From Alphaproteobacteria bacterium (lineage in GTDB: Bacteria; Pseudomonadota; Alphaproteobacteria; GCA-2746255): DNA of 64,000 bases. The position numbers were made by a program, and so were the translations under genes. The stretch covers positions 1,888,001-1,952,000 of the forward strand of contig OZ252220.1 in the NCBI GenBank assembly GCA_965249135.1. The letters are read 5' to 3'. Numbering within the stretch: the stretch's first letter is position 1; each line of letters begins with the position of its first letter. The notes beneath the pieces were generated by a model that was given only the letters and a program-made list of their open reading frames with translations, made no database searches and was not told the origin of the DNA. Below, piece after piece: positions 1-64,000 of this stretch.

Positions 1-251
1 CGACCAAGCCAAATCATGAGGACGAAGGCCACGCTGAAGGCAAGGAGGACGAGCAATAACGGGGAAAGGGCTTCTTCGCCGCCTAAGATTCCGAAACTGA
101 TCCCCCGGTTCCAGACGCGGACGAGGTTAAGGAAAGGGGTGGGAGAAAGCATCGCGTCCGACCCCGTGAGCACGTAATTCAACACCCACCACTTGGTCGC
201 CTGATCGAAGACCAGAAGGGTGGTGGCGATCCAAAGCCCAAGACGTATCAT
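1..251 (-). CDS. lspA: Signal peptidase II (lipoprotein signal peptidase), 5' part; runs off the window edge
   Basis: Not in the ORF track. Manual translation from ATG at 251 (ATGA overlap with ileS stop) gives MIRLGLWIATTLLVFDQATKWWV...VWNRGISFGIL, with the LspA DQxTK and NxGxSFG motifs. ileS-lspA order is typical. Confidence 0.9.
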   Translation of the reverse strand, partial: MIRLGLWIATTLLVFDQATKWWVLNYVLTGSDAMLSPTPFLNLVRVWNRGISFGILGGEEALSPLLLVLLAFSVAFVLMIWLG

Positions 252-3079
252 GCCGACCTCGCACTCCCTTCTTGCGCAATTTTCGTGACGACTTCGGCGC
301 AGCGGCGGCACAGATCGTCATATTCCTTCACGGTGCCGATCTCTTCGAGGACCCTCCAGCAGCGCTCGCATTTTTTTCCCTCGGCAACATCTGGGAGGAC
401 GGTGATCTTGGGGTGCTCCGGAAGCCGGAAGCCATCTTCTGGAGACAGACCTTCTTCGAGTTCGGCGCTGGAGGTGATGAAAAGCTCTGCCGGGTCCACG
501 TCTTTCATCGCCGTAATGTATTCGGCTTCTACAAAGACGCGGGGTGCTGCCTCAAGCGATGAGCCGATCCGTTTTTCGGCACGCTCGATCTCAAGTGCAC
601 CCGTCACGACTCGTCGAAGGGTGCGAACTTTCTCCCACTTCGCGGCCAGCGCGTCGTCCCGCCAGCTTTCCGGCACGTCCGGGAAAAGACGCAGGTGAAT
701 GCTTTCCCCTGCTTCCGGGAAGCGGGCAAGCCACGCTTCCTCTGCCGTGAAACACAAGACCGGGGCCAGCCAGGCGGTCAGGCAGCGGAAGAGATCGTCC
801 ATCGCCGTTCGCGCGGAACGACGGCGCGGACTTTCGGCAGCGTCGCAGTAGATCGAATCCTTTCGAATGTCGAAATAGAAAGCAGAAAGTTCAACCGCAC
901 AAAAATTATGAAGGGCGATCGTGATGCCGGTGTAGTCGTAATCGGCGGCGTGTTTTCGGATTTCCTGGTCAAGCTCCCAAAGCCGGTGGTGAACCCAGCG
1001 TTCGAGTTCGGGCATGGCGGCGGCTTCGATCCGTTCGGCCTCGTCGAAATCCTTCAGGCTGCCGAGGAGGTAGCGCAACGTGTTTCGGAAACGCCGGTAT
1101 ATATCGATCTGGTGTTTCAGGATTTCCGGGCCGATCCGCAAGTCCTCGGTGTAGTCGGACGTGCCGACCCATAGCCTCAGGATATCGGCGCCATATTTCT
1201 CGACGACGTCCTGGGGCGAGACGGCGTTGCCCAAGGATTTCGACATCTTGTGGCCGTCCTCGCCAAGGACGAAGCCATGGGTCAGCACGGCCTCGAAGGG
1301 GGCCCGCCCGCGCGCGCCGCAGGACTCCAACAGCGAAGATTGAAACCAGCCGCGGTGTTGGTCGGACCCTTCGAGATAAAGGGACGCCGGCGAGGAAAGG
1401 TCCTCCCGTGTCTCCAGGACGAACGCATGGGTTGCCCCGCTTTCGAACCACACATCGAGGATTTCGTGCACGGCCTCGAAGTCATCGGAAGGGTGATCGT
1501 TTCCCAAGAAACGTTCCAGCGGACTCGTAAACCACGTGTCCGATCCTTCCTCGGCGATCGCCTGGACGATCCGCTCCATGACCTTCGGATCGCGCAACGG
1601 TTCACCGGTTTTCTTGTTGACGAAAACGGCGATCGGGATTCCCCAGGCACGCTGGCGGGAGACGCACCAGTCGGGGCGCTCGGAGACCATCGCAAACATC
1701 CGATTGCGCGCTTGTTTCGGGATCCAACGAGTCGTCTCGATGGCATCGAGCGCCTTCTTACGAAGGTCGTTCGTTTCCATGCTGATGAACCATTGCGGCG
1801 TCGTCCGGAAGATAAGCGGTGCCTTCGAACGCCACGAATGAGGGTAGGCGTGGGTCGTCTTTCCGGCCCAGAGAAGGTTTTCCGCCATCTCAAGTGCCTC
1901 GACGACCTTTGGGTCGACCTTGAAGACGTGCTGGCCGGCAAACAGTGGGACGTGATCGTAGAAGCGGCCGTCGTCCGCCACCGTGTCTGGCACCTCGAGG
2001 CCATGGCGTTGGCCGAGCGTAAAGTCCTCGTCGCCATGACCGGGCGCGGTGTGAACGAAGCCACTTCCCCGTTCCACCGTCACGTGTTCCCCAGGCAGCA
2101 GCGGCACCTCGAAATCGTAGCCTTGACCGAAGAGAGGATGCCGGAGGGAAGACCCGGCAAGGGCCTTTCCCTTGAGACGGCTTAGGACCTTATGGCCGGT
2201 GACGGCGGCGTCGTTCAGGCTTGTCTCGAGCAGCGCCTCCGCGATGAGGAGCTTTTCGCCAATCCTTGCCAAGCTTTTCTCGGCGGTGCCCGTGACTTCG
2301 ATCAATGCGTAATCGATGGCCTCGCCATAGGCCACGGCACGGTTTCCGGGAATCGTCCATGGCGTCGTCGTCCAGATGACGACACTAGCCCCCTCAAGAG
2401 CGGGGTCGGAGGCTTGCGTGATGGGAAAGCGCACATAGATTTGCGTGGATGTGTGATCGTGGTATTCGACTTCCGCTTCCGCCAGCGCCGTCTTTTCGAC
2501 GACGGACCAGAGGACCGGCTTCTTTCCCTTGTACAGCCCGCCGTTCATCAGGAACTTGCCGAGCTCCTCGACGATCTTTGCTTCCGCATCGAAGGCGATC
2601 GTTGCGTAAGGGTTCGCCCAATCGCCCAGCACACCGAGGCGCTGGAATTCGCCGCGCTGGACGTCGATCCAGTGACGGGCAAATTCGCGGCACTCTTCGC
2701 GGAAGTCGATGAGCGGGACCGCGTCCTTGTCCTTGCCGTCCGATCGATACTTTTCCTCGATCTTCCATTCGATCGGAAGCCCGTGACAATCCCAGCCGGG
2801 AACGTAGCGGGCGTCCTTGCCCTGCATTTGGGCGAAGCGGTTGACGATGTCCTTCAGGATCTTGTTCAGCGCATGGCCGATATGCAGGTGGCCGTTCGCG
2901 TAAGGGGGGCCGTCGTGAAGCAGGAAGACCTCGCGGCCTTTTGCCTGCTCGCGAAGCCGATGGTAAAGGCCCATCGCCTCCCAATGCTTCAGCAATTCAG
3001 GCTCGTGTTCGGGCAGGCCCGCCTTCATTGGAAAGGCGGTCTTGGGAAGAAAAACGGTTTCCTTGTAGCGACTGACCAT
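248..3079 (-). CDS. ileS: Isoleucine--tRNA ligase
   Basis: 943 aa; HDGPPYANGHLHIGH (HIGH), KMSKS, C-terminal CERCW...CRRC zinc motif. Confidence 0.98.
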   Translation of the reverse strand: MVSRYKETVFLPKTAFPMKAGLPEHEPELLKHWEAMGLYHRLREQAKGREVFLLHDGPPYANGHLHIGHALNKILKDIVNRFAQMQGKDARYVPGWDCHGLPIEWKIEEKYRSDGKDKDAVPLIDFREECREFARHWIDVQRGEFQRLGVLGDWANPYATIAFDAEAKIVEELGKFLMNGGLYKGKKPVLWSVVEKTALAEAEVEYHDHTSTQIYVRFPITQASDPALEGASVVIWTTTPWTIPGNRAVAYGEAIDYALIEVTGTAEKSLARIGEKLLIAEALLETSLNDAAVTGHKVLSRLKGKALAGSSLRHPLFGQGYDFEVPLLPGEHVTVERGSGFVHTAPGHGDEDFTLGQRHGLEVPDTVADDGRFYDHVPLFAGQHVFKVDPKVVEALEMAENLLWAGKTTHAYPHSWRSKAPLIFRTTPQWFISMETNDLRKKALDAIETTRWIPKQARNRMFAMVSERPDWCVSRQRAWGIPIAVFVNKKTGEPLRDPKVMERIVQAIAEEGSDTWFTSPLERFLGNDHPSDDFEAVHEILDVWFESGATHAFVLETREDLSSPASLYLEGSDQHRGWFQSSLLESCGARGRAPFEAVLTHGFVLGEDGHKMSKSLGNAVSPQDVVEKYGADILRLWVGTSDYTEDLRIGPEILKHQIDIYRRFRNTLRYLLGSLKDFDEAERIEAAAMPELERWVHHRLWELDQEIRKHAADYDYTGITIALHNFCAVELSAFYFDIRKDSIYCDAAESPRRRSARTAMDDLFRCLTAWLAPVLCFTAEEAWLARFPEAGESIHLRLFPDVPESWRDDALAAKWEKVRTLRRVVTGALEIERAEKRIGSSLEAAPRVFVEAEYITAMKDVDPAELFITSSAELEEGLSPEDGFRLPEHPKITVLPDVAEGKKCERCWRVLEEIGTVKEYDDLCRRCAEVVTKIAQEGSARSA

Positions 3080-3090
3080 GGTTAGGGTTC

Positions 3091-4041
3091 CTACGCGGGA
3101 TCGCCTGCCTTCGCAAGGATCGCGCGCGCCCGGGCCGCGTCCTCCTTCATCTGGTGTTTCAAGGCTTCCGCGTCTTCGAAGGTCGCATCCTCTCTCAGGT
3201 AGTCGATCAACTGCACCCGCAGGTGCTTCCCATAGAGGTCGAGGGTTTCATCGAAGAAGTAGACTTCGAAAAGCAGGGTCGTGCCCGCGAAGGTGGGCCG
3301 TGTCCCCAGATAGGCGACGCCTTCCTGCCAGGCCGTGTCCTTTCCTTCGTCGATGCCGGCACGAACGGCGTAGATGCCCGGTTTCGGCTGCAAATGGTCG
3401 CCAAGGGCGATGTTCGCGGTCGGAAAGCCGAGTTCGCGCCCAAGGCCACTGCCGGCCTCGACGCGGCCCTCGATTTCCCAATAGCGACCGAGCAGCGAGG
3501 CGGCCTCTGCCGGTGCGCCGTTCTGAAGAAGGGTACGGATCTTCGTGGACGAATAGGCCTCTCCCCCCTCCGTCACCGGGCCTACCGCCGTGTAAGCAAA
3601 GCCGAAGCGCTTGGCCAGCGTTTCGAGCATCGCTGAATCGCCTTTCCGTCCCTCGCCAAACCGGAAATCGTAACCGGTCACGACATGGGCGACCTTCAGG
3701 TCCTCGGCAAGGATTCGGCGAACGAAGGTTTCTGCCGACCAGGCAGCGAAGGTGGCTTCGAAATGCTGGACGATCAGGAAATCGATACCCAGCGACTCAA
3801 TGGCGCGTGCCTTGTCACGAAGGGACGTGAGTCGGAAAGAGGGTGCATCGGGGGCAAAGAAGCTTCGCGGGTGCGGCTCGAAGGTTAGAACGCCGGAAGC
3901 GGTGGAAAGCGATTGTGCCTGCCGTATCGTCTCTTCGAGGACGGCCCGATGGCCAGGATGCACGCCATCGAAATTGCCGAGCGCAATCGTGGACCCCAGA
4001 ACTTCGGATGGAACACCGGACGTGTGGCGTAGGATTCGCAT
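3091..4041 (-). CDS. ribF: Bifunctional riboflavin kinase/FAD synthetase
   Basis: GNFDGVHPGH, TFEPHP, SSTKIR, GFPTAN motifs. Start moved to ATG 4041 (MRILRH). Confidence 0.95.
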   Translation of the reverse strand: MRILRHTSGVPSEVLGSTIALGNFDGVHPGHRAVLEETIRQAQSLSTASGVLTFEPHPRSFFAPDAPSFRLTSLRDKARAIESLGIDFLIVQHFEATFAAWSAETFVRRILAEDLKVAHVVTGYDFRFGEGRKGDSAMLETLAKRFGFAYTAVGPVTEGGEAYSSTKIRTLLQNGAPAEAASLLGRYWEIEGRVEAGSGLGRELGFPTANIALGDHLQPKPGIYAVRAGIDEGKDTAWQEGVAYLGTRPTFAGTTLLFEVYFFDETLDLYGKHLRVQLIDYLREDATFEDAEALKHQMKEDAARARAILAKAGDPA

Positions 4042-4055
4042 CGACGGCCACTCCT

Positions 4056-4496
4056 CTAGGAGGCGCCAGACGCTTTCGCGTTTACCATGACGACGGCTTC
4101 GCCGTCGATGACAAGCGTTTCTCCGACCAGGCACTCCGTCTTCAGGTGAACACGTTTCTTTTCCGGCAGGATCTCCGTGATCGTGGCCTTTGCCAGAACG
4201 GTATCCCCGACCTTCACCGGTGCCTTGAATTTCATATTCTGGCTTAGATAGATACAGCCGGGACCGGGGAGCTTGGTGCCGATCACCGTCGAAATGAAGC
4301 TTGCCGAAAGCATGCCATGGGCGATGCGTTCTTTGAACATCGTCTGGCTGGCAAATTCCTGGTTGAGGTGGATCGGGTTCGTGTCACCGGAGATGCCGGC
4401 GAACAGGATGATGTCCGCATCGGTGATCGTCTTCGCGTAAGAAGCGGACATGCCGACGGAAAGGTCCTCGAGATAGTAGCCGTGAAATTCATCCAT
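4056..4496 (-). CDS. MaoC family (R)-specific enoyl-CoA hydratase, PhaJ-like
   Basis: FAGISGDTNPIH and IAHGML hydratase motifs. Confidence 0.9.
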   Translation of the reverse strand: MDEFHGYYLEDLSVGMSASYAKTITDADIILFAGISGDTNPIHLNQEFASQTMFKERIAHGMLSASFISTVIGTKLPGPGCIYLSQNMKFKAPVKVGDTVLAKATITEILPEKKRVHLKTECLVGETLVIDGEAVVMVNAKASGAS

Positions 4497-4617
4497 ATAC
4501 CGGGTTCCTAGCGGGGGCCCTGGGCGTACCAGGACAGTTTATGACGCGGTGCAATATATCGAAGGCCCTTGGCTCCGGCAAGGCGAGCACCAGATCCGCG
4601 CCTGGCTGGCAAGCGCG

Positions 4618-4633
4618 GTTAACCCGAGGTTAA
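4618..4633. promoter_or_regulatory. CtrA binding site
   Basis: Minus strand reads TTAA-cctcggg-TTAAC, an exact TTAA-N7-TTAAC consensus, in the divergent intergenic region. Confidence 0.65.
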
Positions 4634-4677
4634 GCGAGTGGGGCGTAAGCTTCTTGGCTTCAGGCAAGAGGCGTCGC

Positions 4678-4923
4678 ATGAACGAGATCAGCAAACATCA
4701 CGTGCCGAGGATCCCTCCGAGGATTCCGAAAGTTCGGGAATATGTCGAGATTACGATGCAGGATGGAACGGTCCTTAAAGGGCACGTCTTCATCGAGGCG
4801 ACGATGCGAATCCAGGATTTGCTGAACGACATCCATCACTTCTTTCCCTTCATGGACGATGGCGAAAAGGTTCATCTCATCAGTAAGGCTGCCGTCGCCC
4901 GTGTGCGTCCCTACGACGATTGA
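4678..4923 (+). CDS. Small hypothetical protein (DUF6812-like)
   Basis: 81 aa, VEITMQDGTVLKGHVF...RIQDLLND..FFPF...LISK pattern; ATG preceded by AAGAGG. Confidence 0.6.
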   Translation: MNEISKHHVPRIPPRIPKVREYVEITMQDGTVLKGHVFIEATMRIQDLLNDIHHFFPFMDDGEKVHLISKAAVARVRPYDD

Positions 4924-5771
4924 GATTCATCCCTTCGCCAGCTTCCCAGGCGGTTTTCCGCCACCTGTCTACGAAAAGGGATGGCAAGCAAGTTGCCAAG
5001 GTCGAGCTTCCGCGCCTCCCGATAGGGCGTAAGCCCGATCTCCATCGCGAGATGACCTTTCGCAGGGGACTGCCGGTAGGTGCCGCAGAGTCGATCCCAA
5101 ACGGAAAGCGAAAAACCGAAATTCGTGTTCGTTTCCGAAGCGTTCGTCGAGTGGTGCACACGATGCATCTCAGGCGTCACGATGAAGAAGCGCAAGACGC
5201 GTTCCAGTTTTGGAAAGATGCGCACGTTCCCATGATTGAAAAGGGATGTGCCGTTCAGAATCACCTCAAAGATAATAACGGCCCACGGGTCGGCACCAAT
5301 TGCCGCTACCAGCGCCACTTTATAGACAAGCGAGATAAGGATATCGATGGGGTGAAAGCGAATGCCAGTCGTCGTATCGAAATCCATGTCCGAGTGGTGG
5401 ACCTGATGCAACCGCCAGAAGATGGGAAGGGCGTGCGAGACGATGTGTTGAAGGTAAATCGCAAAGTCGAGGAAGACGACCGCCGCTGCGATCTCGATCC
5501 AACTGGGCCAGTTAAGAAGGTTCAGAAGACCCCAGCCCGCGCCTTGGGCATAGACGGCCATGGCGTAAGCCGCAGCCCCCAGAGTGAAGCGCACGACAAG
5601 GATGTCGATAAGTAAGATGCCCAGATTCGCCGTCCAACGTTTTCCCCTCGACTGGCTTAAGGGACGGCGCGGCGCGAGCACCTCCCACAACGCCATGACG
5701 GCGAAGATCGCAAAGAAGACACCGAGTCGGATCCAGCCTTCCATTGGTTTTAGCTCCAAGAACTCTTCCAA
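4911..5771 (-). CDS. Sterol desaturase / fatty acid hydroxylase family protein
   Basis: His boxes HIVSH, HQVHH, HRVHH plus FNHGN; several TM segments. Start uncertain (TTG 5771 or ATG 5744). Confidence 0.88.
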   Translation of the reverse strand: MEEFLELKPMEGWIRLGVFFAIFAVMALWEVLAPRRPLSQSRGKRWTANLGILLIDILVVRFTLGAAAYAMAVYAQGAGWGLLNLLNWPSWIEIAAAVVFLDFAIYLQHIVSHALPIFWRLHQVHHSDMDFDTTTGIRFHPIDILISLVYKVALVAAIGADPWAVIIFEVILNGTSLFNHGNVRIFPKLERVLRFFIVTPEMHRVHHSTNASETNTNFGFSLSVWDRLCGTYRQSPAKGHLAMEIGLTPYREARKLDLGNLLAIPFRRQVAENRLGSWRRDESQSS

Positions 5772-5816
5772 TGTGGGTTTATCCTAGGTTCTTGGCAAGG
5801 TTTCACCGAAGGAAGG

Positions 5817-6920
5817 ATGACGCCGAGAGGCAAAACAGGCAGACTGTCGTCCGGAACAGAGGGAAAAGAGCTTCCGCCTATGACGGATTTACTCCGCAAT
5901 CTCTGGTACTTGGCGTTGCCGGCAAGGAAGGTGCGCCGCGGGGGCACCTTTGCGAAGGTGGTGCTGGGCGAGCCGATCCTGTTCGGACGCGATCGCGAAG
6001 GGAGTGTCTTTGCGCTTCATGACATCTGTCCCCATCGGGGCATTCCCCTAAGCGACGGCAGTTTCGATGGCCGTGAAATCATGTGCTGCTATCACGGCTG
6101 ACGATTCGATACGGAAGGCCGCTGCACGGAAATTCCCTCCCTCGTCGAAGGACAAAAACTCAATCTCTCACGCATCAGGGTTCGTCGCTATCCGTGTCGG
6201 GAGGTGCAGGGCAATATCTGAGTTTACATGAGCGATGGGGAGAAACCGAAGGACGACCTTCCGGAGGTGCCACGGGTTCCGGTTGTCGGCGAGGTTTTAC
6301 AGAAGGTGCAAATCGCCATGGATTTTGCTTGCAGCATCGACCATGCCGTCGTCGGGCTCATGGATCCGAGCCACGCACCTTACATTCATACTTCCTGGTG
6401 GTGGAAGTCAAAGAAACAGCACCAGCTTCAGTTGAAGGAAAAACGCTTTGAGCCGGCACCGATGGGATTCCGCATGGCGCGCCATCCAAATCCCCGTGGT
6501 GGTCAGGTCTATCGACTGCTGGGAAAGAACGTGACGACGGAAATCACCTATGCGCTCCTAGGTGTGCGGATCGAGCATGTGGAAGGGGATCGCCATTCGG
6601 TTCTTAGCCTGACGGCGGTCACGCCGTTGATGGACTCCGAGACCGAGGTGCACCAGTGCCTTTACTGGACGATGCCGCGGCTAACTCCCTTCACGCCGAT
6701 CGTTCGGAAGCTGGCACGGACATTCTTAGGTCAGGACCATGACGTCGTCGTGCAACAGCAACGCGGATTGCAATTCAATTCCTCTCTCATGCTGATCGAC
6801 GACGCGGATACCCAGGCGAAGTGGTACTACAAACTTAAAGGGGAATACCTTGAGAGCGAAGCGGAAGGACGCGCCTTCGTCAACTCGGTTGAAGCGCGGA
6901 CACTTCGCTGGCGAAGCTAG
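5817..6920 (+). pseudogene. Rieske aromatic ring-hydroxylating oxygenase alpha subunit (VanA/CAO-like), interrupted by two in-frame TGA codons
   Basis: One continuous frame with CPHRG...CCYHG*RFD and QGNI*VYM (TGA at 6099-6101 and 6219-6221), then the DPSHAPYIH iron-binding motif. Confidence 0.85.
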
Positions 6921-6929
6921 TCTATCTAA

Positions 6930-7457
6930 TTACGCCTCACCGGACGTTGCCACTCGCCGGTACGCCTCAAACGTAGCTTGGTCGAAACAAACGAGGCATA
7001 CCCTTTCAATCGCGCCTGAGCGGCGGAGATACTCGCTTACTACGCGAAGCGCGATCTTCGTGGCACGCTCCAGAGGAAAGCCGAAAATACCGGTGCTGAT
7101 CGCCGGAAAGGCCAGGCTTGCGAGGCCGTGGGCCTCGGCAAGCTTGAGGCTGGCCCGATAGGCTTCCTCGAGCAGGCGATCCTCGTCCGCCTCGCCCCCC
7201 TGCCAGACGGGCCCCACCGCGTGGATGACGTGTTTGGCGGGCAGGCGATAGGCATGTGTGATCTTTGCATCCCCCGTTGCACAGCCGCCAAGGGCGCGAC
7301 ATTCCACTCCCAGTTCCGGACCGGCCGCCGCATGGATGGCACCGCATACCCCACCGCCGCGGTGCAACTGGTTGTTCGCCGCGTTCACGATTGCGTCCAC
7401 GTCGAGCTTCGTGATGTCGCCCTCGATGATTTCGATCCGGCCATCGAGCAACTGCAT
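6930..7457 (-). CDS. Macro domain O-acetyl-ADP-ribose deacetylase (YmdB-like)
   Basis: GDIT, VNAAN, GGGVCGAIH, HAVGP, AFPAISTGIFGFP. Confidence 0.93.
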   Translation of the reverse strand: MQLLDGRIEIIEGDITKLDVDAIVNAANNQLHRGGGVCGAIHAAAGPELGVECRALGGCATGDAKITHAYRLPAKHVIHAVGPVWQGGEADEDRLLEEAYRASLKLAEAHGLASLAFPAISTGIFGFPLERATKIALRVVSEYLRRSGAIERVCLVCFDQATFEAYRRVATSGEA

Positions 7458-7461
7458 GCGC

Positions 7462-9741
7462 TTAAGGAGAGAGCGTCGTTTTGTGAGGAAACGTGCGTTT
7501 CACCGTCTCGATGCGCAACGGCACGCGATGGGTGCGACCCGCCCGCCAAATCGGCACTTGGTCCTGGAAGGTCGAGCTCTGAAACCAGCCGTCCTGACCG
7601 CCAAGGAGAACAAAATCATTGTGATCGGGATCCGCAAGGTCCGAAACGTGCCGTGCGTTCGAGCCGTAACGCGCCTCATGGCGCTCGTTCGTGACGCCAT
7701 GGGCCGTCTTCATGATCGTTTGTGAACTCCCTGGTGCGGGCCAATCGGCAAAACGATACTTGCCGCCAAACAGCGGCAGGTAACGGAGCGGATGCGCAAG
7801 CCTGAGCCGATGCATCTCGCCCCACGTTTCGAATTGCTCGGCATCTTCGGTGGCACGGCGCAGGGCCTCACCAAGATCCGCTGCGAGTAGTTCGGGGTCT
7901 TCCTTATGGATGTCTTCTTCTAGCAAGGATTTCACGAGGACGAGGCGAGAGCAGTTTGCCTTTTCCTCATCCTTGAAACGGCGGCTATAGAAAAGATCCT
8001 GAAAATGATAAAGGAAGATTTCGAATGCGACCGCCCCTTTCGAATCCACATCGTAGTTTCCATCCCAGCCTCGGAGGCGTTCGATAAAGTTTTGCGCGTC
8101 CATTTTCAGTGATGCCGCGGCATTTAAGCGAGCAATCTTCTTAAGGAAGAGTTGGCGAAGGGCGATGGAAGATGTCATATGAACGTCGCGTTGAATGCGA
8201 TGAAGGTCTTCGGCGTCCAGTTTCTCGCTTGCGTTCAAGAGGCTGGTGATCCGGTCCACCCTGTCATCGGATGAAAAGAAATAGCCGACCGGTACGTTCG
8301 TTTTCGTCGGGCGGTTGTTCGCAGAAGCAAGGATTCCTGCGGGCGGGTCCAGGCTTGCCGGTAGATCCGACGCATCCCGAAAATCCTGCCAGGCCTTTAT
8401 CGCCGTACCCTTCGGATCGAGGAGAAGGTCCTTCGGCGCCTCCTTCGGCCGAACCGGCAGTTTCACCGCCATCACTTGACCGATATGGCCGTCGACGTCC
8501 GCATAGAGCATGTTCTGGCCCGAAACCGCGAGACCGGAAAGCGCGTCTCGGAACCCCTGAAAATTTTGAGCGCGATTTAGCTTGAGCATCGCAGTGACTT
8601 CGTCGCTCGGTGCATGTCCAACCCATTTCAGCGCAAAGGCGGGGCCATCGTCGTATTCGAGAATGGGGGCGTCTGAAAGTAAAGGTCCATAGGGCGTTTC
8701 TCGCAACACGACGTCGCGATCAAACCACCAACGCACGCGAATATGCTCGACGCGCTCCGTAATTTGCGATTCATCGAGAGCAGAAACGTCGAAAAGATCG
8801 CTGCTGGCGGCACGCATGTTCGTTCCGCCCCAAGCGATTCGCTCGTTTCGGCCGATGATCAGGAAAGGAAGTCCCGGCACCATCAAGCCGACGGCATGGT
8901 AGGAAGGGGACCGATAGCCGGCGATCAACCACAAATTCGGTAGCATAATGCCGAGATGTGGGTCGCTCGCAATCATCGCCGCACCCGTTTTGCTGCGCCT
9001 TGAAGAGACGGCGAAGCTGTTGCTGCCGGAACGGCTGACACTCTGTAATAGCTCGGAAAGCATATCAAAGGGGGCGGCCGTAAAGCTTGACCTTGAATCG
9101 CTGCCCTCCCCTAGCAGACGTGCCCATACCTGCGGCCAGTCTTCATGCGAACGAAGCTTTAAGAGTTGGAACCAGACGAACCAGTTCACATCACTGGCGG
9201 CAAGCCGTCCAATCGTCAGCACGTCACGGACCTTCCAGGGCTCGCGTGGTATCCCAAGGGCGGTGTATTCGTGCGGCAGTGTCTCAACGTTTACCTGGTA
9301 GTGATTGATGCCGTCGACGTAAGCCTCAAGCCAATGCTTCGTGGTCGCTGGCAGGCTCGCCTCGATCGTCGGGGCCGCCCGGCCGAAATTCAAGATGCGC
9401 AAGGAATGGTCGATGTCCGTCGCAATGGGGCCCACCATCTCGGCGATTCGTCCATGGGCGATCCGCCGCAAGACTTCCATCTGGCCCAGACGGAGATGGG
9501 CGTGCATCAAGCCAAGGGTGAAGGCAAGGTCCACGTCCGTCTTCGCCTCGATGAAGGGGATATGATGGTCGTTCCAATGGATGACGACCGTCTTCTCGAG
9601 AGGCAGGCCCTTCGTCGGGAAATGGGAGAGCCGTTCCTCAAGGGTGGATTCCGGCGGCAATGGCGCGAGCAGCGCACAACCGGCAAGAAGGCCGAAGGCC
9701 AAAATGAGACAGAAGAAACGAGAGAAGACCGTTTGCAGCAT
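7462..9741 (-). CDS. Penicillin acylase family (Ntn hydrolase), probable lipoprotein
   Basis: Lipobox LLAGC; HIPFIEA; GSNSFAV with the nucleophile Ser; ASDPHL; ASANN. Confidence 0.9.
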   Translation of the reverse strand: MLQTVFSRFFCLILAFGLLAGCALLAPLPPESTLEERLSHFPTKGLPLEKTVVIHWNDHHIPFIEAKTDVDLAFTLGLMHAHLRLGQMEVLRRIAHGRIAEMVGPIATDIDHSLRILNFGRAAPTIEASLPATTKHWLEAYVDGINHYQVNVETLPHEYTALGIPREPWKVRDVLTIGRLAASDVNWFVWFQLLKLRSHEDWPQVWARLLGEGSDSRSSFTAAPFDMLSELLQSVSRSGSNSFAVSSRRSKTGAAMIASDPHLGIMLPNLWLIAGYRSPSYHAVGLMVPGLPFLIIGRNERIAWGGTNMRAASSDLFDVSALDESQITERVEHIRVRWWFDRDVVLRETPYGPLLSDAPILEYDDGPAFALKWVGHAPSDEVTAMLKLNRAQNFQGFRDALSGLAVSGQNMLYADVDGHIGQVMAVKLPVRPKEAPKDLLLDPKGTAIKAWQDFRDASDLPASLDPPAGILASANNRPTKTNVPVGYFFSSDDRVDRITSLLNASEKLDAEDLHRIQRDVHMTSSIALRQLFLKKIARLNAAASLKMDAQNFIERLRGWDGNYDVDSKGAVAFEIFLYHFQDLFYSRRFKDEEKANCSRLVLVKSLLEEDIHKEDPELLAADLGEALRRATEDAEQFETWGEMHRLRLAHPLRYLPLFGGKYRFADWPAPGSSQTIMKTAHGVTNERHEARYGSNARHVSDLADPDHNDFVLLGGQDGWFQSSTFQDQVPIWRAGRTHRVPLRIETVKRTFPHKTTLSP

Positions 9742-9890
9742 CGTTGCTTGCCACCATCTCCCTTGGGCATGTCAGGCTTTTAAGGGTGTCATTATAGGAG
9801 GAAGCAGGTGGGGTGTTCGACCTTTCAACGGATTGTGAAAGCGGCCGTCCGCCATCTGGGAGTAGGCTTGAAGATGGAGAGAAAATAAAA

Positions 9891-11588
9891 ATGTTCCATC
9901 GGCTTTTCTGTCTCTTGGCCGTGCTTCTGCTGAGTGTTGGGTTTTCCGCCGCCATGGCTGGACCCCTTGACGCCCTTTTCGCACCAAAGGTGGAACCGTG
10001 GGGGCAGCGGGAGGCCTTTGATCCGGATTCGAAGACCCGGGTCAAGCACCTGCCATGGGCCCGCTTCCTTGCCAGCTACGTCGAGCTTGGCCCGGACGGG
10101 ATCAACCGCCTCGCCTATCACAAGGTCACCGAAGCCGATCGTGCAACGCTTGAGAATTACCTTGCCGCACTCGGGAAGACGCCCGTGAAGGTGCTTAATC
10201 GTAACGAGCAACTCGCCTATTGGATCAATTTTTATAACGCACTCACCGCGAAAGTCGTGCTCGATCACTATCCGGTCGAAAGCATTCGTGACATCGACAT
10301 TTCACCGGGCCTCTTCGCAGACGGGCCATGGGATGCGAAGCTGGTTACCGTGGATGGGGTCGAGCTTTCTCTGAACGATATGGAGCATCGTATCCTTCGC
10401 CCCATCTGGAAGGACCCCCGCGTTCATTACGGGGTCAATTGCGCATCGATTGGGTGTCCGAATCTTCAGACGTTTGCTTTCGAAGGCGACAAGATCGACG
10501 GAATGCTGGAAGACACGGCGATTGAATACATCAACCACCCACGCGGGGCGCGGGTCGAGAACGGTAAGCTGATTGTTTCCAGCATCTATTCCTGGTTCGA
10601 AGAGGACTTTGGTGGCGAAGAAGGCGTGCTTACGCACCTTCGCACCTATGCAGGCCCGGAGCTGAAGGAAAGCCTTGCCGGGATTCGTTCGGTTGACGGT
10701 AACGAATACGACTGGTCGTTAAACGACGTCGCTGCTTACGAAGCGGCGGTAGGGGGCCTCGTGCCACCGGAGGGCTTCACGGTGCCTACGGCCGTCGCCC
10801 TCAAGCAATGGGAGGCACATGAACCCAAGGCGACGGAAAAGATCGACCACGCCGCCTGGGCCGCATTCCTCACCAAATATGTCGCGCCGGGGGAAGATGC
10901 GATCAACCGCGTCGATTATGGCGCGGTGACAAAGGCAGACCGCAACGCGCTTGTGGCCTATATCAAAGGGCTGGAGGCGATACCGATTCGACGCTACAGC
11001 CGGGCCGAGCAGTTCGCTTACTGGGTCAATCTCTATAACGCAGCCATCGTCAAGCTTGTTCTCGACCATTACTGGTTGAGCAGCATTCTCGACATCGACG
11101 GCGAAGGAGACCTCGCCACCGATAGCGGACCATGGGATGCGAAGCTTGTAACCGTCGAGGGCGTGAAACTCTCGTTCAATGACATCGAAAGCCGCGCCTT
11201 GCGTCCCATCTGGAAGGATCCGCGAATCCACTACGCCTTAAGCTGTGCCGCATACGGGTGTGCCGATCTCCAGCCCGTTCCCTTCACGGCGGCGAACACG
11301 GAAGCCTTGCTGGCCAAAGCCGCCGAGGTCTATGTGAACCATCCGAGCGGCGCGCGCATCCGCAAGGGCAAGCTGATCGTTTCCGCCATCTATGCCTGGT
11401 ATCTGGAGGATTTCGGTGGGAATGACGAAAGCGTGCTGCGTCACCTTCGGCAATATGCGAAGCCAGCGTTCAAACGAGAACTCTCCGAGATCGAACGCGT
11501 CGCCAAGGTCGATTACGACTGGACTCTGAACGACGCCTCGCGTTCGCCATGGTCGGAAACGAAAAAACGCGGGAGCTTTACGAAATAA
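9891..11588 (+). CDS. Exported protein with two tandem DUF547 domains
   Basis: Signal peptide from ATG 9891. Two copies of AYW(I/V)N.YNA...DPR(V/I)HY...C..(I/Y)GC..L...YDW.LND. Confidence 0.85.
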   Translation: MFHRLFCLLAVLLLSVGFSAAMAGPLDALFAPKVEPWGQREAFDPDSKTRVKHLPWARFLASYVELGPDGINRLAYHKVTEADRATLENYLAALGKTPVKVLNRNEQLAYWINFYNALTAKVVLDHYPVESIRDIDISPGLFADGPWDAKLVTVDGVELSLNDMEHRILRPIWKDPRVHYGVNCASIGCPNLQTFAFEGDKIDGMLEDTAIEYINHPRGARVENGKLIVSSIYSWFEEDFGGEEGVLTHLRTYAGPELKESLAGIRSVDGNEYDWSLNDVAAYEAAVGGLVPPEGFTVPTAVALKQWEAHEPKATEKIDHAAWAAFLTKYVAPGEDAINRVDYGAVTKADRNALVAYIKGLEAIPIRRYSRAEQFAYWVNLYNAAIVKLVLDHYWLSSILDIDGEGDLATDSGPWDAKLVTVEGVKLSFNDIESRALRPIWKDPRIHYALSCAAYGCADLQPVPFTAANTEALLAKAAEVYVNHPSGARIRKGKLIVSAIYAWYLEDFGGNDESVLRHLRQYAKPAFKRELSEIERVAKVDYDWTLNDASRSPWSETKKRGSFTK

Positions 11589-12997
11589 CGATTCCTCGCA
11601 CCGACGTGGTCGTCCGTGCCGCCTGGATCGCGCTCGGGCTTGCGTTGGTCGGGGCCCAGTTTTTTCTGCTAGATCTTTCGGCGAGTTTTGAGAGTGTGTA
11701 TCGACTCCCCGTGCCGGCGACGTTACGCCTCGTCGCGCTCGGCGTAACGGCAGGGGCTCTCTTCCTTACCCTGCCATCTCTCATCCGACGGACGGCAAAC
11801 AGACGAGCGCTTTTCTTGTGGATGCTTGGCGTCGGTCTTGCCATGCGCCTCGTCCTTCTTCCTTCGACACCCATATTGGAGGACGATTACCACCGCTACC
11901 TCTGGGACGGCGCCGTCGTTGCGACGGGTCACGATCCCTACCTCTATGCACCGGCCGACGTGTCGGAAGGTGCGGCACCGGAAAGCCTGCAGCAACTTGA
12001 GGCTAGCGCCGGTGAAGTCCTTGAGCGCATCAACCACCCGGAGGTACGAACCGTTTACCCGGTCTTGGCGCAAGCCTTCTTTGCGGGTGCGCATGCGCTT
12101 TTGCCATTCAGTTTGGAGGCCTGGCGGGGGGTCCTGTTGCTTGCCGACGTCACTTCCCTGGCGTTGCTGCTGTTTCTGTTGAAAACCCTTGGGCGCTCGC
12201 CGCTTTGGGCCGCACTTTTCTGGTGGAACCCACTGCTTGTAAAAGAGCTCATCAACTCCGCCCACATGGATGGCCTGCTGCTTCCATTTCTGATTGGCGC
12301 GCTCCTCCTTACGCTACGCGGACGGCATTGGTTTGCGAATTTCGCCCTGGCTTGTGCGGTCGGTGTGAAATTATGGCCCATTGTGCTGTGGCCGTTCTTT
12401 CTTCGCCCAGGTTTCGGAAAACGAGGCGCTTACCTCCTCGCAGTTCTTTTCTTTTCGATTCCATGCGGTCTTTTTCTTCTGCCTCAGTTCCTAGCGGGTC
12501 TCGATGAGGGGTCCGGCTTGGCCGTCTATGGCCGGCAATGGGAGATGAACGATGCCCTTTTCCTTCTCGTGCTTGAATTTGCAAAAGGGATACTCGCAGC
12601 CCTTTCGCTCGTTGGGTCGGCACCGGATGCGGCGCGCGGGCTGGTTCTTTTCGCCGTTCTTGGCGCGAGCCTATGGCTGGCGCGTTCGCCAGGCGAAGCG
12701 GCCCTTTGTCGCGGTATGCTTCTTGTCACCGCGCTTCTTTTCCTTCTGAGCCCGGCGGTCTTTCCATGGTACTACGCGTGGCTTGTCCCTTTGCTTGTGC
12801 TTAGTCCTAAGCTTTCGCTGCTCACGCTGACGGTGACGCTCCCGCTCTATTATTTACGCTTTGTGTTTGCCGATGCCGGACGTGCCGATATTTTCGATTT
12901 CGGGATCGTCTGGATTGAGGTGGTGCCTGTCCTTTTGCTATTCGCATGGGAGGAGCGTGGGAGATGGAGAGAGAAGCGGGGCTTTCATGCGACATGA
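11549..12997 (+). CDS. Polytopic membrane glycosyltransferase (GT87/DUF2029-like)
   Basis: EDDYHRYLWDG, INHP...TVYP, WNPL..KE...SAHMD, FPWY; many TM helices. The true start may be GTG 11606. Confidence 0.75.
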   Translation: MVGNEKTRELYEITIPRTDVVVRAAWIALGLALVGAQFFLLDLSASFESVYRLPVPATLRLVALGVTAGALFLTLPSLIRRTANRRALFLWMLGVGLAMRLVLLPSTPILEDDYHRYLWDGAVVATGHDPYLYAPADVSEGAAPESLQQLEASAGEVLERINHPEVRTVYPVLAQAFFAGAHALLPFSLEAWRGVLLLADVTSLALLLFLLKTLGRSPLWAALFWWNPLLVKELINSAHMDGLLLPFLIGALLLTLRGRHWFANFALACAVGVKLWPIVLWPFFLRPGFGKRGAYLLAVLFFSIPCGLFLLPQFLAGLDEGSGLAVYGRQWEMNDALFLLVLEFAKGILAALSLVGSAPDAARGLVLFAVLGASLWLARSPGEAALCRGMLLVTALLFLLSPAVFPWYYAWLVPLLVLSPKLSLLTLTVTLPLYYLRFVFADAGRADIFDFGIVWIEVVPVLLLFAWEERGRWREKRGFHAT

Positions 12998-13709
12998 TGC
13001 ACGAATCGGCGTTGTCATACCGGCGCTTGATGAAGCGTCGGCCATCGGTAAGGTGATTGCGGCGATCCCTTCTTGGCTGGATGAGATCGTCGTTGTGGAT
13101 AACGGATCGACCGATGGCACGGTTGCGGTTGCCAGCGCGGCGGGCGCGCGTGTTGTCAATGAGTCACAACGCGGTTATGGTAAAGCCTGCCAGCGCGGCT
13201 TGCACGCACTCGAGCGCGTGGATGTCATCGTCTTTCTTGACGGGGATTTCAGCGACTATCCTGAGGAAATGGCCGATCTCGTCGATCCGATTCTGGAGGG
13301 CCGCGCGGAACTTGTCATCGGCTCCCGTGTCCTGGGCGAGGCGGTGGCGGGTGCGCTTACCTCGGTCCAGCGGTGGGGAAATCGGCTCGCCGTATCGCTT
13401 ATCCGGTTTTTCTATGGCGAACGCTTCACGGATCTTGGTCCCTTCCGGGCGATCCGGCGAGAAGCACTGGAGCGCCTTTCCATGATGGACCCCGACTATG
13501 GGTGGACGGTCGAAATGCAGGTAAAGGCAGCAAAACTTAAACTCGCCTCGATGGAAGTTCCGGTTCGCTATCGCCCGCGGATCGGTGTTTCGAAAATCTC
13601 AGGTACGGTTCGGGGAAGTTACCAGGCAGGAAAGAATATCCTTTTCCTTATACTTCGTGAGCGCTTTCGTTCTTCGCCGTTTCCGCCGCCCGCTTCAGAA
13701 GATCGATGA
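12987..13709 (+). CDS. Glycosyltransferase family 2 (DPM1-like)
   Basis: VVIPALDE, VVDNGSTDGT, FLDGDFSD, TDLGPFRAI, GWTVEMQ. Confidence 0.92.
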   Translation: MRHDARIGVVIPALDEASAIGKVIAAIPSWLDEIVVVDNGSTDGTVAVASAAGARVVNESQRGYGKACQRGLHALERVDVIVFLDGDFSDYPEEMADLVDPILEGRAELVIGSRVLGEAVAGALTSVQRWGNRLAVSLIRFFYGERFTDLGPFRAIRREALERLSMMDPDYGWTVEMQVKAAKLKLASMEVPVRYRPRIGVSKISGTVRGSYQAGKNILFLILRERFRSSPFPPPASEDR

Positions 13710-14316
13710 CTTCCTCATCGCGCGTTTGGCGAAAGTCCGCGTAATAGTAGCCGATCGCGCCAAGATCGAACGGTCGTTCCAAACAGACGACCTCATCCAC
13801 CTCTTTTTCTAAACGCTCGATCGTATCCGGCGGCGCCACGGGAACGGCAAGGATGAGCCGTGTTGGGTTTTTCTTACGGATCACCTTCAACGCGGCCCGC
13901 ATCGTTGCCCCCGTCGCGATCCCGTCGTCCACGACGATTGCCGTTAGGCCCTTGACGGAGGTTCGAGGTTTCCCGCCACGGTAAAGCTCCCTGCGTTTTG
14001 CGATTTCTTCGCGTTGGCGGCTCGCCTCCCAGCTCAGGAAGGCCTCGGAGATACCAAACGCGCGAACGATCTCCGGATTCGTCACCGTTTCCGGTTCCTC
14101 GCTCTCGACGATGGCGCCGATGGCGAGTTCCGACTGGCCCGGTGCCCCGAGCTTGCGCACCAGGACTACGTCGAGGCGGGATTTCAATGCCTTTGCGATT
14201 TCGTGAGCGACGACGACGCCCCCTCGGGGCAATGCCAGCACGACCGTCTTGTCACCGGCCAGGTGGTGAAGCTTGGCGGCCAGTCTTGCACCTGCATCGC
14301 TTCGATCTTCGAACAT
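13648..14316 (-). CDS. Phosphoribosyltransferase family protein
   Basis: LALPRGG, VRKLGAP, VVDDGIATGAT PRPP-binding loop. Confidence 0.9.
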   Translation of the reverse strand: MFEDRSDAGARLAAKLHHLAGDKTVVLALPRGGVVVAHEIAKALKSRLDVVLVRKLGAPGQSELAIGAIVESEEPETVTNPEIVRAFGISEAFLSWEASRQREEIAKRRELYRGGKPRTSVKGLTAIVVDDGIATGATMRAALKVIRKKNPTRLILAVPVAPPDTIERLEKEVDEVVCLERPFDLGAIGYYYADFRQTRDEEVIDLLKRAAETAKNESAHEV

Positions 14317-14624
14317 GGCCGGCCTCTTTTCATGGATCTCTGACGAATGGCCATTTCAGCCTTCGGCGCACGTAATGGTAGCCTTGGAAGGGTTCGGACT
14401 TCCACCTTCGAACGGGCCGCGCCGTTCCTCCTAGCTAGGGCAAAGATGGCAAGGAAACCAGCAGTTCCCGCGCTTAATCGCACGGCCTTCGGCCAGGGTT
14501 AACCTTTGATAAATCGCACGGGTGCTATAGCCAAGGTCAGAAACGATTGCCAGCGGCAGGCGGGAGGAACGAAACGTGCCATCGTTGCAGACCTTATTTG
14601 CAAACCTGCGCCCGTTGGTGCTGG

Positions 14625-15782
14625 GTGGACTTTACCCGCGATCAGCTTGCCGAGCTGCTTTCTTCGCGACGTCATTCGCCACTCGTGCAACGGCGCCGCG
14701 CCGTCATGGTCGCCTCGCGCGTGCGCATGGTGGCGGCGATCCTCGCCATACTCACGCTTTTGTGGATCCCGATCGACCCGTTGGTTTTCGAGTGGCCGCT
14801 CTGGAGCATTCTGACGGCGGGACGCGTCTTCGCAGGCGCCGGCTTCCTTGTGGTCGTGTGCATGTATCGGGACGTCGAAAGCATGCCGGTCGCCTATCGG
14901 GCGCTTGCGATTCTATTTACGATACCGACCGCCTTCTATTTGTTTTCCTATCCGTTCCTCGAGTTCGACGCAATGGCGAGCCTCGCCATCATATTAGCGA
15001 GCAGCTATGCGTTTCTTCCCTTCATCATGGTCACGGGCCTTGCGATCTTCCCATTGACTGCCCTGGAAGGCGTGTGTTTCGCGATTCCGCTCATTGGCAT
15101 CGCGCTTTTCGCGGCCTTATCGGAGTTCCATGGAATGCTCTGGAGCAACTACATGGGCGCAATGTGGTTACTGGGTCTGGTAGCGATCGTGGCGGTCGTG
15201 GCGGCCATGAGCCAGCTTCGCTTCTTGTTGGCGATCGTCACGGAAGCGGCGCATGATAGCCTGACGGGAACCATCACCCGTGCCTATGGCGAAGAGCTTC
15301 TGACCACCCAATACTACCAATCGGAACGGCATGGTGTGCCGCTGGCCATTGGCTTCGTGGATCTGGATGATTTCAAATCCGTCAACGACACCTTCGGTCA
15401 TGAGGAAGGCGACCGTCTTCTGAAGGAGGTAGCGGGTTCACTGCGCCGCAGTTTACGTGGCGGCGACATGATCGTGCGTTGGGGTGGGGAAGAGTTTCTC
15501 CTCATCCCTCCCCATACGGATGCGGCAGGTGCGGAGACCCTGGCGGCACGTTTGGGTCGGGTCGGGTTCGGTGTTCGCCCCGATGGCGAGCCGATCACCG
15601 TCAGCATGAGGATCGCCGAACGCAAGCATGACGTCACGCAAAACCTGCTGCAATTGGTCGAGATCGCCGATGACCGCATGTATGCGGCGAAGGAGGACGG
15701 GAAGAATCATATCGTGAGTTGCGGCGATCGCGTGATCCGTTGGGGGGATGCGGGGCCGAAGAAGGTCGCCCTGACGGCTTAA
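14625..15782 (+). CDS. Membrane-bound diguanylate cyclase (GGDEF)
   Basis: Multi-TM N-terminus, then DLDDFKSVNDTFGHEEGD, RWGGEEF, ADDRMYAAK. Start uncertain. Confidence 0.88.
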   Translation: MDFTRDQLAELLSSRRHSPLVQRRRAVMVASRVRMVAAILAILTLLWIPIDPLVFEWPLWSILTAGRVFAGAGFLVVVCMYRDVESMPVAYRALAILFTIPTAFYLFSYPFLEFDAMASLAIILASSYAFLPFIMVTGLAIFPLTALEGVCFAIPLIGIALFAALSEFHGMLWSNYMGAMWLLGLVAIVAVVAAMSQLRFLLAIVTEAAHDSLTGTITRAYGEELLTTQYYQSERHGVPLAIGFVDLDDFKSVNDTFGHEEGDRLLKEVAGSLRRSLRGGDMIVRWGGEEFLLIPPHTDAAGAETLAARLGRVGFGVRPDGEPITVSMRIAERKHDVTQNLLQLVEIADDRMYAAKEDGKNHIVSCGDRVIRWGDAGPKKVALTA

Positions 15783-15840
15783 GGAAAAGCAAAAGGCTTT
15801 TAAGCGGCATCGCGTTCACGGGCGTCATTGGAATAGATCG

Positions 15841-15927
15841 TGGTGCCCCCAGGGAGACTCGAACTCCCACGTCCTTACGGACAACAGATTTTGAGTCTGC
15901 CGCGTCTACCAGTTCCGCCACAGGGGC
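15841..15927 (-). tRNA. tRNA-Leu(CAA)
   Basis: Minus strand GCCCCTGTGGCGGAACTGGTAGACGCGGCAGACT-CAA-AATCTGTTGTCCGTAAGGACGTGGGAGTTCGAGTCTCCCTGGGGGCACCA; long variable arm; encoded CCA. Confidence 0.97.
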
Positions 15928-16044
15928 AAGGGAACCCATCCTAGCCTTCCGACAAACCCGGTCAATGGCCGGGGCTTGCTTCTCCGCGTCGCACACGGTC
16001 TATTGGCGGGAACCCCCTTCGTCATGCGCGAATGGTCGTCAAGG

Positions 16045-16626
16045 ATGCTGAAAGGACTCTACGACGGAACGATGCGTCTTGCCGCGGGCCCTCGGGCACC
16101 GACGGCGCTCACGGCCATCTCCTTTGCAGAAAGCTCCTTCTTTCCGGTGCCGCCGGACCTGCTGCTCATCCCCATGTGTCTGGCCGCCCGCGAGCGGGCC
16201 TTTTTCTATGCCGGCCTTTGCACGCTGGCGTCCGTCGCCGGCGCGTTGCTCGGTTATGGGATCGGCTATTTCTTCTATGAAACGATCGGCCATCCTCTGC
16301 TCGAGCTCTATGGCTTCATGGAAGCGTTTGAAACCTTTCGGCATCGCTACTACGCGTGGGGAATCTGGATCGTCGCTGGTGCCGGTTTCACGCCGTTTCC
16401 CTACAAGGTGATCACGATCGCAAGCGGCGTCGTCGGCATGGCCCTGTTGCCTTTTCTGCTTGCTTCGCTCGTGTCGCGCGGCATTCGTTTCTATCTGGAG
16501 GCGGGCCTTCTTTGGTATTTCGGCCCGTCGATCCGTGGCTTCGTCGAGAAGAACCTAGCGCCGCTTTCCATCCTCGCCTTTCTGCTAGCGATCGGGCTTG
16601 TCGTCCTTCTAAGGTATGTCCCATGA
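16045..16626 (+). CDS. DedA/YqaA family membrane protein
   Basis: SFAESSFFPVPPDLLL, GFTPFPYKVITIASG, SRGIRF. Confidence 0.92.
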   Translation: MLKGLYDGTMRLAAGPRAPTALTAISFAESSFFPVPPDLLLIPMCLAARERAFFYAGLCTLASVAGALLGYGIGYFFYETIGHPLLELYGFMEAFETFRHRYYAWGIWIVAGAGFTPFPYKVITIASGVVGMALLPFLLASLVSRGIRFYLEAGLLWYFGPSIRGFVEKNLAPLSILAFLLAIGLVVLLRYVP

Positions 16627-17117
16627 CGATGGCCCCAAGGACGGTGTGGTTCGGCTTTCTGGCCGCAAGCCTGGCCGTCCTTGCGACGGCCTATGGGTTG
16701 GAGTTCTTAGGCGGGCTTAAGCCCTGCGTACTTTGTCTCTATCAGCGCATCCCCTATGGTCTGGTGGCCGGCCTCGCGCTTGGTGCGCTTTTCTTCCATG
16801 GGAGTCCGAAAGGTGCCGCCGCGCTTTGCCTCGGCTTCGCCTTCATCTTTGTCGGGGGGGCGGCGCTTTCCTTCTATCATGTCGGCGTCGAACAGGACTG
16901 GTTTGCACTTCTGGAGGCCTGCGGCGAAGGGGGAGCCAGTCAAGGCATTGACGCACTTCGCGAATCCCTTGCCGCCACCCGGCCCGTGCGTTGCGACGAG
17001 GTCGCCTGGTCCTTCTTCGGGATTTCGCTCGCGGGCTTTAATCTGCTGGTCTCCGTTCTCCTGATGGCGCTGGCCATCGCCGCCGCCAGGACCTTAAGGA
17101 AGGAGCCAACGCCGTGA
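16623..17117 (+). CDS. dsbB: Disulfide bond formation protein B
   Basis: PCVLCLYQR motif, YHVGVE, second Cys pair (C...VRCDE); 4 TM segments. Confidence 0.88.
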   Translation: MTMAPRTVWFGFLAASLAVLATAYGLEFLGGLKPCVLCLYQRIPYGLVAGLALGALFFHGSPKGAAALCLGFAFIFVGGAALSFYHVGVEQDWFALLEACGEGGASQGIDALRESLAATRPVRCDEVAWSFFGISLAGFNLLVSVLLMALAIAAARTLRKEPTP

Positions 17118-17689
17118 CGGAAAAGGCGAAGGAGAAAGTGAATGAGACGGCGCGAGCACGACTGCCGGGCGATCCTCCTCGGGGGGAGTCGGTAAAAAGG
17201 ATGATCCGTGTCGATCACGCCGGTGAGTACGGGGCCGTGCAGATTTACAAGGGCCAGATGGCGGTGCTGGGCCGCTCCGGCCAGCGGGACGTCTTGCAGC
17301 AGATGCTCGATCAGGAGCGAGCGCATCTGGATACCTTCGAGGAATGGATCGCGAATCGCCGCGTGCGTCCAACGCTCCTTACCCCTTGCTGGCGTGTCGC
17401 CGGTTACGCATTGGGGGTGGCGACGGCGCTTCTGGGGGAACGGGCCGCGATGGCTTGCACGGTCGCCGTCGAAGAAGTGATTGCCGAACACTATGAGGGC
17501 CAGCTCTGCCAGCTTGGCGAAGAGGAGTCGGAATTGAGGGAGACGATTGCGGCCTTCCGGGCCGATGAATTGGCGCACAAAGACCTCGCCATCGAACATG
17601 GCGCGGAAGCGGCGCCTGCGTACACGCTCCTGAACGGTGCGATCAAGGCGGCGTCACGACTGGCAATCTGGCTTTCTACGCGGGTGTGA
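17114..17689 (+). CDS. coq7: Demethoxyubiquinone hydroxylase (Coq7)
   Basis: RMIRVDHAGEYGAVQIY.GQ, E..H, CTVAVEEVI.EHY, DELAH di-iron motifs. Confidence 0.93.
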   Translation: MTEKAKEKVNETARARLPGDPPRGESVKRMIRVDHAGEYGAVQIYKGQMAVLGRSGQRDVLQQMLDQERAHLDTFEEWIANRRVRPTLLTPCWRVAGYALGVATALLGERAAMACTVAVEEVIAEHYEGQLCQLGEEESELRETIAAFRADELAHKDLAIEHGAEAAPAYTLLNGAIKAASRLAIWLSTRV

Positions 17690-17710
17690 TGGGCCTCGCC
17701 GGCCACGGCT

Positions 17711-18274
17711 TTAAGACTGCTCGAGCTCCGTATCCCAGTAGAGATAGTCCCGCCAGCTTTTGTGAAGATAATTCGGCGGAAAGGCGCGGCCGTTTTCACG
17801 AAGCTCATAGGTGTTTGGCCGCAAGGGCTGGGCCATCGGGTACATGCCGCTTTGTCCCGGCGTGCGTCCGCCTTTACGAATGTTGCAGTGACCACAGGCG
17901 GAGACGACGTTCGTCCACGTCGTCCGACCGCCACAGGAACGTGGCACGACGTGATCGAAGGTCAGGTCTTCGGAGGCGAACGGCCCCCCGCAATAGAGAC
18001 ACTGGAAGCGATCCCGCAAGAAAACGTTGAACCGCGTGAAGGCGGGATAACGGTTGATGGGGATGTATTTCTTGAGCGCGATCACGCTTGGAAGCCGAAA
18101 CTTGCAGCTTGGCGAATGGATGAAGAGATCGTATTCGGAAAGGATGCTGACCCGGTTCAGCACGATCGCCTTGATCGCGCTCTGCCACGACCAAGTCGAC
18201 AGCGGAAAATAGTTCAACGGCTGAAAATCCGCGTTCAGCACGAGGGCCGGATAGTTCTTCAGTTGCGCTTCCAC
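17711..18274 (-). CDS. HNH endonuclease family protein
   Basis: ALVLNADFQPL, RDRFQCLYCG, TFDHVVPRSCGG...NVVSAC..CN..K. Confidence 0.9.
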   Translation of the reverse strand: MEAQLKNYPALVLNADFQPLNYFPLSTWSWQSAIKAIVLNRVSILSEYDLFIHSPSCKFRLPSVIALKKYIPINRYPAFTRFNVFLRDRFQCLYCGGPFASEDLTFDHVVPRSCGGRTTWTNVVSACGHCNIRKGGRTPGQSGMYPMAQPLRPNTYELRENGRAFPPNYLHKSWRDYLYWDTELEQS

Positions 18275-18422
18275 GCCTTCCTCTCGCAAGCCGTTTCTGG
18301 TTTCCGCTCCGCCTCCATGAGCATGAGGCGGGCCGATTGTGCCCCGCTAAAGGAAAAAAGACCAGCAAAAACCGTATGTTGGAAGAAATTCCCGGACTTC
18401 CGGAGGAGCGGGTGGGGGGCGG

Positions 18423-19103
18423 CTAGTCCTGCTCGCTTGCCGCGAAGACGTCGGAGAGGAATCGTCCGCCAAGGGCTAGGCCGACCGTATCGATGCCGTG
18501 TCCAAGCCCTTGCGAAACATAGGACTTCACGGACACGTCCACGGTGACGAGCACGTTCTCCGTCATAATGAGGGCGGCAGCGGGGATCAAGGGGTCCGCC
18601 GCACCATGGACAAGAAGAACCGGCGGCCGAACCCGGATCTCATCGGCCAGTTGCTCAGGGCCAACGATGACGCCGGAATAACCGATGATGCCGGCCGGCG
18701 CACGGGAGCGGCGCAGTCCGACGTGAAGGGCCATCATCGTGCCTTGCGAGAAACCAATCAGGACGAGATTTTTCTCGGTGAGTCCGCGCTTTGCGAGTTC
18801 GTTATCGAGAAACCGATCCAAGAGCGGAGCCGCAGTTAAGACGCCGGCGTGCATATGCTCGAGATCAAGATTCTCCACCGGAAACCATTGGCGGCCGACC
18901 GGATGTTCGGCGCAAATCTGAGGCGCGTTTGGCGAAAGAAATTCCGCATCCGGAAGCAGGTCCGCCCAATGTGGCGTTAATCCGATGAGATCGTGCATAT
19001 CGGCTCCGTAACCATGCAAAAGCACGACGAGTTTTTTTGCAATCTCGCCCGAAGCCGGCGGATGGCAGACAGTCTCAAGTTCAACGGATTGGGGTTCGGT
19101 CAT
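18423..19103 (-). CDS. Phospholipase/carboxylesterase (alpha/beta hydrolase)
   Basis: LLHGYG, GFSQG, HG..D, GHGI. Confidence 0.92.
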   Translation of the reverse strand: MTEPQSVELETVCHPPASGEIAKKLVVLLHGYGADMHDLIGLTPHWADLLPDAEFLSPNAPQICAEHPVGRQWFPVENLDLEHMHAGVLTAAPLLDRFLDNELAKRGLTEKNLVLIGFSQGTMMALHVGLRRSRAPAGIIGYSGVIVGPEQLADEIRVRPPVLLVHGAADPLIPAAALIMTENVLVTVDVSVKSYVSQGLGHGIDTVGLALGGRFLSDVFAASEQD

Positions 19104-19148
19104 GGCATTCGTGCCGTGCCTCTCGAAGAAAGTGGAAGCTATTCAACC

Positions 19149-20192
19149 TTACGTTTGGCGTATTTCGTAGTCTGCCCAAAGGGCGAGGGTAAAAAGAAGG
19201 ACCGCGCCCGCTTGGTGGGCGACCCCAAGCGGCAGTGGTACGACAAGCAACAAGGTGGCGATTCCAAGACCGACTTGAAGGATTGCTATTCCGAAAAGAA
19301 AAGTGAACGCTGAACACGCACGTTTTGAAAGCGTTGTCTGCCAGGAGACAAGCCAAAGCACCCCGACGCCAAGAAGGCTAGCGATGCCTAAAAGCCGGTG
19401 GTTGAACTGCACACTTGCAATGTTCTCGAAGAAATTCCGCCAGCCGGGCTCCAATGCCCAGTAATCTTCCGGGATAAAGCCAGCGCCCATCCGCGGAAAG
19501 GTGTTGTAGGTGAGGCCGGCATCGGTTCCGGCGACGAAGGCGCCGGCAATCGCGGTAAGGAAAATCAGCAGAAGCATCCCACGCGTCGCACCTCGAAAAA
19601 GAGCCGCGGGGCCGGTACTTTTTGGCGGATGGAGCAGCCCAAGGCCCAAACGAAACAAGAGTGCAAAAATAAAAAGGGCCAGTGCGAGATGGGCCGCAAG
19701 GCGATAGGGACTTACGTCCGGACGATCGACCAGCCCGCTTTTTACCATGTACCAACCAAGCCAGCCTTGTAGTGCGCCGAGAAGAAACACTCCGAGCAGT
19801 TTTGGGACAAGCCTTCGGTCGATGGCGCCGCGAAACCAAAAATAAAGAAATGGAAAAAGGAAAACGATGCCGATTAATCGGCCCCATAGACGATGCAGAT
19901 ATTCCAGCCAGAAGATCGGTTTGAATTCGGCAAGCGCCATGTCGGCATTGCGCTTCTGATACTCGGGAAAGGATTGATATTTCGCGAAGACTTCCTTCCA
20001 TTCCGTTTCCGATAACGGCGGCAGAATGCTGACTAGCGGTTTCCATTCGACAATCGAAAGGCCGGCGTGGCTAAGCCGCGTCGTGCCTCCAAGGAGGATC
20101 ATGACGAAGACGAAACCCGCGCAGAGGAAAAGCCAAGTCACGAGTTGCCGTTCGTGCGCGGTATGCCGAATGGGGGTTTCTCTTGTCGTCAT
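19149..20192 (-). CDS. ctaA: Heme A synthase (COX15/CtaA)
   Basis: GGTTRL..AGLSIVEW, EYLHRLWGR, GWYMVKSGL, RLAAHL, QFNHR, HQAGA. Confidence 0.95.
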   Translation of the reverse strand: MTTRETPIRHTAHERQLVTWLFLCAGFVFVMILLGGTTRLSHAGLSIVEWKPLVSILPPLSETEWKEVFAKYQSFPEYQKRNADMALAEFKPIFWLEYLHRLWGRLIGIVFLFPFLYFWFRGAIDRRLVPKLLGVFLLGALQGWLGWYMVKSGLVDRPDVSPYRLAAHLALALFIFALLFRLGLGLLHPPKSTGPAALFRGATRGMLLLIFLTAIAGAFVAGTDAGLTYNTFPRMGAGFIPEDYWALEPGWRNFFENIASVQFNHRLLGIASLLGVGVLWLVSWQTTLSKRACSAFTFLFGIAILQVGLGIATLLLVVPLPLGVAHQAGAVLLFTLALWADYEIRQT

Positions 20193-20401
20193 TCGTTTCC
20201 GTTCAAAACGTCGCTTTCGGTCGTTTCAGTTTTCCTATTCCATGCTTATATAGTTGGGCAAGCATCCGGCGGGCGTTTCTTGACGGGGCCGGATGGGCAG
20301 AGGATGATGACAAAAAGCCCCAAAATAAAAGCAGCAGCAAGAAAGTTTAAAGAAAATCGGTTCATTATGCCGCCGGTTTTCGGGTTGGAAGGGATGGCAG
20401 G

Positions 20402-20791
20402 ATGACGTCAAAGCGTCTCCTTATTATTGACGACGAGCAGGAAATCTGTGAGCTCATTCGCGATGTCGCCGAAGGCGAGGGCTTCGAAGTTTATTCGACG
20501 GTCAGTCCGGAGGAGTTCAAGACCGCCTATAAGAGCTTCAAGCCGACGGTCGTGATCCTCGACCTCGTGATGCCCGAGACGGACGGGATCGAGTGCCTGC
20601 GCTACCTTGCGGATCTCGGATGCACGACCCCGATCCTGGTGATGAGCGGCTATAGCGGCAAGCTTCTGGAAAGTGCCCGCAGTCTGGGCGATGCCTTCGG
20701 CCTTCCCTTCGTACGAAGCCTGGAGAAGCCGATTCGCGTGAAACTCCTCCGAACGGCCCTCGCCTCCGCCTCCCAAACTCAAGAATCGTAG
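20402..20791 (+). CDS. Single-domain response regulator
   Basis: IIDDE, ILDLVMPETDG, MSG, EKP receiver residues. Confidence 0.9.
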   Translation: MTSKRLLIIDDEQEICELIRDVAEGEGFEVYSTVSPEEFKTAYKSFKPTVVILDLVMPETDGIECLRYLADLGCTTPILVMSGYSGKLLESARSLGDAFGLPFVRSLEKPIRVKLLRTALASASQTQES

Positions 20792-21000
20792 AGCCGACAC
20801 CGGTGCCGATGGATGCTGAAAGCCCCAACTTTCTGAGAGCCTGGCATATTATACATAAAGAGTTTGTTATAAATATCAGAATTACATAGAAACTTGTCAT
20901 CATCCGACTAAATAACGTAATATAGGCGTATATCTAAGCTATTTAGCGAATAATAATTGTTAAATAGGCGCCCCGGTGGAATCGCTAGGATGGTGGCCGA

Positions 21001-21729
21001 ATGACGAAGGTTGCGAAAATCGAGGAACGGGTGGCGGCTCAGGCGGCGGCACTAAACGCAGCGTATGGCCACCTCGATGGGCGGGAGCTTCTTCGCGTCA
21101 TAATCGAACGCGAGTTCCCGGGACGGATCGCACTTGCTTCTTCCTTCGGGGCAGAGGCCGGCATCTTGCTCGACCTTGTCGCAGAAGTCGCCCCGAAGAC
21201 GCCGGTGCTCTTTCTGGATACGCTGAAGCTTTTCGATGAGACGCTTCGCTACAAGGACCAGCTTGTCGAGCGCCTCGGGTTAACGAATATCCGCGTGCTT
21301 CGCCCCGATGCGGCCGAGCTTGCGGCGGAGGACCCTGACGAGACGCTGTGGTCGCGGGACTACGACGGCTGCTGCGACCTTCGGAAGGTGCGGCCGCTCG
21401 ACCGCGCGCTCGCCGATTACGAGGCTTGGATCACCGGCCGGAAGCGTTTCCATGGAAACAACCGCGCTACCTTGCCGATGATCGAGGCGGAAGACGGAAA
21501 AATCAAAATCAATCCGCTCGCCCGATGGACCCCGGCCGAGATCGCCGCGGCGTTCAAAGCCAAGGACCTGCCGCTCCATCCGCTGGTCGCGAAGGGTTAT
21601 CTTTCCATCGGTTGCACCACCTGCACACGGCGGGTCAATCCAGACAAGGCGGTTCGCGCCGGCCGTTGGACGGAAAACGAAAAGACGGAGTGCGGAATCC
21701 ATAAGGCGCGCTGGCACGGGAATCCATGA
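21001..21729 (+). CDS. cysH: Phosphoadenylyl-sulfate / adenylyl-sulfate reductase
   Basis: [32 protein letters not shown]. Confidence 0.95.
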
Positions 21730-22526
21730 ATCATCTCGACGCCTTAGAGGGCCAAAGCGTCTACATCTTTCGGGAAGCCTTCAACAAGATCGACAAGCTG
21801 GCGATGCTATGGTCGATCGGGAAAGACAGCAACGTGCTGCTGTGGCTGGCACGCAAGGCCTTCTTCGGCCATGTGCCCTTTCCGGCCGTTCATATTGACA
21901 CGTCTTACAAGATTCCCGAGATGATCGAGTTCCGGGACCGTATGGCGAAGGAATGGAATTTGAATCTGATTGTCGGCCAGAACAAGGAGGCCTTGAAGGC
22001 TGGCATGGGGCCTGAGAAGGGACGCGTCGTATGCTGCGGTGCCTTGAAGACGGAAGGGCTGAAACAGACGATCGCGGCACATGGTTTCACGGGTATTTTT
22101 GTCGGCATTCGCCGTGATGAAGAAGGAACGCGCTCGAAGGAACGCGTTTTCAGCCCCCGGGGCAAACATGCGGAATGGGATTTTCGCGACCAGCCGCCAG
22201 AATTTTGGGATCAGTTCAAGACGGATTTTGTGCCGGGCACACACCTTCGGATCCATCCTTTGTTGCACTGGACGGAAGTGGATATCTGGCGCTACATCCG
22301 GCGCGAAAAGATCCCGGTCGTGGACCTCTACTTCGCGAAGAATGGACAGCGTTACCGCTCGTTAGGATGCGCCCCTTGCACGGGAACGATCGCCTCGACC
22401 GCTTCGACGGTTGACGAAATCATCGAGGAGCTCGAAACGACTAAAATCTCGGAACGCTCCGGCCGTGCACAGGATAAGGAATCCGAGGACGCCTTCGAGC
22501 GGCTCCGGGTCGAAGGATATATGTAA
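21726..22526 (+). CDS. cysD: Sulfate adenylyltransferase subunit 2
   Basis: [26 protein letters not shown]. Confidence 0.95.
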
Positions 22527-24469
22527 TGTCCGACCAGCCACTCGAGCCGAGTCGCGAAGATGAACTGCTTCGTGTCGTTATCGTCGGCCATGTCGATCAT
22601 GGAAAATCGACGCTCGTCGGGCGTCTCTTCTACGACACAGGCTCGCTTCCCGAAGGAAAGTTCGAGGCAATCCAGGCGATGTGCGAAAGCCGTGGTATGC
22701 CCTTCGAGTGGGCGTTCCTTATGGACGCGCTGCAGGCGGAGCGCGACCAGGGCATTACGATCGATAGTTCGCAGATTTGGTTTAAGACGACGAAGCGGGA
22801 CTACGTCATCATCGATGCGCCGGGGCACAAGGAATTCCTGAAAAACATGGTCAGCGGCGCCGCCAGCGCGGATGCCGCCCTTCTTGTGATCGACGCCCAC
22901 GAAGGCGTTCAGGAGCAGTCCCGTCGACACGGTTATCTTTTGCACCTCCTTGGTGTCCGTCAGGTCGTCGTCGCGATCAACAAGATGGACCTCGTGGGCT
23001 ATTCCCGCTCCCGTTTCATGGAGGTCGAGGGGGAATTCCGTAATTACCTTGCTGATATTGGCGTTGAGGCCCAGCACATCGTTCCCGTTTCCTCCCGTGA
23101 AGGCGATTGTATCGTCCACCGCTCCGAGAAGATGGACTGGCACGAAGGTCCGACCATCGTCGAGGCGTTCGACGCCTTCCAGCCACCGATGCCGTCGACG
23201 GAGCTGCCGCTTCGCCTTCCCATCCAGGACGTCTACAAGTTCGACCATCGCCGGATCATCGCCGGCCGGATCGAAAGCGGCCGGCTTCGCGTTGGCGATC
23301 GTCTGGTTTTGTCGCCCTCGAACAAGTCGGCCCGGGTGACCAGCATCGAGGACTGGAACGTCGCCACGCCGGTCCTTGCCACCAGCGCCGGTCAATCCGT
23401 CGGCATCACCCTTCAGGAGCAGATTTTCGTTGAGCGTGGCCAGATCGCAAGCCATACCGAGAATCTGCCCATCGAGACGAACGTCTTTCGGGCAAACCTT
23501 TTCTGGCTTGGCAAGAACCCCTTGCGGGTCGGCAAGCGCTACACGCTGAAGCTTCACACCGGCGAGCACAGGGCCCAGGTGCAATCAATCGATCGGATCG
23601 TTGACGTGACCGACCTTTCCTCCAGAGAGGGCGCGGAGGTTGGCAAGAATGCGGTGGCAGAAGTGACCCTGCGTACCCGTGGCCTCGTCGCGCTGGACGA
23701 ATTCTCCGACAACGCTCGAACCGGCCGCTTCGTCCTGGTCGAAGACTACACCATCGTCGGTGGCGGCATCATCAACATGAAAGGCTATCCGGATCAGCGG
23801 CCAAGCGTGACGCGTAAAACCACTTACGTTTTTCATGAAGATCACCAGGTGGCGGCGAACGCACGCTGGACCCTGAATGGACATCGCAGCGGGGTGCTGT
23901 GGCTGACCGGCCTTTCGGGTGCCGGCAAATCGACGCTGGCGCTTGAACTCGAAAGCCAGCTCTTCCGCAAGGGCTACCAGGTCTATGTCCTCGACGGCGA
24001 CAACTTGCGGAACGGGCTCAACGTGAATCTTGGATTCTCGCCGGAGGATCGGGCGGAAAACATTCGTCGGGCAGGCGAGGTGGCGGCCCTCTTCGCGGAA
24101 GCCGGCTTCATCGTGATCACCGCCTTCATCTCTCCCTATCGCGCCGATCGCGACCGCGTGCGAGCCATCGGCCCGGATAGTTTCCACGAGGTCTATGTGA
24201 AGGCGAGCCTCGAGACCTGCGAGAAGCGGGACCCGAAGGGGCTCTACCACAAGGCGCGGACCGGTGAGATCCCGGAATTCACCGGCATTTCTTCACCCTA
24301 CGAAGCGCCCGAGGAACCCGAGCTGGCCGTCGACACGGACCGGCTCACCGTCGAGGAGTCCGTCGCGCTTTTGCTTGAATATGTTGAGAAGAACCTGGTC
24401 TCGGGCAAAGGTTGGGAGGATCCGAACCGCCTTGGCTCCGTCAGCCAACTGGCCGCCCCGGGCCTCTGA
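22526..24469 (+). CDS. cysNC: Bifunctional sulfate adenylyltransferase subunit 1 / adenylyl-sulfate kinase
   Basis: [27 protein letters not shown]; C-terminal [20 protein letters not shown]. Confidence 0.95.
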
Positions 24470-24513
24470 CGGCACGGTTTTCCTTGACACCATCCCAAGG
24501 CTTACTTAGATCG

Positions 24514-24540
24514 TTAGCACTCGCTTACGAGGAGTGCTAA
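24514..24540 (+). promoter_or_regulatory. CIRCE element (HrcA operator) of groESL
   Basis: Exact TTAGCACTC-N9-GAGTGCTAA; TTGACA at 24484-24489 upstream. Confidence 0.97.
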
Positions 24541-24598
24541 GAAGCACCCTGCCGAGCGACGAATCGCCAGAGGCAAAAGGCAGTTAGGGAGAATCACC

Positions 24599-24907
24599 AT
24601 GAAATTCAGGCCGCTACACGATCGGGCATTGATCCGGCCGCTCGAGTCTGATGAGAAGACGGCTGGCGGTATCATTATACCCGATACGGCGAAGGAAAAA
24701 CCTCAAGAGGGGGCAGTCATTGCGGTAGGCCCGGGCACCCGAGACGAAACGGGAAAGCTCGTCCCGCTCGACGTAAAGGCGGGAGATCGCGTGCTCTACG
24801 GGAAGTGGTCCGGCACCGAAGTGAAGGTCGACGGCGAGGACCTTTTGATCGTGAAGGAGTCCGACATCTTAGGTGTCGTGACGGGCGCAAAGGGCAAGAA
24901 GAAATAA
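24599..24907 (+). CDS. groES: Co-chaperonin GroES
   Basis: MKFRPLHDR...[18 protein letters not shown]. Confidence 0.98.
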
Positions 24908-26569
<1,662 letters not shown>

Positions 26570-26592
26570 GACATCGAAGGCTTTTGCATAAT

Positions 26593-26620
26593 GGGCCGCC
26601 TTTAAGGCGGCCCTTTTTTT
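26593..26620 (+). terminator. Rho-independent terminator after groEL
   Basis: GGGCCGCC-tttaa-GGCGGCCC followed by T7. Confidence 0.9.
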
Positions 26621-26640
26621 GGATAAGCGAAAACGGAAAG

Positions 26641-27735
26641 CTATGCGCGATGGTCGGCGCCGATCGCTTCTCCCACCTTCATGAAGCCGTCGCGGTGGAG
26701 AAGGATAAGAAGGTCCTTCTTGATGCGCGGAACGAGGCTGGGTCCTTCGAAGATCAACGCCGTATAAAGTTGGACAAGGGAGGCGCCGGCCCGAATCTTC
26801 GCGTACGCGTCCTTTCCGTTTGCGATCCCGCCGGTGCCGATCAGGGGCACGTTTCCTTCCGTCCGGCGGTAGAAATCGGCCAGAAGCTGCGTAGAAAGCG
26901 CAAAAAGCGGCCGGCCACTCAAGCCCCCTTCCTCGCTTTGCCGCTTACTGGCAAGTCCCCCAGGCCGGCTTAGCGTCGTGTTGCCGACGATGAGGCCGTC
27001 CGCCAGCCCTTCGAGCGCCACGTCCGCAATGCCTTGGCGTTGCGCCTCTTCGAGGTCGGGGGCGACCTTAAGGAAGAGCGGCGTCTTCGCGCCATCCGCT
27101 TTCGCCATCGCAGCCCGGGTTTCGGTAAGGATGTTTCCGAGCGCCTCTTTTGCCTGCAGGTCGCGAAGCCCTGGCGTGTTCGGTGAGGAAACGTTAAGGA
27201 CGAGGTAGTCGGCAAGATGCACGAAGGTACGCGCGCCGGCTGCGTAATCCGCCGCGGCGTCCTCGCTTTCGCGGTTCTTGCCAAGGTTAATGCCGATGAC
27301 ACCCGCGGCACGGCGTTCATTCTCGTGCGTGTGACGAAGCCGTGTCACCACGCGGGTCATCCCTTCGCTGTTGAAGCCCAATCGGTTGATGACGGCGCCG
27401 TCCTTTCCAAGGCGGAAAAGACGCGGGCGCGGATTCCCCGCTTGCGGCTGTGGGGTCACGGTGCCGGCTTCGACGAAGCCGAAGCCGAAACGAAACATGG
27501 CATCCAAAGTTTCCGCGTTCTTGTCGAAACCGGCTGCCAGACCGATTGGGTTTTGAAAACGGAGGCCCAAGAGCTCGGTGGCAAGGGCGGGATCATCCGC
27601 CTCTTTCACCCTGGGTGCGAAGCCCCGGGCCAGGGCGCGGATGGTAAGCGTATGCGCCGTCTCCGGCGGTAGGAACCGCAAGAAAGGCGCGATTACATCA
27701 AAAACCGCAGCGAATCCGGAAACATGTGAGCCCAT
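26641..27735 (-). CDS. pyrD: Quinone-dependent dihydroorotate dehydrogenase
   Basis: GLAAGFDKN, GTVTP.PQ.GNPRPR, NVSSPNTPGLR, LKVAPD, GGLSG. Start uncertain. Confidence 0.96.
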   Translation of the reverse strand: MGSHVSGFAAVFDVIAPFLRFLPPETAHTLTIRALARGFAPRVKEADDPALATELLGLRFQNPIGLAAGFDKNAETLDAMFRFGFGFVEAGTVTPQPQAGNPRPRLFRLGKDGAVINRLGFNSEGMTRVVTRLRHTHENERRAAGVIGINLGKNRESEDAAADYAAGARTFVHLADYLVLNVSSPNTPGLRDLQAKEALGNILTETRAAMAKADGAKTPLFLKVAPDLEEAQRQGIADVALEGLADGLIVGNTTLSRPGGLASKRQSEEGGLSGRPLFALSTQLLADFYRRTEGNVPLIGTGGIANGKDAYAKIRAGASLVQLYTALIFEGPSLVPRIKKDLLILLHRDGFMKVGEAIGADHRA

Positions 27736-27806
27736 GGCGGGATCAAACCTAGCGGAAAGCACGACCTCTGAACAGCAAGCGCGCTTGCACAAGGTTTCGG
27801 TAAGGA

Positions 27807-28034
27807 ATGTCTACTATGCTTGATGGCGTCATGGCGAAAGCATTCGACGACATCGATCGGGAAGATCCCTTCCACCTGTCGCTCAACTTACTCGAGGCGT
27901 ATCATCGCATGGGCTTGCTTCTCGTGCCGATCGAACCCTCTGAGGAAAAGGTCGAAGCCGGTGTTCTGGCCGGCGCACCGTCGGCGGAACTCGCCGAACG
28001 AATCTACAAGGCGATGACGCGCTCGACGGATTAG
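27807..28034 (+). CDS. Small hypothetical protein
   Basis: 75-aa ORF with RBS AAGGA, divergent from pyrD; no motif recognised. Confidence 0.5.
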   Translation: MSTMLDGVMAKAFDDIDREDPFHLSLNLLEAYHRMGLLLVPIEPSEEKVEAGVLAGAPSAELAERIYKAMTRSTD

Positions 28035-28582
28035 CGATTAGTGCTTGCACTAAAACGCCGGGCAAGTTCACTCAGGAAATTCGGCGCTGAATGGCTGTTC
28101 GAAGTCTTTTCCTGGCTTCGCTTGTACACGTAAATCCCAAGAACGCTTAAGCCCACGATCCAGATCGCGCTTAACTGCCCAAGCGCGCCAATGACGCCGC
28201 CGGCGCGTGCCGGTTCAAAGGCGATCACATAGGCCACGGCTAGCATCTGGGCGAACCAGGTAAAGGCCAGGATGTAGCCGAAGGTCGGGCGCATCCGCCG
28301 CACATAGCCATCCTCCGAGCGCGCCTCCGCACGGATCGTTTGATTGATCTCGCTTAGGATCTTTGCTTCCCGTTCCGCATCGATCGCCACCATCCGTTCG
28401 ACGTGGCGGTTCGCTTCGCTTACGACTTCCGGGGAGATCGTTCCTTTTTCGATCGCCGAGCCGACCCCGTCGAGGGCATCGGCCGCCGATTTCGCGATCG
28501 GATGATCGAGCCTGCCAAGGGCGCTGCCTACCGTTTTTACGAGCAGCGGCAGGCCGATCTGGGCGAGAAGGGCCGCCAGCAT
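28031..28582 (-). CDS. Holin, 3-TM type (GTA_holin_3TM-like)
   Basis: EARSEDGYVRRMRPTFGY, two TM helices, then LGIYVYKRSQEK. Confidence 0.75.
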   Translation of the reverse strand: MLAALLAQIGLPLLVKTVGSALGRLDHPIAKSAADALDGVGSAIEKGTISPEVVSEANRHVERMVAIDAEREAKILSEINQTIRAEARSEDGYVRRMRPTFGYILAFTWFAQMLAVAYVIAFEPARAGGVIGALGQLSAIWIVGLSVLGIYVYKRSQEKTSNSHSAPNFLSELARRFSASTNR

Positions 28583-29015
28583 CTAGGCATCCTCCCGGTA
28601 GTAGAGGTGGCTCCCGAAGGTGACGGCGGGCGTTCGCCCCTGGGCCCAGACGGGAAACGCATCCTCGGAATGAAAGCGCGTCGCACCTTGGGTCGGGTCC
28701 CTTAACACGCCGGCAAGCGCCCGCCTGGCGATACGGGAGGCAAGCCTGAAAAGGGCACGCGTCCTTGTGGGCGTCGGGCGGGGTCCGGGCCTTCCCGATC
28801 CGTTCCTCGCAAAGGATTTCAAAGTTTTTTCCGTCCGTTCGGTTCGTCATTTCCAGTTGGGCTCGGTTCAGGATCGCGGCGGCGATCGCCTCCATGTTGC
28901 GGACGTTTCCCCGCTTTCCTTGACACCCCTTCGCGCTTTCCGCGTAGATGGCTTCGGCGAGCAAACGGGTAAGCCGTTGGCGCTCGCTTTCCGGAAATTT
29001 GCGTCTTCTTTTCAA
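28583..29015 (-). pseudogene. SleB/Hydrolase_2-like cell wall hydrolase (putative endolysin), +1 frameshift near 28735
   Basis: LAEAIYAES...MEAIAAAILNR in one frame and RIARRALAGVLRDPTQGATRFH...PVWA...GSHLYY in the next. Removing one G from GGG at 28735-28737 joins them as FQACLRIARR. Confidence 0.75.
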
Positions 29016-29332
29016 CGGTGCCTCTGAATTTGATTGTCGAGCTTGTCTTCGATCCGCTGCAGATGGCGCGTGAGCCGAATCTCCACGTCCTTGAGGCACG
29101 CCATCGAGGCATAGGATTTCGCGACTTCCAGCTTGAAGGCGGAGAGACTCTCCCGGTGCTCGTCGATTCCTTCCTCGAGCAAGTGATGGAACCGAAAAAG
29201 AGATGCCTGCCCTTCGCTCCGGGCGCGCCAGATAAGCCAGAAGAGTCCGGCAAACGTTGGGATCTCGACACCGGTAATCCACCAGATGAGATTGATATCC
29301 CAGTGAAACCCCATCCCAGTCTCCCTGTTCAA
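29012..29332 (-). CDS. Phage-cluster membrane protein (one TM plus coiled coil)
   Basis: WWITGVEIPTFAGLFWLIW TM segment, then FKLEVAKSYAS...RIEDKLD; coupled to both neighbours. Confidence 0.7.
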   Translation of the reverse strand: MNRETGMGFHWDINLIWWITGVEIPTFAGLFWLIWRARSEGQASLFRFHHLLEEGIDEHRESLSAFKLEVAKSYASMACLKDVEIRLTRHLQRIEDKLDNQIQRHR

Positions 29333-30801
29333 ATTTCGAAATTCGTCTTTGCAACGACACTTTGTGCGCCTCGCCAGTCCCGCCGGGTTGGTGCCGGCGT
29401 CACGGGAAGGCGGACCGGTTCGGCGAGTAGGCAGCCACTCACCGCATCCAGGCCGTCATCCTGAACGTCGATGCCGGGCTGCCATTCCCGCATTTCCGTG
29501 ATGAACGGGCTTGCCCAGACGCTGCGGTGGGCATGCAAGGCCCCCGCCGCGAGTACGGCGTCGAACACATCCAGGATTCGAAAATCCTTGGCATGGGTCG
29601 AGACCGCCTCAAGAACGCTCGTGCCGAGGTCGGCCATCGCAAGCTCCCGGCGCAGCAATCCGGGCAGAAAGCGTCCAAGCCCATTCGTTTCCAGCGATAG
29701 GCTTGGGAGATAAAGCCCCTTAAGAAATTCAACGACCTGACGGCAGAGTTGTGTTGCCTCATCGAGCTCGGAATCCGGATCCCAGGCAAAGTAGTGAACG
29801 CGATGCAGCCAATACCCGCCATCCTCATCCGTATAGACGGCAGCGACGACGTTCCTGTCCCCGCGCGCCGGCGCGCCGAAGGCTGGATCCCACCAGCAAC
29901 TCGCGGAAACGAGGCGCTTTCCTTCGAGGGTGAGGCTCGCCACCTTGTTTGATTCGCGATAATCGAGCTCGCCTTCATAAAGACGCAATCGGTCGGGATC
30001 GAGACGGCTCTCCATCGCGTTTACTTCCTCGAGCATCATTTGACTCGCGAACTTGTTCGGTCCGCTTCGTCGCTCGATCGCCGCGATTTTCTGCTTCGAG
30101 AAACGCTTCGGCCAACGGCTTCTTCCATTTTCGTCGAATAGAGGAAGCTCCAGACGCTTGAAGCCGTCGAGGTAGGGTTGCGTCTCCTCGGCTTCCGGCC
30201 GCGCTTGTTCGGCATAGATCGTGTAATAGGTGTGCGGCGTACCGACGTATAGTTGCAAACCACCGGGTACGAGTACGTAGTCGATCTCGGCGAGTTTCGT
30301 ACGCAGATTGGCCCGCTTGGGAACGGAGTCGGAAGTGTTCGGTACTTCAACATCGTCACAAAGAACGATGTCTGCCCGGCTTCCGGTCACGTTCGCATTG
30401 ATTCCGCGCCCCAACATGGAAGGATCACGAAGTCGCATACGACGATTAACGGTAAATTGCGAGGCTGCCCACTGATCTGCGCGTTTTGGTTTTAGGCCCC
30501 GCGTAAGGGGATGGCGCTCGATGATCTGTTTGACGTTGCGGACCATCTTGTTTGCCAGCTCCTGCTCGGCAGCAAGGACCAGAATCCGCAAGTTTGAATT
30601 TTTGGCGAGCAGCCAGGCGGAAAAAAGTCCGGCGATTGTCGACTTCCCACTGTCTCGAAAGGCAAGCAGTAGAAGCTCGCGATCCCCATTTTTCCAGCGT
30701 GCGTCCAGCCAGTTTGCAATCTCCAGATGCAGCTTTGGGGTGGATAAGGATTGAAGGCGATTCCAGAGCCAGACGAATTCCGGAAATGTCGGTCCGCTCA
30801 T
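29329..30801 (-). CDS. terL: Terminase large subunit (T7 gp19-like)
   Basis: Walker A AFRDSGKST, VTGSRADIVLCDDVE, GTPH, nuclease WDPA...ETNG...DDGLDA. Confidence 0.92.
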   Translation of the reverse strand: MSGPTFPEFVWLWNRLQSLSTPKLHLEIANWLDARWKNGDRELLLLAFRDSGKSTIAGLFSAWLLAKNSNLRILVLAAEQELANKMVRNVKQIIERHPLTRGLKPKRADQWAASQFTVNRRMRLRDPSMLGRGINANVTGSRADIVLCDDVEVPNTSDSVPKRANLRTKLAEIDYVLVPGGLQLYVGTPHTYYTIYAEQARPEAEETQPYLDGFKRLELPLFDENGRSRWPKRFSKQKIAAIERRSGPNKFASQMMLEEVNAMESRLDPDRLRLYEGELDYRESNKVASLTLEGKRLVSASCWWDPAFGAPARGDRNVVAAVYTDEDGGYWLHRVHYFAWDPDSELDEATQLCRQVVEFLKGLYLPSLSLETNGLGRFLPGLLRRELAMADLGTSVLEAVSTHAKDFRILDVFDAVLAAGALHAHRSVWASPFITEMREWQPGIDVQDDGLDAVSGCLLAEPVRLPVTPAPTRRDWRGAQSVVAKTNFEI

Positions 30802-31097
30802 TCCTCCTCCACCATCTTGACGAGCGCGGCTCGTGCTTCGGCGATCAGTTGCGACATGTCTTCGGTGGCTGCCTCGTCGTCGTCCCCGTTCACCTCCGCC
30901 CAGCGGGCCATGCGGATCAACAGCTCCATATGGGCGAGCGCCGCTTTACAGGCAACGTGGTGGGCCGCAAAGCCTTTTGGGTCCTTCGGCTGCTGTTCGG
31001 TGGCGAAATGACGATAGCCACTCAGCGCCTTATCCAGCAGGCTGGGAAGCGCGGCGTGAACCCGCTTCCGCAGGGCCGCCATGTCTTTCACCATCAC
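30798..31097 (-). CDS. Hypothetical protein, positional candidate for terminase small subunit
   Basis: 99-aa helical-looking ORF coupled directly upstream of terL. Function inferred from position only. Confidence 0.55.
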   Translation of the reverse strand: MMVKDMAALRKRVHAALPSLLDKALSGYRHFATEQQPKDPKGFAAHHVACKAALAHMELLIRMARWAEVNGDDDEAATEDMSQLIAEARAALVKMVEEE

Positions 31098-32230
31098 ACT
31101 GGCGCCGTGGCGAACAACAGGATCGCGATGTCACGGGTGCTGGCGAGCCGGTTCTCGATATAAAGCTTGCCGTCCGTATGGGCTGAATAGGTGATCGTGT
31201 TGGGATTTCCCGTCGTCCCGGTCAAGGCGCCGGTCGTCGATTCGACGCCGGTGATGTTCGCAATCAGGTCACAAAAGGGGAAGGTCGCCACCCGCCAAGA
31301 GAAGAGCGCACCTGCCGAATCCCCCAACTGGTTGAGTCCAAAGGCAAGCGTGATTCCACCATTGGCAGGTGGCGTAAAGCTGGTTGCCGTATCCGTCGCG
31401 AGGGAAAATGTCTGGAAGTCCACCTTGGTCCCCGCCAGCGTCTTCAGGATTTCCCAGCCAAGGTCGGTACCGGCGGCATTGACTTTCAGCACCTGATCCG
31501 CCGTTCCAAGCGCCAGTCGCTGGGCGGCCGAAGCGCCTCGGGCAACAAGATCTCCTTGCGTCGTAAGAAGATCGAGTTCGTTACCGGAAACCGTGATTTC
31601 GTTCGCATCCGAAGAAAGACCGACACCACTGCCGGCGACAAGGGATTTGAAGCGAAGGGTAACCCCGGATTTTTGCGCGAAAACTCCCTCGCCGCCGCCC
31701 AGGTTGAGACCGTCGTTCGACTCACCGCCAAGATCGGGATCGGCTTGCGTCGCGGCCCGGTCATAAACCGCCGGTTCACCGAACTGTCCGAAGCTAAGCA
31801 GCTTGTCTGCCCGGGTTGCGACCGGTGGCAAAGACATATCCGTGTCGATGTCGTGTACATCTTGGTGAAGCGCGTCCTGGGCAACGCTTTCCACCGTTTG
31901 TACAAACATCGTAAGTTTATCGAGCTCCTCGTTGATGATAGAGGCACGGAAATCTCCCCCTTCCTGAAAATCCGTGCTGCGCGCGACCGGCATGTCCCGG
32001 CGAATGGTGATTCGTATGCCGTTTACGGGCGGCGAGTCGAAAACGACGTTGCCGCCGCTGCTGTTACCGACGCCGGTGATCGTGTAGGAGGTTGGTGTTC
32101 CACCATCGTCAAAAAACACTTTGAGATCGGCGGCATCGAAGATCGGAAAGGGATAAACGAAACTGGTTTGCACGCCATCGGCTGTGTATTGCATGCGCGG
32201 CCGTACGTCACCAACGGTGAGTTCACTCAT
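31094..32230 (-). CDS. Tail fibre protein (T7 gp17-like N-terminal anchor)
   Basis: YTADGVQTSFVYPFPIF...RSTDFQEGGDFRASIINEELDKL anchor, followed by Gly/Thr-rich fibre segments. Confidence 0.8.
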   Translation of the reverse strand: MSELTVGDVRPRMQYTADGVQTSFVYPFPIFDAADLKVFFDDGGTPTSYTITGVGNSSGGNVVFDSPPVNGIRITIRRDMPVARSTDFQEGGDFRASIINEELDKLTMFVQTVESVAQDALHQDVHDIDTDMSLPPVATRADKLLSFGQFGEPAVYDRAATQADPDLGGESNDGLNLGGGEGVFAQKSGVTLRFKSLVAGSGVGLSSDANEITVSGNELDLLTTQGDLVARGASAAQRLALGTADQVLKVNAAGTDLGWEILKTLAGTKVDFQTFSLATDTATSFTPPANGGITLAFGLNQLGDSAGALFSWRVATFPFCDLIANITGVESTTGALTGTTGNPNTITYSAHTDGKLYIENRLASTRDIAILLFATAPV

Positions 32231-32278
32231 GCCTTAATCCTCTTCCGGTTGTTATCGGTAAATCTTCGAGAATGAAAA

Positions 32279-32752
32279 CTAGCGTCCAAACAACGAAGTT
32301 CCGGCGCTTCGCAGAAGTGGGACGCCCCTTTGCAGCGTTTGTAGCCGACCGCGCGCACGCGCATCTGCCGCCTGTAAGAGGTTGATCCGTCCCCGTGACA
32401 GACGGGCGTTTTCGATATCGCGAATCTGCGCGTTGCGAAGAAAGGCATCTTCCGCACCTGCTTGCTTGCTTTCTGCGACTAGCCCGCCCAGAACGGCAGC
32501 AGCGGAACCTTCTGCAGGGTTTAATCCTCGGCCGGCAAAGCGGGCACGCCGGGCTGCAAGTTCCTGACTAAGAAAACCCTTGCGACGTTGTTCCTCAATC
32601 TCGCCAAGACGTCGAAGTTCGCCAATTCGTGTTCGCGCGGCTGCATCGTTTGCCGAAAGTTGGGCTAGATTCTGTCTTGCCTGGGCGCGCGCCGTCTGCT
32701 GGGCAGAAAACACGTTAAGGCCAAGCGTTGCGATCGTAGCTAAAGCAGCCAT
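32279..32752 (-). CDS. Putative internal virion / ejection protein (gp14-like)
   Basis: 157 aa, Ala/Gln/Arg-rich, hydrophobic N-terminus, ARFAGRGL...GSA pattern; coupled (TGATG) to the tail tube B stop. Confidence 0.6.
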   Translation of the reverse strand: MAALATIATLGLNVFSAQQTARAQARQNLAQLSANDAAARTRIGELRRLGEIEEQRRKGFLSQELAARRARFAGRGLNPAEGSAAAVLGGLVAESKQAGAEDAFLRNAQIRDIENARLSRGRINLLQAADARARGRLQTLQRGVPLLRSAGTSLFGR

Positions 32753-34657
32753 CAGTCGTTCACCATGATTTCGGTTGTGACGGACAAAAGGGTGAAGGGA
32801 TAGGGGGTATCCTGCTCGATGCGCCAAAGCGCTTCCGTTCCCTCCGATTTCCAGCCAAGTGCACGCACGCGCTTGTTTCCGGTGAAGGCGGCGGGTGCGG
32901 AGTCCAAAACGCCGGATGGCCCGAGCGTCTTGAACGGAAGCTCCTTCGGCCCCTTGCCGATATCCACCCTGAGCGCCTTCGTCTCATGGAGCCGGAAAGC
33001 CGCTTCAATCAACCGAAGCGGAGCAACCTGGCGACTTCCAAACCGACCATCAAGGACCAGCGGCAGAGGCTCGATGTCATGGGTATAGGGAAGGCCGATC
33101 TCGACGGTTGTCGCGGGTTCATTCAGGGTGACACTGCCGCTTGCTACCACCGCGTCGTCCCGAAGAATGCCGTCGGCGATAACCTTGACCGTTTTACCTT
33201 CGATGTGGTCGAGGCCGCTCCATTGGGTCGCGGGTGTACCGCTCTGACCAGTAAGGGCCGAATCGGTGTGGACCGATTCGTCGAAAAGCTCGATCAAGAA
33301 TTGGCCGTTTCGATCCACGAGAACGTAAACGTCACTGCCAACGACGGCGACGGAAAGAAAATTCCCATCCGTTTCTTGCAGCGTCCATGCGGTGACCTGT
33401 TCGGCGCGGAAAGCAGTCACCGTCGCAAGCGTCCCATCCCCCATGACGATGTGAACGAGCCGCCTGGATTGATCAAAATCTTGATCAACCGGCGCGTTCA
33501 TCAGGTGTTGGGATGGCAAGGCCAGATCGTTCGCCTGATAGGCTTGCTCGATGTCCGTAAACAGGAATTCCCGAATCTCTTTCTCGTTCCGAGCGAGAAA
33601 AAGCGTTGCCCCGCCGACGTTGATCGGCGGCAGGGTGCGATCGATGGGAGACCCGATCCGGGTTTGGCGGCGAAGCTGGACCGTCGTCGGCGTCAAGGGA
33701 TCGCCCGTCACCATCCATTCGGCGCCAGAGGTGAAGACTTGCAGGTGTCGGCCTGAAAACACCGAGCGGATCGCATTCACTTGATCGGAAAGAATTGCGA
33801 ACTCGATGGCCTCGTCATCGAGGCCGGTGCCAACATTGAAGTTGAAAATATCGGCCGATTTCGACATCCAAAGCCGGTTCGGTAAATCCCGCGATCCACC
33901 AATGATCAGTCGATCCTGATGGAAGGCGACGGAAACCGGATGGCCTCGCACCGAAGAAAAGGCCTGCTCGTCCCAATCCTTTGTGGAGTTTGTCGAATTC
34001 AAGGTCTCCTGGACGGTAGCATTTGCCAGGGTCGGCGAGACGATGGAGCTGATCAACACTTCCTTTCCCCCAAGCCGGAAGTTTGTCCCCCCGTGACCGG
34101 TCACGAAGATGTCTCCCGTTGCGGTAAGCGTGATGTTACCGGTTGTCGCGCTTGGCTGGAGCTGAATACTGTCGTGGGCAAATTTGAAGTAGGGTTGGCG
34201 CGTGCCCTCCGAATCTGACACATAGCTCCAAGTATCGATTGTCCACGCCGTATCCGACGTTCGTGTAATCTGGCGGGGTGTGTTCGGGGTGGACGACAAG
34301 GAGTGTGTCCGCGCTTTGCGTCCAGTTAATCTGAGGAAGCCTCGCCACGGTCCAAGGCGTCGACGTAATTTCCGCAACCCATTGCTCATCCCGGTAGATA
34401 TCAATCCGCGAATCGGTAAAGACGAGCAGATAAACCTGCTCCGTGTTGAACTCGAAGGAAATGAACCTGCCGGTATCTTGGGCCGTATCGATGAAACGCA
34501 GGCCCGCGCGCCGTTGGATGCCCCCTGTCGGAAAGATGAACGTGTTCCGAAGTTTTGCCGCTCCGTTTTCGTAGGCGCTAAGGTCGCCTCGGCCAAGGAG
34601 AAGCGGCGACAATTCACCGGAGGTGAAATTTGTCTGCGTTTTGTGGACGCGGGGCAT
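32752..34657 (-). pseudogene. Tail tubular protein B / nozzle (T7 gp12-like), frameshifted near 34275-34282
   Basis: N-terminal part (34136..34657 ORF) QTNFTSGELSP...GGIQRRAG...QSADTLLVVHP continues in another frame as PRQITRT...FHQDRL...GLDHIEGKTV...GLPY. Confidence 0.8.
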
Positions 34658-35226
34658 CAGCTTCGCACACCGACAAGCGTGAAATCGTCGAGGCCTACGG
34701 GGGTTTCCTGTTGGGAATCAACGAGCCGTGCGTTCCGGAATTCCGCATTCGCAAGGCGGAAAAGGGTTTCGGCGCGACTCGTGCTCTCCGTGATGGGGAT
34801 CGTGAATTCCGCGGCAAGCCGTGTGATCAGTGCTTGGTCGAAGAAGGGTGGAAAGGTCGATTCACCGGGACGGAAAATATAGGTCAACACAACCGCCGAA
34901 GCGTTCGCGTGCAACCTTTGTTCGGCGATTCGGTAAACCAGGCCACGTCCGCGCCCTCCATCGCCTAAGGAAAGCGCGCGCAGGAAATCCGATGGCAACT
35001 GGAAGGCATACACAAAGTCCGCGACGGGCTCCGCTACCAACTGGGGAAGTTCGGCCTGGCCGGTCGCAAATATCCACGGATGCGCGGAAAGGAGCGCGTC
35101 GCGCACAGAAGGGTATAGGTTTGCTGCAACGTCCGCTTCCGCCGTTCCTTCATTGAAGGCGGCAATCGGGTTCGCACCGATCTTGATCAGTGCACGCGAG
35201 CAAAGCGCGATGCTGCTCAACGCCAT
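34657..35226 (-). CDS. Tail tubular protein A / adaptor (T7 gp11-like)
   Basis: LCSRALIKIGA..I.......EA......Y...RDALL..HPW.FA...YAFQLPSDFLR...F...L..RLA. Confidence 0.85.
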   Translation of the reverse strand: MALSSIALCSRALIKIGANPIAAFNEGTAEADVAANLYPSVRDALLSAHPWIFATGQAELPQLVAEPVADFVYAFQLPSDFLRALSLGDGGRGRGLVYRIAEQRLHANASAVVLTYIFRPGESTFPPFFDQALITRLAAEFTIPITESTSRAETLFRLANAEFRNARLVDSQQETPVGLDDFTLVGVRS

Positions 35227-35242
35227 GAAAATCTCCGTTTTG

Positions 35243-35276
35243 AAAAAGAGCAGCCCCGCGGCCGAAACCGCGGGGC
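35243..35276 (-). terminator. Intrinsic terminator between head and tail genes
   Basis: Minus strand GCCCCGCGG-tttcgg-CCGCGGGGC followed by tgctcTTTTT. Confidence 0.7.
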
Positions 35277-35298
35277 CAGAGCATGAAGGACGTTGGAC

Positions 35299-35568
35299 TT
35301 AGTCCGTGTCCGTACCGCCGACGGCGGTGATGTCGTCGACGTCGACAATCGTCCCCGTATTGCTTGATACGAAGAAGATTCCAGCTGCCATCGTGCCGCC
35401 GGTAGCCACGTTTGCGAGGATCATGTCGCCAACGCGAATGACATCGGCAGCGTCGTTAAAGTAGCCAGCTGTATCGACCGCCGTTGCCGCATCCGGCGTA
35501 GTGTAGTGCCAGAGTGTGAAGCCATTGGCATAACCAATGACACTTAGATCTTGTGGTTTAAACGCCAT
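35299..35568 (-). CDS. Small virion protein after capsid (possible decoration protein)
   Basis: MAFKPQDLSVIGYANGFTLWHY.T.D....V...GYFN......VGD.I; directly follows the capsid gene. Confidence 0.7.
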   Translation of the reverse strand: MAFKPQDLSVIGYANGFTLWHYTTPDAATAVDTAGYFNDAADVIRVGDMILANVATGGTMAAGIFFVSSNTGTIVDVDDITAVGGTDTD

Positions 35569-35570
35569 GA

Positions 35571-36389
35571 TTAACTCTCCAAGCAACGCATGACGACGAG
35601 GCCGGTGGTGTCAACCAGACACGCACCTTGCGACATTGAACTGTTGACGAAGTGAGCGGCGCGATCGCCATGCCAAGTAACGTCGGTGCTGACGTCCGCA
35701 CCACTGGCATGCCCAACGGCCGTCTTGTGGTACCAGAAGCAGAACCGAACGCTCGTAGTGAGCGTCAGTCCGGAATGCGGCATCCACAAGGTCCCAAGCC
35801 AGAACTTGGCTTGAGTGCCGCGCCAGGGAAGCTCCTCACTGCCCACGAAGTCCGCATTTGCGAATTCGGGGATTTCAAGCAAATCGCTCCACTGTTTCCA
35901 GCCAATGATGGCGTGGCGTTGCCCGTCGTCGGGAACGTCTGCATCGCCAAGCATCTCGAAGGCCGTCAGTACCTTGGCCTTCGTCAGGCCGTCCGTATTG
36001 GCGCCTGCGAAGTTCGTCGACGTATCGAGTTGCGTGATGATGAGTTCATCCGCCTTGCGACCCAGTGCAAAGGCACCGGCATTCGCAATCACGTGACGTT
36101 CATCGATGTTGGTCTTCAGCTCATCCAGCTTGTCGACCCAGTCACCGGCGTAGTAATCCGCCAACGTACATTCGACCGGCGTGTGGTCGATGTTCATCAC
36201 GGGTACTTGGCCGTGACGCGCTTTCGTTGACGCACTTCCCTTGCCGACTTTCTGGAACACGGTGGACGATCCACGAACATTGTTTTTCGTGCGGACGGTA
36301 TTGCGAAGCTTGCTACCCATACGCTGGTAAGCCTCGCGCACCTCCCGCTCGAACTGCTTAATGAACGTTTGGTCGATCGTTGTGGCCAA
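35571..36389 (-). CDS. Major capsid protein
   Basis: TTG start with GAGGA RBS; IDQTFIKQFEREV..AYQRMGSKLRNTVR, VDKLDELK, ALGRKADELII; lies after the scaffold gene. Confidence 0.88.
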   Translation of the reverse strand: MATTIDQTFIKQFEREVREAYQRMGSKLRNTVRTKNNVRGSSTVFQKVGKGSASTKARHGQVPVMNIDHTPVECTLADYYAGDWVDKLDELKTNIDERHVIANAGAFALGRKADELIITQLDTSTNFAGANTDGLTKAKVLTAFEMLGDADVPDDGQRHAIIGWKQWSDLLEIPEFANADFVGSEELPWRGTQAKFWLGTLWMPHSGLTLTTSVRFCFWYHKTAVGHASGADVSTDVTWHGDRAAHFVNSSMSQGACLVDTTGLVVMRCLES

Positions 36390-36526
36390 TAGTAGTCCTC
36401 TCGTTTCGGAATGGACGAAGTTACGACTTGCGTAAAATCGCCCGGTTCCCGCAGTGCGGCCGGGGGCTTACGCGGATGCCTTCGGGGCCCCGTGCGGGGT
36501 TCTCCTTTGGGCGGAAAAATTGAAAA

Positions 36527-37309
36527 TCAGGCTTCGGCAGATTCCGGATAGAGCTTCTGGAATCCTTCCGATACCCGGTTGACGAAATCTGGGTCACGGT
36601 CCCGCCAATAGCGGGGATCCTTGATCATTTCTCGAAGCTGGCTCTCGTCGTTGGTCGCGGCACCTGTGCCATTTGACTGTAGGATCGCAGGCTCGCCTTC
36701 CGCCATCATCCGATGCATAACGAAGATCCCTTCGGCGGTTGTTGAAAGCGCGCCCAGGACGGCTTCCGGAAGGTGTGCCTTTCCCCATGCAAAGAGTTGA
36801 CGCGAGATTTCACGCCATTTCTCTTCACCGCCGAAATGGCGCTCGAGGCGTTCCGTCTCGCGTTCTGCTTCGAATTCGGCCCCGGCATTTTCCAGAATCG
36901 GCAGCACCTTTTCCACGGCAAGGTCGTAGACAAGTTGTGCCTGCGCAGACGTGAAGCCGGCTTGAAAGAGCTGTTCATTGACTTCCGGATCCGCGGCTAT
37001 GAGCTCGCTCTTCATTTCCAACTTGTATTCGTCCGGGGAGGTCGGTACACTAAGCGCCTTTCGGAAACTATGAATTTTCTCTTCCGTCGCGCTTTCGCCA
37101 GGCAGGGGGACCATCGTGCCAAGCTTACGTTCAAGTTCTTGATAGGATTTTAGAAGCATGCCGATACGCACTTCCCCAGTATCGGCGTTTCGAAACTTCT
37201 CGGGGATCGCTTCCGTCGTCTCCGTCGGTGTCTCATCGATTGGTTTGATTGTTTCGGGGCCAGGCGCCACCGTCTCCTCCGGCTCCGTCGTCAAAAGATT
37301 CGCGTCCAT
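36527..37309 (-). CDS. Capsid assembly scaffolding protein
   Basis: Acidic; PEKF...LLKSYQELERKLG, C-terminal LREMIKDPRYWRDRDP; lies between portal and capsid. Confidence 0.8.
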   Translation of the reverse strand: MDANLLTTEPEETVAPGPETIKPIDETPTETTEAIPEKFRNADTGEVRIGMLLKSYQELERKLGTMVPLPGESATEEKIHSFRKALSVPTSPDEYKLEMKSELIAADPEVNEQLFQAGFTSAQAQLVYDLAVEKVLPILENAGAEFEAERETERLERHFGGEEKWREISRQLFAWGKAHLPEAVLGALSTTAEGIFVMHRMMAEGEPAILQSNGTGAATNDESQLREMIKDPRYWRDRDPDFVNRVSEGFQKLYPESAEA

Positions 37310-37632
37310 AGCGATTTCCTCTTCCTAACCTTCGGTGTGGAGTCGAGCGCCGGTTCCGGCTCGATCCGGCCACCCCCCCGTTCGATCATGGCAGCGAGAT
37401 AGCCGACAAGCTGGCGCTGTCCCTCGAGATGGCGAAGGCCGCATCCGATGCGTTCGGCCCAAGATGGCGGCCAAGGGTCAACGTCGTCAGATGCCGGAAG
37501 ACCGGTTTGGCCATCCGGCGATCGAAACGTGCGGGCGAAGGCCTCGGCCGTCTCAAGCAGGACATCCTTGCCGGTCTCGCTCGGGAGGCTGGCTTCATCG
37601 AACCAGTTCCAGCCGGCATCATCCACGGCCAT
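37291..37632 (-). CDS. Small phage head-module protein (Bbp19-like) with two compensating indels
   Basis: FARTFRSPDGQ | VFRHLTTLTLGRHLGPNASDA (alternative frame) | LRHLEGQRQLV; frame switches near 37503 and 37438. Confidence 0.6.
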   Translation of the reverse strand: MAVDDAGWNWFDEASLPSETGKDVLLETAEAFARTFRSPDGQTGLPASDDVDPWPPSWAERIGCGLRHLEGQRQLVGYLAAMIERGGGRIEPEPALDSTPKVRKRKSLWTRIF

Positions 37633-39223
37633 CCTCCTCGGCGTTGGCGGTGTCTTCCGCAGCTTGTGCCGACTCGTTCCCGCCTAGGGCGGCGGCAAGG
37701 ACGGGGGCGGCCTCCGCGACAAGGGCCTCCTCGACGGCTTCTGCTACTTCGGCAAGGGCGATGGCCGGCGCTTCCCGGATCAACTGGTTGGGCACGCCGA
37801 GTTTCCGTCCCATCCACCGGACGGCGGCAGGCAAATCGATGGCGGCCATCCCCTCAGACCCAAAGGATGCTGCCGCATTCAGCCAGGTTAAGGTGAGTTG
37901 CACGTCCTTTTGAATCTGGCTTTGGGCGAGAGGCGAGCGGTATTGCAAGTCGACAAGGCGGCCATCGATAAAGATTTCCGGGATCTCGCCGCGCCGGCGA
38001 AGGATCTGTAACCCGCGGCTCACCAAAGGCGTCAACAATTCCGACTGCAGCCGGCCATAGGTTGCCCCAAGAATGCGTGTCATCTCGGCGGCACGTTCCA
38101 GCACTTCCGTCGCCGTCATGCGGGGGCCGTCAACCTGCCCCAACTGGTCGACGAGCAGCGCCTTTCGGATGCGACTCCGCAGGTCATCGAGGACGATCTG
38201 GGAGACGTCGAAACGCCCGGGCGCTTCGAGTGGCGTAAGCCCTGACGAACCGACGGCCTTCGGGATGATGGTTCCAGGCACGAGCTTGATGTTTGCCGGG
38301 TTAAGCACGCCGTCGTCATCCGCCTGCCAGATGCCGGTCACGGCGATCGTCGCGTTTTTGAGAACGAGCTCAACGACTTTATTCGCCGTCTTAATGTCGG
38401 GTAGCGCCTTCATTACCGGCGAACGACCGTAGATTTCACCCGGCGCCTTCAGCCAGCGGAAATTAAGGAAGGGCGACGAATCGAATTCACCGGTCGCTAA
38501 AACCCATGGTTCCGCCACCTCCCCTTTCTCGCTTTCAAGAAGCGCGTAATAGGCGTACCGGACCCCATCGGGAATGACCGCCTCGATAACCGTGAACTTC
38601 TTTGGGTTGTAGGCCTCGCCCTCCGGCTTTACCCATTCCGGCAAGGGCGCCTTCGGGAAACGCGTTTGGATGGCATCCGCATCGAGCGCGTTTCTGCGAA
38701 ACGTCGTATCGAGCCTGCCGGTGGGGCCTTCGTTGAGGACGGCTTGTGAAAGCGGGATCGCGGTGAACCGAAAGGCGCTCGCCGCCCCTGGCTCCGCTTC
38801 CTCGAAAAGTAGGCACGCCGTTCCCCCGGTAACGAGATCGAGGAAACCCTGATGCATCTCGATGGCGAAGTTCGACCGGTCGAGATGCGATTGCAGCGTT
38901 TTTGCCGCCTGGTCGAGCAGATCGGTAATTGCGGCTTCTTCCTCTTCGAATATCTCTGTTCCGGCGGCGAGACCGAACCAGCGCGCCCAAGGTGGCGTAA
39001 GCTGAGCCAGCAGGCTTGCCGCCAGTTGATCCACCGCATCCGGTGCCGTGCCGCCGAACAGCTTATCCGTCTTTTTCTCGCCGGGCCGGGGGGTGCGCGT
39101 GAATTCGTCCCGTTGCGGCAAGGCAAAATCGTAAGCTTCCTGCCAGTGGCTCTCCCAGAAACTTCGCCGGACGAGTGCCTGACGGTAGCGTGTGTAAACT
39201 GCCTCGGCGGTTAAGCTTGGCAT
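37619..39223 (-). CDS. Portal / head-to-tail connector (T7 gp8-like)
   Basis: WESHWQEAYDFALP, TAPDAVDQLAASL..LTPP, RW...GEIYGRSP...ALPDIKT.N, MTATEV.ER..E....LG..YGRLQSE. Confidence 0.92.
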   Translation of the reverse strand: MPSLTAEAVYTRYRQALVRRSFWESHWQEAYDFALPQRDEFTRTPRPGEKKTDKLFGGTAPDAVDQLAASLLAQLTPPWARWFGLAAGTEIFEEEEAAITDLLDQAAKTLQSHLDRSNFAIEMHQGFLDLVTGGTACLLFEEAEPGAASAFRFTAIPLSQAVLNEGPTGRLDTTFRRNALDADAIQTRFPKAPLPEWVKPEGEAYNPKKFTVIEAVIPDGVRYAYYALLESEKGEVAEPWVLATGEFDSSPFLNFRWLKAPGEIYGRSPVMKALPDIKTANKVVELVLKNATIAVTGIWQADDDGVLNPANIKLVPGTIIPKAVGSSGLTPLEAPGRFDVSQIVLDDLRSRIRKALLVDQLGQVDGPRMTATEVLERAAEMTRILGATYGRLQSELLTPLVSRGLQILRRRGEIPEIFIDGRLVDLQYRSPLAQSQIQKDVQLTLTWLNAAASFGSEGMAAIDLPAAVRWMGRKLGVPNQLIREAPAIALAEVAEAVEEALVAEAAPVLAAALGGNESAQAAEDTANAEEDGRG

Positions 39224-39225
39224 CG

Positions 39226-39444
39226 CTATTCCCCCAAGAGCTGCTTGCGACGGGGAAACGCATCCTGCGGCAGCAGCACGCCACGGAAGGAGGTGGCGAT
39301 CGTACCCGCCCGTCCGCGCCGGCGAAGGCCTTGGCTGCTCGTTGCCTTTGCTGCTTGCGAGGCCTCTTTGGGCGGGCGCGCGGGTTGGGGTAAGGCCCGC
39401 GGCCACACGGGTAGCGGTCTTGGGGAGCCAAACAGACTAGACAT
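39226..39444 (-). CDS. Small Pro/Arg-rich virion protein preceding portal
   Basis: MSSLFGSP.P...RGRAGTIATS.RG...KQLLGE pattern; RBS GGGGG; first gene after the late-type promoter. Confidence 0.65.
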   Translation of the reverse strand: MSSLFGSPRPLPVWPRALPQPARPPKEASQAAKATSSQGLRRRGRAGTIATSFRGVLLPQDAFPRRKQLLGE

Positions 39445-39455
39445 TACTTGACCCC

Positions 39456-39489
39456 CTTTCCCGAAAGCCGATCTTTCCCGAAAGCCGAT
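39456..39489. repeat. Perfect 17-bp tandem duplication
   Basis: CTTTCCCGAAAGCCGAT x2 (39456-39472, 39473-39489). Confidence 0.95.
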
Positions 39490-39555
39490 GTGAAAAAGTG
39501 AGCACCTCCCGAGGGGAACCGGGAGGCGCCGAATAGATGGGTCGTGATGGTAGAA

Positions 39556-39587
39556 AGGAATATAGTCCTATATCCCCTCGCCGTCAA
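39556..39587 (-). promoter_or_regulatory. Sigma70-type promoter of the structural operon with overlapping palindromic operator
   Basis: Minus strand TTGACG-N17-TATATT; AGGA-ATATAG-TCCT (39556-39569) covers the -10. Confidence 0.75.
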
Positions 39588-40048
39588 GAGGAAAGGAAGC
39601 CAAGGACGAGACTCCGTTTACCGAGTCGATCAAGGTGCCTGTAAAGTTGCCAGGGCGTAAAGACATTTGCCGCCCTTATGCCAAGGACACGTTTCACCGC
39701 CTCGACGCAGGTGAAGGGCCGAAGCGGAAGCGATGTCCAGGAAGATGGGAAGCAGTGTGTCGGCGGTGCCGGTAAGATTTCGGTAGTGACGACGCAGAGC
39801 CCATGTTGCCGGTACCAGTCGGCAAGGTCGAAATCGAGCGGCAGATCGAGTGCGACGATCTCCGTTCGATGAACAAGCGGGTCATAAACAAGCCAGCGCG
39901 AACCTTGAAGGATCACCAAGAAACAGTGGCGGTAGCCGCGTTTCAAAATACGCAGCCAAGGAAGGTCCGTCTGATTCGAAAAGACGACAAGGACAGGAAG
40001 CGCCTGCGCCTCCCATTCGTCTCGCAAGTTGCAAGCCTTTCGTCTCAT
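39584..40048 (-). CDS. Hypothetical protein, possibly a permuted papain-like (NlpC/P60-type) Cys hydrolase
   Basis: GYRHCF...FTCVEAVKRVLG...TPWQLY (His before Cys, TP..L end); ATGA-coupled to the upstream gene. Confidence 0.6.
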   Translation of the reverse strand: MRRKACNLRDEWEAQALPVLVVFSNQTDLPWLRILKRGYRHCFLVILQGSRWLVYDPLVHRTEIVALDLPLDFDLADWYRQHGLCVVTTEILPAPPTHCFPSSWTSLPLRPFTCVEAVKRVLGIRAANVFTPWQLYRHLDRLGKRSLVLGFLSS

Positions 40049-40410
40049 TGCACGATCCCCTTGCCACGCAAAACACAGGCCAGCCGATGCAGCGCTTCCT
40101 CCCATAGAAGCGCGGCCGTCTCTTCCCGTTGGCGTTTTCCGTCGGGTGGCAGCAGTTTTTCGCCATATTCCGACAGCACCAGAAGGTGTTCGCGGCGTAA
40201 TTGCCGTTGCCGGTAAAGACGGTTGACAGCCGAAAGCACATCGTCGGGATCGCAAGGTCGCAACGCCTCGCCGCATCCGGCCGTGATCCGTGCGCCCGCT
40301 CGCCGGGCTTGAAAGCATTGAACGAACCAAAACCAAGCCTCCTCGGCCGTGGCAAACGGCACGCCTGCAAGGGGGAGGTAGGGTCTTGGGGCGTAGCGCT
40401 CGCGTCGCAT
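40045..40410 (-). CDS. Hypothetical protein divergent from the repressor (candidate activator)
   Basis: 121 aa, PFATAEEAWFWF...RPCDPDD...RLYRQRQL...LWEEAL.RL...LRGKGIV; function inferred from position. Confidence 0.65.
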   Translation of the reverse strand: MRRERYAPRPYLPLAGVPFATAEEAWFWFVQCFQARRAGARITAGCGEALRPCDPDDVLSAVNRLYRQRQLRREHLLVLSEYGEKLLPPDGKRQREETAALLWEEALHRLACVLRGKGIVQ

Positions 40411-40476
40411 TCTGCTTCGATCCTCGTGACCGGAAATTCAGGCCTAGGGGGGAGTAAAAACGGCCTCTAAGAAACA

Positions 40477-40554
40477 AGGAATTTATTCCTTTATCAAGAG
40501 ACATAGGATAATATTCCTGGTGTGATGGGGGGGCAAGTATAAGAAAATCTTCTT
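40477..40554. promoter_or_regulatory. Divergent control region with repeated palindromic operators
   Basis: AGGA-ATTTAT-TCCT (40477-40490), AGGA-TAATAT-TCCT (40505-40518), degenerate AAGA-AAATCT-TCTT (40541-40554); leftward promoter TTGCCC-N17-TATTAT (40536-40508). Confidence 0.75.
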
Positions 40555-41187
40555 ATGTTGCGTCATGCCGACATATGGACCGCCATCGATAACTTCGCCA
40601 GAGTTCACGGGCTTTCGCCTTCCGGGCTCGCGCGCCGCGCCGGCCTCGATCCGACGACGTTTAATAAAAGTAAGCGGATCACTCGAGAGGGGAAGCCGCG
40701 GTGGCCCAGCACCGAAAGCATTTCGAAAATTCTGGATGCAACCGATAGCACCTTTGGCGAGTTTGCCATTCATCTTGGGAACGAAGCCGCGCAAGGCTTA
40801 GTACAACGGGTTCCGGTGATTGGCTTCGCCCAGGCGGGCAATGAGGGCTATTTTGACGATGCCGGCTACCCAACTGGAAGTGGTTGGGATGAAACAGTAT
40901 TTCCATATATTGGCGATGCGCATGCTTATGCGCTTGAGGTTAGCGGCGATAGCATGCAACCGATCTATCGTGACGGGGACATCATCCTCGTCTCGCCGGC
41001 AAAAAACATTCGTCGAGGCGATAGGGTCGTCGTAAAAACGAAAGAAGGCGAGGTGCTGGCGAAGGAATTAAAACGTCAAAGCAGCAAGCGCATCGAACTT
41101 CTCTCCCTAAACCGCACCTATGGGGATCGGATCCTGCCCGTCGAGAATGTTGAATGGATGGCGCGCGTCGTTTGGGTCAGTCAGTAA
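40555..41187 (+). CDS. HTH + S24 peptidase (LexA/CI-like) transcriptional repressor
   Basis: SGLARRAGLDPTTFNKSKR...RWPSTESISKIL HTH; AQAG putative cleavage site; GDSM Ser and LAKEL Lys dyad. Confidence 0.9.
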   Translation: MLRHADIWTAIDNFARVHGLSPSGLARRAGLDPTTFNKSKRITREGKPRWPSTESISKILDATDSTFGEFAIHLGNEAAQGLVQRVPVIGFAQAGNEGYFDDAGYPTGSGWDETVFPYIGDAHAYALEVSGDSMQPIYRDGDIILVSPAKNIRRGDRVVVKTKEGEVLAKELKRQSSKRIELLSLNRTYGDRILPVENVEWMARVVWVSQ

Positions 41188-41296
41188 ACGAATCATAGTC
41201 ACGGGAAGGAAAACGGGTCGAAATTCCTATTCATGGGCATAGGTTCATAATCTTATTTTCTTCGATATCGCAGTTGAAATGGCGCGTTGCCAATCC

Positions 41297-42889
41297 CTAG
41301 CCGGCTTTGTCTTCCTGAAAAAGTTCTCCGGCCAGCGCTTGGCGGATGAGCCGAACCGTCTCCATCCGACCGTAAAGGGCGATGAAGGATCCCATCCGCG
41401 GTCCCCGTGACTGGCCAAGGAGGATTTCATAGAGGGCCTGGAACCAGGTCTTCAGATCCGGGAAGGGGTGGCGTTTTCCGACTTCGTAGACTTCCGTCTG
41501 GATTCCTTCCGCGTCCAGGTTGGCGGGAAGCAATTCCAGCACCTTCGCCAAGTCTTCAAGGGCAGCTTGCTCCATTTCATTTGGCGCCCGATAGTGCTTC
41601 GCCGGCTTGATGAAGTCCTGGTAATAGTTCACGGCGTGTTGCGCGAGCGCATCCAGGATAGGTTCCATCTTAGGGCTTGCCTTCGGTGCATATCGGGAGA
41701 GATAACCCCAAATCACGGAACTCTCTTCCGCATGGCAGGCGCTCGCGAGATTCAGCAGAATCGAGTAGGTGAGATGAAGCGCCTCCTTTGGCGGGCTGCC
41801 CTCGTGGATATGCCAGACCGGATTCGCCAAACGTTCGGCGGGTTCTTGCTCTTCATATTTGCTGAGGAAATTTAGATAATCGTCGACATTCCTGGGGATG
41901 ACGTCGAAATAAAGCCGCTTTGCCTTTTTCGGCGATTGATACATGAAAAGCTTAAGGCTTTCCGGCGGTGCGTAGCGAAGCCACGCCTCGACGCTCAGAC
42001 CATTTCCCCTTGACTTCGATATCTTCTCGCCGTTTTCGTCGAGGAAAAGTTCATAGGTAAAGCCCTCGGGAGGTGTGCCGCCAAGAATGCGACAAATCCG
42101 ATTGCCGAGTCGCACGGAATCGGTCAAGTCCTTCCCGGACATTTCATAATCGACGTCGAGGGCTGTCCATCGCATGGCCCAATCGACTCGCCACTGTAAT
42201 TTACAATGGCCCGCCGTAACGGGAAGTTCTGTCTTTGTACCGTCCTCATCTTCAAAGGTGATCGTGCCGGCAGTCACGTCCCATGCAATCACGGGCGTCT
42301 GAAGGACGCGTCCCGTTTTCGGCGAAATGGGCAGAAACGGGCTATAGGTTGCCCGGCGTTCTTCGCCAAGGATCGGCAATACCACCTCTAGAATTTCGTC
42401 ATAGTGCTCAAGCACCTTCCGGAGAACCGGATCGAATCGGCCACTTTTATAGCATTCCGTGGCACTCTGAAATTCGTAGTCGAAACCGAAGGAATCGAGA
42501 AAGGCATGTAGCCGAGCGTTGTTGTGGTGACCAAAGCTTTCATGCGTTTCAAAGGGATCCGGAATCGATGTCAGCGGCTTTCCGAGATGCTCCGCTAGCA
42601 TTGCCTGGTTGGGGACGTTATCGGGCACTTTACGAAGCCCGTCCATGTCATCGGAAAAGGCAAAGAGACGGGTGGGAACGTCCGCCAGTGTCGAAAAGGC
42701 ATGCCGGACAAGCGTCGTGCGGACCACTTCAGCAAAGGTTCCGATGTGGGGAAGGCCCGACGGGCCATAGCCGGTCTCGAAAAGAACATAGCCCTTCTCG
42801 GGACATTTGCCGTCGATGCGCTCGAGTACGCGCCGCGCTTCCTGAAACGGCCAAGCTTTACACGCCGCCGCAGCCTCGCGATCGGACAT
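41297..42889 (-). CDS. lysS: Lysine--tRNA ligase, class I
   Basis: ETGYGPSGLPHIGTF, KLQWRVDW, KISKSRGN, GPRMGSF. Confidence 0.96.
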   Translation of the reverse strand: MSDREAAAACKAWPFQEARRVLERIDGKCPEKGYVLFETGYGPSGLPHIGTFAEVVRTTLVRHAFSTLADVPTRLFAFSDDMDGLRKVPDNVPNQAMLAEHLGKPLTSIPDPFETHESFGHHNNARLHAFLDSFGFDYEFQSATECYKSGRFDPVLRKVLEHYDEILEVVLPILGEERRATYSPFLPISPKTGRVLQTPVIAWDVTAGTITFEDEDGTKTELPVTAGHCKLQWRVDWAMRWTALDVDYEMSGKDLTDSVRLGNRICRILGGTPPEGFTYELFLDENGEKISKSRGNGLSVEAWLRYAPPESLKLFMYQSPKKAKRLYFDVIPRNVDDYLNFLSKYEEQEPAERLANPVWHIHEGSPPKEALHLTYSILLNLASACHAEESSVIWGYLSRYAPKASPKMEPILDALAQHAVNYYQDFIKPAKHYRAPNEMEQAALEDLAKVLELLPANLDAEGIQTEVYEVGKRHPFPDLKTWFQALYEILLGQSRGPRMGSFIALYGRMETVRLIRQALAGELFQEDKAG

Positions 42890-43019
42890 GGTTCAATCCA
42901 TTTTCACAGCGCCCAGCTTGTTGGGCTTTTTCGGTCAGCGACGAGGAACCTAGGCGGCAGATGACTTCTCGTCAACCGATGTGGTCTTCGGATGAGAAGT
43001 GACTTCTGACGGAATCAGG

Positions 43020-43059
43020 CGCGGAGGTTTAACGGAAGACGCGGAGGTTTAACGGAAGA
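43020..43059. repeat. Perfect 20-bp tandem duplication
   Basis: CGCGGAGGTTTAACGGAAGA x2. Confidence 0.95.
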
Positions 43060-43424
43060 GAAGTCGTGAAAAGACGAAAATCGGATTCCTCGGCCCCCTG
43101 ATAGGCCGATGCGACGCTACGGTAACAGAGCGGTCCGTTCGCAGCAGTGGAATAGCTTGCTTCCTGCGCGATTTTTTGCGTGATGAAGGGAAGGGAAGTA
43201 TGGGACGAAAAACGCTCCCGATAGACAAAGACCGGAAGCTGACCGGGGGAATGTATATCACCAGATGGATCAATGGTGATGACAACCGGCTCACTCAGCG
43301 GGAATTCCGGCTGATCGTGTTGGGACGATCGGACGGGCGAATTCTCCCGTTCCGGTGGTCGATGTGAAAAGTGTGTCGGAGTGACCGATTGAATCGGCCC
43401 TCTTCCCGTTCCAGACGTTTCCAT
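43029..43424 (-). CDS. Hypothetical protein
   Basis: 131-aa ORF filling the gap between lysS and the AT-rich promoter region; no family recognised. Confidence 0.45.
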   Translation of the reverse strand: METSGTGRGPIQSVTPTHFSHRPPERENSPVRSSQHDQPEFPLSEPVVITIDPSGDIHSPGQLPVFVYRERFSSHTSLPFITQKIAQEASYSTAANGPLCYRSVASAYQGAEESDFRLFTTSLPLNLRVFR

Positions 43425-43775
43425 TTTCCAGCTACTTTGCGTGTGCCGTTAAGTGGTTTTTTACCACATTGTGAATGATCGAATACAAAATCAATCACGA
43501 GCTAGAAAAGTATATTCGATCATAGCAACGCTTAAAATGGTTTTTGTCAATTAACCATACTAAATCGTTTATATGTTAACCAAACTTCGAAACTTAAACA
43601 TGGTTGCTGAACGTTGGTAAACGTGCGGAGCACACATCGAATTAATCGTTTGTAAAGGGAGAGCTTCTTAACCTGTTGGGTCAGTGTGACAGATGTGAGG
43701 TGAGTCAATTCGATAGATGCAATATGGCCTTTAGGTAGTACGAAGGCATAACGAGGGAGCCTTTAGGTAAAAGGC

Positions 43776-45518
43776 ATGAGATTGCAGGATGCAAAAACAG
43801 ATAAGACGGCTCAGAAGCGTGACAAGTTAACGAGACTACACGCAGCTATAGCTATCTTGGGCGAGGTCATCTTCGAATGGGACCTTGCAACGGACGCGAT
43901 CCTTTGGTCGGATCGCGCCCAACTGATTCTTGGCTTGCCAGAGCTGGAATCGATGACGACGCGGAGTGCCTATAACTCATTAATCGACACCGACGATCTA
44001 ATCCGTCTCCAGGAGACCCTTGTCTCCCGCTATACCTCCCATGATCCATTCGAATGTGAATACCGGATCCATTCTACGGATGGAGAACTGCAGTGGATTC
44101 AGGAACGATCCGCGGTCAAATTCAACGAATCCGATGAACCGGTGAAAGTATGCGGTGTCTTGCGCGTCGTCTCCCGGCCGAGATCGGCTTCGGAGTCTGC
44201 TGCTGGTATCGTCAATTATGACGAAGCCACCGGCCAGTACAGCCGTGCCAAACTCGTTGAATCGCTCGGTGAGGCAATCAATCGGTGTCGGCGGGACGAA
44301 AGCTCGGGGGGCTATCTCGCCGTGGGCGTCGATCAATTTATGGAACTCGGTGAGGCGTGGGGCGAAGCAACCGTCGATTCAGTCATCTTCGCCCTTAGCC
44401 AGCGTTTAGAAGGCTGTTTGCGTGCGACGGACGTCATCGGATGTGTCAGTCACGATCGCTTCGGCGTCGTCCTTACCCATTGTCCGGAAGAGGATGTTCC
44501 AATCGTTGCCGAGACTTTGCTTCAGTCCGTCCGTGGCGCGACCATCGAAACGGCGAAAGGACCGGTTCAAGTCACAGTCTCGGTGGGGGGTGCCGTCTTT
44601 CCCGATGTTGCCCAGACGGCCCATGATGCCATCGCCAAGGCGGATATGGCGCTGGGGAAGGCGCGGCGCATGGGCTACAACTGCTACATTCCGTTTCATC
44701 AGGCGAAAATGCGCCGTCGCAGCCAGCGCAAAAACCTCGCTATCCTTCACGAAGTTCAACAGGCCATTCAGGAAGACAACCTCGTTTTCGCATTCCAACC
44801 AATCATCGATTGCGAGACGAATGGAGTCGCCTATTACGAGTGTTTGCTGCGTCTGCTGCGTGATGAGGAGACGGTCGTTGTTGCGGCCGAGTTTGTGCCA
44901 ACGCTTGAACAGCTCGGCTATGCGCGGCTCATCGATCACTACGCACTCGGTTTGGCACTGAAAGAACTAGGGGCACACCCGGATGTGTCTCTTGCGCTCA
45001 ACGTTTCCAGCCTCACAGCTACCGATCCGACCTGGTTGAGTAAGTTCGTCATGGCCCTCAAAAACAGGGCTGGTATTGCAAAGCGTCTTATCGTCGAGAT
45101 TACCGAAACGGCGGCCCTTCAAGACATCGCCGAATCAGCTCGTTTCGTGTCAACCCTGCGGGGTCTTGGTTGTCGCGTGGCGCTCGATGACTTTGGCGCC
45201 GGTTTCACGTCCTTCCATCATCTGAAGTCGCTTCCCGTCGACATTTTGAAAATTGATGGCTCGTTCGTCTCCGGTATGTCAAAAAATAGAGAAAATCAGT
45301 TACTCGTGAAAACCCTGGTCGATCTTGCCAAAGGTTTTCATATGAGTACGGTTGCAGAGTGTGTTGAAACAAAAGAGGACGTTGATATCCTCTATCAACA
45401 AGGTGTTCATCAGATGCAGGGCTATTACTTCGGCCGACCCGAGATTGAGCGGCCGTGGCTAAAAGAATCTAAGGTCGTGCCGATACATCGCGCGATAGGA
45501 GGTAAAAACCGCGCTTGA
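43776..45518 (+). CDS. PAS-GGDEF(degenerate)-EAL c-di-GMP phosphodiesterase
   Basis: N-terminal PAS (EWDL...W...EYRI); GGDEF site reads SHDRF; EAL domain FQPI..ECLLRL, EITET, DDFGAGF, KIDGSFV, QGYYF. Confidence 0.9.
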   Translation: MRLQDAKTDKTAQKRDKLTRLHAAIAILGEVIFEWDLATDAILWSDRAQLILGLPELESMTTRSAYNSLIDTDDLIRLQETLVSRYTSHDPFECEYRIHSTDGELQWIQERSAVKFNESDEPVKVCGVLRVVSRPRSASESAAGIVNYDEATGQYSRAKLVESLGEAINRCRRDESSGGYLAVGVDQFMELGEAWGEATVDSVIFALSQRLEGCLRATDVIGCVSHDRFGVVLTHCPEEDVPIVAETLLQSVRGATIETAKGPVQVTVSVGGAVFPDVAQTAHDAIAKADMALGKARRMGYNCYIPFHQAKMRRRSQRKNLAILHEVQQAIQEDNLVFAFQPIIDCETNGVAYYECLLRLLRDEETVVVAAEFVPTLEQLGYARLIDHYALGLALKELGAHPDVSLALNVSSLTATDPTWLSKFVMALKNRAGIAKRLIVEITETAALQDIAESARFVSTLRGLGCRVALDDFGAGFTSFHHLKSLPVDILKIDGSFVSGMSKNRENQLLVKTLVDLAKGFHMSTVAECVETKEDVDILYQQGVHQMQGYYFGRPEIERPWLKESKVVPIHRAIGGKNRA

Positions 45519-45533
45519 GTAACAGGATTGAGG

Positions 45534-46148
45534 TTAGCCCTCAGACTTCTTTGTGATTTCCTCTAGTCGCTTTTGCACGTTCTTCAGTTGCTCCTGAAGT
45601 TCATGAAGCGTCTGTGCGCTGGATTTGGAGGCCGCCGCCGTCTCTTCCTCTCCCGCCGGCATCTGTTCCTTGTGGGTGTCAACTAATGGTGAGAAGAGCC
45701 CCATCATCTGTTCGAAGATGGCAAGGTTTTGTTTGCCCAGCTCCTCGAACGGGCTGAACGGGCGCGATGTACCAAAGGTATCCGATAGATGTTGGCGAAG
45801 CTGCTCTTGATTCTGCGAGAAGGCCTGCATCGAACATTCAAGATAACGGGGTAAAACGTCCTGAAGTCCGCCTTCATAGAAACCGATCAACTGGCGAAGG
45901 AAATTGATCGGAAGCAAATTTTGCCCCTTCGCTTCTTCCTCGACGATGATCTGTGTAAGTACGGATCGGGTCAGGTCTTCGCCGGTCTTCGCATCATAGA
46001 CAACGAAGTCCGTTCCCTCTTTTACCATCCGGCATAAATCTTCCAGCGTCACATAGCTGCTGGTCGCCGTGTTGTAGAGTCGGCGGTTCGCGTATTTTTT
46101 GATTGCGACGGGTGTATCGCCGTCGGAAGCGGCTTTCTTCCTGCTCAT
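45534..46148 (-). CDS. phaR: Polyhydroxyalkanoate synthesis repressor PhaR
   Basis: IKKYANRRLYNTATSSYVTL, DAKTGEDLTRSVLTQII. Confidence 0.96.
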   Translation of the reverse strand: MSRKKAASDGDTPVAIKKYANRRLYNTATSSYVTLEDLCRMVKEGTDFVVYDAKTGEDLTRSVLTQIIVEEEAKGQNLLPINFLRQLIGFYEGGLQDVLPRYLECSMQAFSQNQEQLRQHLSDTFGTSRPFSPFEELGKQNLAIFEQMMGLFSPLVDTHKEQMPAGEEETAAASKSSAQTLHELQEQLKNVQKRLEEITKKSEG

Positions 46149-46181
46149 CGAAATTGAATCCTACGCAACTGCGAACAATCT

Positions 46182-46196
46182 TGCTGCGGCACAGCA
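46182..46196. promoter_or_regulatory. Putative PhaR operator
   Basis: TGCTG-cggca-CAGCA inverted repeat just upstream of phaR. Confidence 0.55.
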
Positions 46197-46292
46197 TAAC
46201 AGAATTCACTTTCCCATGGCATAGGCCTGGAAAGTAGGCTGTGCGCAGGCTTGGCCTTGGCATCCGACGACGCGCTGCACTATGATCCGCCC

Positions 46293-46658
46293 ATGTCGAA
46301 ACCCCCGGATCTTGAGACCCTGGCCAGCCGCTTTCTTGAACTTTGGCAGGATCAGTTGGCGGCCATGGCACTGGACCCAGACAATGCCGAGGCCATGACG
46401 CGGTTCTACCATCTCTTTACGGATGCCGCCCTTTCCGCGGTACTAGGAGCAGGCGATGCGACCGAGCGACGAAAAGACGGAAAAAGCCCCCCCACGCGGC
46501 CGGCATCTCGGTCCGAGGCCGCTGCCGCTTCATCTGGCGGCACCGATGTTCGCTTGGATGAGCTCGCAAGGCGTCTTGCCACCATCGAAAAGCGGCTGGA
46601 CGCACTGGAATCAAAACCTCGTTCCCGACGCCGAAGCCCTTCGAAAAAGTCTCGCTGA
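46293..46658 (+). CDS. Small coiled-coil protein upstream of the PhaC-like gene
   Basis: DLETLASRFLELWQDQL...LDELARRLATIEKRLDALE. Confidence 0.65.
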   Translation: MSKPPDLETLASRFLELWQDQLAAMALDPDNAEAMTRFYHLFTDAALSAVLGAGDATERRKDGKSPPTRPASRSEAAAASSGGTDVRLDELARRLATIEKRLDALESKPRSRRRSPSKKSR

Positions 46659-47727
46659 CATCGACCCACAAGCTTTTCGAAACGCCTTGGATGGTGTTGC
46701 TTCTCGCCAATTTTCGGAAATGCTGGCGGGCATTCTCGCCTATCGCCGACACCCGTATCGGCGGACTCTACCGGAACCACCGGTCGTCTGGCGTTCGGGG
46801 GCGGCGTGCCTTTATGACTACGGGACGGAAGCGACGGCAAAGGCAAACGGCGTTCCAGTTCTTTTTGTTCCCTCGCTGATCAACCGCTCTTACGTGTTGG
46901 ATCTGTCCAAGCGTGCCAGCATGCTCCGCTACTTGGCGGATCACGGAATTTGGCCGTTTCTCATCGATTGGGGAAAGCCCGGGGCAAAGGAGCGAAACTT
47001 CACGCTTACGGATTATATCGCCGGCGTACTCGAAGATGCGTTCAAGGCTACCCAGTCTTTGGCTGGCGAGCGCATCGCCATCGTTGGCTATTGTATGGGG
47101 GGCTTGTTGGCACTTGCCTTGGCACTTCGTCAGCGTAAGGTCGTGCCGGGATTGGCGCTCCTTGCCACGCCGTGGGATTTCCATGCCGGGGAAAATGGGG
47201 AGCGTGAGGGCCAGACTGCCAAGGTGGCTTTCGAATCCGTTGCCCCCTTGGTTGACGCCCTTGGCGAGATGCCGATCGATATTCTGCAAAGCTTCTTCCT
47301 TCTCCTAAATCCTTTCCAGGCAGCTAAGAAATTTCGCATCTTCGCATCGCTCGACCCGCATTCCGCGCGAGCGCAGGATTTCGTGGCGCTCGAGGACTGG
47401 GTGAATGACGGGACGGCCTTGGCGGCGCCCGTGGCTCGCGAATGCCTTCTTGGGTGGTACGGTGACAACACGCCGGTTCGGGGAGAATGGAAGGTCGCGG
47501 GCCGCAAGGTGCGTCCTGAAACGTTTGATGTGCCAAGCCTTGTTCTCGTCCCCAGCCAGGATCACATCGTGCCTCCGGCCTCGGCCCGTGCCCTCGCCGA
47601 GGTGTTGCCACGCGCCGAAAGCCGGGTCGTTGCCACCGGCCATATCGGCATGGCCGTCGGCACCCGGGCAAAGACCGAGCTTTGGCAGCCTCTCGCGGAA
47701 TGGCTTGAGAGCGTTTATGCTGTTTGA
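46456..47727 (+). CDS. PHA synthase-like alpha/beta hydrolase (class III PhaC-like)
   Basis: VPSLINRSYVLDL, IDWG, GYCMGG PhaC box, D (QDHIVP) and H (GHIGM). Start uncertain. Confidence 0.85.
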   Translation: MRPSDEKTEKAPPRGRHLGPRPLPLHLAAPMFAWMSSQGVLPPSKSGWTHWNQNLVPDAEALRKSLADIDPQAFRNALDGVASRQFSEMLAGILAYRRHPYRRTLPEPPVVWRSGAACLYDYGTEATAKANGVPVLFVPSLINRSYVLDLSKRASMLRYLADHGIWPFLIDWGKPGAKERNFTLTDYIAGVLEDAFKATQSLAGERIAIVGYCMGGLLALALALRQRKVVPGLALLATPWDFHAGENGEREGQTAKVAFESVAPLVDALGEMPIDILQSFFLLLNPFQAAKKFRIFASLDPHSARAQDFVALEDWVNDGTALAAPVARECLLGWYGDNTPVRGEWKVAGRKVRPETFDVPSLVLVPSQDHIVPPASARALAEVLPRAESRVVATGHIGMAVGTRAKTELWQPLAEWLESVYAV

Positions 47728-48948
<1,221 letters not shown>

Positions 48949-49132
48949 ATCCCAAACCCATTCTTTCTCTTCTGAACGGTTGCTTCAGATCCGGCTGGTG
49001 GAAAGAGCCGGTTGCTGGCGACCACGCACATGTCGACAATAACGAAATTATATTTCTATTATTCCACGGTATATGTTATGTACATGCCATAAATAGGAAT
49101 TTATTATAATTTTCTTTTAAAAAGAGGCAATA

Positions 49133-49855
49133 ATGGGACGGGCGGCTTTGGTAACGGGTGGCATTAAGGGAATCGGTGCCGTCATCGCGAAGACGCTGGA
49201 TCGGGCAGGCTACAAGGTGGCCGCCAACTATCACCGGGACGATGCGAGGGCGATCCAGTTTCGGGAATCGACCGGCATTCCGGTCTACAAATGGGACGTC
49301 GGCGATTTCACCGCCTGCGAGACGGGCGTGGCCAAGGTGTCCGGCGATCTCGGTGCGATCGATGTCCTCGTCAACAATGCCGGCATCACGCGTGATGCGG
49401 TCCTGCATAAGATGTCCCCGGAAGAATGGGTCACCGTCCTTCAGACGAACCTTACCTCCTGTTTCAACATGTGCCGCTGTACGATCGAAGTGATGCGCGA
49501 GCGGGGATTCGGCCGGATCGTTAACATTGGTTCCATTAACGGCCAGGCGGGTCAATACGGCCAGGTGAACTATGCCGCGGCGAAGTCCGGCATTCATGGC
49601 TTCACGAAGGCGCTTGCCCAGGAATCTGCCGGCAAAGGCGTCACCGTGAATGCCATCGCACCTGGCTACATTGACACGGACATGGTGCGCGCCGTTCCCG
49701 CAAACGTTTTGGAGAAAATCGTCGCCCGGATCCCGGTAAAGCGGCTTGGCCAGGCAGAAGAGATCGCCCGTGGCGTTCTTTTCCTCGCCGCCGAAGATGC
49801 GGGCTTCATCACTGGCTCGACGATGTTGATCAATGGCGGCCAACATATGTATTGA
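49133..49855 (+). CDS. phaB: Acetoacetyl-CoA reductase
   Basis: TGGIKGIG, NNAGITRD, GQYGQVNYAAAK, NGGQHM; follows phaA. Confidence 0.95.
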   Translation: MGRAALVTGGIKGIGAVIAKTLDRAGYKVAANYHRDDARAIQFRESTGIPVYKWDVGDFTACETGVAKVSGDLGAIDVLVNNAGITRDAVLHKMSPEEWVTVLQTNLTSCFNMCRCTIEVMRERGFGRIVNIGSINGQAGQYGQVNYAAAKSGIHGFTKALAQESAGKGVTVNAIAPGYIDTDMVRAVPANVLEKIVARIPVKRLGQAEEIARGVLFLAAEDAGFITGSTMLINGGQHMY

Positions 49856-49973
49856 TGATTATTCGAAGGGCGGGCATTCGCTCGCCGTCATCCGTAACAA
49901 GGACGGACACTTTCCTCAGACGGTCCGTACCTTGCGAGCGAACGGGGACCAGGGACTGAAATAAAGTCTCATC

Positions 49974-50744
49974 TCAAAAGGCGTCCTTTCGGCGGCGAAT
50001 TTCGGCAAAGATATTGGCAGGGAGTGCGCCTTCCATGCCAACGGCACGCGCAATCGCTTCCGCGTCGGCGCGAAGGAATGGATTCGCACGACGCTCCGTT
50101 TCCAAACTCGAAGGAACGGTCGATTGCCCTTTGGCGCGCTTCTTCTCGACTTCCTGTGCGCGGGCCAGCAGATCCGGATTGTCTGGATCAATGCTCAGTG
50201 CGAAGCGGGCATTTGCCTGGGTGTATTCATGGCCACAGAAAACGAGCGTTTCATCCGGAAGGGCACGAAGGCGCTTTAGCGACTCCCACATTTCCTCCGG
50301 CTTGCCTTCGAACAGACGCCCGCAGCCTAAAGAAAACAAGGTATCCCCGCAAAAAAGCGCGTGGCTTTCCCGGAACCAGTAGGCGATGTGGCCATGGGTA
50401 TGACCATCCACCGTGATGACTTCCCCTTCGGCGTTTCCGATTCGGACCGTATCGCCATCGAACACGCCAAGATCGATTCCGGGAATTCGATCCGAGTCAT
50501 GCCGAGGCCCGATTATTTTGCAGCCGGTGGTGCGTTTAAGTTCGAGATTCCCGCCCGTGTGATCGTAGTGATGGTGTGTATTTAGGATGTAATCGAGGCT
50601 CCAATTTCGCTTTGCTAGAGCCCGAAGGATTGGTTCCGAGACGGCGGGATCGACCACCGCCGTTACCTTCGCTACCGGTTCATGAAGCAAATAACCGTAA
50701 TTATCCTGCAACAACGGGATCTGATGAATGGTCAGCCGACTCAT
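49974..50744 (-). CDS. gloB: Hydroxyacylglutathione hydrolase (glyoxalase II)
   Basis: THHHYDHTGG, GHTHGH, GDTLFSLGCGR, GHEYT. Confidence 0.95.
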   Translation of the reverse strand: MSRLTIHQIPLLQDNYGYLLHEPVAKVTAVVDPAVSEPILRALAKRNWSLDYILNTHHHYDHTGGNLELKRTTGCKIIGPRHDSDRIPGIDLGVFDGDTVRIGNAEGEVITVDGHTHGHIAYWFRESHALFCGDTLFSLGCGRLFEGKPEEMWESLKRLRALPDETLVFCGHEYTQANARFALSIDPDNPDLLARAQEVEKKRAKGQSTVPSSLETERRANPFLRADAEAIARAVGMEGALPANIFAEIRRRKDAF

Positions 50745-50869
50745 CGGGACTCTCTCTTACGAAATGCTCCGCAACTTAACATCATCCTTTTCATGTGAAC
50801 ATGTCACCAAAAGTCTTCCGTACCTAATTCCAGAAACTTGCTGCGCCTTTGTGGTAAATTTGTGGGACC

Positions 50870-51595
50870 ATGTGGCGCGACGTAGTCGATTTAAGAGATT
50901 TTTATGCGACCAGCATCGGCCATATTGCGCGCCGGATGATCTGGACGCAAATCCGCCGGTTGTGGCCGAATCTGATTGGGCAGTCGGTTCTGGGCGTAGG
51001 CTATGCGACGCCCTATCTCGGTCCTTTCCGCAAAGAGGCCAGCCGCACACTGGCCCTGATGCCCGCTTCCCAAGGGGCCCTGCCATGGCTACCGCAAGGC
51101 CCGGGTCTGACCACCTTGTCGGAGGAATCCGAACTGCCCTTTCCAGACCTTTCAATGGATCGGATCCTGCTCGTCCACGGCCTTGAATTCAGCGACCATG
51201 CGCGCTCGATGATGCGCGAAATTTGGCGCGTGCTTGCCGATGGCGGCCGTCTCCTTGTCGTCGTTCCGAACCGGCGAGGCATATGGGCGCGTCTTGAACG
51301 AACGCCTTTCGGGCATGGAAGCCCCTATACGACGTCACAACTCTCCCGACTGCTGCGTGAAAATATGTTCACCCCAGTGGAGACCAGCCGAGCACTCTTC
51401 GTACCGCCGACTACTTCAAAGGTTTTGTTGAGTTCGGCCCCCGCTTGGGAAAAGCTAGGCCTGCATTGGTTTCCGACCTTCGCCGGGGTCATTTTGATGG
51501 AAGCCAGCAAGCAGATTTACGCGGTCGCATCGATAACACCGGAACGGCGCCGGTCCTATGTGCCCATTTCCGATGGTGTCTCGCAGCGAAACTAA
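50870..51595 (+). CDS. Class I SAM-dependent methyltransferase domain protein
   Basis: LGVGYATPYL, LPF.D.S.DRILLVH.LE, WRVL...GR; usual divergent partner of gloB. Confidence 0.85.
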   Translation: MWRDVVDLRDFYATSIGHIARRMIWTQIRRLWPNLIGQSVLGVGYATPYLGPFRKEASRTLALMPASQGALPWLPQGPGLTTLSEESELPFPDLSMDRILLVHGLEFSDHARSMMREIWRVLADGGRLLVVVPNRRGIWARLERTPFGHGSPYTTSQLSRLLRENMFTPVETSRALFVPPTTSKVLLSSAPAWEKLGLHWFPTFAGVILMEASKQIYAVASITPERRRSYVPISDGVSQRN

Positions 51596-52233
51596 GTGCT
51601 TCTGCGGCGCAGCAGGAAGACGGCTTGTTCGCCGAAAAGATTCGGAAAGAAATGGGCGAGTCCCGATCGACCAGCTCGGCCGGAATGGTCAAGCGAAATT
51701 CGCTTTTCCATGACAATGCCGAGTTCTTTGCACAAATCGATAAAATCGCGAATCGTGCAATTGTGAATATTGGGTGTTTCGTACCACGGTCGATTAAAGG
51801 CGCCTCCAATTGGCATCTTCCCGCGCAAAAGCAGATCCAAACGGACACGCCAATAGCCGAAATTATGGAAGGAGATGATCGCCCGGTGGCTGATGCGAAG
51901 CATTTCCGAAAGCACTTCCTTTGGGGCGTGCATTGCCTGCAGGGTTTGACTGAGCACGACGTAGTCGAAGGACTGCACAGGGTAATCCTTGAGGTCCGTT
52001 TCCGCATCGCCTTGGATAACGGAAAGCCCCCGGCTGACACAGAGGTGAACGCGCTCCTGCTTGATTTCAATTCCCCGACCATCGACCTGTTTTTCATGGA
52101 CGAGATAATCGAGAAGGCCACCATCCCCGCAACCGATGTCAAGCACGCGGCTGCCGGGTGCAACGATCTCGGCAATGCGCTGCAGGTCGACACGGATGGG
52201 TGGCAGGTGATTGTTGGCTTGCGTTTCAGTCAT
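51592..52233 (-). CDS. metW: Methionine biosynthesis protein MetW
   Basis: [24 protein letters not shown]; follows metX. Confidence 0.93.
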
Positions 52234-53381
52234 GGCTGCGTTAGCCCCCGATGTTCGGCGGCGCCATTCAGGAATCCCTGAAGGGTTTCCATGAATTTCG
52301 GTTCGTCCAGCAGAAAGGCATCGTGGCCCATGTCGGTATCGATCTCCACGAAACTGACGTTCGCGGCGACCCCATTCAGGGCATGCACGACCTCACGACT
52401 TTCGGCCGTAGGAAAAAGCCAGTCGCTGGTGAAAGAGATGACGCAGAAGCGGGTCTGCGTTCCACGAAACGCATTCGCCAATATGCCATCGTGTTCGCTC
52501 ACGAGGTCAAAATAATCCATGGCACGCGTAATATAGAGATAGGAGTTTGCATCGAACCGATCGACAAAGGTGCTCCCCTGGTGACGAAGGTAGCTTTCAA
52601 CCTGAAAATCCGCATCGAAACCATAGGTCACGGCTTTCCGGTCTTGAAGTGCACGGCCAAATTTCCGCGTCAATGCTGCTTCCGAAAGGTAAGTTATGTG
52701 TGCGGCCATGCGTGCCACGGCCAAACCGCGTGTCGGCCGCTTTCCATGGGTTAAATAATCGCCGCCACACCAATCGGGGTCCGAGATAATGGCTTGGCGT
52801 CCAACTTCGTGAAAGGCGATGTTCTGGGCAGAATGCCGTGCCGCAGCCGCGATAGGGACGGCGGAAAATACACGCTCCGGAAAGTTTGCGGCCCATTGCA
52901 GCACCTGCATGCCGCCCATTGAACCGCCGATGACGCAAAACAACTGTTCGATGTTCAGGTGGTCGAGTAAGAGCGCCTGCGCACGCACGATGTCGGCAAT
53001 CGTGATCACCGGGAAATCGAGTCCATAGGGCTTACCGGTGGCGGGATTAATTTCCTTCGGCCCGCTCGTCCCCATGCAACCACCCAGCACATTCGAGCAG
53101 ATAATAAAATAGCGCTCCGGGTCCAGGGGTCGCCCGGCTCCGATCACCCGATCCCACCAACCAGGCTTCTCCTGCTCAGGGTGAGCGCCAGCGACGTATT
53201 GATCTCCTGTCAACGCATGGCAAACCAGGATCGCGTTCGTGCGATCGGCGTTGAGGCGTCCGTAGGTCTGATAAGCGATGGTGAAGGGACCAAGGCCGAC
53301 ACCGCGGTCGAGAGAAAGCGGCGTCGCGGTCCCCAGCTCAACTTTTCCACCCTCGCCGACAACTTCGCTGACCTGTGACAT
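52230..53381 (-). CDS. metX: Homoserine O-acetyltransferase
   Basis: [34 protein letters not shown]. Confidence 0.95.
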
Positions 53382-53542
53382 GGCTGCGCTTACGGATTGG
53401 TTCCGTCCTTCGAAGACCGGTTTGGAAAGGTTGCATAGCTAGGTTCCAGGGATCGGACTGTCAATGTTTTCTTTGATTTTCCAAGCATCTCCGACTACTA
53501 CTAACGCCCACTAACGCCTCGCGAAATTTGGTTTGGAACGAG

Positions 53543-54448
53543 ATGGCGGACGGGAGATCCCTTGAGGAGCTGCGCCACGATATCGATCAGATTGACGACT
53601 CCATCCAGGAGCTTTTATGGCAGCGGACGGCTGTCGTCGAAAGGATTCGGGCGTTTAAGCACAAGCAGCGTGCCTTCCGGCGCGGCGGATTCTTTCGGCC
53701 TAGCCGCGAACATGAGGTCCTAAGGCGACTCGTTCATCGTCATCGCGGGCGTTTCCCGAAATCGGCCCTTGTCCAAATTTGGCGGGCAATCATTGCGGCG
53801 CATTTAGCGCATCAGGAAAACTTCTCCCTCTCCGTGTACCACCCGAAATCAAAAGATAGGTGCTGGGATCTGGCGCGCGAGCAATACGGGCCTATCGTGC
53901 CGATGACCTCCGAATCTTCGGTGACGACGGTTCTTAGGAAAGTTGCTGAACGCACCGCGTCCGCCGGCGTGCTTCCGGTCCCAGGGAAAAAGGAAGATTC
54001 CTGGTGGCGGCATCTCACGGAACGCTTTTCAGACTTGCAAATCGTCGCCGGTCTTCCGTTTGCCGACTTCCAAAGCGGTAGCGAAGGGGTGCAGGCCTTG
54101 ATCGTCGCGCCAATTTCAGCGGAACCGACCGGAAAGGATCGCAGTTTCCTGGTTGTTGAATCATCGGCTGGCATCAGTCCTGTACGGCTCACAAGGGCGC
54201 TTACTCGTGAAAGGATCAGCGGCCGATCCGTACTTTCATGGCGAAATGCCGCGAAACGTCAAAAGAGCCTTTCCCTGATCGAGGTGGATGGATTTTTTGG
54301 TAAAGAGGATCCTATGCTTGACCGCGTTTTAAAACGCCTTGGACGGCCGGCACAGAGGGTTCGTGTCATCGGAAGCTACGCCGTGCCGCTGAACGGCGCG
54401 CAACGGAAGCGAAAGGGGAAACCTTCCAGTGAGCGCTCCAAAGCTTAG
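53543..54448 (+). CDS. Chorismate mutase (AroQ domain plus C-terminal extension)
   Basis: LEELRHDIDQIDD...R....IR..K...RPSRE..VLRRL; leads the hisC-tyrC operon. Confidence 0.85.
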   Translation: MADGRSLEELRHDIDQIDDSIQELLWQRTAVVERIRAFKHKQRAFRRGGFFRPSREHEVLRRLVHRHRGRFPKSALVQIWRAIIAAHLAHQENFSLSVYHPKSKDRCWDLAREQYGPIVPMTSESSVTTVLRKVAERTASAGVLPVPGKKEDSWWRHLTERFSDLQIVAGLPFADFQSGSEGVQALIVAPISAEPTGKDRSFLVVESSAGISPVRLTRALTRERISGRSVLSWRNAAKRQKSLSLIEVDGFFGKEDPMLDRVLKRLGRPAQRVRVIGSYAVPLNGAQRKRKGKPSSERSKA

Positions 54449-55517
54449 GCCTGGCATTCTCGGGATTACGCCTTATGTCGGCGGGGAATCGCACCTTCCC
54501 GGTATGGAGAGCGCGATCAAACTCTCGTCGAATGAAGGCGCGCTCGGACCGAGTCCGAAGGCGATCGAGGCGTATCTGGCGGCGGCCGCCGATTTGCAAC
54601 GCTACCCGGATGGAAGTTCGGCCGGGTTGCGCAAGGCCATTGGCGAGCGATTCGGGCTCGACCCTGAACGGATCGTCTGCGGCAACGGCTCGGACGATCT
54701 CCTCGCCTTACTTACCCGGGCCTATGCCGGCCCGGAGGACGAAGTCCTCCATAGCGAGCATGGCTTCCTCATCTTTCCGATCTTGGCCCGTAGCGTCGGC
54801 GCGACGCCGGTTGCCGTACCCGAGCAGAACCTGACGGCCGATGTGGACGGATTTCTTGCGCGCGTGACGGCACATACGCGGATTGTCTTGCTTGCGAACC
54901 CGAACAACCCGACGGGAAGCTACCTTGATGGGGAAGCGCTTTGTCACTTGCGACAAGAATTGCCGCCGGAAGTTTTACTGGTGATCGATTCGGCCTATGC
55001 GGAATTCGTGACGGAAACGAACTACTCGGCGGGGGTTGATCTGGTCGACGCGGGCGAAAACGTCGTTATGACGCGGACGTTTTCAAAGATTTTTGCCTTG
55101 AGCGCCCTTCGCATTGGTTGGGCGTATTGCCCGCCGGCAATCGCGGACGTGCTCAATCGGTTGCGCCTTCCCTTTAACGTTGTGGGCCCGGCGCAGGCGG
55201 CGGGGGTGGCGGCACTCAAGGACGTCGCATTTTTTGATCAAGCAAAGGCCCACAACGTGCAATGGCGAACGTGGCTTGCCGAGGAATTGAAAAAGATTGG
55301 CCTTCAGGTTTATCCAAGTGTTGCGAATTTTCTTCTCGTGCGCTTTCCTGACGATCCGTCACGGAATGCCGATGCCGCGAATCAATTTCTGAATGAGAAG
55401 GGAATCATTCCTCGTAAGGTTGAAAACTATGGCCTTCTTGGCTGTCTGCGAATTACGATCGGCAAAGAAAGCGAACTGCGTGCAGTCGTGAAAGTGCTTG
55501 CCGACTTCATGGGTTAG
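54429..55517 (+). CDS. hisC: Histidinol-phosphate aminotransferase
   Basis: KLSSNE, NPNNPTG, D.AYAE, RTFSKIF.L..LRIGW. Confidence 0.95.
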   Translation: MSAPKLRPGILGITPYVGGESHLPGMESAIKLSSNEGALGPSPKAIEAYLAAAADLQRYPDGSSAGLRKAIGERFGLDPERIVCGNGSDDLLALLTRAYAGPEDEVLHSEHGFLIFPILARSVGATPVAVPEQNLTADVDGFLARVTAHTRIVLLANPNNPTGSYLDGEALCHLRQELPPEVLLVIDSAYAEFVTETNYSAGVDLVDAGENVVMTRTFSKIFALSALRIGWAYCPPAIADVLNRLRLPFNVVGPAQAAGVAALKDVAFFDQAKAHNVQWRTWLAEELKKIGLQVYPSVANFLLVRFPDDPSRNADAANQFLNEKGIIPRKVENYGLLGCLRITIGKESELRAVVKVLADFMG

Positions 55518-55520
55518 ACG

Positions 55521-56408
55521 ATGACATCAACTCCTTTGTTTGGATCGATTGCGTTGATTGGCTTGGGGCTGATCGGGTCTTCGCTCGCCCGCGTCATGAA
55601 ACGCGAAGGCCTGGCGGGCGAGATCGTCGGCTGCGCACAAAGCCAGGCAACGCGCGACAAGGCGATGGAACTTGGTTTCGTGGATCGCGTGGAAACGGAT
55701 GCGGGCAAGGCGGCGGAGGGTGCCGATCTTGTCGTGATCTGTACGCCCCTTGGCACGTACAAGGCATTGGGCGAAGCGATCGCACCACATTTGAAAAAGG
55801 GTGCGATCCTGAGCGATGTGGGTTCCGTCAAGGAGGCCGTCCTGCGCGAACTCGGCCCGCTTGTCCCGGAAGGGGCTCATTTCGTGCCGGCCCACCCGGT
55901 TGCCGGCACGGAACATTCCGGCCCGGAGGCGGGCTTCGACACCCTTTTCGAGGAGCGCTGGTGCGTGCTGACGCCGCCGAAGGGAACTTCGACGCAAGCC
56001 GTTAAACGCGTTGCCGAACTTTGGCGACGGGTCGGCAGCAAGATCGAGATCATGGATGCCGCTCATCATGACAAGGTCATGGCCATCACGTCCCATCTGC
56101 CCCACTTGATTGCCTACACCATTGTTGGGACGGCGACGGATTTGGAAGAAAGTGCGCGTGCCGAAGTCATCAAGTTTTCCGCATCCGGATTTCGTGACTT
56201 CACACGCATCGCGGCCTCGGATCCAGTCATGTGGCGGGACATTTTCCTGAACAATCAGGAGGCGGTTCTTGAGATGTTGGGTCGATTCAGCGAGGATCTC
56301 ACGGCCTTGCAACGGGCGATTCGTTGGGGTGACGAGAAAAAACTGCAGGATCTCTTCACGCGAACGCGTGCCATCCGCCGCAGTATCATTGACGCGAAGC
56401 AAGCTTAG
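55521..56408 (+). CDS. tyrC: Prephenate/arogenate (cyclohexadienyl) dehydrogenase
   Basis: GLGLIGSS, DVGSVK, HPVAGTE.SG, SHLPH, FRDFTRIA. Confidence 0.92.
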   Translation: MTSTPLFGSIALIGLGLIGSSLARVMKREGLAGEIVGCAQSQATRDKAMELGFVDRVETDAGKAAEGADLVVICTPLGTYKALGEAIAPHLKKGAILSDVGSVKEAVLRELGPLVPEGAHFVPAHPVAGTEHSGPEAGFDTLFEERWCVLTPPKGTSTQAVKRVAELWRRVGSKIEIMDAAHHDKVMAITSHLPHLIAYTIVGTATDLEESARAEVIKFSASGFRDFTRIAASDPVMWRDIFLNNQEAVLEMLGRFSEDLTALQRAIRWGDEKKLQDLFTRTRAIRRSIIDAKQA

Positions 56409-56475
56409 GACGACACCGTCGCGTTTATTTGTATAGGACGTGGGACAGGTGGGGCCGCTCGGCCGATCCAACGGG

Positions 56476-57006
56476 ATGATCGAAGACACAACTGCGTGGG
56501 TTTTTGCTTACGGCTCGTTGATGTGGAATCCGGGGTTCGAGTATCTCGAGGAACACCCGGCGCTTCTACGGGGGTACCATCGGGCCCTCTGCATTTTCTC
56601 GCATATTTACCGGGGTTCGGAGGAAAAGCCGGGCTTGGTCCTTGGCCTTAACCGGGGGGGCGCTTGTCAGGGACGCGCATTTCGCATTCCTCACGAACGC
56701 GAAGCGGAAATCCTTACCTATCTCGATGATCGAGAGCTGGTAACAGGGGTGTATGTAAGGCGGGGCCTTCCCGTGGGCATTCCGGGGGGTCGGGTCTTGG
56801 CCCATGCCTATGTGGCGAATCCGACCCACCCTCAATACGCCGGGAAGGTGGCGCCGGAAAAAGCCGCCCGGATCATTGCCGAACGGGCAGGGCCTGCGGG
56901 AACGAATCTTGAGTACTTCGAGAACACGGTCAATCATCTCGAAACCCTCGGCATCCGTGATCACGGCCTCCTTCGAATCCGTGAAATCCTTCGAACCTTC
57001 TCCTGA
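56476..57006 (+). CDS. Gamma-glutamylcyclotransferase (ChaC family)
   Basis: WVFAYGSLMWNPGF, YRG..EKPGLVLGL, RE. Confidence 0.9.
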   Translation: MIEDTTAWVFAYGSLMWNPGFEYLEEHPALLRGYHRALCIFSHIYRGSEEKPGLVLGLNRGGACQGRAFRIPHEREAEILTYLDDRELVTGVYVRRGLPVGIPGGRVLAHAYVANPTHPQYAGKVAPEKAARIIAERAGPAGTNLEYFENTVNHLETLGIRDHGLLRIREILRTFS

Positions 57007-57026
57007 GTGCCGGCGTGAGAGAGGTG

Positions 57027-59342
57027 CTAGGCGCACCTTGAATAGTCACACGATGTGCACAGATCACACCCTTCTTGGTAGATTATGCTCGCCTCGCCAC
57101 ATTTTGGACATTGCGGGAGGCGCTGGCTGAGCATTCCGACGACCTGCCTCTCCGCCCTGGCTTGCGGTTTTTCTTCGGCTTGTGGTCCCGTCAGGAACCC
57201 GATTTCGATCATGTGCCGTTCGATGACTTCGCCAATGGCGGCAAGAAGCGAAGGCACATAACGGCCACCCACCCATTGGCCGCCACGTGGATCGAAGACA
57301 GCCTTCAGTTCATCGACGACGAAAGAAACGTCACCACCACGGCGGAAGACGGCGCTAATCATGCGGGTAAGGGCGACCGTCCAGGCATAGTGTTCCATGT
57401 TCTTCGAGTTGATGAAAATCTCGAACGGACGACGGCGACCATCCTGAACCACGTCGTTGATCGTGATGTACATGGCGTGGTCGCTGTCGGGCCACTTCAC
57501 CTTGTAAGTCTGTCCCGGAAGCTCCCCCGGCCGGTCGAGGGGCCGGGTCATGTAGACGACCCCGCCAGCCTCGAACGCGTCTCCCGGCTGTGGCCCAACG
57601 CTTTGATGGTCGAGCGGCAACTCTTCCTGCGTTTCGTGCGGCGCCTCTTCCTCGGCAACCAGCACCGCGCCGGTAACCTCGTTCGGGCGATAGGTCGTGC
57701 AGCCCTTGCAGCCCATCTCGTAAGCATCGAGGTAGACGTCCCGAAAATCTTCGAAGGATAGGCCTTCCGGGCAATTGATCGTTTTCGAAATCGAGCTGTC
57801 CACATAGGCTTGCACGGTGATCTGCATGCGCAGATGTTCGCGTGGCGTCAGGTGTTGGGTGTCGATGAAATAGTCCGGAAGGAGTGCTTTTTCTCCTCTC
57901 ATTCGGTGGTAGAGGCGATAGGCGTAATCGATTACTCCCTCTTCCCGCCGGCTACCATCCGGCATCTGGATGTTTCGCTTGTAGGTGTAGCTGAAGACCG
58001 GCTCCAATCCGGAGGAGGCATTATCGGCCAAAAGCGATATCGTTCCTGTCGGCGCTATCGAAGTGAGAAGGGAATTACGTATACCTTTCTTGCGGATTGC
58101 TTCCTGGACGTCTGTGTCGAGTTCCTGAATGGTCTGGCTGGCAAGGTAGGCTTTTGCGTCGTAGAGCGGAAAACTGCCTTTCTCCTCGGCAAGCTCCGTC
58201 GAGGTGAAATACGCAGCACGTTGGATCGTATGCATCCATTCCTTGGTCAGTTCAATCGCTCGCTTGCCGCCGTAGCGCGTCTCGCAAAGGATTAGCGCAT
58301 CCGCAAGGCCGGTTACACCGAGGCCGATTCGCCGTTTCATTTGCGCTTCATGTTGCTGCTGGGGCAGTGGGAACTTCGAGACGTCGATCACATTATCAAG
58401 CATACGAATGGCGACGGAGACGATCTTGGAAAGTTCGTCATGCTCTATTCGCGCTTTATCCGAGAATGGATTGCGAACCAAACGGGCCAGATTGACCGAC
58501 CCCAACAAGCAGGCGCCATAAGGCGGCAGGGGTTGTTCACCGCAGGGATTCGTCGCGTGGATTTCTTCGCAGTAATAGAGGTTGTTCCGTTGATTTATCC
58601 GATCGATGAAGATGACGCCGGGTTCCGCATAGGCATATGTCGCCCGCATGATTTTGTCCCACAACTCGCGGGCCGGAAGACTCTTGTAACAGACCCCATC
58701 GAAGATCAGTTCCCACGATCCATCCTCCTTCACGGCCTTCATAAACGCGTCCGTCACCAGGACGGAAAGGTTGAACATGCGCAACCGCCCGGCTTCCCGC
58801 TTTGCCTCGATGAAGGCTTCGATGTCGGGGTGATCGCAACGCATCGTGGCCATCATGGCCCCGCGACGGGAACCTGCGCTCATGATCGTCCGGCACATGG
58901 CATCCCATACGTCCATGAAAGAAAGCGGCCCGGAGGCATCCGCACCGACGCCATGAACCGGCGCACCCTTCGGCCGGAGCGTTGAAAAGTCGTAGCCGAT
59001 GCCGCCGCCCTGCTGCATCGTCAGCGCCGCCTCCTTCAAATTCTCGAAGATACCGCCCATGTCGTCCGGGATCGTTCCCATGACGAAGCAGTTGAAAAGT
59101 GTGACGCCTCTCTTGGCACCCGCACCCGCAACGATTCGGCCGGCCGGCAGAAAGTGAAAATCCGCCATGACCTCGTAAAAACGGTCCGCCCACCGATCGG
59201 GGTCTTTTTCCGGCTGGGCAAGAGCCTTCGCGACCCGCCGCCAGGTGTCCTCGATGGTTTTATCCACAGGCTCGCCGGTGGCGGTCTTCAAGCGGTATTT
59301 CATGTCCCAGATTTGTTGGGAGATGGGGGCGACGGAAACCAT
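57027..59342 (-). CDS. nrdJ: Adenosylcobalamin-dependent ribonucleotide reductase (class II)
   Basis: TLFNCFV, TNPCGEQPL...CLLGS, IAPTGTIS, KGCTTYR, C-terminal CPKC...C.SCDYSRC. Confidence 0.94.
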   Translation of the reverse strand: MVSVAPISQQIWDMKYRLKTATGEPVDKTIEDTWRRVAKALAQPEKDPDRWADRFYEVMADFHFLPAGRIVAGAGAKRGVTLFNCFVMGTIPDDMGGIFENLKEAALTMQQGGGIGYDFSTLRPKGAPVHGVGADASGPLSFMDVWDAMCRTIMSAGSRRGAMMATMRCDHPDIEAFIEAKREAGRLRMFNLSVLVTDAFMKAVKEDGSWELIFDGVCYKSLPARELWDKIMRATYAYAEPGVIFIDRINQRNNLYYCEEIHATNPCGEQPLPPYGACLLGSVNLARLVRNPFSDKARIEHDELSKIVSVAIRMLDNVIDVSKFPLPQQQHEAQMKRRIGLGVTGLADALILCETRYGGKRAIELTKEWMHTIQRAAYFTSTELAEEKGSFPLYDAKAYLASQTIQELDTDVQEAIRKKGIRNSLLTSIAPTGTISLLADNASSGLEPVFSYTYKRNIQMPDGSRREEGVIDYAYRLYHRMRGEKALLPDYFIDTQHLTPREHLRMQITVQAYVDSSISKTINCPEGLSFEDFRDVYLDAYEMGCKGCTTYRPNEVTGAVLVAEEEAPHETQEELPLDHQSVGPQPGDAFEAGGVVYMTRPLDRPGELPGQTYKVKWPDSDHAMYITINDVVQDGRRRPFEIFINSKNMEHYAWTVALTRMISAVFRRGGDVSFVVDELKAVFDPRGGQWVGGRYVPSLLAAIGEVIERHMIEIGFLTGPQAEEKPQARAERQVVGMLSQRLPQCPKCGEASIIYQEGCDLCTSCDYSRCA

Positions 59343-59440
59343 GGCAGGCCTTGGGCGTTACGAAAGGACGGTGCGTTCAACTTCCCGGAGAATCCGATAA
59401 ATTATTCTAAAAGCTAGCAATTTTTAGATACGACCTCACT

Positions 59441-59490
59441 ACTCTAGGTGGCCGGATGGTGGCCGTCAAGGGAATGTTCTTGTTATGTTT
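59441..59490 (-). promoter_or_regulatory. nrdJ promoter with adjacent alphaproteobacterial LexA-like box
   Basis: Minus strand TTGACG-N17-TAGAGT (59469-59441); GTTC-ttgttat-GTTT at 59476-59490, one mismatch from GTTC-N7-GTTC. Confidence 0.55.
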
Positions 59491-59639
59491 CCACACGAGC
59501 CGCAGCTTTCAATATCATGTTTCCAAGTCATATTTTTAGATTATTCCGGCTTTTCATGGACCGATTTCCCGCTTATCCACAGCTTCGTCCACGCCGCGCC
59601 ATTCGGAAATTCGAAGCAGGCGAGCCTTTTCCCAGCTCC

Positions 59640-60341
59640 CTAGAGAAGCTTGGTGGTAGCGCCTTCGATTTGTCGCTCGAGTTCAGCCAGGAAGGCTTCC
59701 TTCCTGAGGCCCGTCGGGATGGGCGGCAGGAACTCAAGAATGACCTTCCCTGGCCGCTTGATGAAGCTTCGCCGGCGCCAGAAAAGACCGGAATTCAAAG
59801 CCACCGGTACGACCGGGACATGAAGGTGGGAATAAAGCGCCACAATACCCGGGTGATAGGGGCGATGGCTTCCTGGCGCCACTCGCGTGCCTTCCGGAAA
59901 CACGATAATCGGCCGTCCTTCCGCGAGCACTTCCTTGGCACGCTGCAGCATTCGCCGAACCGCGATGATGCCTGCCTTCCGGTCGATCGGGACAAGATGG
60001 GCCCTCCACACGTAAAGGCCAAAAATCGGAATGAAGAGAATTTCACGCTTGATAACAAAACTCGGGTTATTGAGGACGAAGACATACGCCATCGTTTCCC
60101 ATGCTGACTGATGTTTCGAGGCGATGATGCAAGGTCCTGACGGCAGATGTTTCCGTCCACGAATCTCGACCGTGATACCGACAACGTGTTCCAGTAGCCA
60201 TGCCATGCTTCTGGTCCAGAATCGTTGCAGAAAAATTTGTTTTTGTCTGGGGAGCAGGAGAAGCGGCAGAAAGCCAAACGCGAGGATGGCTGTCCATCCG
60301 AAGAACAGCAGATTGAAGATGGCAGAACGCAAGAAAATCAT
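59640..60341 (-). CDS. plsC: 1-acyl-sn-glycerol-3-phosphate acyltransferase
   Basis: KHQSAWET, FPEGTR, PVVPVALN. Confidence 0.92.
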   Translation of the reverse strand: MIFLRSAIFNLLFFGWTAILAFGFLPLLLLPRQKQIFLQRFWTRSMAWLLEHVVGITVEIRGRKHLPSGPCIIASKHQSAWETMAYVFVLNNPSFVIKREILFIPIFGLYVWRAHLVPIDRKAGIIAVRRMLQRAKEVLAEGRPIIVFPEGTRVAPGSHRPYHPGIVALYSHLHVPVVPVALNSGLFWRRRSFIKRPGKVILEFLPPIPTGLRKEAFLAELERQIEGATTKLL

Positions 60342-60979
60342 GACGATGCGATGTAGCCCGCAGTTTCTGATGCAAAGAAGCGCAGATGGGCCAGTAAAAA
60401 CTTATGATATTCCGCTAAAACCAGCTTTGCCGATCCTGGCCATCGCCACCACTGTTCGCGATGGAAGTTTTTCGGGAAGACGGGGTGCGGAATGATTTTT
60501 GCGCCTGGAATGGCATGATGGAATTCCAATAGGCTTCGTGGCATGTGGTAGTTTGCCGTGACCAGCCGTAACGACTGGAACCCTTCCCTTGTCATCCAAC
60601 TTGCTGTTTCACGCGCATTGCCGATGGTATCGCCTGCGGCATAACCGAGCTCGATACAGCAATCGGCTTCCTCCGGACGAATCGTCTCTGCGGGTAGAAT
60701 GTCCTTTACCTGCACGCGCCCGTTCACGCCTGAGATAAAAAGTTTTTTCCCCATGGCGGATCGATAGAGGTTCGTGCCCACTTCGAGCCGTTCACTGCCT
60801 CCTGTCAGCACGACGATGGCGTCGGTGTGCGTCTGCGTGTCGTCAATTCGTTCTGGAATCCGTTCGGTAAAACGTGTGAGCCCATAGGCCCATGCCAGGG
60901 CGAGAAAGGCCAGGAGAAGGTAGGCGAAAAGCCGAGGCTTGCGCGAACGCCGTTTGCGAAAAATGGGAGCCTGCCTCAT
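60338..60979 (-). CDS. YdcF/DUF218 family protein
   Basis: DAIVVLTGG..R, T.GNA.E, LVTANYHMPRS, EYHK. Confidence 0.9.
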   Translation of the reverse strand: MRQAPIFRKRRSRKPRLFAYLLLAFLALAWAYGLTRFTERIPERIDDTQTHTDAIVVLTGGSERLEVGTNLYRSAMGKKLFISGVNGRVQVKDILPAETIRPEEADCCIELGYAAGDTIGNARETASWMTREGFQSLRLVTANYHMPRSLLEFHHAIPGAKIIPHPVFPKNFHREQWWRWPGSAKLVLAEYHKFLLAHLRFFASETAGYIASS

Positions 60980-61524
60980 TTGCCCTCCTTGAGAAGAGAG
61001 TCTACCGCCTCGGAAAGGTTCTCATAGACTGCGACGGGCAGCACGCCCTCTGGTAGCCCTGCCGCTTGGGTCACCGCTCCATTACCCGTACGGACCAGAA
61101 TGCGTGGGCAACCTAAAGCGGCCCCCGCTTCCAAATCGCGCAGCGCATCGCCGATCATCGGCGTCGTCGCCGGCGACGCCGAAAACCGTTCGAGGGCTTC
61201 CGTAAGCATGCCGGGGTTCGGTTTCCGGCGCGGGCCCGCCGCATCGGGCGTGTCGGTGCAGTAGAAGATGGCGTCCAGCCGAGCACCTTCCTTCTTAAGG
61301 GTGTGGCGGAGGTGGTCGTGAATTTGGCAAAGCATTGATTCGGCAATGATACCGCGGCCAACGACGGATTGATTGGTAACGACGGCGACCCGGATGCCTG
61401 CCTGATTCAGGCGCGCGAGCGCCTTTCCAGCACCGGGCAGTAAGACAAGTTCGTCCGGATGCTTGACGTAATCCGCGCGGTTTTCGTTTAACACGCCATC
61501 ACGGTCGAGAAGGACAAGCCGCAT
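60976..61524 (-). CDS. gmhB: D-glycero-beta-D-manno-heptose 1,7-bisphosphate 7-phosphatase (HAD)
   Basis: LDRDGVLN, VTNQS, RKPNPGM, IGDALRD, LVRTG.G. Confidence 0.88.
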   Translation of the reverse strand: MRLVLLDRDGVLNENRADYVKHPDELVLLPGAGKALARLNQAGIRVAVVTNQSVVGRGIIAESMLCQIHDHLRHTLKKEGARLDAIFYCTDTPDAAGPRRKPNPGMLTEALERFSASPATTPMIGDALRDLEAGAALGCPRILVRTGNGAVTQAAGLPEGVLPVAVYENLSEAVDSLLKEGK

Positions 61525-61527
61525 GGT

Positions 61528-62421
61528 TTAAACCATCCGGGCAAGTTTCCGAAGGACCGTAATCCGGGCGGCTCCCATCGCGATGAGGGCCGTCGCCACC
61601 GGTAGGGCTGCGATGGCAACCCAGTGCTGGCTCGTTAAGGAAAGGCCCGCGAGCATTTCGATGTCCAGCCGTCCAACCAACATTCCCGCAGCCATGAGCA
61701 GGACGACGGCCAGTGCCGTTCCCAAGATCCCGCCATGAAAGCCGAGGCGCATCGCGTGGGCTTGAAACTGATTGGCGATATAGCTGTCCCGTGCGCCAAA
61801 CGTGTGAAGAAGAGCGATGGTGTCTTGATGCATTGCAAGCCCGGTGCGAGTTGCGAAGGTGATCATCGTCACGGTGGCAAGCCCAATCAGCAACACAATC
61901 CCTGAAGCGACAACTTTGACGGAGCTGGCAAAGGTAATCAGCCGTTCCAGCCACAACTTATGATCGTCCAGCGAAACGCCCGGCACCTCCGCCGTCAGCC
62001 GTGCCTCGAGCTCTACCAGATTCATCCGTTGTGCCGTATCCAAGGTGACATCGATCAGCTTCGGCAAGGGGAGCTCCTGAAGGATTTTACCACTGCCGAG
62101 CCAGGGTTCGAGCAACCCTGCGATCTCGGCATCCGTCAGGGCTTCCGCACGAAGGACTCCCGGCGTGCTCTGCAGAATCTCCAGAGTCCTCGCAAGATGG
62201 TCTCCAAAGGTGCCGGGTAGCGGATTGTCTGGGCCCGGAGGCAATAGTTGCACGGTTACGGTTCCGGAAAGGCCTTGATCCCATCGTTCGAGCGCCGCTC
62301 CAAGAGAAAGAACGCCACCCAATGCCAGGCCGGCCAGGAAAACCATCAGGGCAATAATCCAAGGCAGGGTTCGCGCCGATGGATCGCGATGCAGTTGCAG
62401 CTCAACGGGTCTTGAAAACAT
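61528..62421 (-). CDS. ftsX: Cell division ABC transporter permease FtsX
   Basis: IIALMVFLA, LLEPWLG, LPLP.LID, GARDSYIA; 4 TM segments; follows ftsE. Confidence 0.9.
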   Translation of the reverse strand: MFSRPVELQLHRDPSARTLPWIIALMVFLAGLALGGVLSLGAALERWDQGLSGTVTVQLLPPGPDNPLPGTFGDHLARTLEILQSTPGVLRAEALTDAEIAGLLEPWLGSGKILQELPLPKLIDVTLDTAQRMNLVELEARLTAEVPGVSLDDHKLWLERLITFASSVKVVASGIVLLIGLATVTMITFATRTGLAMHQDTIALLHTFGARDSYIANQFQAHAMRLGFHGGILGTALAVVLLMAAGMLVGRLDIEMLAGLSLTSQHWVAIAALPVATALIAMGAARITVLRKLARMV

Positions 62422-63141
62422 TCAGGCTATTTCCCGCGCGTCGCTCTTCGTCTGCACCACGGCGGCCTGGGTGCGAGGCGTCAGTTCACCATCTTCAAGA
62501 TGGAGTTGCGGATACTGGAAACGTCCCACTAGGGCTTCATTGTGGGTGGCGATAACAACCGTCGTGCCGATTTTGTTGAGCTCTTCAAACAGGTGGAGAA
62601 TTCGCATGGCGCTTTGTTCATCTACATTGCCGGTCGGTTCGTCTGCAAGCAAAAGACTCGGTCGTGAGATAATGGCCCGGGCAATTGCGACCCTCTGTTT
62701 CTGGCCTCCCGATAGCGTAGGGGGCCTGGCGTCTATTTGATCGGTAAGGCCAACCCATTTGAGCAACTCTGCAACGTGCTCGGCAGCCTGCTTCTTTTTT
62801 GTGCCGGCTAGCCGGAGCGGCAGGGCGACATTCTCCAGAGCAGAAAGGTGGTCGAGCAGTCGGAAATCCTGAAACACGATCCCGATACGGCGACGCAGTG
62901 CCGGTAAGGCGCGATGCGGCAAGGTAGTGACGTCCTGCCCGAACAGTCGTATCCAGCCTCGGGTCGGACGTTCCGCAAGGTACATCAGCTTTAAAAGAGA
63001 CGATTTCCCGGCTCCACTTGGGCCTGTGAGGAAATAAAAGGAACCGGGCGCCAGATCGAACGAAATGTTACGAAGGATCTCCTCGCCAGTGCCGTAGCGC
63101 ATGCCGACGTTCTGAAATCGCGCCAAGTGGGTTGTATTCAC
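62422..63141 (-). CDS. ftsE: Cell division ATP-binding protein FtsE
   Basis: GPSGAGKSS, VFQDFRLL, LSGGQKQR, LADEPTGN; GTG start with AAGGAG RBS. Confidence 0.95.
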   Translation of the reverse strand: MNTTHLARFQNVGMRYGTGEEILRNISFDLAPGSFYFLTGPSGAGKSSLLKLMYLAERPTRGWIRLFGQDVTTLPHRALPALRRRIGIVFQDFRLLDHLSALENVALPLRLAGTKKKQAAEHVAELLKWVGLTDQIDARPPTLSGGQKQRVAIARAIISRPSLLLADEPTGNVDEQSAMRILHLFEELNKIGTTVVIATHNEALVGRFQYPQLHLEDGELTPRTQAAVVQTKSDAREIA

Positions 63142-63290
63142 GCTCCTTCTATCTCCAAAAGACAAGGAAATTCAGCCTATAGAGGATCGCACAGAGGGCT
63201 TTACCGCGTCCAGCGCTCCCAACGATCCTTGCCTTTCAAACTTGCCTCTGCCTATAAAATCAGCCAGTTTTTCCGGGGGGCAGTTCTTAA

Positions 63291-63941
63291 ATGATTCTCA
63301 GCTGCAGTGCTTGTTCGACACGGTATCTCCTTGACCCGGACGTCCTTACTTCAGACGGGCGTCGAGTCCGCTGCACGAAATGTGGCCACGTCTGGCATCA
63401 AGAACCTCCAGGCGCATCGCAGATCCAGGCAGAACCGGTGCCTGCGGAGCCGCGGGCGATTCCACGGGACTCGGACCTTGGACAGGCTCGGCATGCAGCA
63501 GCTGGCGGACGGAACTTTCTAGGATGGGCAACATTGCTGCTTTTTGTTGCCGGGACAATCGTCATCGGGCTTCTTGCGCGTCAGCAGGTCGTTACGGCTT
63601 GGCCGCCGATCGAACGGCTATACATGCTCGTCGGTTTGGAGTCCGAGGTGGTTGGTACGGGACTCGAAATTCGCAACATCACGTCGGAACGCTTGCTTGA
63701 AGAAGGAGCTCAGTCGCTTGTCATCAAAGGTGAAGTAATAAACACTTCCGAGGCAGTTCGAGAAGTTCCTAATCTTTCCGGCAGGCTTCAGGATTCACAA
63801 GGCGGAACGGTTCACGAGTGGCGTTTTACGGCTACGGAAGCACGCCTTCTACCCGGCGAAATCGTTATCTTCGAGACAAGAGTTGAAAACCCTTCCTCCG
63901 AAGCCGAGGCGCTAGCCATCAGTTTTATTGGACACAACTAA
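63291..63941 (+). CDS. Zinc-ribbon + TM + DUF3426 protein (ZitP-like)
   Basis: CSACSTRY...GRRVRCTKCGHVW, one TM segment, periplasmic domain I.GEV.N...VP.L...W.F. Confidence 0.85.
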   Translation: MILSCSACSTRYLLDPDVLTSDGRRVRCTKCGHVWHQEPPGASQIQAEPVPAEPRAIPRDSDLGQARHAAAGGRNFLGWATLLLFVAGTIVIGLLARQQVVTAWPPIERLYMLVGLESEVVGTGLEIRNITSERLLEEGAQSLVIKGEVINTSEAVREVPNLSGRLQDSQGGTVHEWRFTATEARLLPGEIVIFETRVENPSSEAEALAISFIGHN

Positions 63942-64000
63942 ATACCACCTTCGTAATTTCTTTCAACGCTTCTAGTAACGATTAAGAAAATGGCGCATGT

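What the first reader, a model, noticed from the sequence alone, without database searches (positions are those of the whole stretch)
28031..41187. Candidate podovirus-type gene transfer agent: T7-like particle operon without replication or integration genes, embedded between pyrD and lysS
Seen: about 17 co-oriented, mostly stop/start-coupled genes in the order small protein, portal, Bbp19-like, scaffold, capsid, small virion protein, tail tube A, tail tube B, gp14-like, fibre, small ORF, TerL, TM protein, SleB-like hydrolase, 3-TM holin. Upstream are two further genes and a divergent repressor. I recognise no integrase, polymerase, primase/helicase, RNA polymerase or flanking direct repeat. 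Base composition looks host-like by eye, and the cluster sits among core genes. Established: characterised alphaproteobacterial GTAs (RcGTA, Caulobacter GTA) are ~15 kb replication-less head-tail clusters, but of siphovirus type (HK97 protease, tape measure), whereas this portal, tail tubes and TerL are T7-like. Inference: an independently domesticated short-tailed GTA or similar particle system. I recall similar clusters in other Rhodospirillales but cannot verify that here.
Basis: partly seen in the sequence, partly recalled or inferred. Interest (0 to 1): 0.92.

Follow-up and report, generated by a model that had tools for sequence, protein, structure and literature searches.

The report
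Domesticated T7-like particle operon, GTA candidate
A complete short-tailed phage particle, packaging and lysis gene set without any replication or integration genes has sat at the same chromosomal site in many Rhodospirillales-type bacteria since before their families diverged, which makes it a strong candidate for a second, podovirus-derived kind of alphaproteobacterial gene transfer agent.

Summary
Between lysS and pyrD lie 17 co-oriented minus-strand genes plus a divergent S24/HTH repressor. They are collinear with T7 genes 8 to 19. No integrase, replication gene or att repeat was found.

The gene calls need correcting. The 306-aa and 150-aa ORFs are spurious. In this assembly tail tube B and the endolysin each carry a frameshift.

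- All six species of the genus hold cluster genes at this site.
- A genome of another family has both flanks.
- In two Azospirillum genomes the halves lie 314-334 kb apart, and the capsid half still adjoins pyrD.
- In 49 of 71 informative genome loci, host genes or a split interrupt the scaffold/capsid junction.
- Cluster genes have dN/dS of 0.02-0.40 and the same dS as flanking host genes.
- The portal tree follows host taxonomy.
- 65 of 401 sampled Alphaproteobacteria carry one portal copy.
- Composition is host-like.

Packaging of host DNA and transfer were not tested. This copy may be inactive. My searches found no paper describing this element.

Verdict: an anciently domesticated podovirus-derived particle system, most likely SOS-induced and GTA-like. 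It is a new variant of a known kind and of high interest.

The parts
40555..41187 (+). Divergent CI/LexA-like repressor (HTH + S24 peptidase) with AQAG cleavage-site, GDSM and Lys motifs
   Evidence: PF00717 1.2e-25, HTH_26 0.0025. phrog_4 4.7e-30. Motifs conserved in an alignment of 76 homologues. A canonical LexA lies elsewhere in the genome. dN/dS 0.01-0.17.
40477..40518 (.). Two copies of the palindrome AGGA-N6-TCCT (40477-40490, 40505-40518) in the divergent promoter region; putative operators
   Evidence: All 3 matches in the 64-kb window lie in the cluster's two regulatory regions; 0.92 are expected by chance. There are 19 in the 2.1-Mb genome. A TTGAC box is present in 109 of 119 homologous intergenic regions, against 17.6 in shuffles.
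40045..40410 (-). First gene of the leftward operon, 121 aa, four-helix protein of unknown function (family F1); candidate early regulator
   Evidence: tblastn of homologues, 47-52% identity. Conserved alignment A3. AF2 pLDDT 83.5; no PDB match with E below 2. No Pfam, PHROG or NCBIfam hit.
39584..40048 (-). Second early gene, 154 aa, invariant His and Cys; unknown function
   Evidence: Homologues align only to the C-terminal part of the 306-aa ORF. Alignment A2 has invariant H26 and C99. AF2 pLDDT 81.9; best PDB E-value 0.28, not significant. Start ATG at 40048 overlaps the upstream stop.
39501..39587 (-). Promoter-like site (TTGACG-17-TATATT) carrying a third AGGA-N6-TCCT palindrome (39556-39569), followed by a 12-bp GC-rich hairpin with a T run (39530-39501)
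   Evidence: A terminator-like hairpin at this position occurs in 35 of 143 homologous loci, against 4 of 143 controls.
39226..39444 (-). 72-aa gene just upstream of the portal
   Evidence: tblastn of homologues. Weak phrog_831 match, 6e-4.
37619..39223 (-). Portal (T7 gp8 type), 534 aa from the ATG at 39223
   Evidence: PF12236 4.1e-138. PDB 9efk portal 1.8e-32 and T7 portals about 1e-14. Start.
37291..37632 (-). 113-aa gene, weak Bbp19-like match
   Evidence: PF25181 0.0022, below the cut-off. tblastn hits in 55 of 80 genome loci.
36527..37309 (-). Scaffolding protein (T7 gp9 type)
   Evidence: PF05396 2.1e-13. Found in 78 of 80 genome loci.
35571..36389 (-). Major capsid protein, 272 aa
   Evidence: PF19821 2.1e-81. 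Closest solved structure is the LME-1 capsid 9eg4, 1.3e-23, which is T=7. 91-95% identical within the genus.
35299..35586 (-). 95-aa virion-associated protein, at the position of the LME-1 head decoration gene
   Evidence: phrog_18004 1.4e-19. Gene order of LME-1 from PMC12407071. The decoration role is inferred from position only.
35251..35278 (-). Terminator-like hairpin after the capsid/g06 genes
   Evidence: 12 pairs, 9 of them GC, followed by a T run. At the same position in 24 of 106 loci, against 2 controls.
34657..35226 (-). Tail tubular protein A / adaptor (T7 gp11 type)
   Evidence: phrog_394 1.1e-43.
32752..34657 (-). Tail tubular protein B / nozzle (T7 gp12 type); frameshifted in this assembly at a (GT)n run near 34270-34282
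   Evidence: phrog_376 3.6e-102. PDB 8ck1 nozzle 1.5e-63 for the intact G005 orthologue. Five intact homologues of 627-637 aa (a sixth, of 837 aa, begins further upstream) align to frame -1 (34657 or 34636 down to about 34250) and then frame -2 (about 34280-32755). Contigs of 3 other studies carry an extra GT.
32279..32752 (-). 157-aa helical protein, gp14-like internal virion protein (lead)
   Evidence: ESM Atlas score 0.96 to viral clusters in which 11-19% of members carry PF24072 T7_gp14. Family F4 follows the nozzle gene in most of its 19 loci.
31094..32230 (-). Tail fibre; the N-terminal 115 aa is a T7 gp17-type adaptor domain
   Evidence: phrog_1640 1.3e-36, residues 4-116. PDB 9efk orf22 1.5e-10.
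30798..31097 (-). 99-aa gene at the position of the T7 small terminase (gp18); function not shown
   Evidence: phrog_31793 1.4e-26, unknown function. The Atlas gives only hypothetical clusters.
29329..30801 (-). Large terminase, T7 type
   Evidence: NCBIfam NF033889 1.2e-126, 423.5 bits. phrog_38 3.1e-70. PDB T7 gp19 4bij 2.3e-23.
29012..29332 (-). 106-aa protein with a transmembrane helix and a coiled coil; spanin-like by architecture (inferred)
   Evidence: phrog_29007 1.5e-26. Sequence. Orthologue in G002.
28583..29015 (-). SleB-like endolysin; frameshifted in this assembly by one extra base in a C run near 28735
   Evidence: PF07486 1.3e-5 on the C-terminal ORF. The intact 144-aa G002 orthologue aligns in two frames. 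Contigs of 3 other studies lack the extra base.
28031..28582 (-). 3-TM holin
   Evidence: PF11351 GTA_holin_3TM 4.2e-12. phrog_3427 1.5e-10.
41297..42889 (-). Host flank: class-I lysyl-tRNA synthetase
   Evidence: PF01921 6.4e-138. Adjacent to the repressor end in 13 of 80 genome loci and in several class-sample loci.
26641..27792 (-). Host flank: dihydroorotate dehydrogenase pyrD
   Evidence: PF01180 7.4e-85. Adjacent to the lysis end in G002, G005, G001, G003 and G049, and in the Azospirillum second loci.

Best explanation
This is an anciently domesticated, chromosomally fixed derivative of a T7-like podovirus: a 'viriform' operon. It encodes portal, scaffold, capsid, adaptor, nozzle, one small internal protein, fibre, T7-type terminase and a lysis cassette. 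It has no means to replicate, integrate or excise.

Shown:
- It is inherited vertically at the lysS...pyrD site across several families.
- It is kept under purifying selection.
- It tolerates host-gene insertions and even a split into two distant loci.

Inferred mechanism:
1. A RecA-cleavable CI/LexA-like repressor sits on AGGA-N6-TCCT operators.
2. DNA damage removes the repressor.
3. Two small early proteins are made from the divergent promoter.
4. Transcription then passes an internal terminator into the structural genes.
5. Probably T=7 short-tailed particles assemble, and the terminase fills them with DNA.
6. Holin, endolysin and a spanin-like protein lyse the producer cell.

The locus cannot amplify or excise, and in many hosts it is split. 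The DNA packaged must therefore be chromosomal, so the particles would act as a gene transfer agent. The large T7 ejection proteins gp15 and gp16 are missing. This suggests delivery only as far as the periplasm, with uptake by host functions, as described for RcGTA (recalled from the literature).

The copy in this assembly has two frameshifts and may itself be inactive.
For: No integrase, replication gene or att site:
- No flanking repeat was found.
- The nearest tyrosine recombinase is about 270 kb away.
- A recombinase HMM hits 4 of 208 stored loci.
- The recurrent flank families that gave a Pfam match are host genes: aminotransferase IV, GGDEF-EAL, ODP and MCP, FabI-like, PRC barrel, GcrA, NUDIX and ParA-like. 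9 of the 20 family representatives submitted gave no Pfam match.

Same site:
- All 6 species of the genus have cluster genes at the lysS and/or pyrD flank.
- G049, of another family, has both flanks.
- lysS is adjacent in 13 of 80 genome loci.
- In Azospirillum A26 and TSH64 the portal half and the capsid-TerL half lie 334 and 314 kb apart, and the second half still abuts pyrD.

Junction between scaffold and capsid, in the 80 genome loci: 22 contiguous, 30 with an insert, 17 split, 2 rearranged, 9 too short to tell.

Selection, from 12 pairs by NG86:
- Named cluster genes have dN/dS 0.02-0.40. The unnamed repressor-adjacent ORFs F12 and F13 reach 0.59.
- Window against G002: dS is 0.45-1.10 for cluster genes and 0.76-1.39 for host genes.

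Phylogeny and distribution:
- The portal tree groups the Azospirillum, Magnetospirillum-group, Defluviicoccus and Caenispirillum rows by host.
- The Mantel test of lysS against portal distances gives r = 0.54; 0 of 5000 permutations reach it.
- 65 of 401 sampled Alphaproteobacteria have one portal match at E <= 1e-100.

Other points:
- Composition is host-like.
- The repressor carries cleavage motifs.
- Operators and internal terminators are described.
- Nearest isolated phages are at most 37% identical in the portal and 28% in TerL.
- The IMG/VR relatives listed sit on contigs mostly of 25 kb or less; 73 of the 80 kept loci were long enough to classify the scaffold/capsid junction.
Against: - No data exist on particles, packaged DNA or transfer.
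- In this assembly the nozzle and the endolysin are frameshifted. The contigs of the probable source run agree with the assembly.
- G005 has cleanly lost the portal gene, and no other portal was found in its 99%-complete genome.
- The portal was not found in 336 of the 401 sampled Alphaproteobacteria, so loss is frequent.
- The terminase is of the T7 type. In T7 it cuts at defined ends. Known GTA terminases group with headful packagers (PMC7947584, abstract and listing only).
- The small-terminase assignment of the 99-aa gene is not shown.
- Spearman correlations of cluster against lysS distances are low, 0.04-0.54, because most pairs are saturated.
- The recombinase screen used a small HMM. 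It did not cover serine recombinases or transposases.
- The exact palindromic operator is present in only 12-27 of 119 homologous intergenic regions.
Confidence: 0.58

Rival explanations
1. A domesticated particle system kept for a function other than gene transfer. One model is a PBSX-like, SOS-induced defective phage whose particles kill or adsorb to competitors. Another is an altruistic lysis device. In either case the packaged DNA would be incidental and would not be delivered.
For: - An SOS-type repressor is paired with a full lysis cassette.
- There is only one small internal protein between nozzle and fibre, and no large ORF that could be gp15 or gp16. DNA injection into the cytoplasm may therefore be impossible.
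- The same evidence of vertical descent and purifying selection applies.
Against: - Terminase and portal are conserved as strongly as the capsid. TerL has dN/dS 0.03-0.07 and the portal 0.04-0.22. A pure killing or lysis device would not need them.
- The fibre and nozzle are conserved.
- RcGTA also lacks cytoplasmic delivery and still transfers genes (recalled).
Confidence: 0.2
2. In this genome, and perhaps this genus, the locus is a decaying relic. It was once selected and is now being lost, and it does nothing here.
For: - There are two frame-disrupting indels in this assembly, and the 100%-identical contigs of run X1 share them.
- The portal is deleted in G005.
- Host genes in the same window and in the flanks are intact.
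- The portal was not found in most of the sampled class.
Against: - Contigs from three other studies, about 98.6% identical over 15.7 kb, carry both genes in frame.
- G002 has every gene intact.
- The X1 depth is only about 5, so assembly error at a C run and a (GT)n run cannot be excluded.
- dN/dS between the window and G002 is 0.05-0.32. Any decay must therefore be very recent.
Confidence: 0.15
3. An active small temperate podovirus or satellite. It would insert site-specifically next to lysS using host recombinases and would rely on a helper or the host for replication.
For: - Gene order is compact and phage-like, with a CI-like repressor.
- IMG/VR lists hundreds of such regions as viral.
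- Two marine MAG loci (L090, L100) show a permuted order, as if circularised.
Against: - dS equals that of host neighbours.
- The tree follows the hosts.
- Both flanks are conserved across families.
- The halves are separated by 314-334 kb, and each stays next to its ancestral neighbour.
- Host genes are inserted inside the operon.
- There are no att repeats.
- Contigs of 4 runs show no excision or circle joints. Single contigs join the cluster to each flank, and X4 record 9 spans 27000-42754.
Confidence: 0.04

Closest known systems
RcGTA / Caulobacter GTA (alphaproteobacterial GTAs; PMC5721377, PMC9632790 and PMC9662315, abstracts seen)
   Same: - A head-tail-terminase cluster of about 13-15 kb without replication or integration genes.
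- Vertical inheritance with the host and purifying selection.
- Host-like composition.
- Additional or split loci.
- A holin of the PF11351 'GTA_holin_3TM' family.
- Internal terminators that a dedicated regulator may have to overcome. Anti-termination in the Caulobacter GTA is recalled, not read here.
   Different: - The structural genes are T7-type (portal PF12236, nozzle, adaptor, T7-type TerL), not the HK97-protease, tape-measure siphovirus type.
- Control appears to be by an S24 autocleavable repressor, not by CtrA, GafA or GafYZ.
- It is found mainly in Rhodospirillales-type lineages.
- DNA packaging and transfer are untested.
FpGTA of Faecalibacterium prausnitzii (PMC12946183, passages read)
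   Same: A GTA-like element said to be 'most likely podovirus-like', encoded in chromosomal operons without autonomous replication.
   Different: - The host is a Firmicute.
- It is encoded in two loci, with baseplate genes.
- Packaging was shown experimentally there.
- No homology with this cluster was tested here.
[quoted passage not shown]
Legionella phage LME-1 and Cobetia phage Carin-1 (PDB 9eg4, 9efk, 8ck0, 8ck1; PMC12407071, passages read)
   Same: - They are the closest solved homologues of capsid (1.3e-23), portal (1.8e-32), nozzle (1.5e-63 to Carin-1) and the fibre N-terminus.
- They share the gene order portal ... capsid, small head protein, adaptor, nozzle, fibre.
- The LME-1 capsid is T=7 and about 60 nm across.
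   Different: - LME-1 is a complete inducible prophage that packages its own full genome.
- It has internal virion proteins matching those of T7.
- The present cluster has only one small candidate internal protein and no replication or integration module.
Phage T7 class III genes 8-19
   Same: The order is collinear: portal, scaffold, capsid, gp11, gp12, gp14-like, fibre, a small gene, TerL. There is a terminator right after the capsid region (Tphi in T7, recalled).
   Different: - There is no RNA polymerase, DNA polymerase or primase-helicase.
- There is no gp13, gp15 or gp16.
- The lysis genes follow TerL.
- The element is chromosomal and repressor-controlled.
- Portal identity to isolated phages is at most 37%.
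PBSX of Bacillus subtilis (recalled, not read here)
   Same: An SOS-inducible defective prophage at a conserved chromosomal site. It is controlled by an Xre-type repressor, packages host DNA, lyses the producer and cannot propagate.
   Different: PBSX is a contractile-tailed, Gram-positive element unrelated in sequence. Its particles kill and do not transfer DNA.

Membership tests
Gene transfer agent (functional class) | Phage-like structural, packaging and lysis genes in the chromosome, without replication, integration or excision functions | tested here: met
Gene transfer agent (functional class) | Vertical inheritance with the host and purifying selection on the genes | tested here: met
   Synteny. 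dN/dS and equal dS. Portal tree.
Gene transfer agent (functional class) | Particles package more or less random host DNA, and not preferentially their own genes | not testable with these tools
   No particle DNA data are available. The indirect argument is that the locus cannot excise or replicate and is split in many hosts.
Gene transfer agent (functional class) | Transfer of packaged DNA to recipient cells | not testable with these tools
   Needs marker-transfer experiments.
RcGTA-like GTAs (siphovirus-derived) | Homologues of the RcGTA head-tail genes: HK97-type portal, protease and capsid, tape measure and others | tested here: not met
   Pfam, PHROG and NCBIfam give T7-type families instead. 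Only the 3-TM holin family is shared.
T7-like phage (Autographiviridae type) | Own RNA polymerase plus a DNA replication module | tested here: not met
   All ORFs between lysS and pyrD are accounted for by the repressor, three small genes, and structural, terminase and lysis genes.
T7-like phage (Autographiviridae type) | Structural module: gp8, gp9, gp10, gp11, gp12, gp17 and gp19 | tested here: met
T7-like phage (Autographiviridae type) | Internal core / ejection proteins gp14, gp15 and gp16 | tested here: not met
   Only one 157-aa gp14-like candidate is present. There is no ORF of gp15 or gp16 size between nozzle and terminase, here or in relatives. Other loci of the genome were not searched for them.
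Functional temperate prophage | Integrase, att repeats and variable presence at the site | tested here: not met
   All 6 congeners have the element at the site.
LexA/CI-type autocleavable repressor (the divergent gene) | N-terminal HTH, Ala-Gly cleavage site, and a Ser and Lys dyad in an S24 domain | tested here: met
   PF00717 1.2e-25 and a weak HTH_26 match. AQAG, GDSM and Lys are conserved. Cleavage itself was not tested.

The most novel reading that the evidence does not exclude
Rhodospirillales-type Alphaproteobacteria, among them Azospirillum, Magnetospirillum, Defluviicoccus, Caenispirillum and several reduced-genome uncultured lineages, share a second alphaproteobacterial gene transfer agent that arose independently of RcGTA.
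- It derives from a T7-like podovirus that settled between lysS and pyrD before these families diverged.
- It is switched on by the SOS response through its own autocleavable repressor.
- It uses a T7-type terminase to fill roughly 40-kb heads with host DNA.
- Having lost the gp15/gp16 ejectosome, it depends on host uptake functions.
Probability: 0.42. Interest if true: 0.92.

Novelty: new variant of a known kind. Interest (0 to 1): 0.86.

Why it matters
GTAs are known from only a handful of independent domestications, and the alphaproteobacterial ones characterised so far derive from siphoviruses.

A podovirus-derived, vertically inherited particle operon would have several consequences:
- It is present in about one sixth of the sampled Alphaproteobacteria, including plant-associated Azospirillum and magnetotactic Magnetospirillum. 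It would add a major lineage of gene exchange or SOS-triggered lysis to well-studied bacteria.
- It would show that T7-type packaging machinery can be domesticated.
- It would give a tractable system in cultured, genetically accessible hosts for asking how a virus becomes a host organelle.
- It would explain why automated tools keep calling an integrase-less prophage of about 13-18 kb in these genomes.
- It may bear on old reports of small mitomycin-induced particles in Azospirillum whose genes were never found (PMC2818188, PMC3899980).

Tried and rejected
- **Flanking att repeats.** None beyond chance was found.
- **tRNA target.** The only tRNA in the window is 12 kb away.
- **Function of the two early proteins.** Pfam, PHROGs and NCBIfam gave nothing. 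The AlphaFold models were confident, but the PDB fold searches gave no match with E below 0.1. Weak papain-like hits for the 154-aa protein are not evidence.
- **Small terminase.** The 99-aa gene matches only an unnamed PHROG and unnamed Atlas clusters.
- **Extra regulon members.** The other AGGA-N6-TCCT sites in the genome lie in or near ordinary genes.
- **RNA evidence.** No RNA holder was listed, so nothing can be said on expression.
- **Contigs laid from 4 runs.** They showed no excision joint. The short 'skips' at 27177-27653 and 41627-42636 lie in host genes and come from short foreign contigs. One 135-nt skip in the capsid gene was seen in run X8 only and was not followed up.
- **Link to the 10-kb-DNA particles of Azospirillum lipoferum and B510.** The primary paper (Boyer 2008) is not held. 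I recall its abstract describing siphovirus morphology. If that is right, it argues against the link. A T=7 head would also hold far more than 10 kb. This is left as an unverified lead.
- **Literature.** Seven full-text searches found no description of a T7-like GTA or domesticated T7-like cluster in Rhodospirillales. The library lacks most subscription journals, and supplements were closed.
- **Rows dropped.** In one search only the 16 loci holding both lysS and portal were used. In one search, gene pairs with fewer than 60 aligned codons were dropped. In one search, loci with portal identity below 50% were set aside (5 of 20 in the class sample).

Full report
**What is there**

The region 28031-41187 holds a minus-strand operon and a divergent plus-strand repressor. 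It lies between pyrD (26641-27792) and class-I lysS (41297-42889).

Profile searches identify the following genes:
- T7-type portal: PF12236 4.1e-138
- scaffold: PF05396 2.1e-13
- capsid: PF19821 2.1e-81
- adaptor / tail tube A: phrog_394 1.1e-43
- nozzle / tail tube B: phrog_376 3.6e-102
- fibre with a gp17-type N-terminal adaptor domain: phrog_1640 1.3e-36
- T7-type large terminase: NCBIfam NF033889, 423.5 bits against a cut-off of 150; phrog_38 3.1e-70
- 3-TM holin: PF11351 4.2e-12
- HTH + S24 repressor: PF00717 1.2e-25

The Bbp19-like and SleB-like matches are below the curated cut-offs. The gp14-like call rests on an ESM-Atlas lead. That lead scores 0.96 to viral clusters in which 11-19% of members carry PF24072.

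The closest solved structures are:
- Legionella phage LME-1: capsid 9eg4 1.3e-23, portal 9efk 1.8e-32, fibre N-terminus 1.5e-10
- Cobetia phage Carin-1: nozzle 8ck1 1.5e-63
- T7 TerL: 4bij 2.3e-23

LME-1 has a T=7 head of about 60 nm (PMC12407071, passages read).

**Corrections to the gene list**

- The 306-aa ORF upstream of the portal is mostly a wrong frame. Homologues place three real genes there: 40045-40410 (121 aa), 39584-40048 (154 aa) and 39226-39444 (72 aa). The portal starts at the ATG at 39223.
- The 103-aa ORF is the antisense of the repressor.
- The 150-aa 'TM protein' ORF is also a wrong frame. The real gene is 29012-29332. It encodes 106 aa with one transmembrane helix and a coiled coil (phrog_29007 1.5e-26).
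- Starts and stops overlap throughout.

**Two genes are broken in this assembly**

- Nozzle. Five intact homologues of 627-637 aa align first in frame -1 (34657 or 34636 down to about 34250) and then in frame -2 (about 34280-32755). A sixth homologue, of 837 aa, shows the same frame change but begins further upstream. The break is at a GTGTGT run.
- Endolysin. The intact 144-aa orthologue of G002 aligns in two frames. The window has one extra C near 28735.
- Contigs from three other studies are about 98.6% identical (218 differences over 15.7 kb). They have the GT and lack the extra C, so both genes are in frame there.
- Contigs of run X1 are 100% identical to the window at depth about 5. X1 is probably the source sample, and it agrees with the window.
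- Host genes around the cluster are intact.
- The breaks are therefore either recent, strain-specific inactivation or residual assembly errors.

**No mobility or replication functions**

- No flanking direct repeats beyond chance were found.
- The genome's five tyrosine recombinases are all far away. The nearest is about 270 kb off.
- Every ORF between lysS and pyrD is accounted for.
- A recombinase HMM was built from the five own proteins and iterated once. It hit 4 of 208 stored loci across relatives. Those hits lie after the scaffold gene or downstream of the tail genes.
- This screen is of limited sensitivity. It did not cover serine recombinases or transposases.
- Composition is host-like. 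GC is 58.7% against 60.2% +/- 2.6% for genome windows. The tetranucleotide distance is at the genome median.

**Distribution and synteny**

- The genome has one copy.
- All six species of the genus have cluster genes at the lysS and/or pyrD flank. G002 has a complete copy. G004, G001 and G003 are cut by contig ends. G005 is complete except for a clean deletion of the portal gene, with no Ns there and no other portal in the genome.
- A scan of 185,579 species genomes found at least 551 loci. The best 80 are almost all Rhodospirillales in the wide sense: Azospirillum, Magnetospirillum, Paramagnetospirillum and Phaeospirillum, Caenispirillum, Defluviicoccus, Thalassospiraceae, Telmatospirillum and Terasakiella. 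Portal identity is 57-69%.
- In those 80 loci the gene counts were: portal 80, scaffold 78, repressor 66, capsid 54. lysS is adjacent in 13.
- In an even sample of the class, 65 of 401 genomes have one portal match at E <= 1e-100. These include complete genomes of 0.9-1.4 Mb.
- G049, of another family, has the whole arrangement with both flanks, pyrD-holin...repressor-lysS.
- Recurrent neighbouring families that gave a Pfam match are host genes. 9 of the 20 family representatives submitted gave no match.

**Interruption and splitting**

- The scaffold/capsid junction is a hot spot. Of the 80 genome loci, 22 are contiguous, 30 carry an insert, 17 have no capsid within at least 8 kb, 2 are rearranged and 9 are too short to tell.
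- The inserts include an ODP plus MCP pair in the Magnetospirillum group, and GGDEF-EAL plus a PRC-barrel gene in A. brasilense.
- In Azospirillum sp. A26 the portal half and the capsid-to-TerL half are 334 kb apart. In TSH64 they are 314 kb apart. Both are single copy. The second half still ends next to pyrD at 54-55% identity.
- The lysS...pyrD site is thus ancestral. The element has survived chromosomal rearrangement as two loci, which a virus could not.

**Selection and phylogeny**

- NG86 estimates for 12 pairs give named cluster genes dN/dS of 0.02-0.40. The unnamed repressor-adjacent ORFs F12 and F13 reach 0.59. These values resemble those of the flanking host genes.
- dS equals that of the neighbours. 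For window against G002, cluster dS is 0.45-1.10 and host dS is 0.76-1.39.
- The capsid has the lowest dS in that pair.
- A FastTree of 87 portals groups the rows by host group.
- lysS and portal distances correlate: Mantel r = 0.54, with 0 of 5000 permutations reaching it. Rank correlations are low because most pairs are saturated.
- Kin are not independent, so these are consistency checks and not proofs.
- Nearest isolated phages are distant, at most 37% in the portal and 28% in TerL.
- The IMG/VR relatives listed sit on contigs mostly of 25 kb or less. Many are prophage calls of about 18 kb in isolate genomes.

**Regulation (inferred)**

- The repressor is distinct from the canonical LexA, which lies elsewhere.
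- It keeps an AQAG site, GDSM and a Lys. It evolves very slowly, with dN/dS 0.01-0.17.
- The palindrome AGGA-N6-TCCT occurs three times in the 64-kb window. Two copies lie in the divergent promoter region. One lies on a promoter-like site just before a strong hairpin upstream of the 72-aa gene and the portal.
- The exact motif is not widely conserved: it occurs in 12-27 of 119 intergenic regions. A TTGAC box is present in 109 of 119.
- Terminator-like hairpins recur after the second early gene (35 of 143 loci against 4 controls). They also recur after the capsid/g06 genes (24 of 106 against 2).
- This suggests a cascade from repressor to two early proteins to read-through into the late genes. 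The two early proteins have no recognisable relatives.

**Comparison with what is known**

- The element works like a GTA on every criterion that sequence can test. It is not a member of the RcGTA family.
- It lacks what defines a T7-like phage (RNA polymerase, replication genes, gp15 and gp16). It also lacks what defines a prophage (integrase, att).
- FpGTA of Faecalibacterium is described as the first podovirus-like GTA-like element (PMC12946183, passages read). It is in a Firmicute.
- Seven literature searches found no description of the present element. Supplements and most subscription journals could not be seen.
- Two Azospirillum genome papers cite mitomycin-induced particles with about 10 kb of DNA, suspected to be GTAs. 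The B510 genome paper found no prophage-like region of that size (PMC3899980 and PMC2818188, passages read).
- The primary paper is not held. I recall that it reports siphovirus morphology, so I do not claim a link.

**Verdict**

The GTA function itself is open, and this strain's copy may be broken.

Noticed in passing
L107 (G005:C28) about 13874-14259: In one congener the portal gene, the 72-aa gene and the start of the Bbp19-like gene are cleanly deleted. All other cluster genes stay intact: TerL 82%, capsid 91%. No other portal was found in that 99%-complete genome.
   Followed up: yes
L038, L049, L051, L055, L093, L095, L097 (downstream of the lysis genes): A GcrA cell-cycle regulator gene (PF07750 2.9e-30) directly follows the cluster in 7 loci, in most of them followed by a DUF4743-NUDIX gene. 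This could be mere synteny or a regulatory link.
   Followed up: no
L022, L031, L036, L041, L050, L060, L064 and others, between scaffold and capsid: A reverse-oriented pair is inserted inside the operon in the Magnetospirillum group and in some other loci. It consists of an ODP-family di-iron protein (PF19583 1e-71) and an MCP signalling protein.
   Followed up: partly
L045 and L057: Two contigs come from MAGs labelled Solirubrobacterales and Bacteroidota. They carry the cluster with Magnetospirillum-type flanks and nest among the Magnetospirillum-group rows in the portal tree. They are probably mis-binned or mislabelled.
   Followed up: partly
L090 and L100: Two marine MAG loci show a permuted order: capsid...nozzle-F4-g11 is followed directly by early gene-portal-scaffold. 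No TerL, fibre, lysis genes or repressor lie between them.
   Followed up: no
G001:C7 (L112), G043:C11, G044:C136, G023: Some genomes hold second, much more distant T7-like portal and capsid pairs. Portal identity is 26-36%, and the capsids match at 26-68%. These may be ordinary prophages of the same broad phage group.
   Followed up: no
window 27807-28034 (+): A 75-aa acidic ORF lies on the opposite strand between the holin and pyrD. An ORF sits at the same place in G002. Its function is unknown.
   Followed up: no
window 35571-36389: In the window-G002 pair and several other pairs, the capsid gene has about half the synonymous divergence of its neighbours. For window against G002, dS is 0.45 against about 0.9. 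This may reflect codon selection for high expression.
   Followed up: no
window 37372-37502 and 39239-39308: Further small indel differences separate this assembly from the contigs of other studies. They include a compensating pair 65 nt apart in the Bbp19-like gene and two insertions near the 72-aa gene. All indels seen lie in the cluster or in the short spacer beside the holin. None lies in the covered parts of lysS or pyrD.
   Followed up: partly
L028, L032, L042, L043, L054, L060, L088 and others: A repeated ORF of about 488 aa (family F14: 15 copies in 10 loci, no Pfam match) often lies within or beside the cluster. It may be an insertion sequence.
   Followed up: no
G087, G116, G117, G255, G380 (class sample): Complete or near-complete genomes of only 0.9-1.2 Mb still carry a single portal of this family. 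L211 (G117) has a nearly complete compact cluster.
   Followed up: partly

Follow-up and report, generated by a model that had tools for sequence, protein, structure and literature searches.

A conserved RogA-kind repressor as the probable lock on a T7-like particle cluster and on unlinked genes in an alphaproteobacterium

Upstream of a cluster of phage-derived particle genes in this alphaproteobacterial genome lie two small genes and a divergently oriented gene for a repressor with an S24 domain, together with repeated palindromes in the intervening DNA. The question raised by this locus is how such a cluster is kept silent and what would release it. We analysed a window of 64 kb, by which we mean the whole stretch of DNA under study, within the 2,118,282-bp genome and in comparison with same-genus relatives and more distant loci. 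The genes concerned are as follows.

28031..39406, minus strand: T7/BPP-1-like particle cluster (Pfam, PHROGs)
39584..40048, minus strand: geneB, 154 aa, a predicted permuted papain/NlpC-P60-like hydrolase
40045..40410, minus strand: geneA, 121 aa, four helices, with an ATGA overlap with geneB
40555..41187, plus strand: helix-turn-helix (HTH) and S24 repressor, 210 aa, a RogA-family candidate (Pfam, phrog_4)
41297..42889, minus strand: class I lysyl-tRNA synthetase (lysS), adjoining the repressor gene (Pfam)

Our results suggest that all the particle-making genes are probably held off by a single repressor encoded alongside. In the mechanism that we consider likely, a conserved repressor of the RogA kind would occlude five promoters and cleave itself on DNA damage, and the product of geneA would open a terminator lock.

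Operators and the promoters that they cover

The preliminary description placed four palindromes in the control regions. Re-reading of the DNA found each of them at exactly the coordinates given here, and a pattern search agreed for O1 to O3.

39556..39569: operator O3, AGGAATATAGTCCT, overlying the -10 of the structural promoter and scoring 22.3 bits in the relatives-only matrix
40477..40490: operator O1, AGGAATTTATTCCT, a perfect GGAA-N4-TTCC and the best-scoring site of the genome
40505..40518: operator O2, AGGATAATATTCCT, 28 bp from O1
40541..40554: operator O4, AAGAAAATCTTCTT, degenerate and symmetric, abutting the ATG at 40555; 15.9 bits

The sequence AGGA-N6-TCCT occurs three times in the window, exactly at O1, O2 and O3, and these copies span no more than 963 bp. 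As at least three copies were reached in 10 of 100 shuffles of the window (mean, 0.92), the count alone is without significance, whereas the clustering is significant. Genome-wide there are 19 copies (about 0.009 per kb), of which only 3 have an all-A/T spacer, 2 of them at this locus. The consensus of the operator, TAGGAA-N4-TTCCTA (AGGAATATATTCCT over 15 sites), is a palindrome of 14 to 16 bp containing GGAA-N4-TTCC, a core from which O2 and O3 each depart by one mismatch at the sequence level; the extended palindrome of O4 reads ATAAGAA-N4-TTCTTAT. The preliminary description likened the core to the type of site bound by the Caulobacter repressor RogA, and the likeness is correct: RogA-bound promoters carry GGAA-N4-TTCC inverted repeats, two of which lie in the core promoter region of gafYZ that is bound in vitro by purified RogA (PMC9632790).

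All four operators are in place in each of the four same-genus genomes that hold the locus (G001, G002, G004 and G005), which agrees with the earlier prediction that the palindromes are operators; loss of the motif from orthologous loci had been named beforehand as evidence against it. The spacing of O1 and O2 is 28 to 29 bp in all five genomes, and positions and spacing are kept although geneB is only 63 to 74% identical and no conservation is seen between geneA and O1. The AAGAAAAT(C/G)TTCTT sequence of O4 is present in the five genomes and also in the loci L034 and L035. A weight matrix was built solely from 12 sites of four relatives, with the window sites left out. With this matrix, the three window sites rank first, third (tied with second) and fourth in the genome, which contains eight sites of at least 18 bits, compared to 0 to 4 in simulated Markov-1 genomes (n = 5) and 1 in the reversed genome.

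A genome-wide scan for unlinked members of the regulon, as proposed in the preliminary description, found two conserved unlinked promoters. The site at genome position 43743 lies on a TTGACG-17-TACTAT promoter upstream of an M23 peptidase gene and that at 2052693 on a TTGACA-18-TAAAAT promoter upstream of a LamG/ConA-like gene; both operators overlie the -10. An operator is found 50 to 100 bp upstream of the M23 ortholog in 4/4 relatives with the whole gene and at the same distance from the LamG ortholog in 5/5 relatives, and in each of these relative loci (2.1 to 4.1 kb) it is the only site of at least 14 bits. Three other sites were rejected as regulon members. That at genome position 922490 (23.5 bits) lacks a -35 in register, and only 2 of 5 relatives retain the site. 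Two more belong to the eight that score at least 18 bits. The site at 260081, with one half-site only, lies about 45 bp upstream of an rpoZ-like gene, which we take to be rpoZ from its first residues, and may be due to chance, as may that at 184176, which by the look of the sequence is apparently inside a coding region.

Both leftward promoters written out in the preliminary description were returned by a promoter scan, and two further conserved elements are listed with them.

39587..39559, minus strand: structural promoter, TTGACG-17-TATATT (promoter scan)
40536..40508, minus strand: two-gene promoter as first proposed, TTGCCC-17-TATTAT (promoter scan; -35 unconserved)
40492..40497, minus strand: conserved TTGAYA (TTGATA here), the preferred -35 of geneA-geneB, with O1 filling its spacer
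40538..40543, plus strand: conserved TATAAG, which may be the -10 for the repressor gene, invariant in 5/5 genomes

An identical operator register had been claimed for the two scanned promoters. The claim stands for the structural promoter, where the -35 (CTTGACG) is invariant in all five genomes, the -10 reads TA(T/G)A(T/A)T and the spacer is unconserved. It probably fails for the geneA-geneB operon. The hexamers at the position equivalent to TTGCCC in the four relatives are TCCCGA, TTTTCC, TTAATC and TTTTCC, whereas CTTGAYA between O1 and O2 is invariant among the five genomes (T(A/G)TCAA, 5/5, when read on the plus strand). The layout O2-7 nt-(-35)-1/2 nt-O1 is also found in L034 and in L040, the locus of the cultured relative Aerophototrophica crusticola, whose repressor is 63% identical, and L037 (65% identical) keeps its -35/O1 part. 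Because the -35 first proposed is unconserved while TTGAYA is kept, the earlier promoter for geneA-geneB is doubtful, and the alignments suggest that the identical register probably holds for the structural and the two unlinked promoters and not for geneA-geneB. It is rather unlikely, in our view, that TTGCCC-17-TATTAT drives geneA-geneB with O2 over its -10, such that simple occlusion of the -10 at both promoters suffices. This explanation gains from the fact that in both scanned promoters the -10 hexamer begins 3 bp inside an operator (plus-strand coordinates) and from the persistence of a TATNTT-like -10 inside O2 in 4/5 genomes, but it must contend with the variable -35, with the invariant CTTGAYA, whose layout recurs in L040 and in its -35/O1 part in L037, and with a conserved leader terminator (described below) that speaks for a layer beyond simple occlusion. 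As the putative -10 for the preferred promoter, TTTCTT at 40474..40469 (minus strand), is weak, the promoter first proposed, or both promoters, may act. In the distant copies L037, L038, L059 and L068, it is the -35 of the structural promoter that is overlapped by the operator; hence, with the -10 covered here and the -35 there, the operator is always on a core promoter element.

In the mechanism that we favour, a repressor dimer would cover core promoter elements at five places. At the structural promoter of the T7-like cluster, and at the unlinked M23 peptidase and LamG/ConA-like promoters, the operator would lie over the -10. At the geneA-geneB promoter, O1 and O2 would flank the conserved -35, with O1 inside the spacer between -35 and -10. 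The repressor would act on its own gene via O2 and the weaker O4, over the start of transcription and translation; if TATAAG is the -10, the repressor mRNA is possibly near-leaderless.

The repressor and its family

The repressor has an HTH_26 domain (residues 11-72) followed by a Peptidase_S24 domain (residues 87-206; 1.2e-25, Pfam), and a PDB sequence search with it returned LexA and UmuD only. Homologs of 52 to 89% identity occur in 51 loci, with lysS adjacent in 23 of these, most of them without nearby phage genes, and the recognition region, GLDPT(T/S)FNKSKR...RWPSTES, is nearly invariant across orders. The motif accompanies the repressor gene: exact GGA-N6-TCC is found within the 200 bp upstream of it in 20/51 loci, at a density of 1.94 per kb versus 0.19 over the remainder of the loci, i.e., tenfold, and by our reading 28/51 loci have an upstream matrix match of at least 12 bits. 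Motif-positive loci from Nitratireductor, Salaquimonas and Phyllobacteriaceae (L069-L074) have lysS and no geneA, geneB or portal gene nearby. As the motif thus goes with the gene even where phage genes are absent, the comparison points to the adjacent HTH and S24 protein as by far the best candidate for binding the palindromes.

One could suppose that another factor (the geneA product, a nucleoid protein or a different HTH protein) binds the palindrome and that the S24 protein has its target elsewhere, since the genome encodes two further S24 proteins, one CI-like beside a CII-like gene and the other presumably LexA. The alphaproteobacterial LexA box is the direct repeat GTTC-N7-GTTC. With up to one mismatch allowed, this box has 59 matches in the window, where 64.7 would be expected, and none in either control region (39407-39583 and 40411-40554). 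Given also that loci without geneA and geneB still have the motif alongside the repressor gene, and that the palindrome equals the repeat published for RogA, we give this explanation hardly any weight.

The hallmarks of self-cleaving S24 repressors such as LexA, lambda CI, PrtR and AlpR, an Ala-Gly site and a Ser/Lys dyad, are present in this protein as Ala94-Gly95, Ser133 and Lys170, the latter two aligning with Ser119 and Lys156 of LexA. In the family alignment, Ser and Lys are each kept in 49 of 51 members and Ala-Gly in 50, the exceptions being frameshifted or truncated reads. With site and dyad intact, RecA-stimulated self-cleavage upon DNA damage would be the most likely trigger, and all promoters would be freed together. 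To propose SOS control is to extrapolate from LexA and CI, because the published RogA has no known cleavage response: this protein (CCNA_00080) of about 213 aa, with an HTH and a LexA/CI-like S24 domain, is described without the key cleavage residues (PMC9632790).

RogA nevertheless controls a gene transfer agent (GTA), and the repressor here might likewise be uncleaved and released by growth phase or some other signal, with Ser and Lys retained for folding or dimerisation only. We sampled 101 genomes of the family to which the Asticcacaulis locus L060 belongs and found a full-length homolog (E of 1e-45 or better) in 32. Among 29 translated Caulobacteraceae homologs, which are 42 to 60% identical, the catalytic serine is lost from 5, of which 4 also lack the lysine and 3 the Ala-Gly, so that cleavage appears to be dispensable in some lineages. 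A search for paired GGAA-N4-TTCC in the five genomes with catalytically dead members returned only a GC-rich, coding-looking stretch in two of them. Retention of Ala-Gly, Ser and Lys in 49 to 50 of 51 members across several orders is, however, hard to explain without selection for catalysis, and an uncleaved repressor seems improbable to us, if far from negligible. Self-cleavage remains our preferred trigger.

The particle cluster, its leader and geneA

The cluster comprises genes for a portal, scaffold, capsid, tail tube A, tail tube B (frameshifted), a fibre-like protein, the large terminase and a holin. As expected of a GTA-like element, head, tail, packaging and lysis genes are found at one fixed chromosomal site, and flanks and gene order are common across the genus at 63 to 89% protein identity. 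The RcGTA-type genes GTA_TIM and Phage_capsid (HK97) were not found in this genome, which is 98.75% complete. The frameshift in tail tube B, at about 34275-34285, means that the regulated particle may be defective here. This frameshift, and the phage origin of the cluster, would also fit an ordinary decaying prophage, with the repressor as a phage CI and the operators as the phage immunity region. We consider a prophage very unlikely, as annotation with Pfam and PHROGs shows no gene for replication, integration or RNA polymerase between pyrD and lysS, site and order of the cluster are constant across the genus, accessory genes elsewhere on the chromosome bear the same operator, and the repressor-lysS pair recurs mostly away from phage genes. 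To judge from these neighbourhoods, the repressor is a conserved host gene and not the element's own immunity gene.

The preliminary description regarded the switch as complete. This was an oversimplification, since a conserved intrinsic terminator is located between the structural promoter and the first gene.

39547..39552, minus strand: conserved TAYCAT, resembling a -10 and placed at about +1..+6 in the structural transcript
39491..39530, minus strand: leader intrinsic terminator, a 12-bp stem with 8 G-C pairs, then CACTTTTTCA
39226..39444, minus strand: first ORF of the structural operon, 72 aa (MSSLFG...; ORF list), its start conserved in alignment A2

The terminator (39530..39501) is 22 to 60 nt downstream of the predicted structural start. 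Its stem and T-run are kept in all five genomes, and in the distant loci L007, L008 and L009 a hairpin with a T-run is likewise found downstream of the structural promoter; L008 and L009 also have similar small ORFs (MGG.F...) upstream of the portal gene. A terminator-like hairpin is present in the leader of the LamG gene. Conservation of the leader terminator implies a layer of antitermination, and a promoter-proximal terminator is what is found at the targets of Q/AlpA-type antiterminators. On the plus strand, GATG(G/A)TA is invariant in alignment A2, with a similar CCTATCTACCCT at the LamG-gene promoter; from its sequence and position, the TAYCAT element is possibly a sigma-dependent pause element.

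Neither geneA nor geneB has a Pfam match (E up to 10), a PHROG or an NCBIfam match. Homologs of geneA form 42 clusters, all hypothetical. Its model (pLDDT 82) gave nothing at an E of 0.001 or below in a Foldseek search of the PDB, and in VIA it gave weak matches to Q21 (6jnx_P; Z 6.2, rmsd 3.5, 88 aligned), AlpA (7xyb_G; Z 5.6, rmsd 3.8, 85 aligned) and sigma region 4 (Z about 5), Z values of up to 6.2 being in a range that, according to the tool's warning, is common for helical proteins. The weak likeness in fold makes geneA a candidate transcription factor of a sigma-region-4/Q-like kind. For geneB there are 582 homolog clusters, of which the 120 listed are all unnamed or called 'hypothetical protein'. 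In an alignment of 40 sequences (A4), His41 and Cys114 never vary, and Cys114 is placed at the N-terminus of a helix. The geneB model (pLDDT 84) likewise had no Foldseek match in the PDB at an E of 0.001 or below, with E above 0.1; its VIA matches to TseH (Z 7.3, rmsd 4.8, 120 aligned), YiiX (Z 5.9) and 3kw0 (Z 5.7) stand above the rest of the list, and the predicted structure may be that of a permuted papain-like hydrolase.

We envisage two locks in series. Once the promoters are free, structural transcripts, and probably also those of the LamG gene, would meet an intrinsic terminator within about 60 nt, and the geneA product is the candidate for taking RNA polymerase past this point. The two unlinked operator-bearing promoters, the conserved terminator and the weak Q/AlpA likeness of the first upstream gene are new here.

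Implications and comparison with known systems

What is known of RogA and its GGAA-N4-TTCC site comes from a single organism and a single kind of GTA. Here an operator and a repressor of this build are found with a different class of tamed phage, one with a T7-like head, a short tail, a terminase and a holin, and in several alphaproteobacterial orders the repressor gene has a constant place beside lysS. A literature search found no paper on a T7-like particle element under RogA-type control. We tentatively suggest that this is a still self-cleaving RogA-family master lock on an independently domesticated T7-like (podovirus-type) GTA, Q-like antitermination being its second lock. In that case, the RogA type of control over phage-derived particles would be older and wider than the RcGTA lineage, and would have been a DNA-damage switch at its origin that was later uncoupled from cleavage in Caulobacter; if particles are made, GTA-like elements under such control would have arisen a second time, independently. 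The regulon can be read from the sequence, self-cleavage is a testable trigger and operator scans could reveal further particle genes.

Several known systems share parts of this arrangement. LexA has an S24 domain with the same Ala-Gly, Ser and Lys residues; it differs in its HTH and in its direct-repeat site, as opposed to the palindromic AGGAA-N4-TTCCT. In the lambdoid phages, with CI/OR, Q, PR' and tR', operators likewise stand in tandem in an autoregulated divergent region, a terminator comes immediately after the late promoter, the first transcribed nucleotides include a -10-like element and, if the weak match of geneA is meaningful, there is a small factor with a Q-like fold. Unlike lambdoid late control, the locus has a host-gene repressor, no lysogeny or replication module, and operators on the late promoter itself. 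In the PrtR/PrtN (pyocin) and AlpR/AlpA (self-lysis) systems of Pseudomonas aeruginosa, the repressor acts on the promoter of the regulator only. These systems resemble the switch proposed here in that an S24 repressor stands over a small positive regulator or antiterminator and DNA damage turns on phage-derived or lysis genes, but the repressor here appears to lock the target promoters too.

There is also a close resemblance in layout to RogA of Caulobacter crescentus (Gozzi et al. 2022; Tran and Le 2024), a comparison made by description: a protein of 210 aa here and 213 aa there, with an HTH and an S24-like domain (PMC9632790, PMC11150451). As at gafYZ, a two-gene operon that stands over phage-derived particle genes has paired GGAA-N4-TTCC sites on its core promoter, and both systems combine a conserved host gene for the repressor with dispersed accessory genes and with antitermination, here a proposed one, in the particle cluster (PMC9632790, PMC11150451). 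GafY of the RogA-repressed pair is DnaA-domain-IV-like, whereas geneA and geneB match no Pfam domain, DnaA-C and GafZ-type domains included. The present system also departs from that of RogA in that the repressor gene adjoins its targets, the residues for self-cleavage are retained (which sets the repressor apart from published RogA, though not necessarily from the RogA family), the genes under control are of a T7/podovirus-like and not an RcGTA/HK97-like type, and the operator is placed directly on structural and accessory promoters as well.

Operator sites and their surroundings

The repressor gene and its predicted operators lie between a structural cluster and a tRNA synthetase gene, in the following arrangement.

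Left of geneB: T7/BPP-1-like structural cluster (72-aa ORF, portal, scaffold, capsid, tail tube A and B, fibre-like gene, large terminase, holin), its far end stopping short of pyrD
39556..39569: O3, AGGA-N6-TCCT palindrome
39587..39559, minus: structural promoter, TTGACG-17-TATATT
40048..39584, minus: geneB, 154 aa, overlapping geneA through ATGA
40410..40045, minus: geneA, 121 aa, left of the repressor gene
40477..40490: O1, palindrome
40505..40518: O2, palindrome
40541..40554: O4, degenerate copy AAGAAAATCTTCTT, last base directly before the repressor ATG
40555..41187, plus: repressor, 210 aa, Cro/CI-type HTH and Peptidase_S24 domain
Next on the right: gene for a class I lysyl-tRNA synthetase

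All four operator sequences of the preliminary description were read directly at exactly the positions it had assigned, and a pattern search found AGGA-N6-TCCT three times in the 64-kb window, at its three places only. Taken alone, this count is nothing remarkable (shuffling gives a mean of 0.92 and at least three copies in 10 of 100 cases); what stands out is their clustering, with 3 of the 19 in the whole 2,118,282-bp genome falling within 963 bp. A promoter scan recovered both leftward promoters as originally written, each with its -10 hexamer starting 3 bp inside an operator in plus-strand coordinates. The repeated operator is real, and a consensus from 15 sites reads AGGAATATATTCCT.

Family searches gave no match for geneA or geneB, and no RcGTA-type genes were found in the genome, which is 98.75% complete. 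The tail tubular protein B gene (32752-34657, minus) is in two overlapping frames with a break near 34275-34285; one ORF matches PHROG 376 at positions 1-137, the second at 261-711. In three same-genus relatives (G002, G004 and G005), the N-terminal part belongs to a single open frame of approximately 645 aa, and relative to G002 two single bases lying close to each other are missing here. The split reflects either a true frameshift or an error in the assembly.

Conservation and the repressor family

A geneB homolog is present in four of the five other species of the genus, the exception (G003) being 88% complete; in these four, the geneB and repressor proteins are 63-74% and 80-89% identical, respectively, to those of the window. 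The motif is conserved at the orthologous loci as well, with the structural-promoter operator, the O1-O2 pair and the degenerate site at the same places in all four, O1 and O2 spaced by 28-29 bp and the degenerate site 36-37 bp beyond. The genus alignment shows no conservation from the geneA start to O1. The stretch of approximately 100 bp running from O1 up to the repressor ATG is conserved. In the structural promoter, conservation covers the -35 CTTGACG and the operator that contains the -10, and the spacer linking these two elements drifts. Functional sites would be expected to show such a pattern.

Among species-representative genomes, a scan yielded 51 loci encoding a repressor 52-89% identical to that of the window; they belong to Rhodospirillales-like, Hyphomicrobiales and Caulobacterales lineages. 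A geneA, geneB or portal gene lies within 2.5 kb at only 8 of these loci, while lysS adjoins the repressor gene at 23; the repressor is therefore a conserved host gene that does not belong to the phage-derived element. Exact GGA-N6-TCC occurs within 200 bp upstream of the repressor gene in 20 of the 51 loci, and is ten times denser there (1.94 per kb) than elsewhere in the loci (0.19). In six loci without phage genes (L069-L074), one strong AGGAATAATTTCCT precedes the repressor gene by 60-80 bp, and many Hyphomicrobiales loci carry the variant AGGTAATAATTCCT. The recognition region of the protein, GLDPT(T/S)FNKSKR...RWPSTES, is almost invariant across the family, which fits a conserved operator. 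On these comparisons, assignment of the palindrome as the operator of the S24 repressor appears well supported. A second CI-like repressor of the HTH_3 plus S24 type (237 aa, 1133524-1135138 in this genome; L017 1524-3138) lies near a Phage_CP76 (CII-like) gene and is probably another prophage switch, unrelated to this operator.

Promoters, leader and the geneA-geneB pair

The geneA-geneB pair had been assigned the promoter TTGCCC-17-TATTAT (40536..40508, minus). Its -35 is not kept in the relatives, which have TCCCGA, TTTTCC, TTAATC and TTTTCC instead, and it is unlikely that this promoter drives the pair. All five genomes have T(A/G)TCAA between O1 and O2; on the minus strand this is TTGAYA with a C in front, in agreement with the alphaproteobacterial promoter consensus CTTGAC. 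The resulting layout (O2, 7 nt, -35, 1-2 nt, O1) recurs at two loci in other genomes, L034 and L040, and its -35/O1 part is kept in a third, L037. We somewhat favour the conserved TTGAYA as the -35 driving geneA-geneB, although a poor -10 (TTTCTT) is a weak point of this reading. With TTGAYA as the -35, O1 would fill the spacer and O2 would abut the -35, much as two repeats lie over the core promoter where RogA acts at gafYZ (PMC9632790). In four distant copies of the element (L037, L038, L059 and L068), the operator overlaps the -35 of the structural promoter (ATCC-TTGACA), not the -10; its position has shifted between lineages yet always falls on a core promoter element.

At 22-60 nt downstream of the predicted structural start, a G+C-rich hairpin with a 12-bp stem leads into a T-run; it is conserved in the genus, and distant copies have a leader hairpin and T-run of the same kind. 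A -10-like TAYCAT is also conserved at about +1 to +6 of the structural transcript. Between this terminator and the first structural ORF (39457-39490) is a 17-bp tandem duplication, tttcccgaaagccgatc x2 (16/17 identical), of which the four relatives carry one copy or none. The geneA model is confident (pLDDT 82). Foldseek found nothing with it, and a separate structural comparison placed the Q21 antiterminator first (Z 6.2, rmsd 3.5, 88 aligned), with AlpA (Z 5.6) and many sigma region 4 domains (approximately Z 5) also among the best matches. Such values are too low to be proof, yet the overall picture would fit a promoter-proximal antitermination step like that of Q at PR'-tR' or of AlpA. 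For geneB (pLDDT 84), an invariant His41, a Cys114 at a helix N-terminus and best matches to TseH (Z 7.3), YiiX (Z 5.9) and a Bacillus cysteine peptidase (Z 5.7) point to a permuted papain/NlpC-P60-like hydrolase, as modelled.

Unlinked sites and comparison with RogA

When the whole genome was scanned with a weight matrix from the genus sites, three further sites ranked just below those of the window. A second matrix, from the relatives alone, gave the same top group, with 8 sites of at least 18 bits compared to 0-4 in simulated genomes. Two sites lie on promoters, the -10 falling within the operator and its register equal to that at the structural promoter or shifted by 1 bp.

Genome site 43743, minus: on TTGACG-17-TACTAT, ahead of a 180-aa M23 peptidase gene
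Genome site 2052693: on TTGACA-18-TAAAAT, ahead of a gene for a 390-aa protein that has a LamG/ConA-like domain; terminator-like hairpin in the leader

Orthologous loci each have a single site of at least 14 bits, 50-100 bp upstream, in 4/4 genomes with the whole M23 gene (the gene is cut by a contig end in G004, which is left out of this count) and in 5/5 relatives for the LamG-like gene. Lysis, for the peptidoglycan peptidase, and a fibre or spike part, for the lectin-fold protein, are plausible roles. Gene transfer agents characteristically have scattered accessory genes that share control (PMC11150451, introduction). Site 922490 (TAGGAATATTATCCTG, 23.5 bits) is flanked by a HicA/HicB-like gene and, downstream, by a conserved gene that here seems split into several ORFs; kept in 2/5 relatives and with no -35 in register, it was left out of the regulon. 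A half-matching site at 260081 (CAGCAATATATTCCTT, 21.7 bits) is approximately 45 bp upstream of a gene beginning MARVTVEDC, a putative rpoZ.

The preliminary description had named GGAA-N4-TTCC as the type of site bound by RogA, and rightly so, since this is the published RogA repeat (Gozzi et al. 2022, PMC9632790); O1 is a perfect copy. In that study RogA is described as a protein of about 213 aa with an HTH and a LexA/CI-like S24 domain that lacks the key cleavage residues, and purified RogA bound the gafYZ core promoter region, with its two repeats, in vitro. It also reports that 819 of 1,331 alphaproteobacterial genomes have a RogA homolog, and that a second RogA target, CCNA_02002, has the same inverted repeat. 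Our literature searches turned up no publication describing a T7-like element under RogA-type regulation. The window repressor is a candidate ortholog of RogA. Unlike RogA, it retains Ala94-Gly95, Ser133 and Lys170 (the last two aligning with LexA Ser119 and Lys156), as do 49-50 of the 51 family members, and its targets are not gafYZ-like. A full-length homolog occurs in 32 of the 101 genomes sampled in the family to which the Asticcacaulis locus belongs (the unpublished G068 gave a weak match only). The catalytic Ser is lost in 5 of the 29 translated Caulobacteraceae homologs (L105, L106, L115, L116 and L117), Lys also in four of these and Ala-Gly in three, while the DNA-binding region is kept; the published description of RogA (PMC9632790) agrees with this loss of cleavage residues. 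The repressor would directly control several promoters, those of a podovirus-like domesticated particle cluster and of dispersed accessory genes, while still appearing self-cleaving and with a layer of antitermination added. The system is best filed as a RogA-type repressor-operator pair in a new setting.
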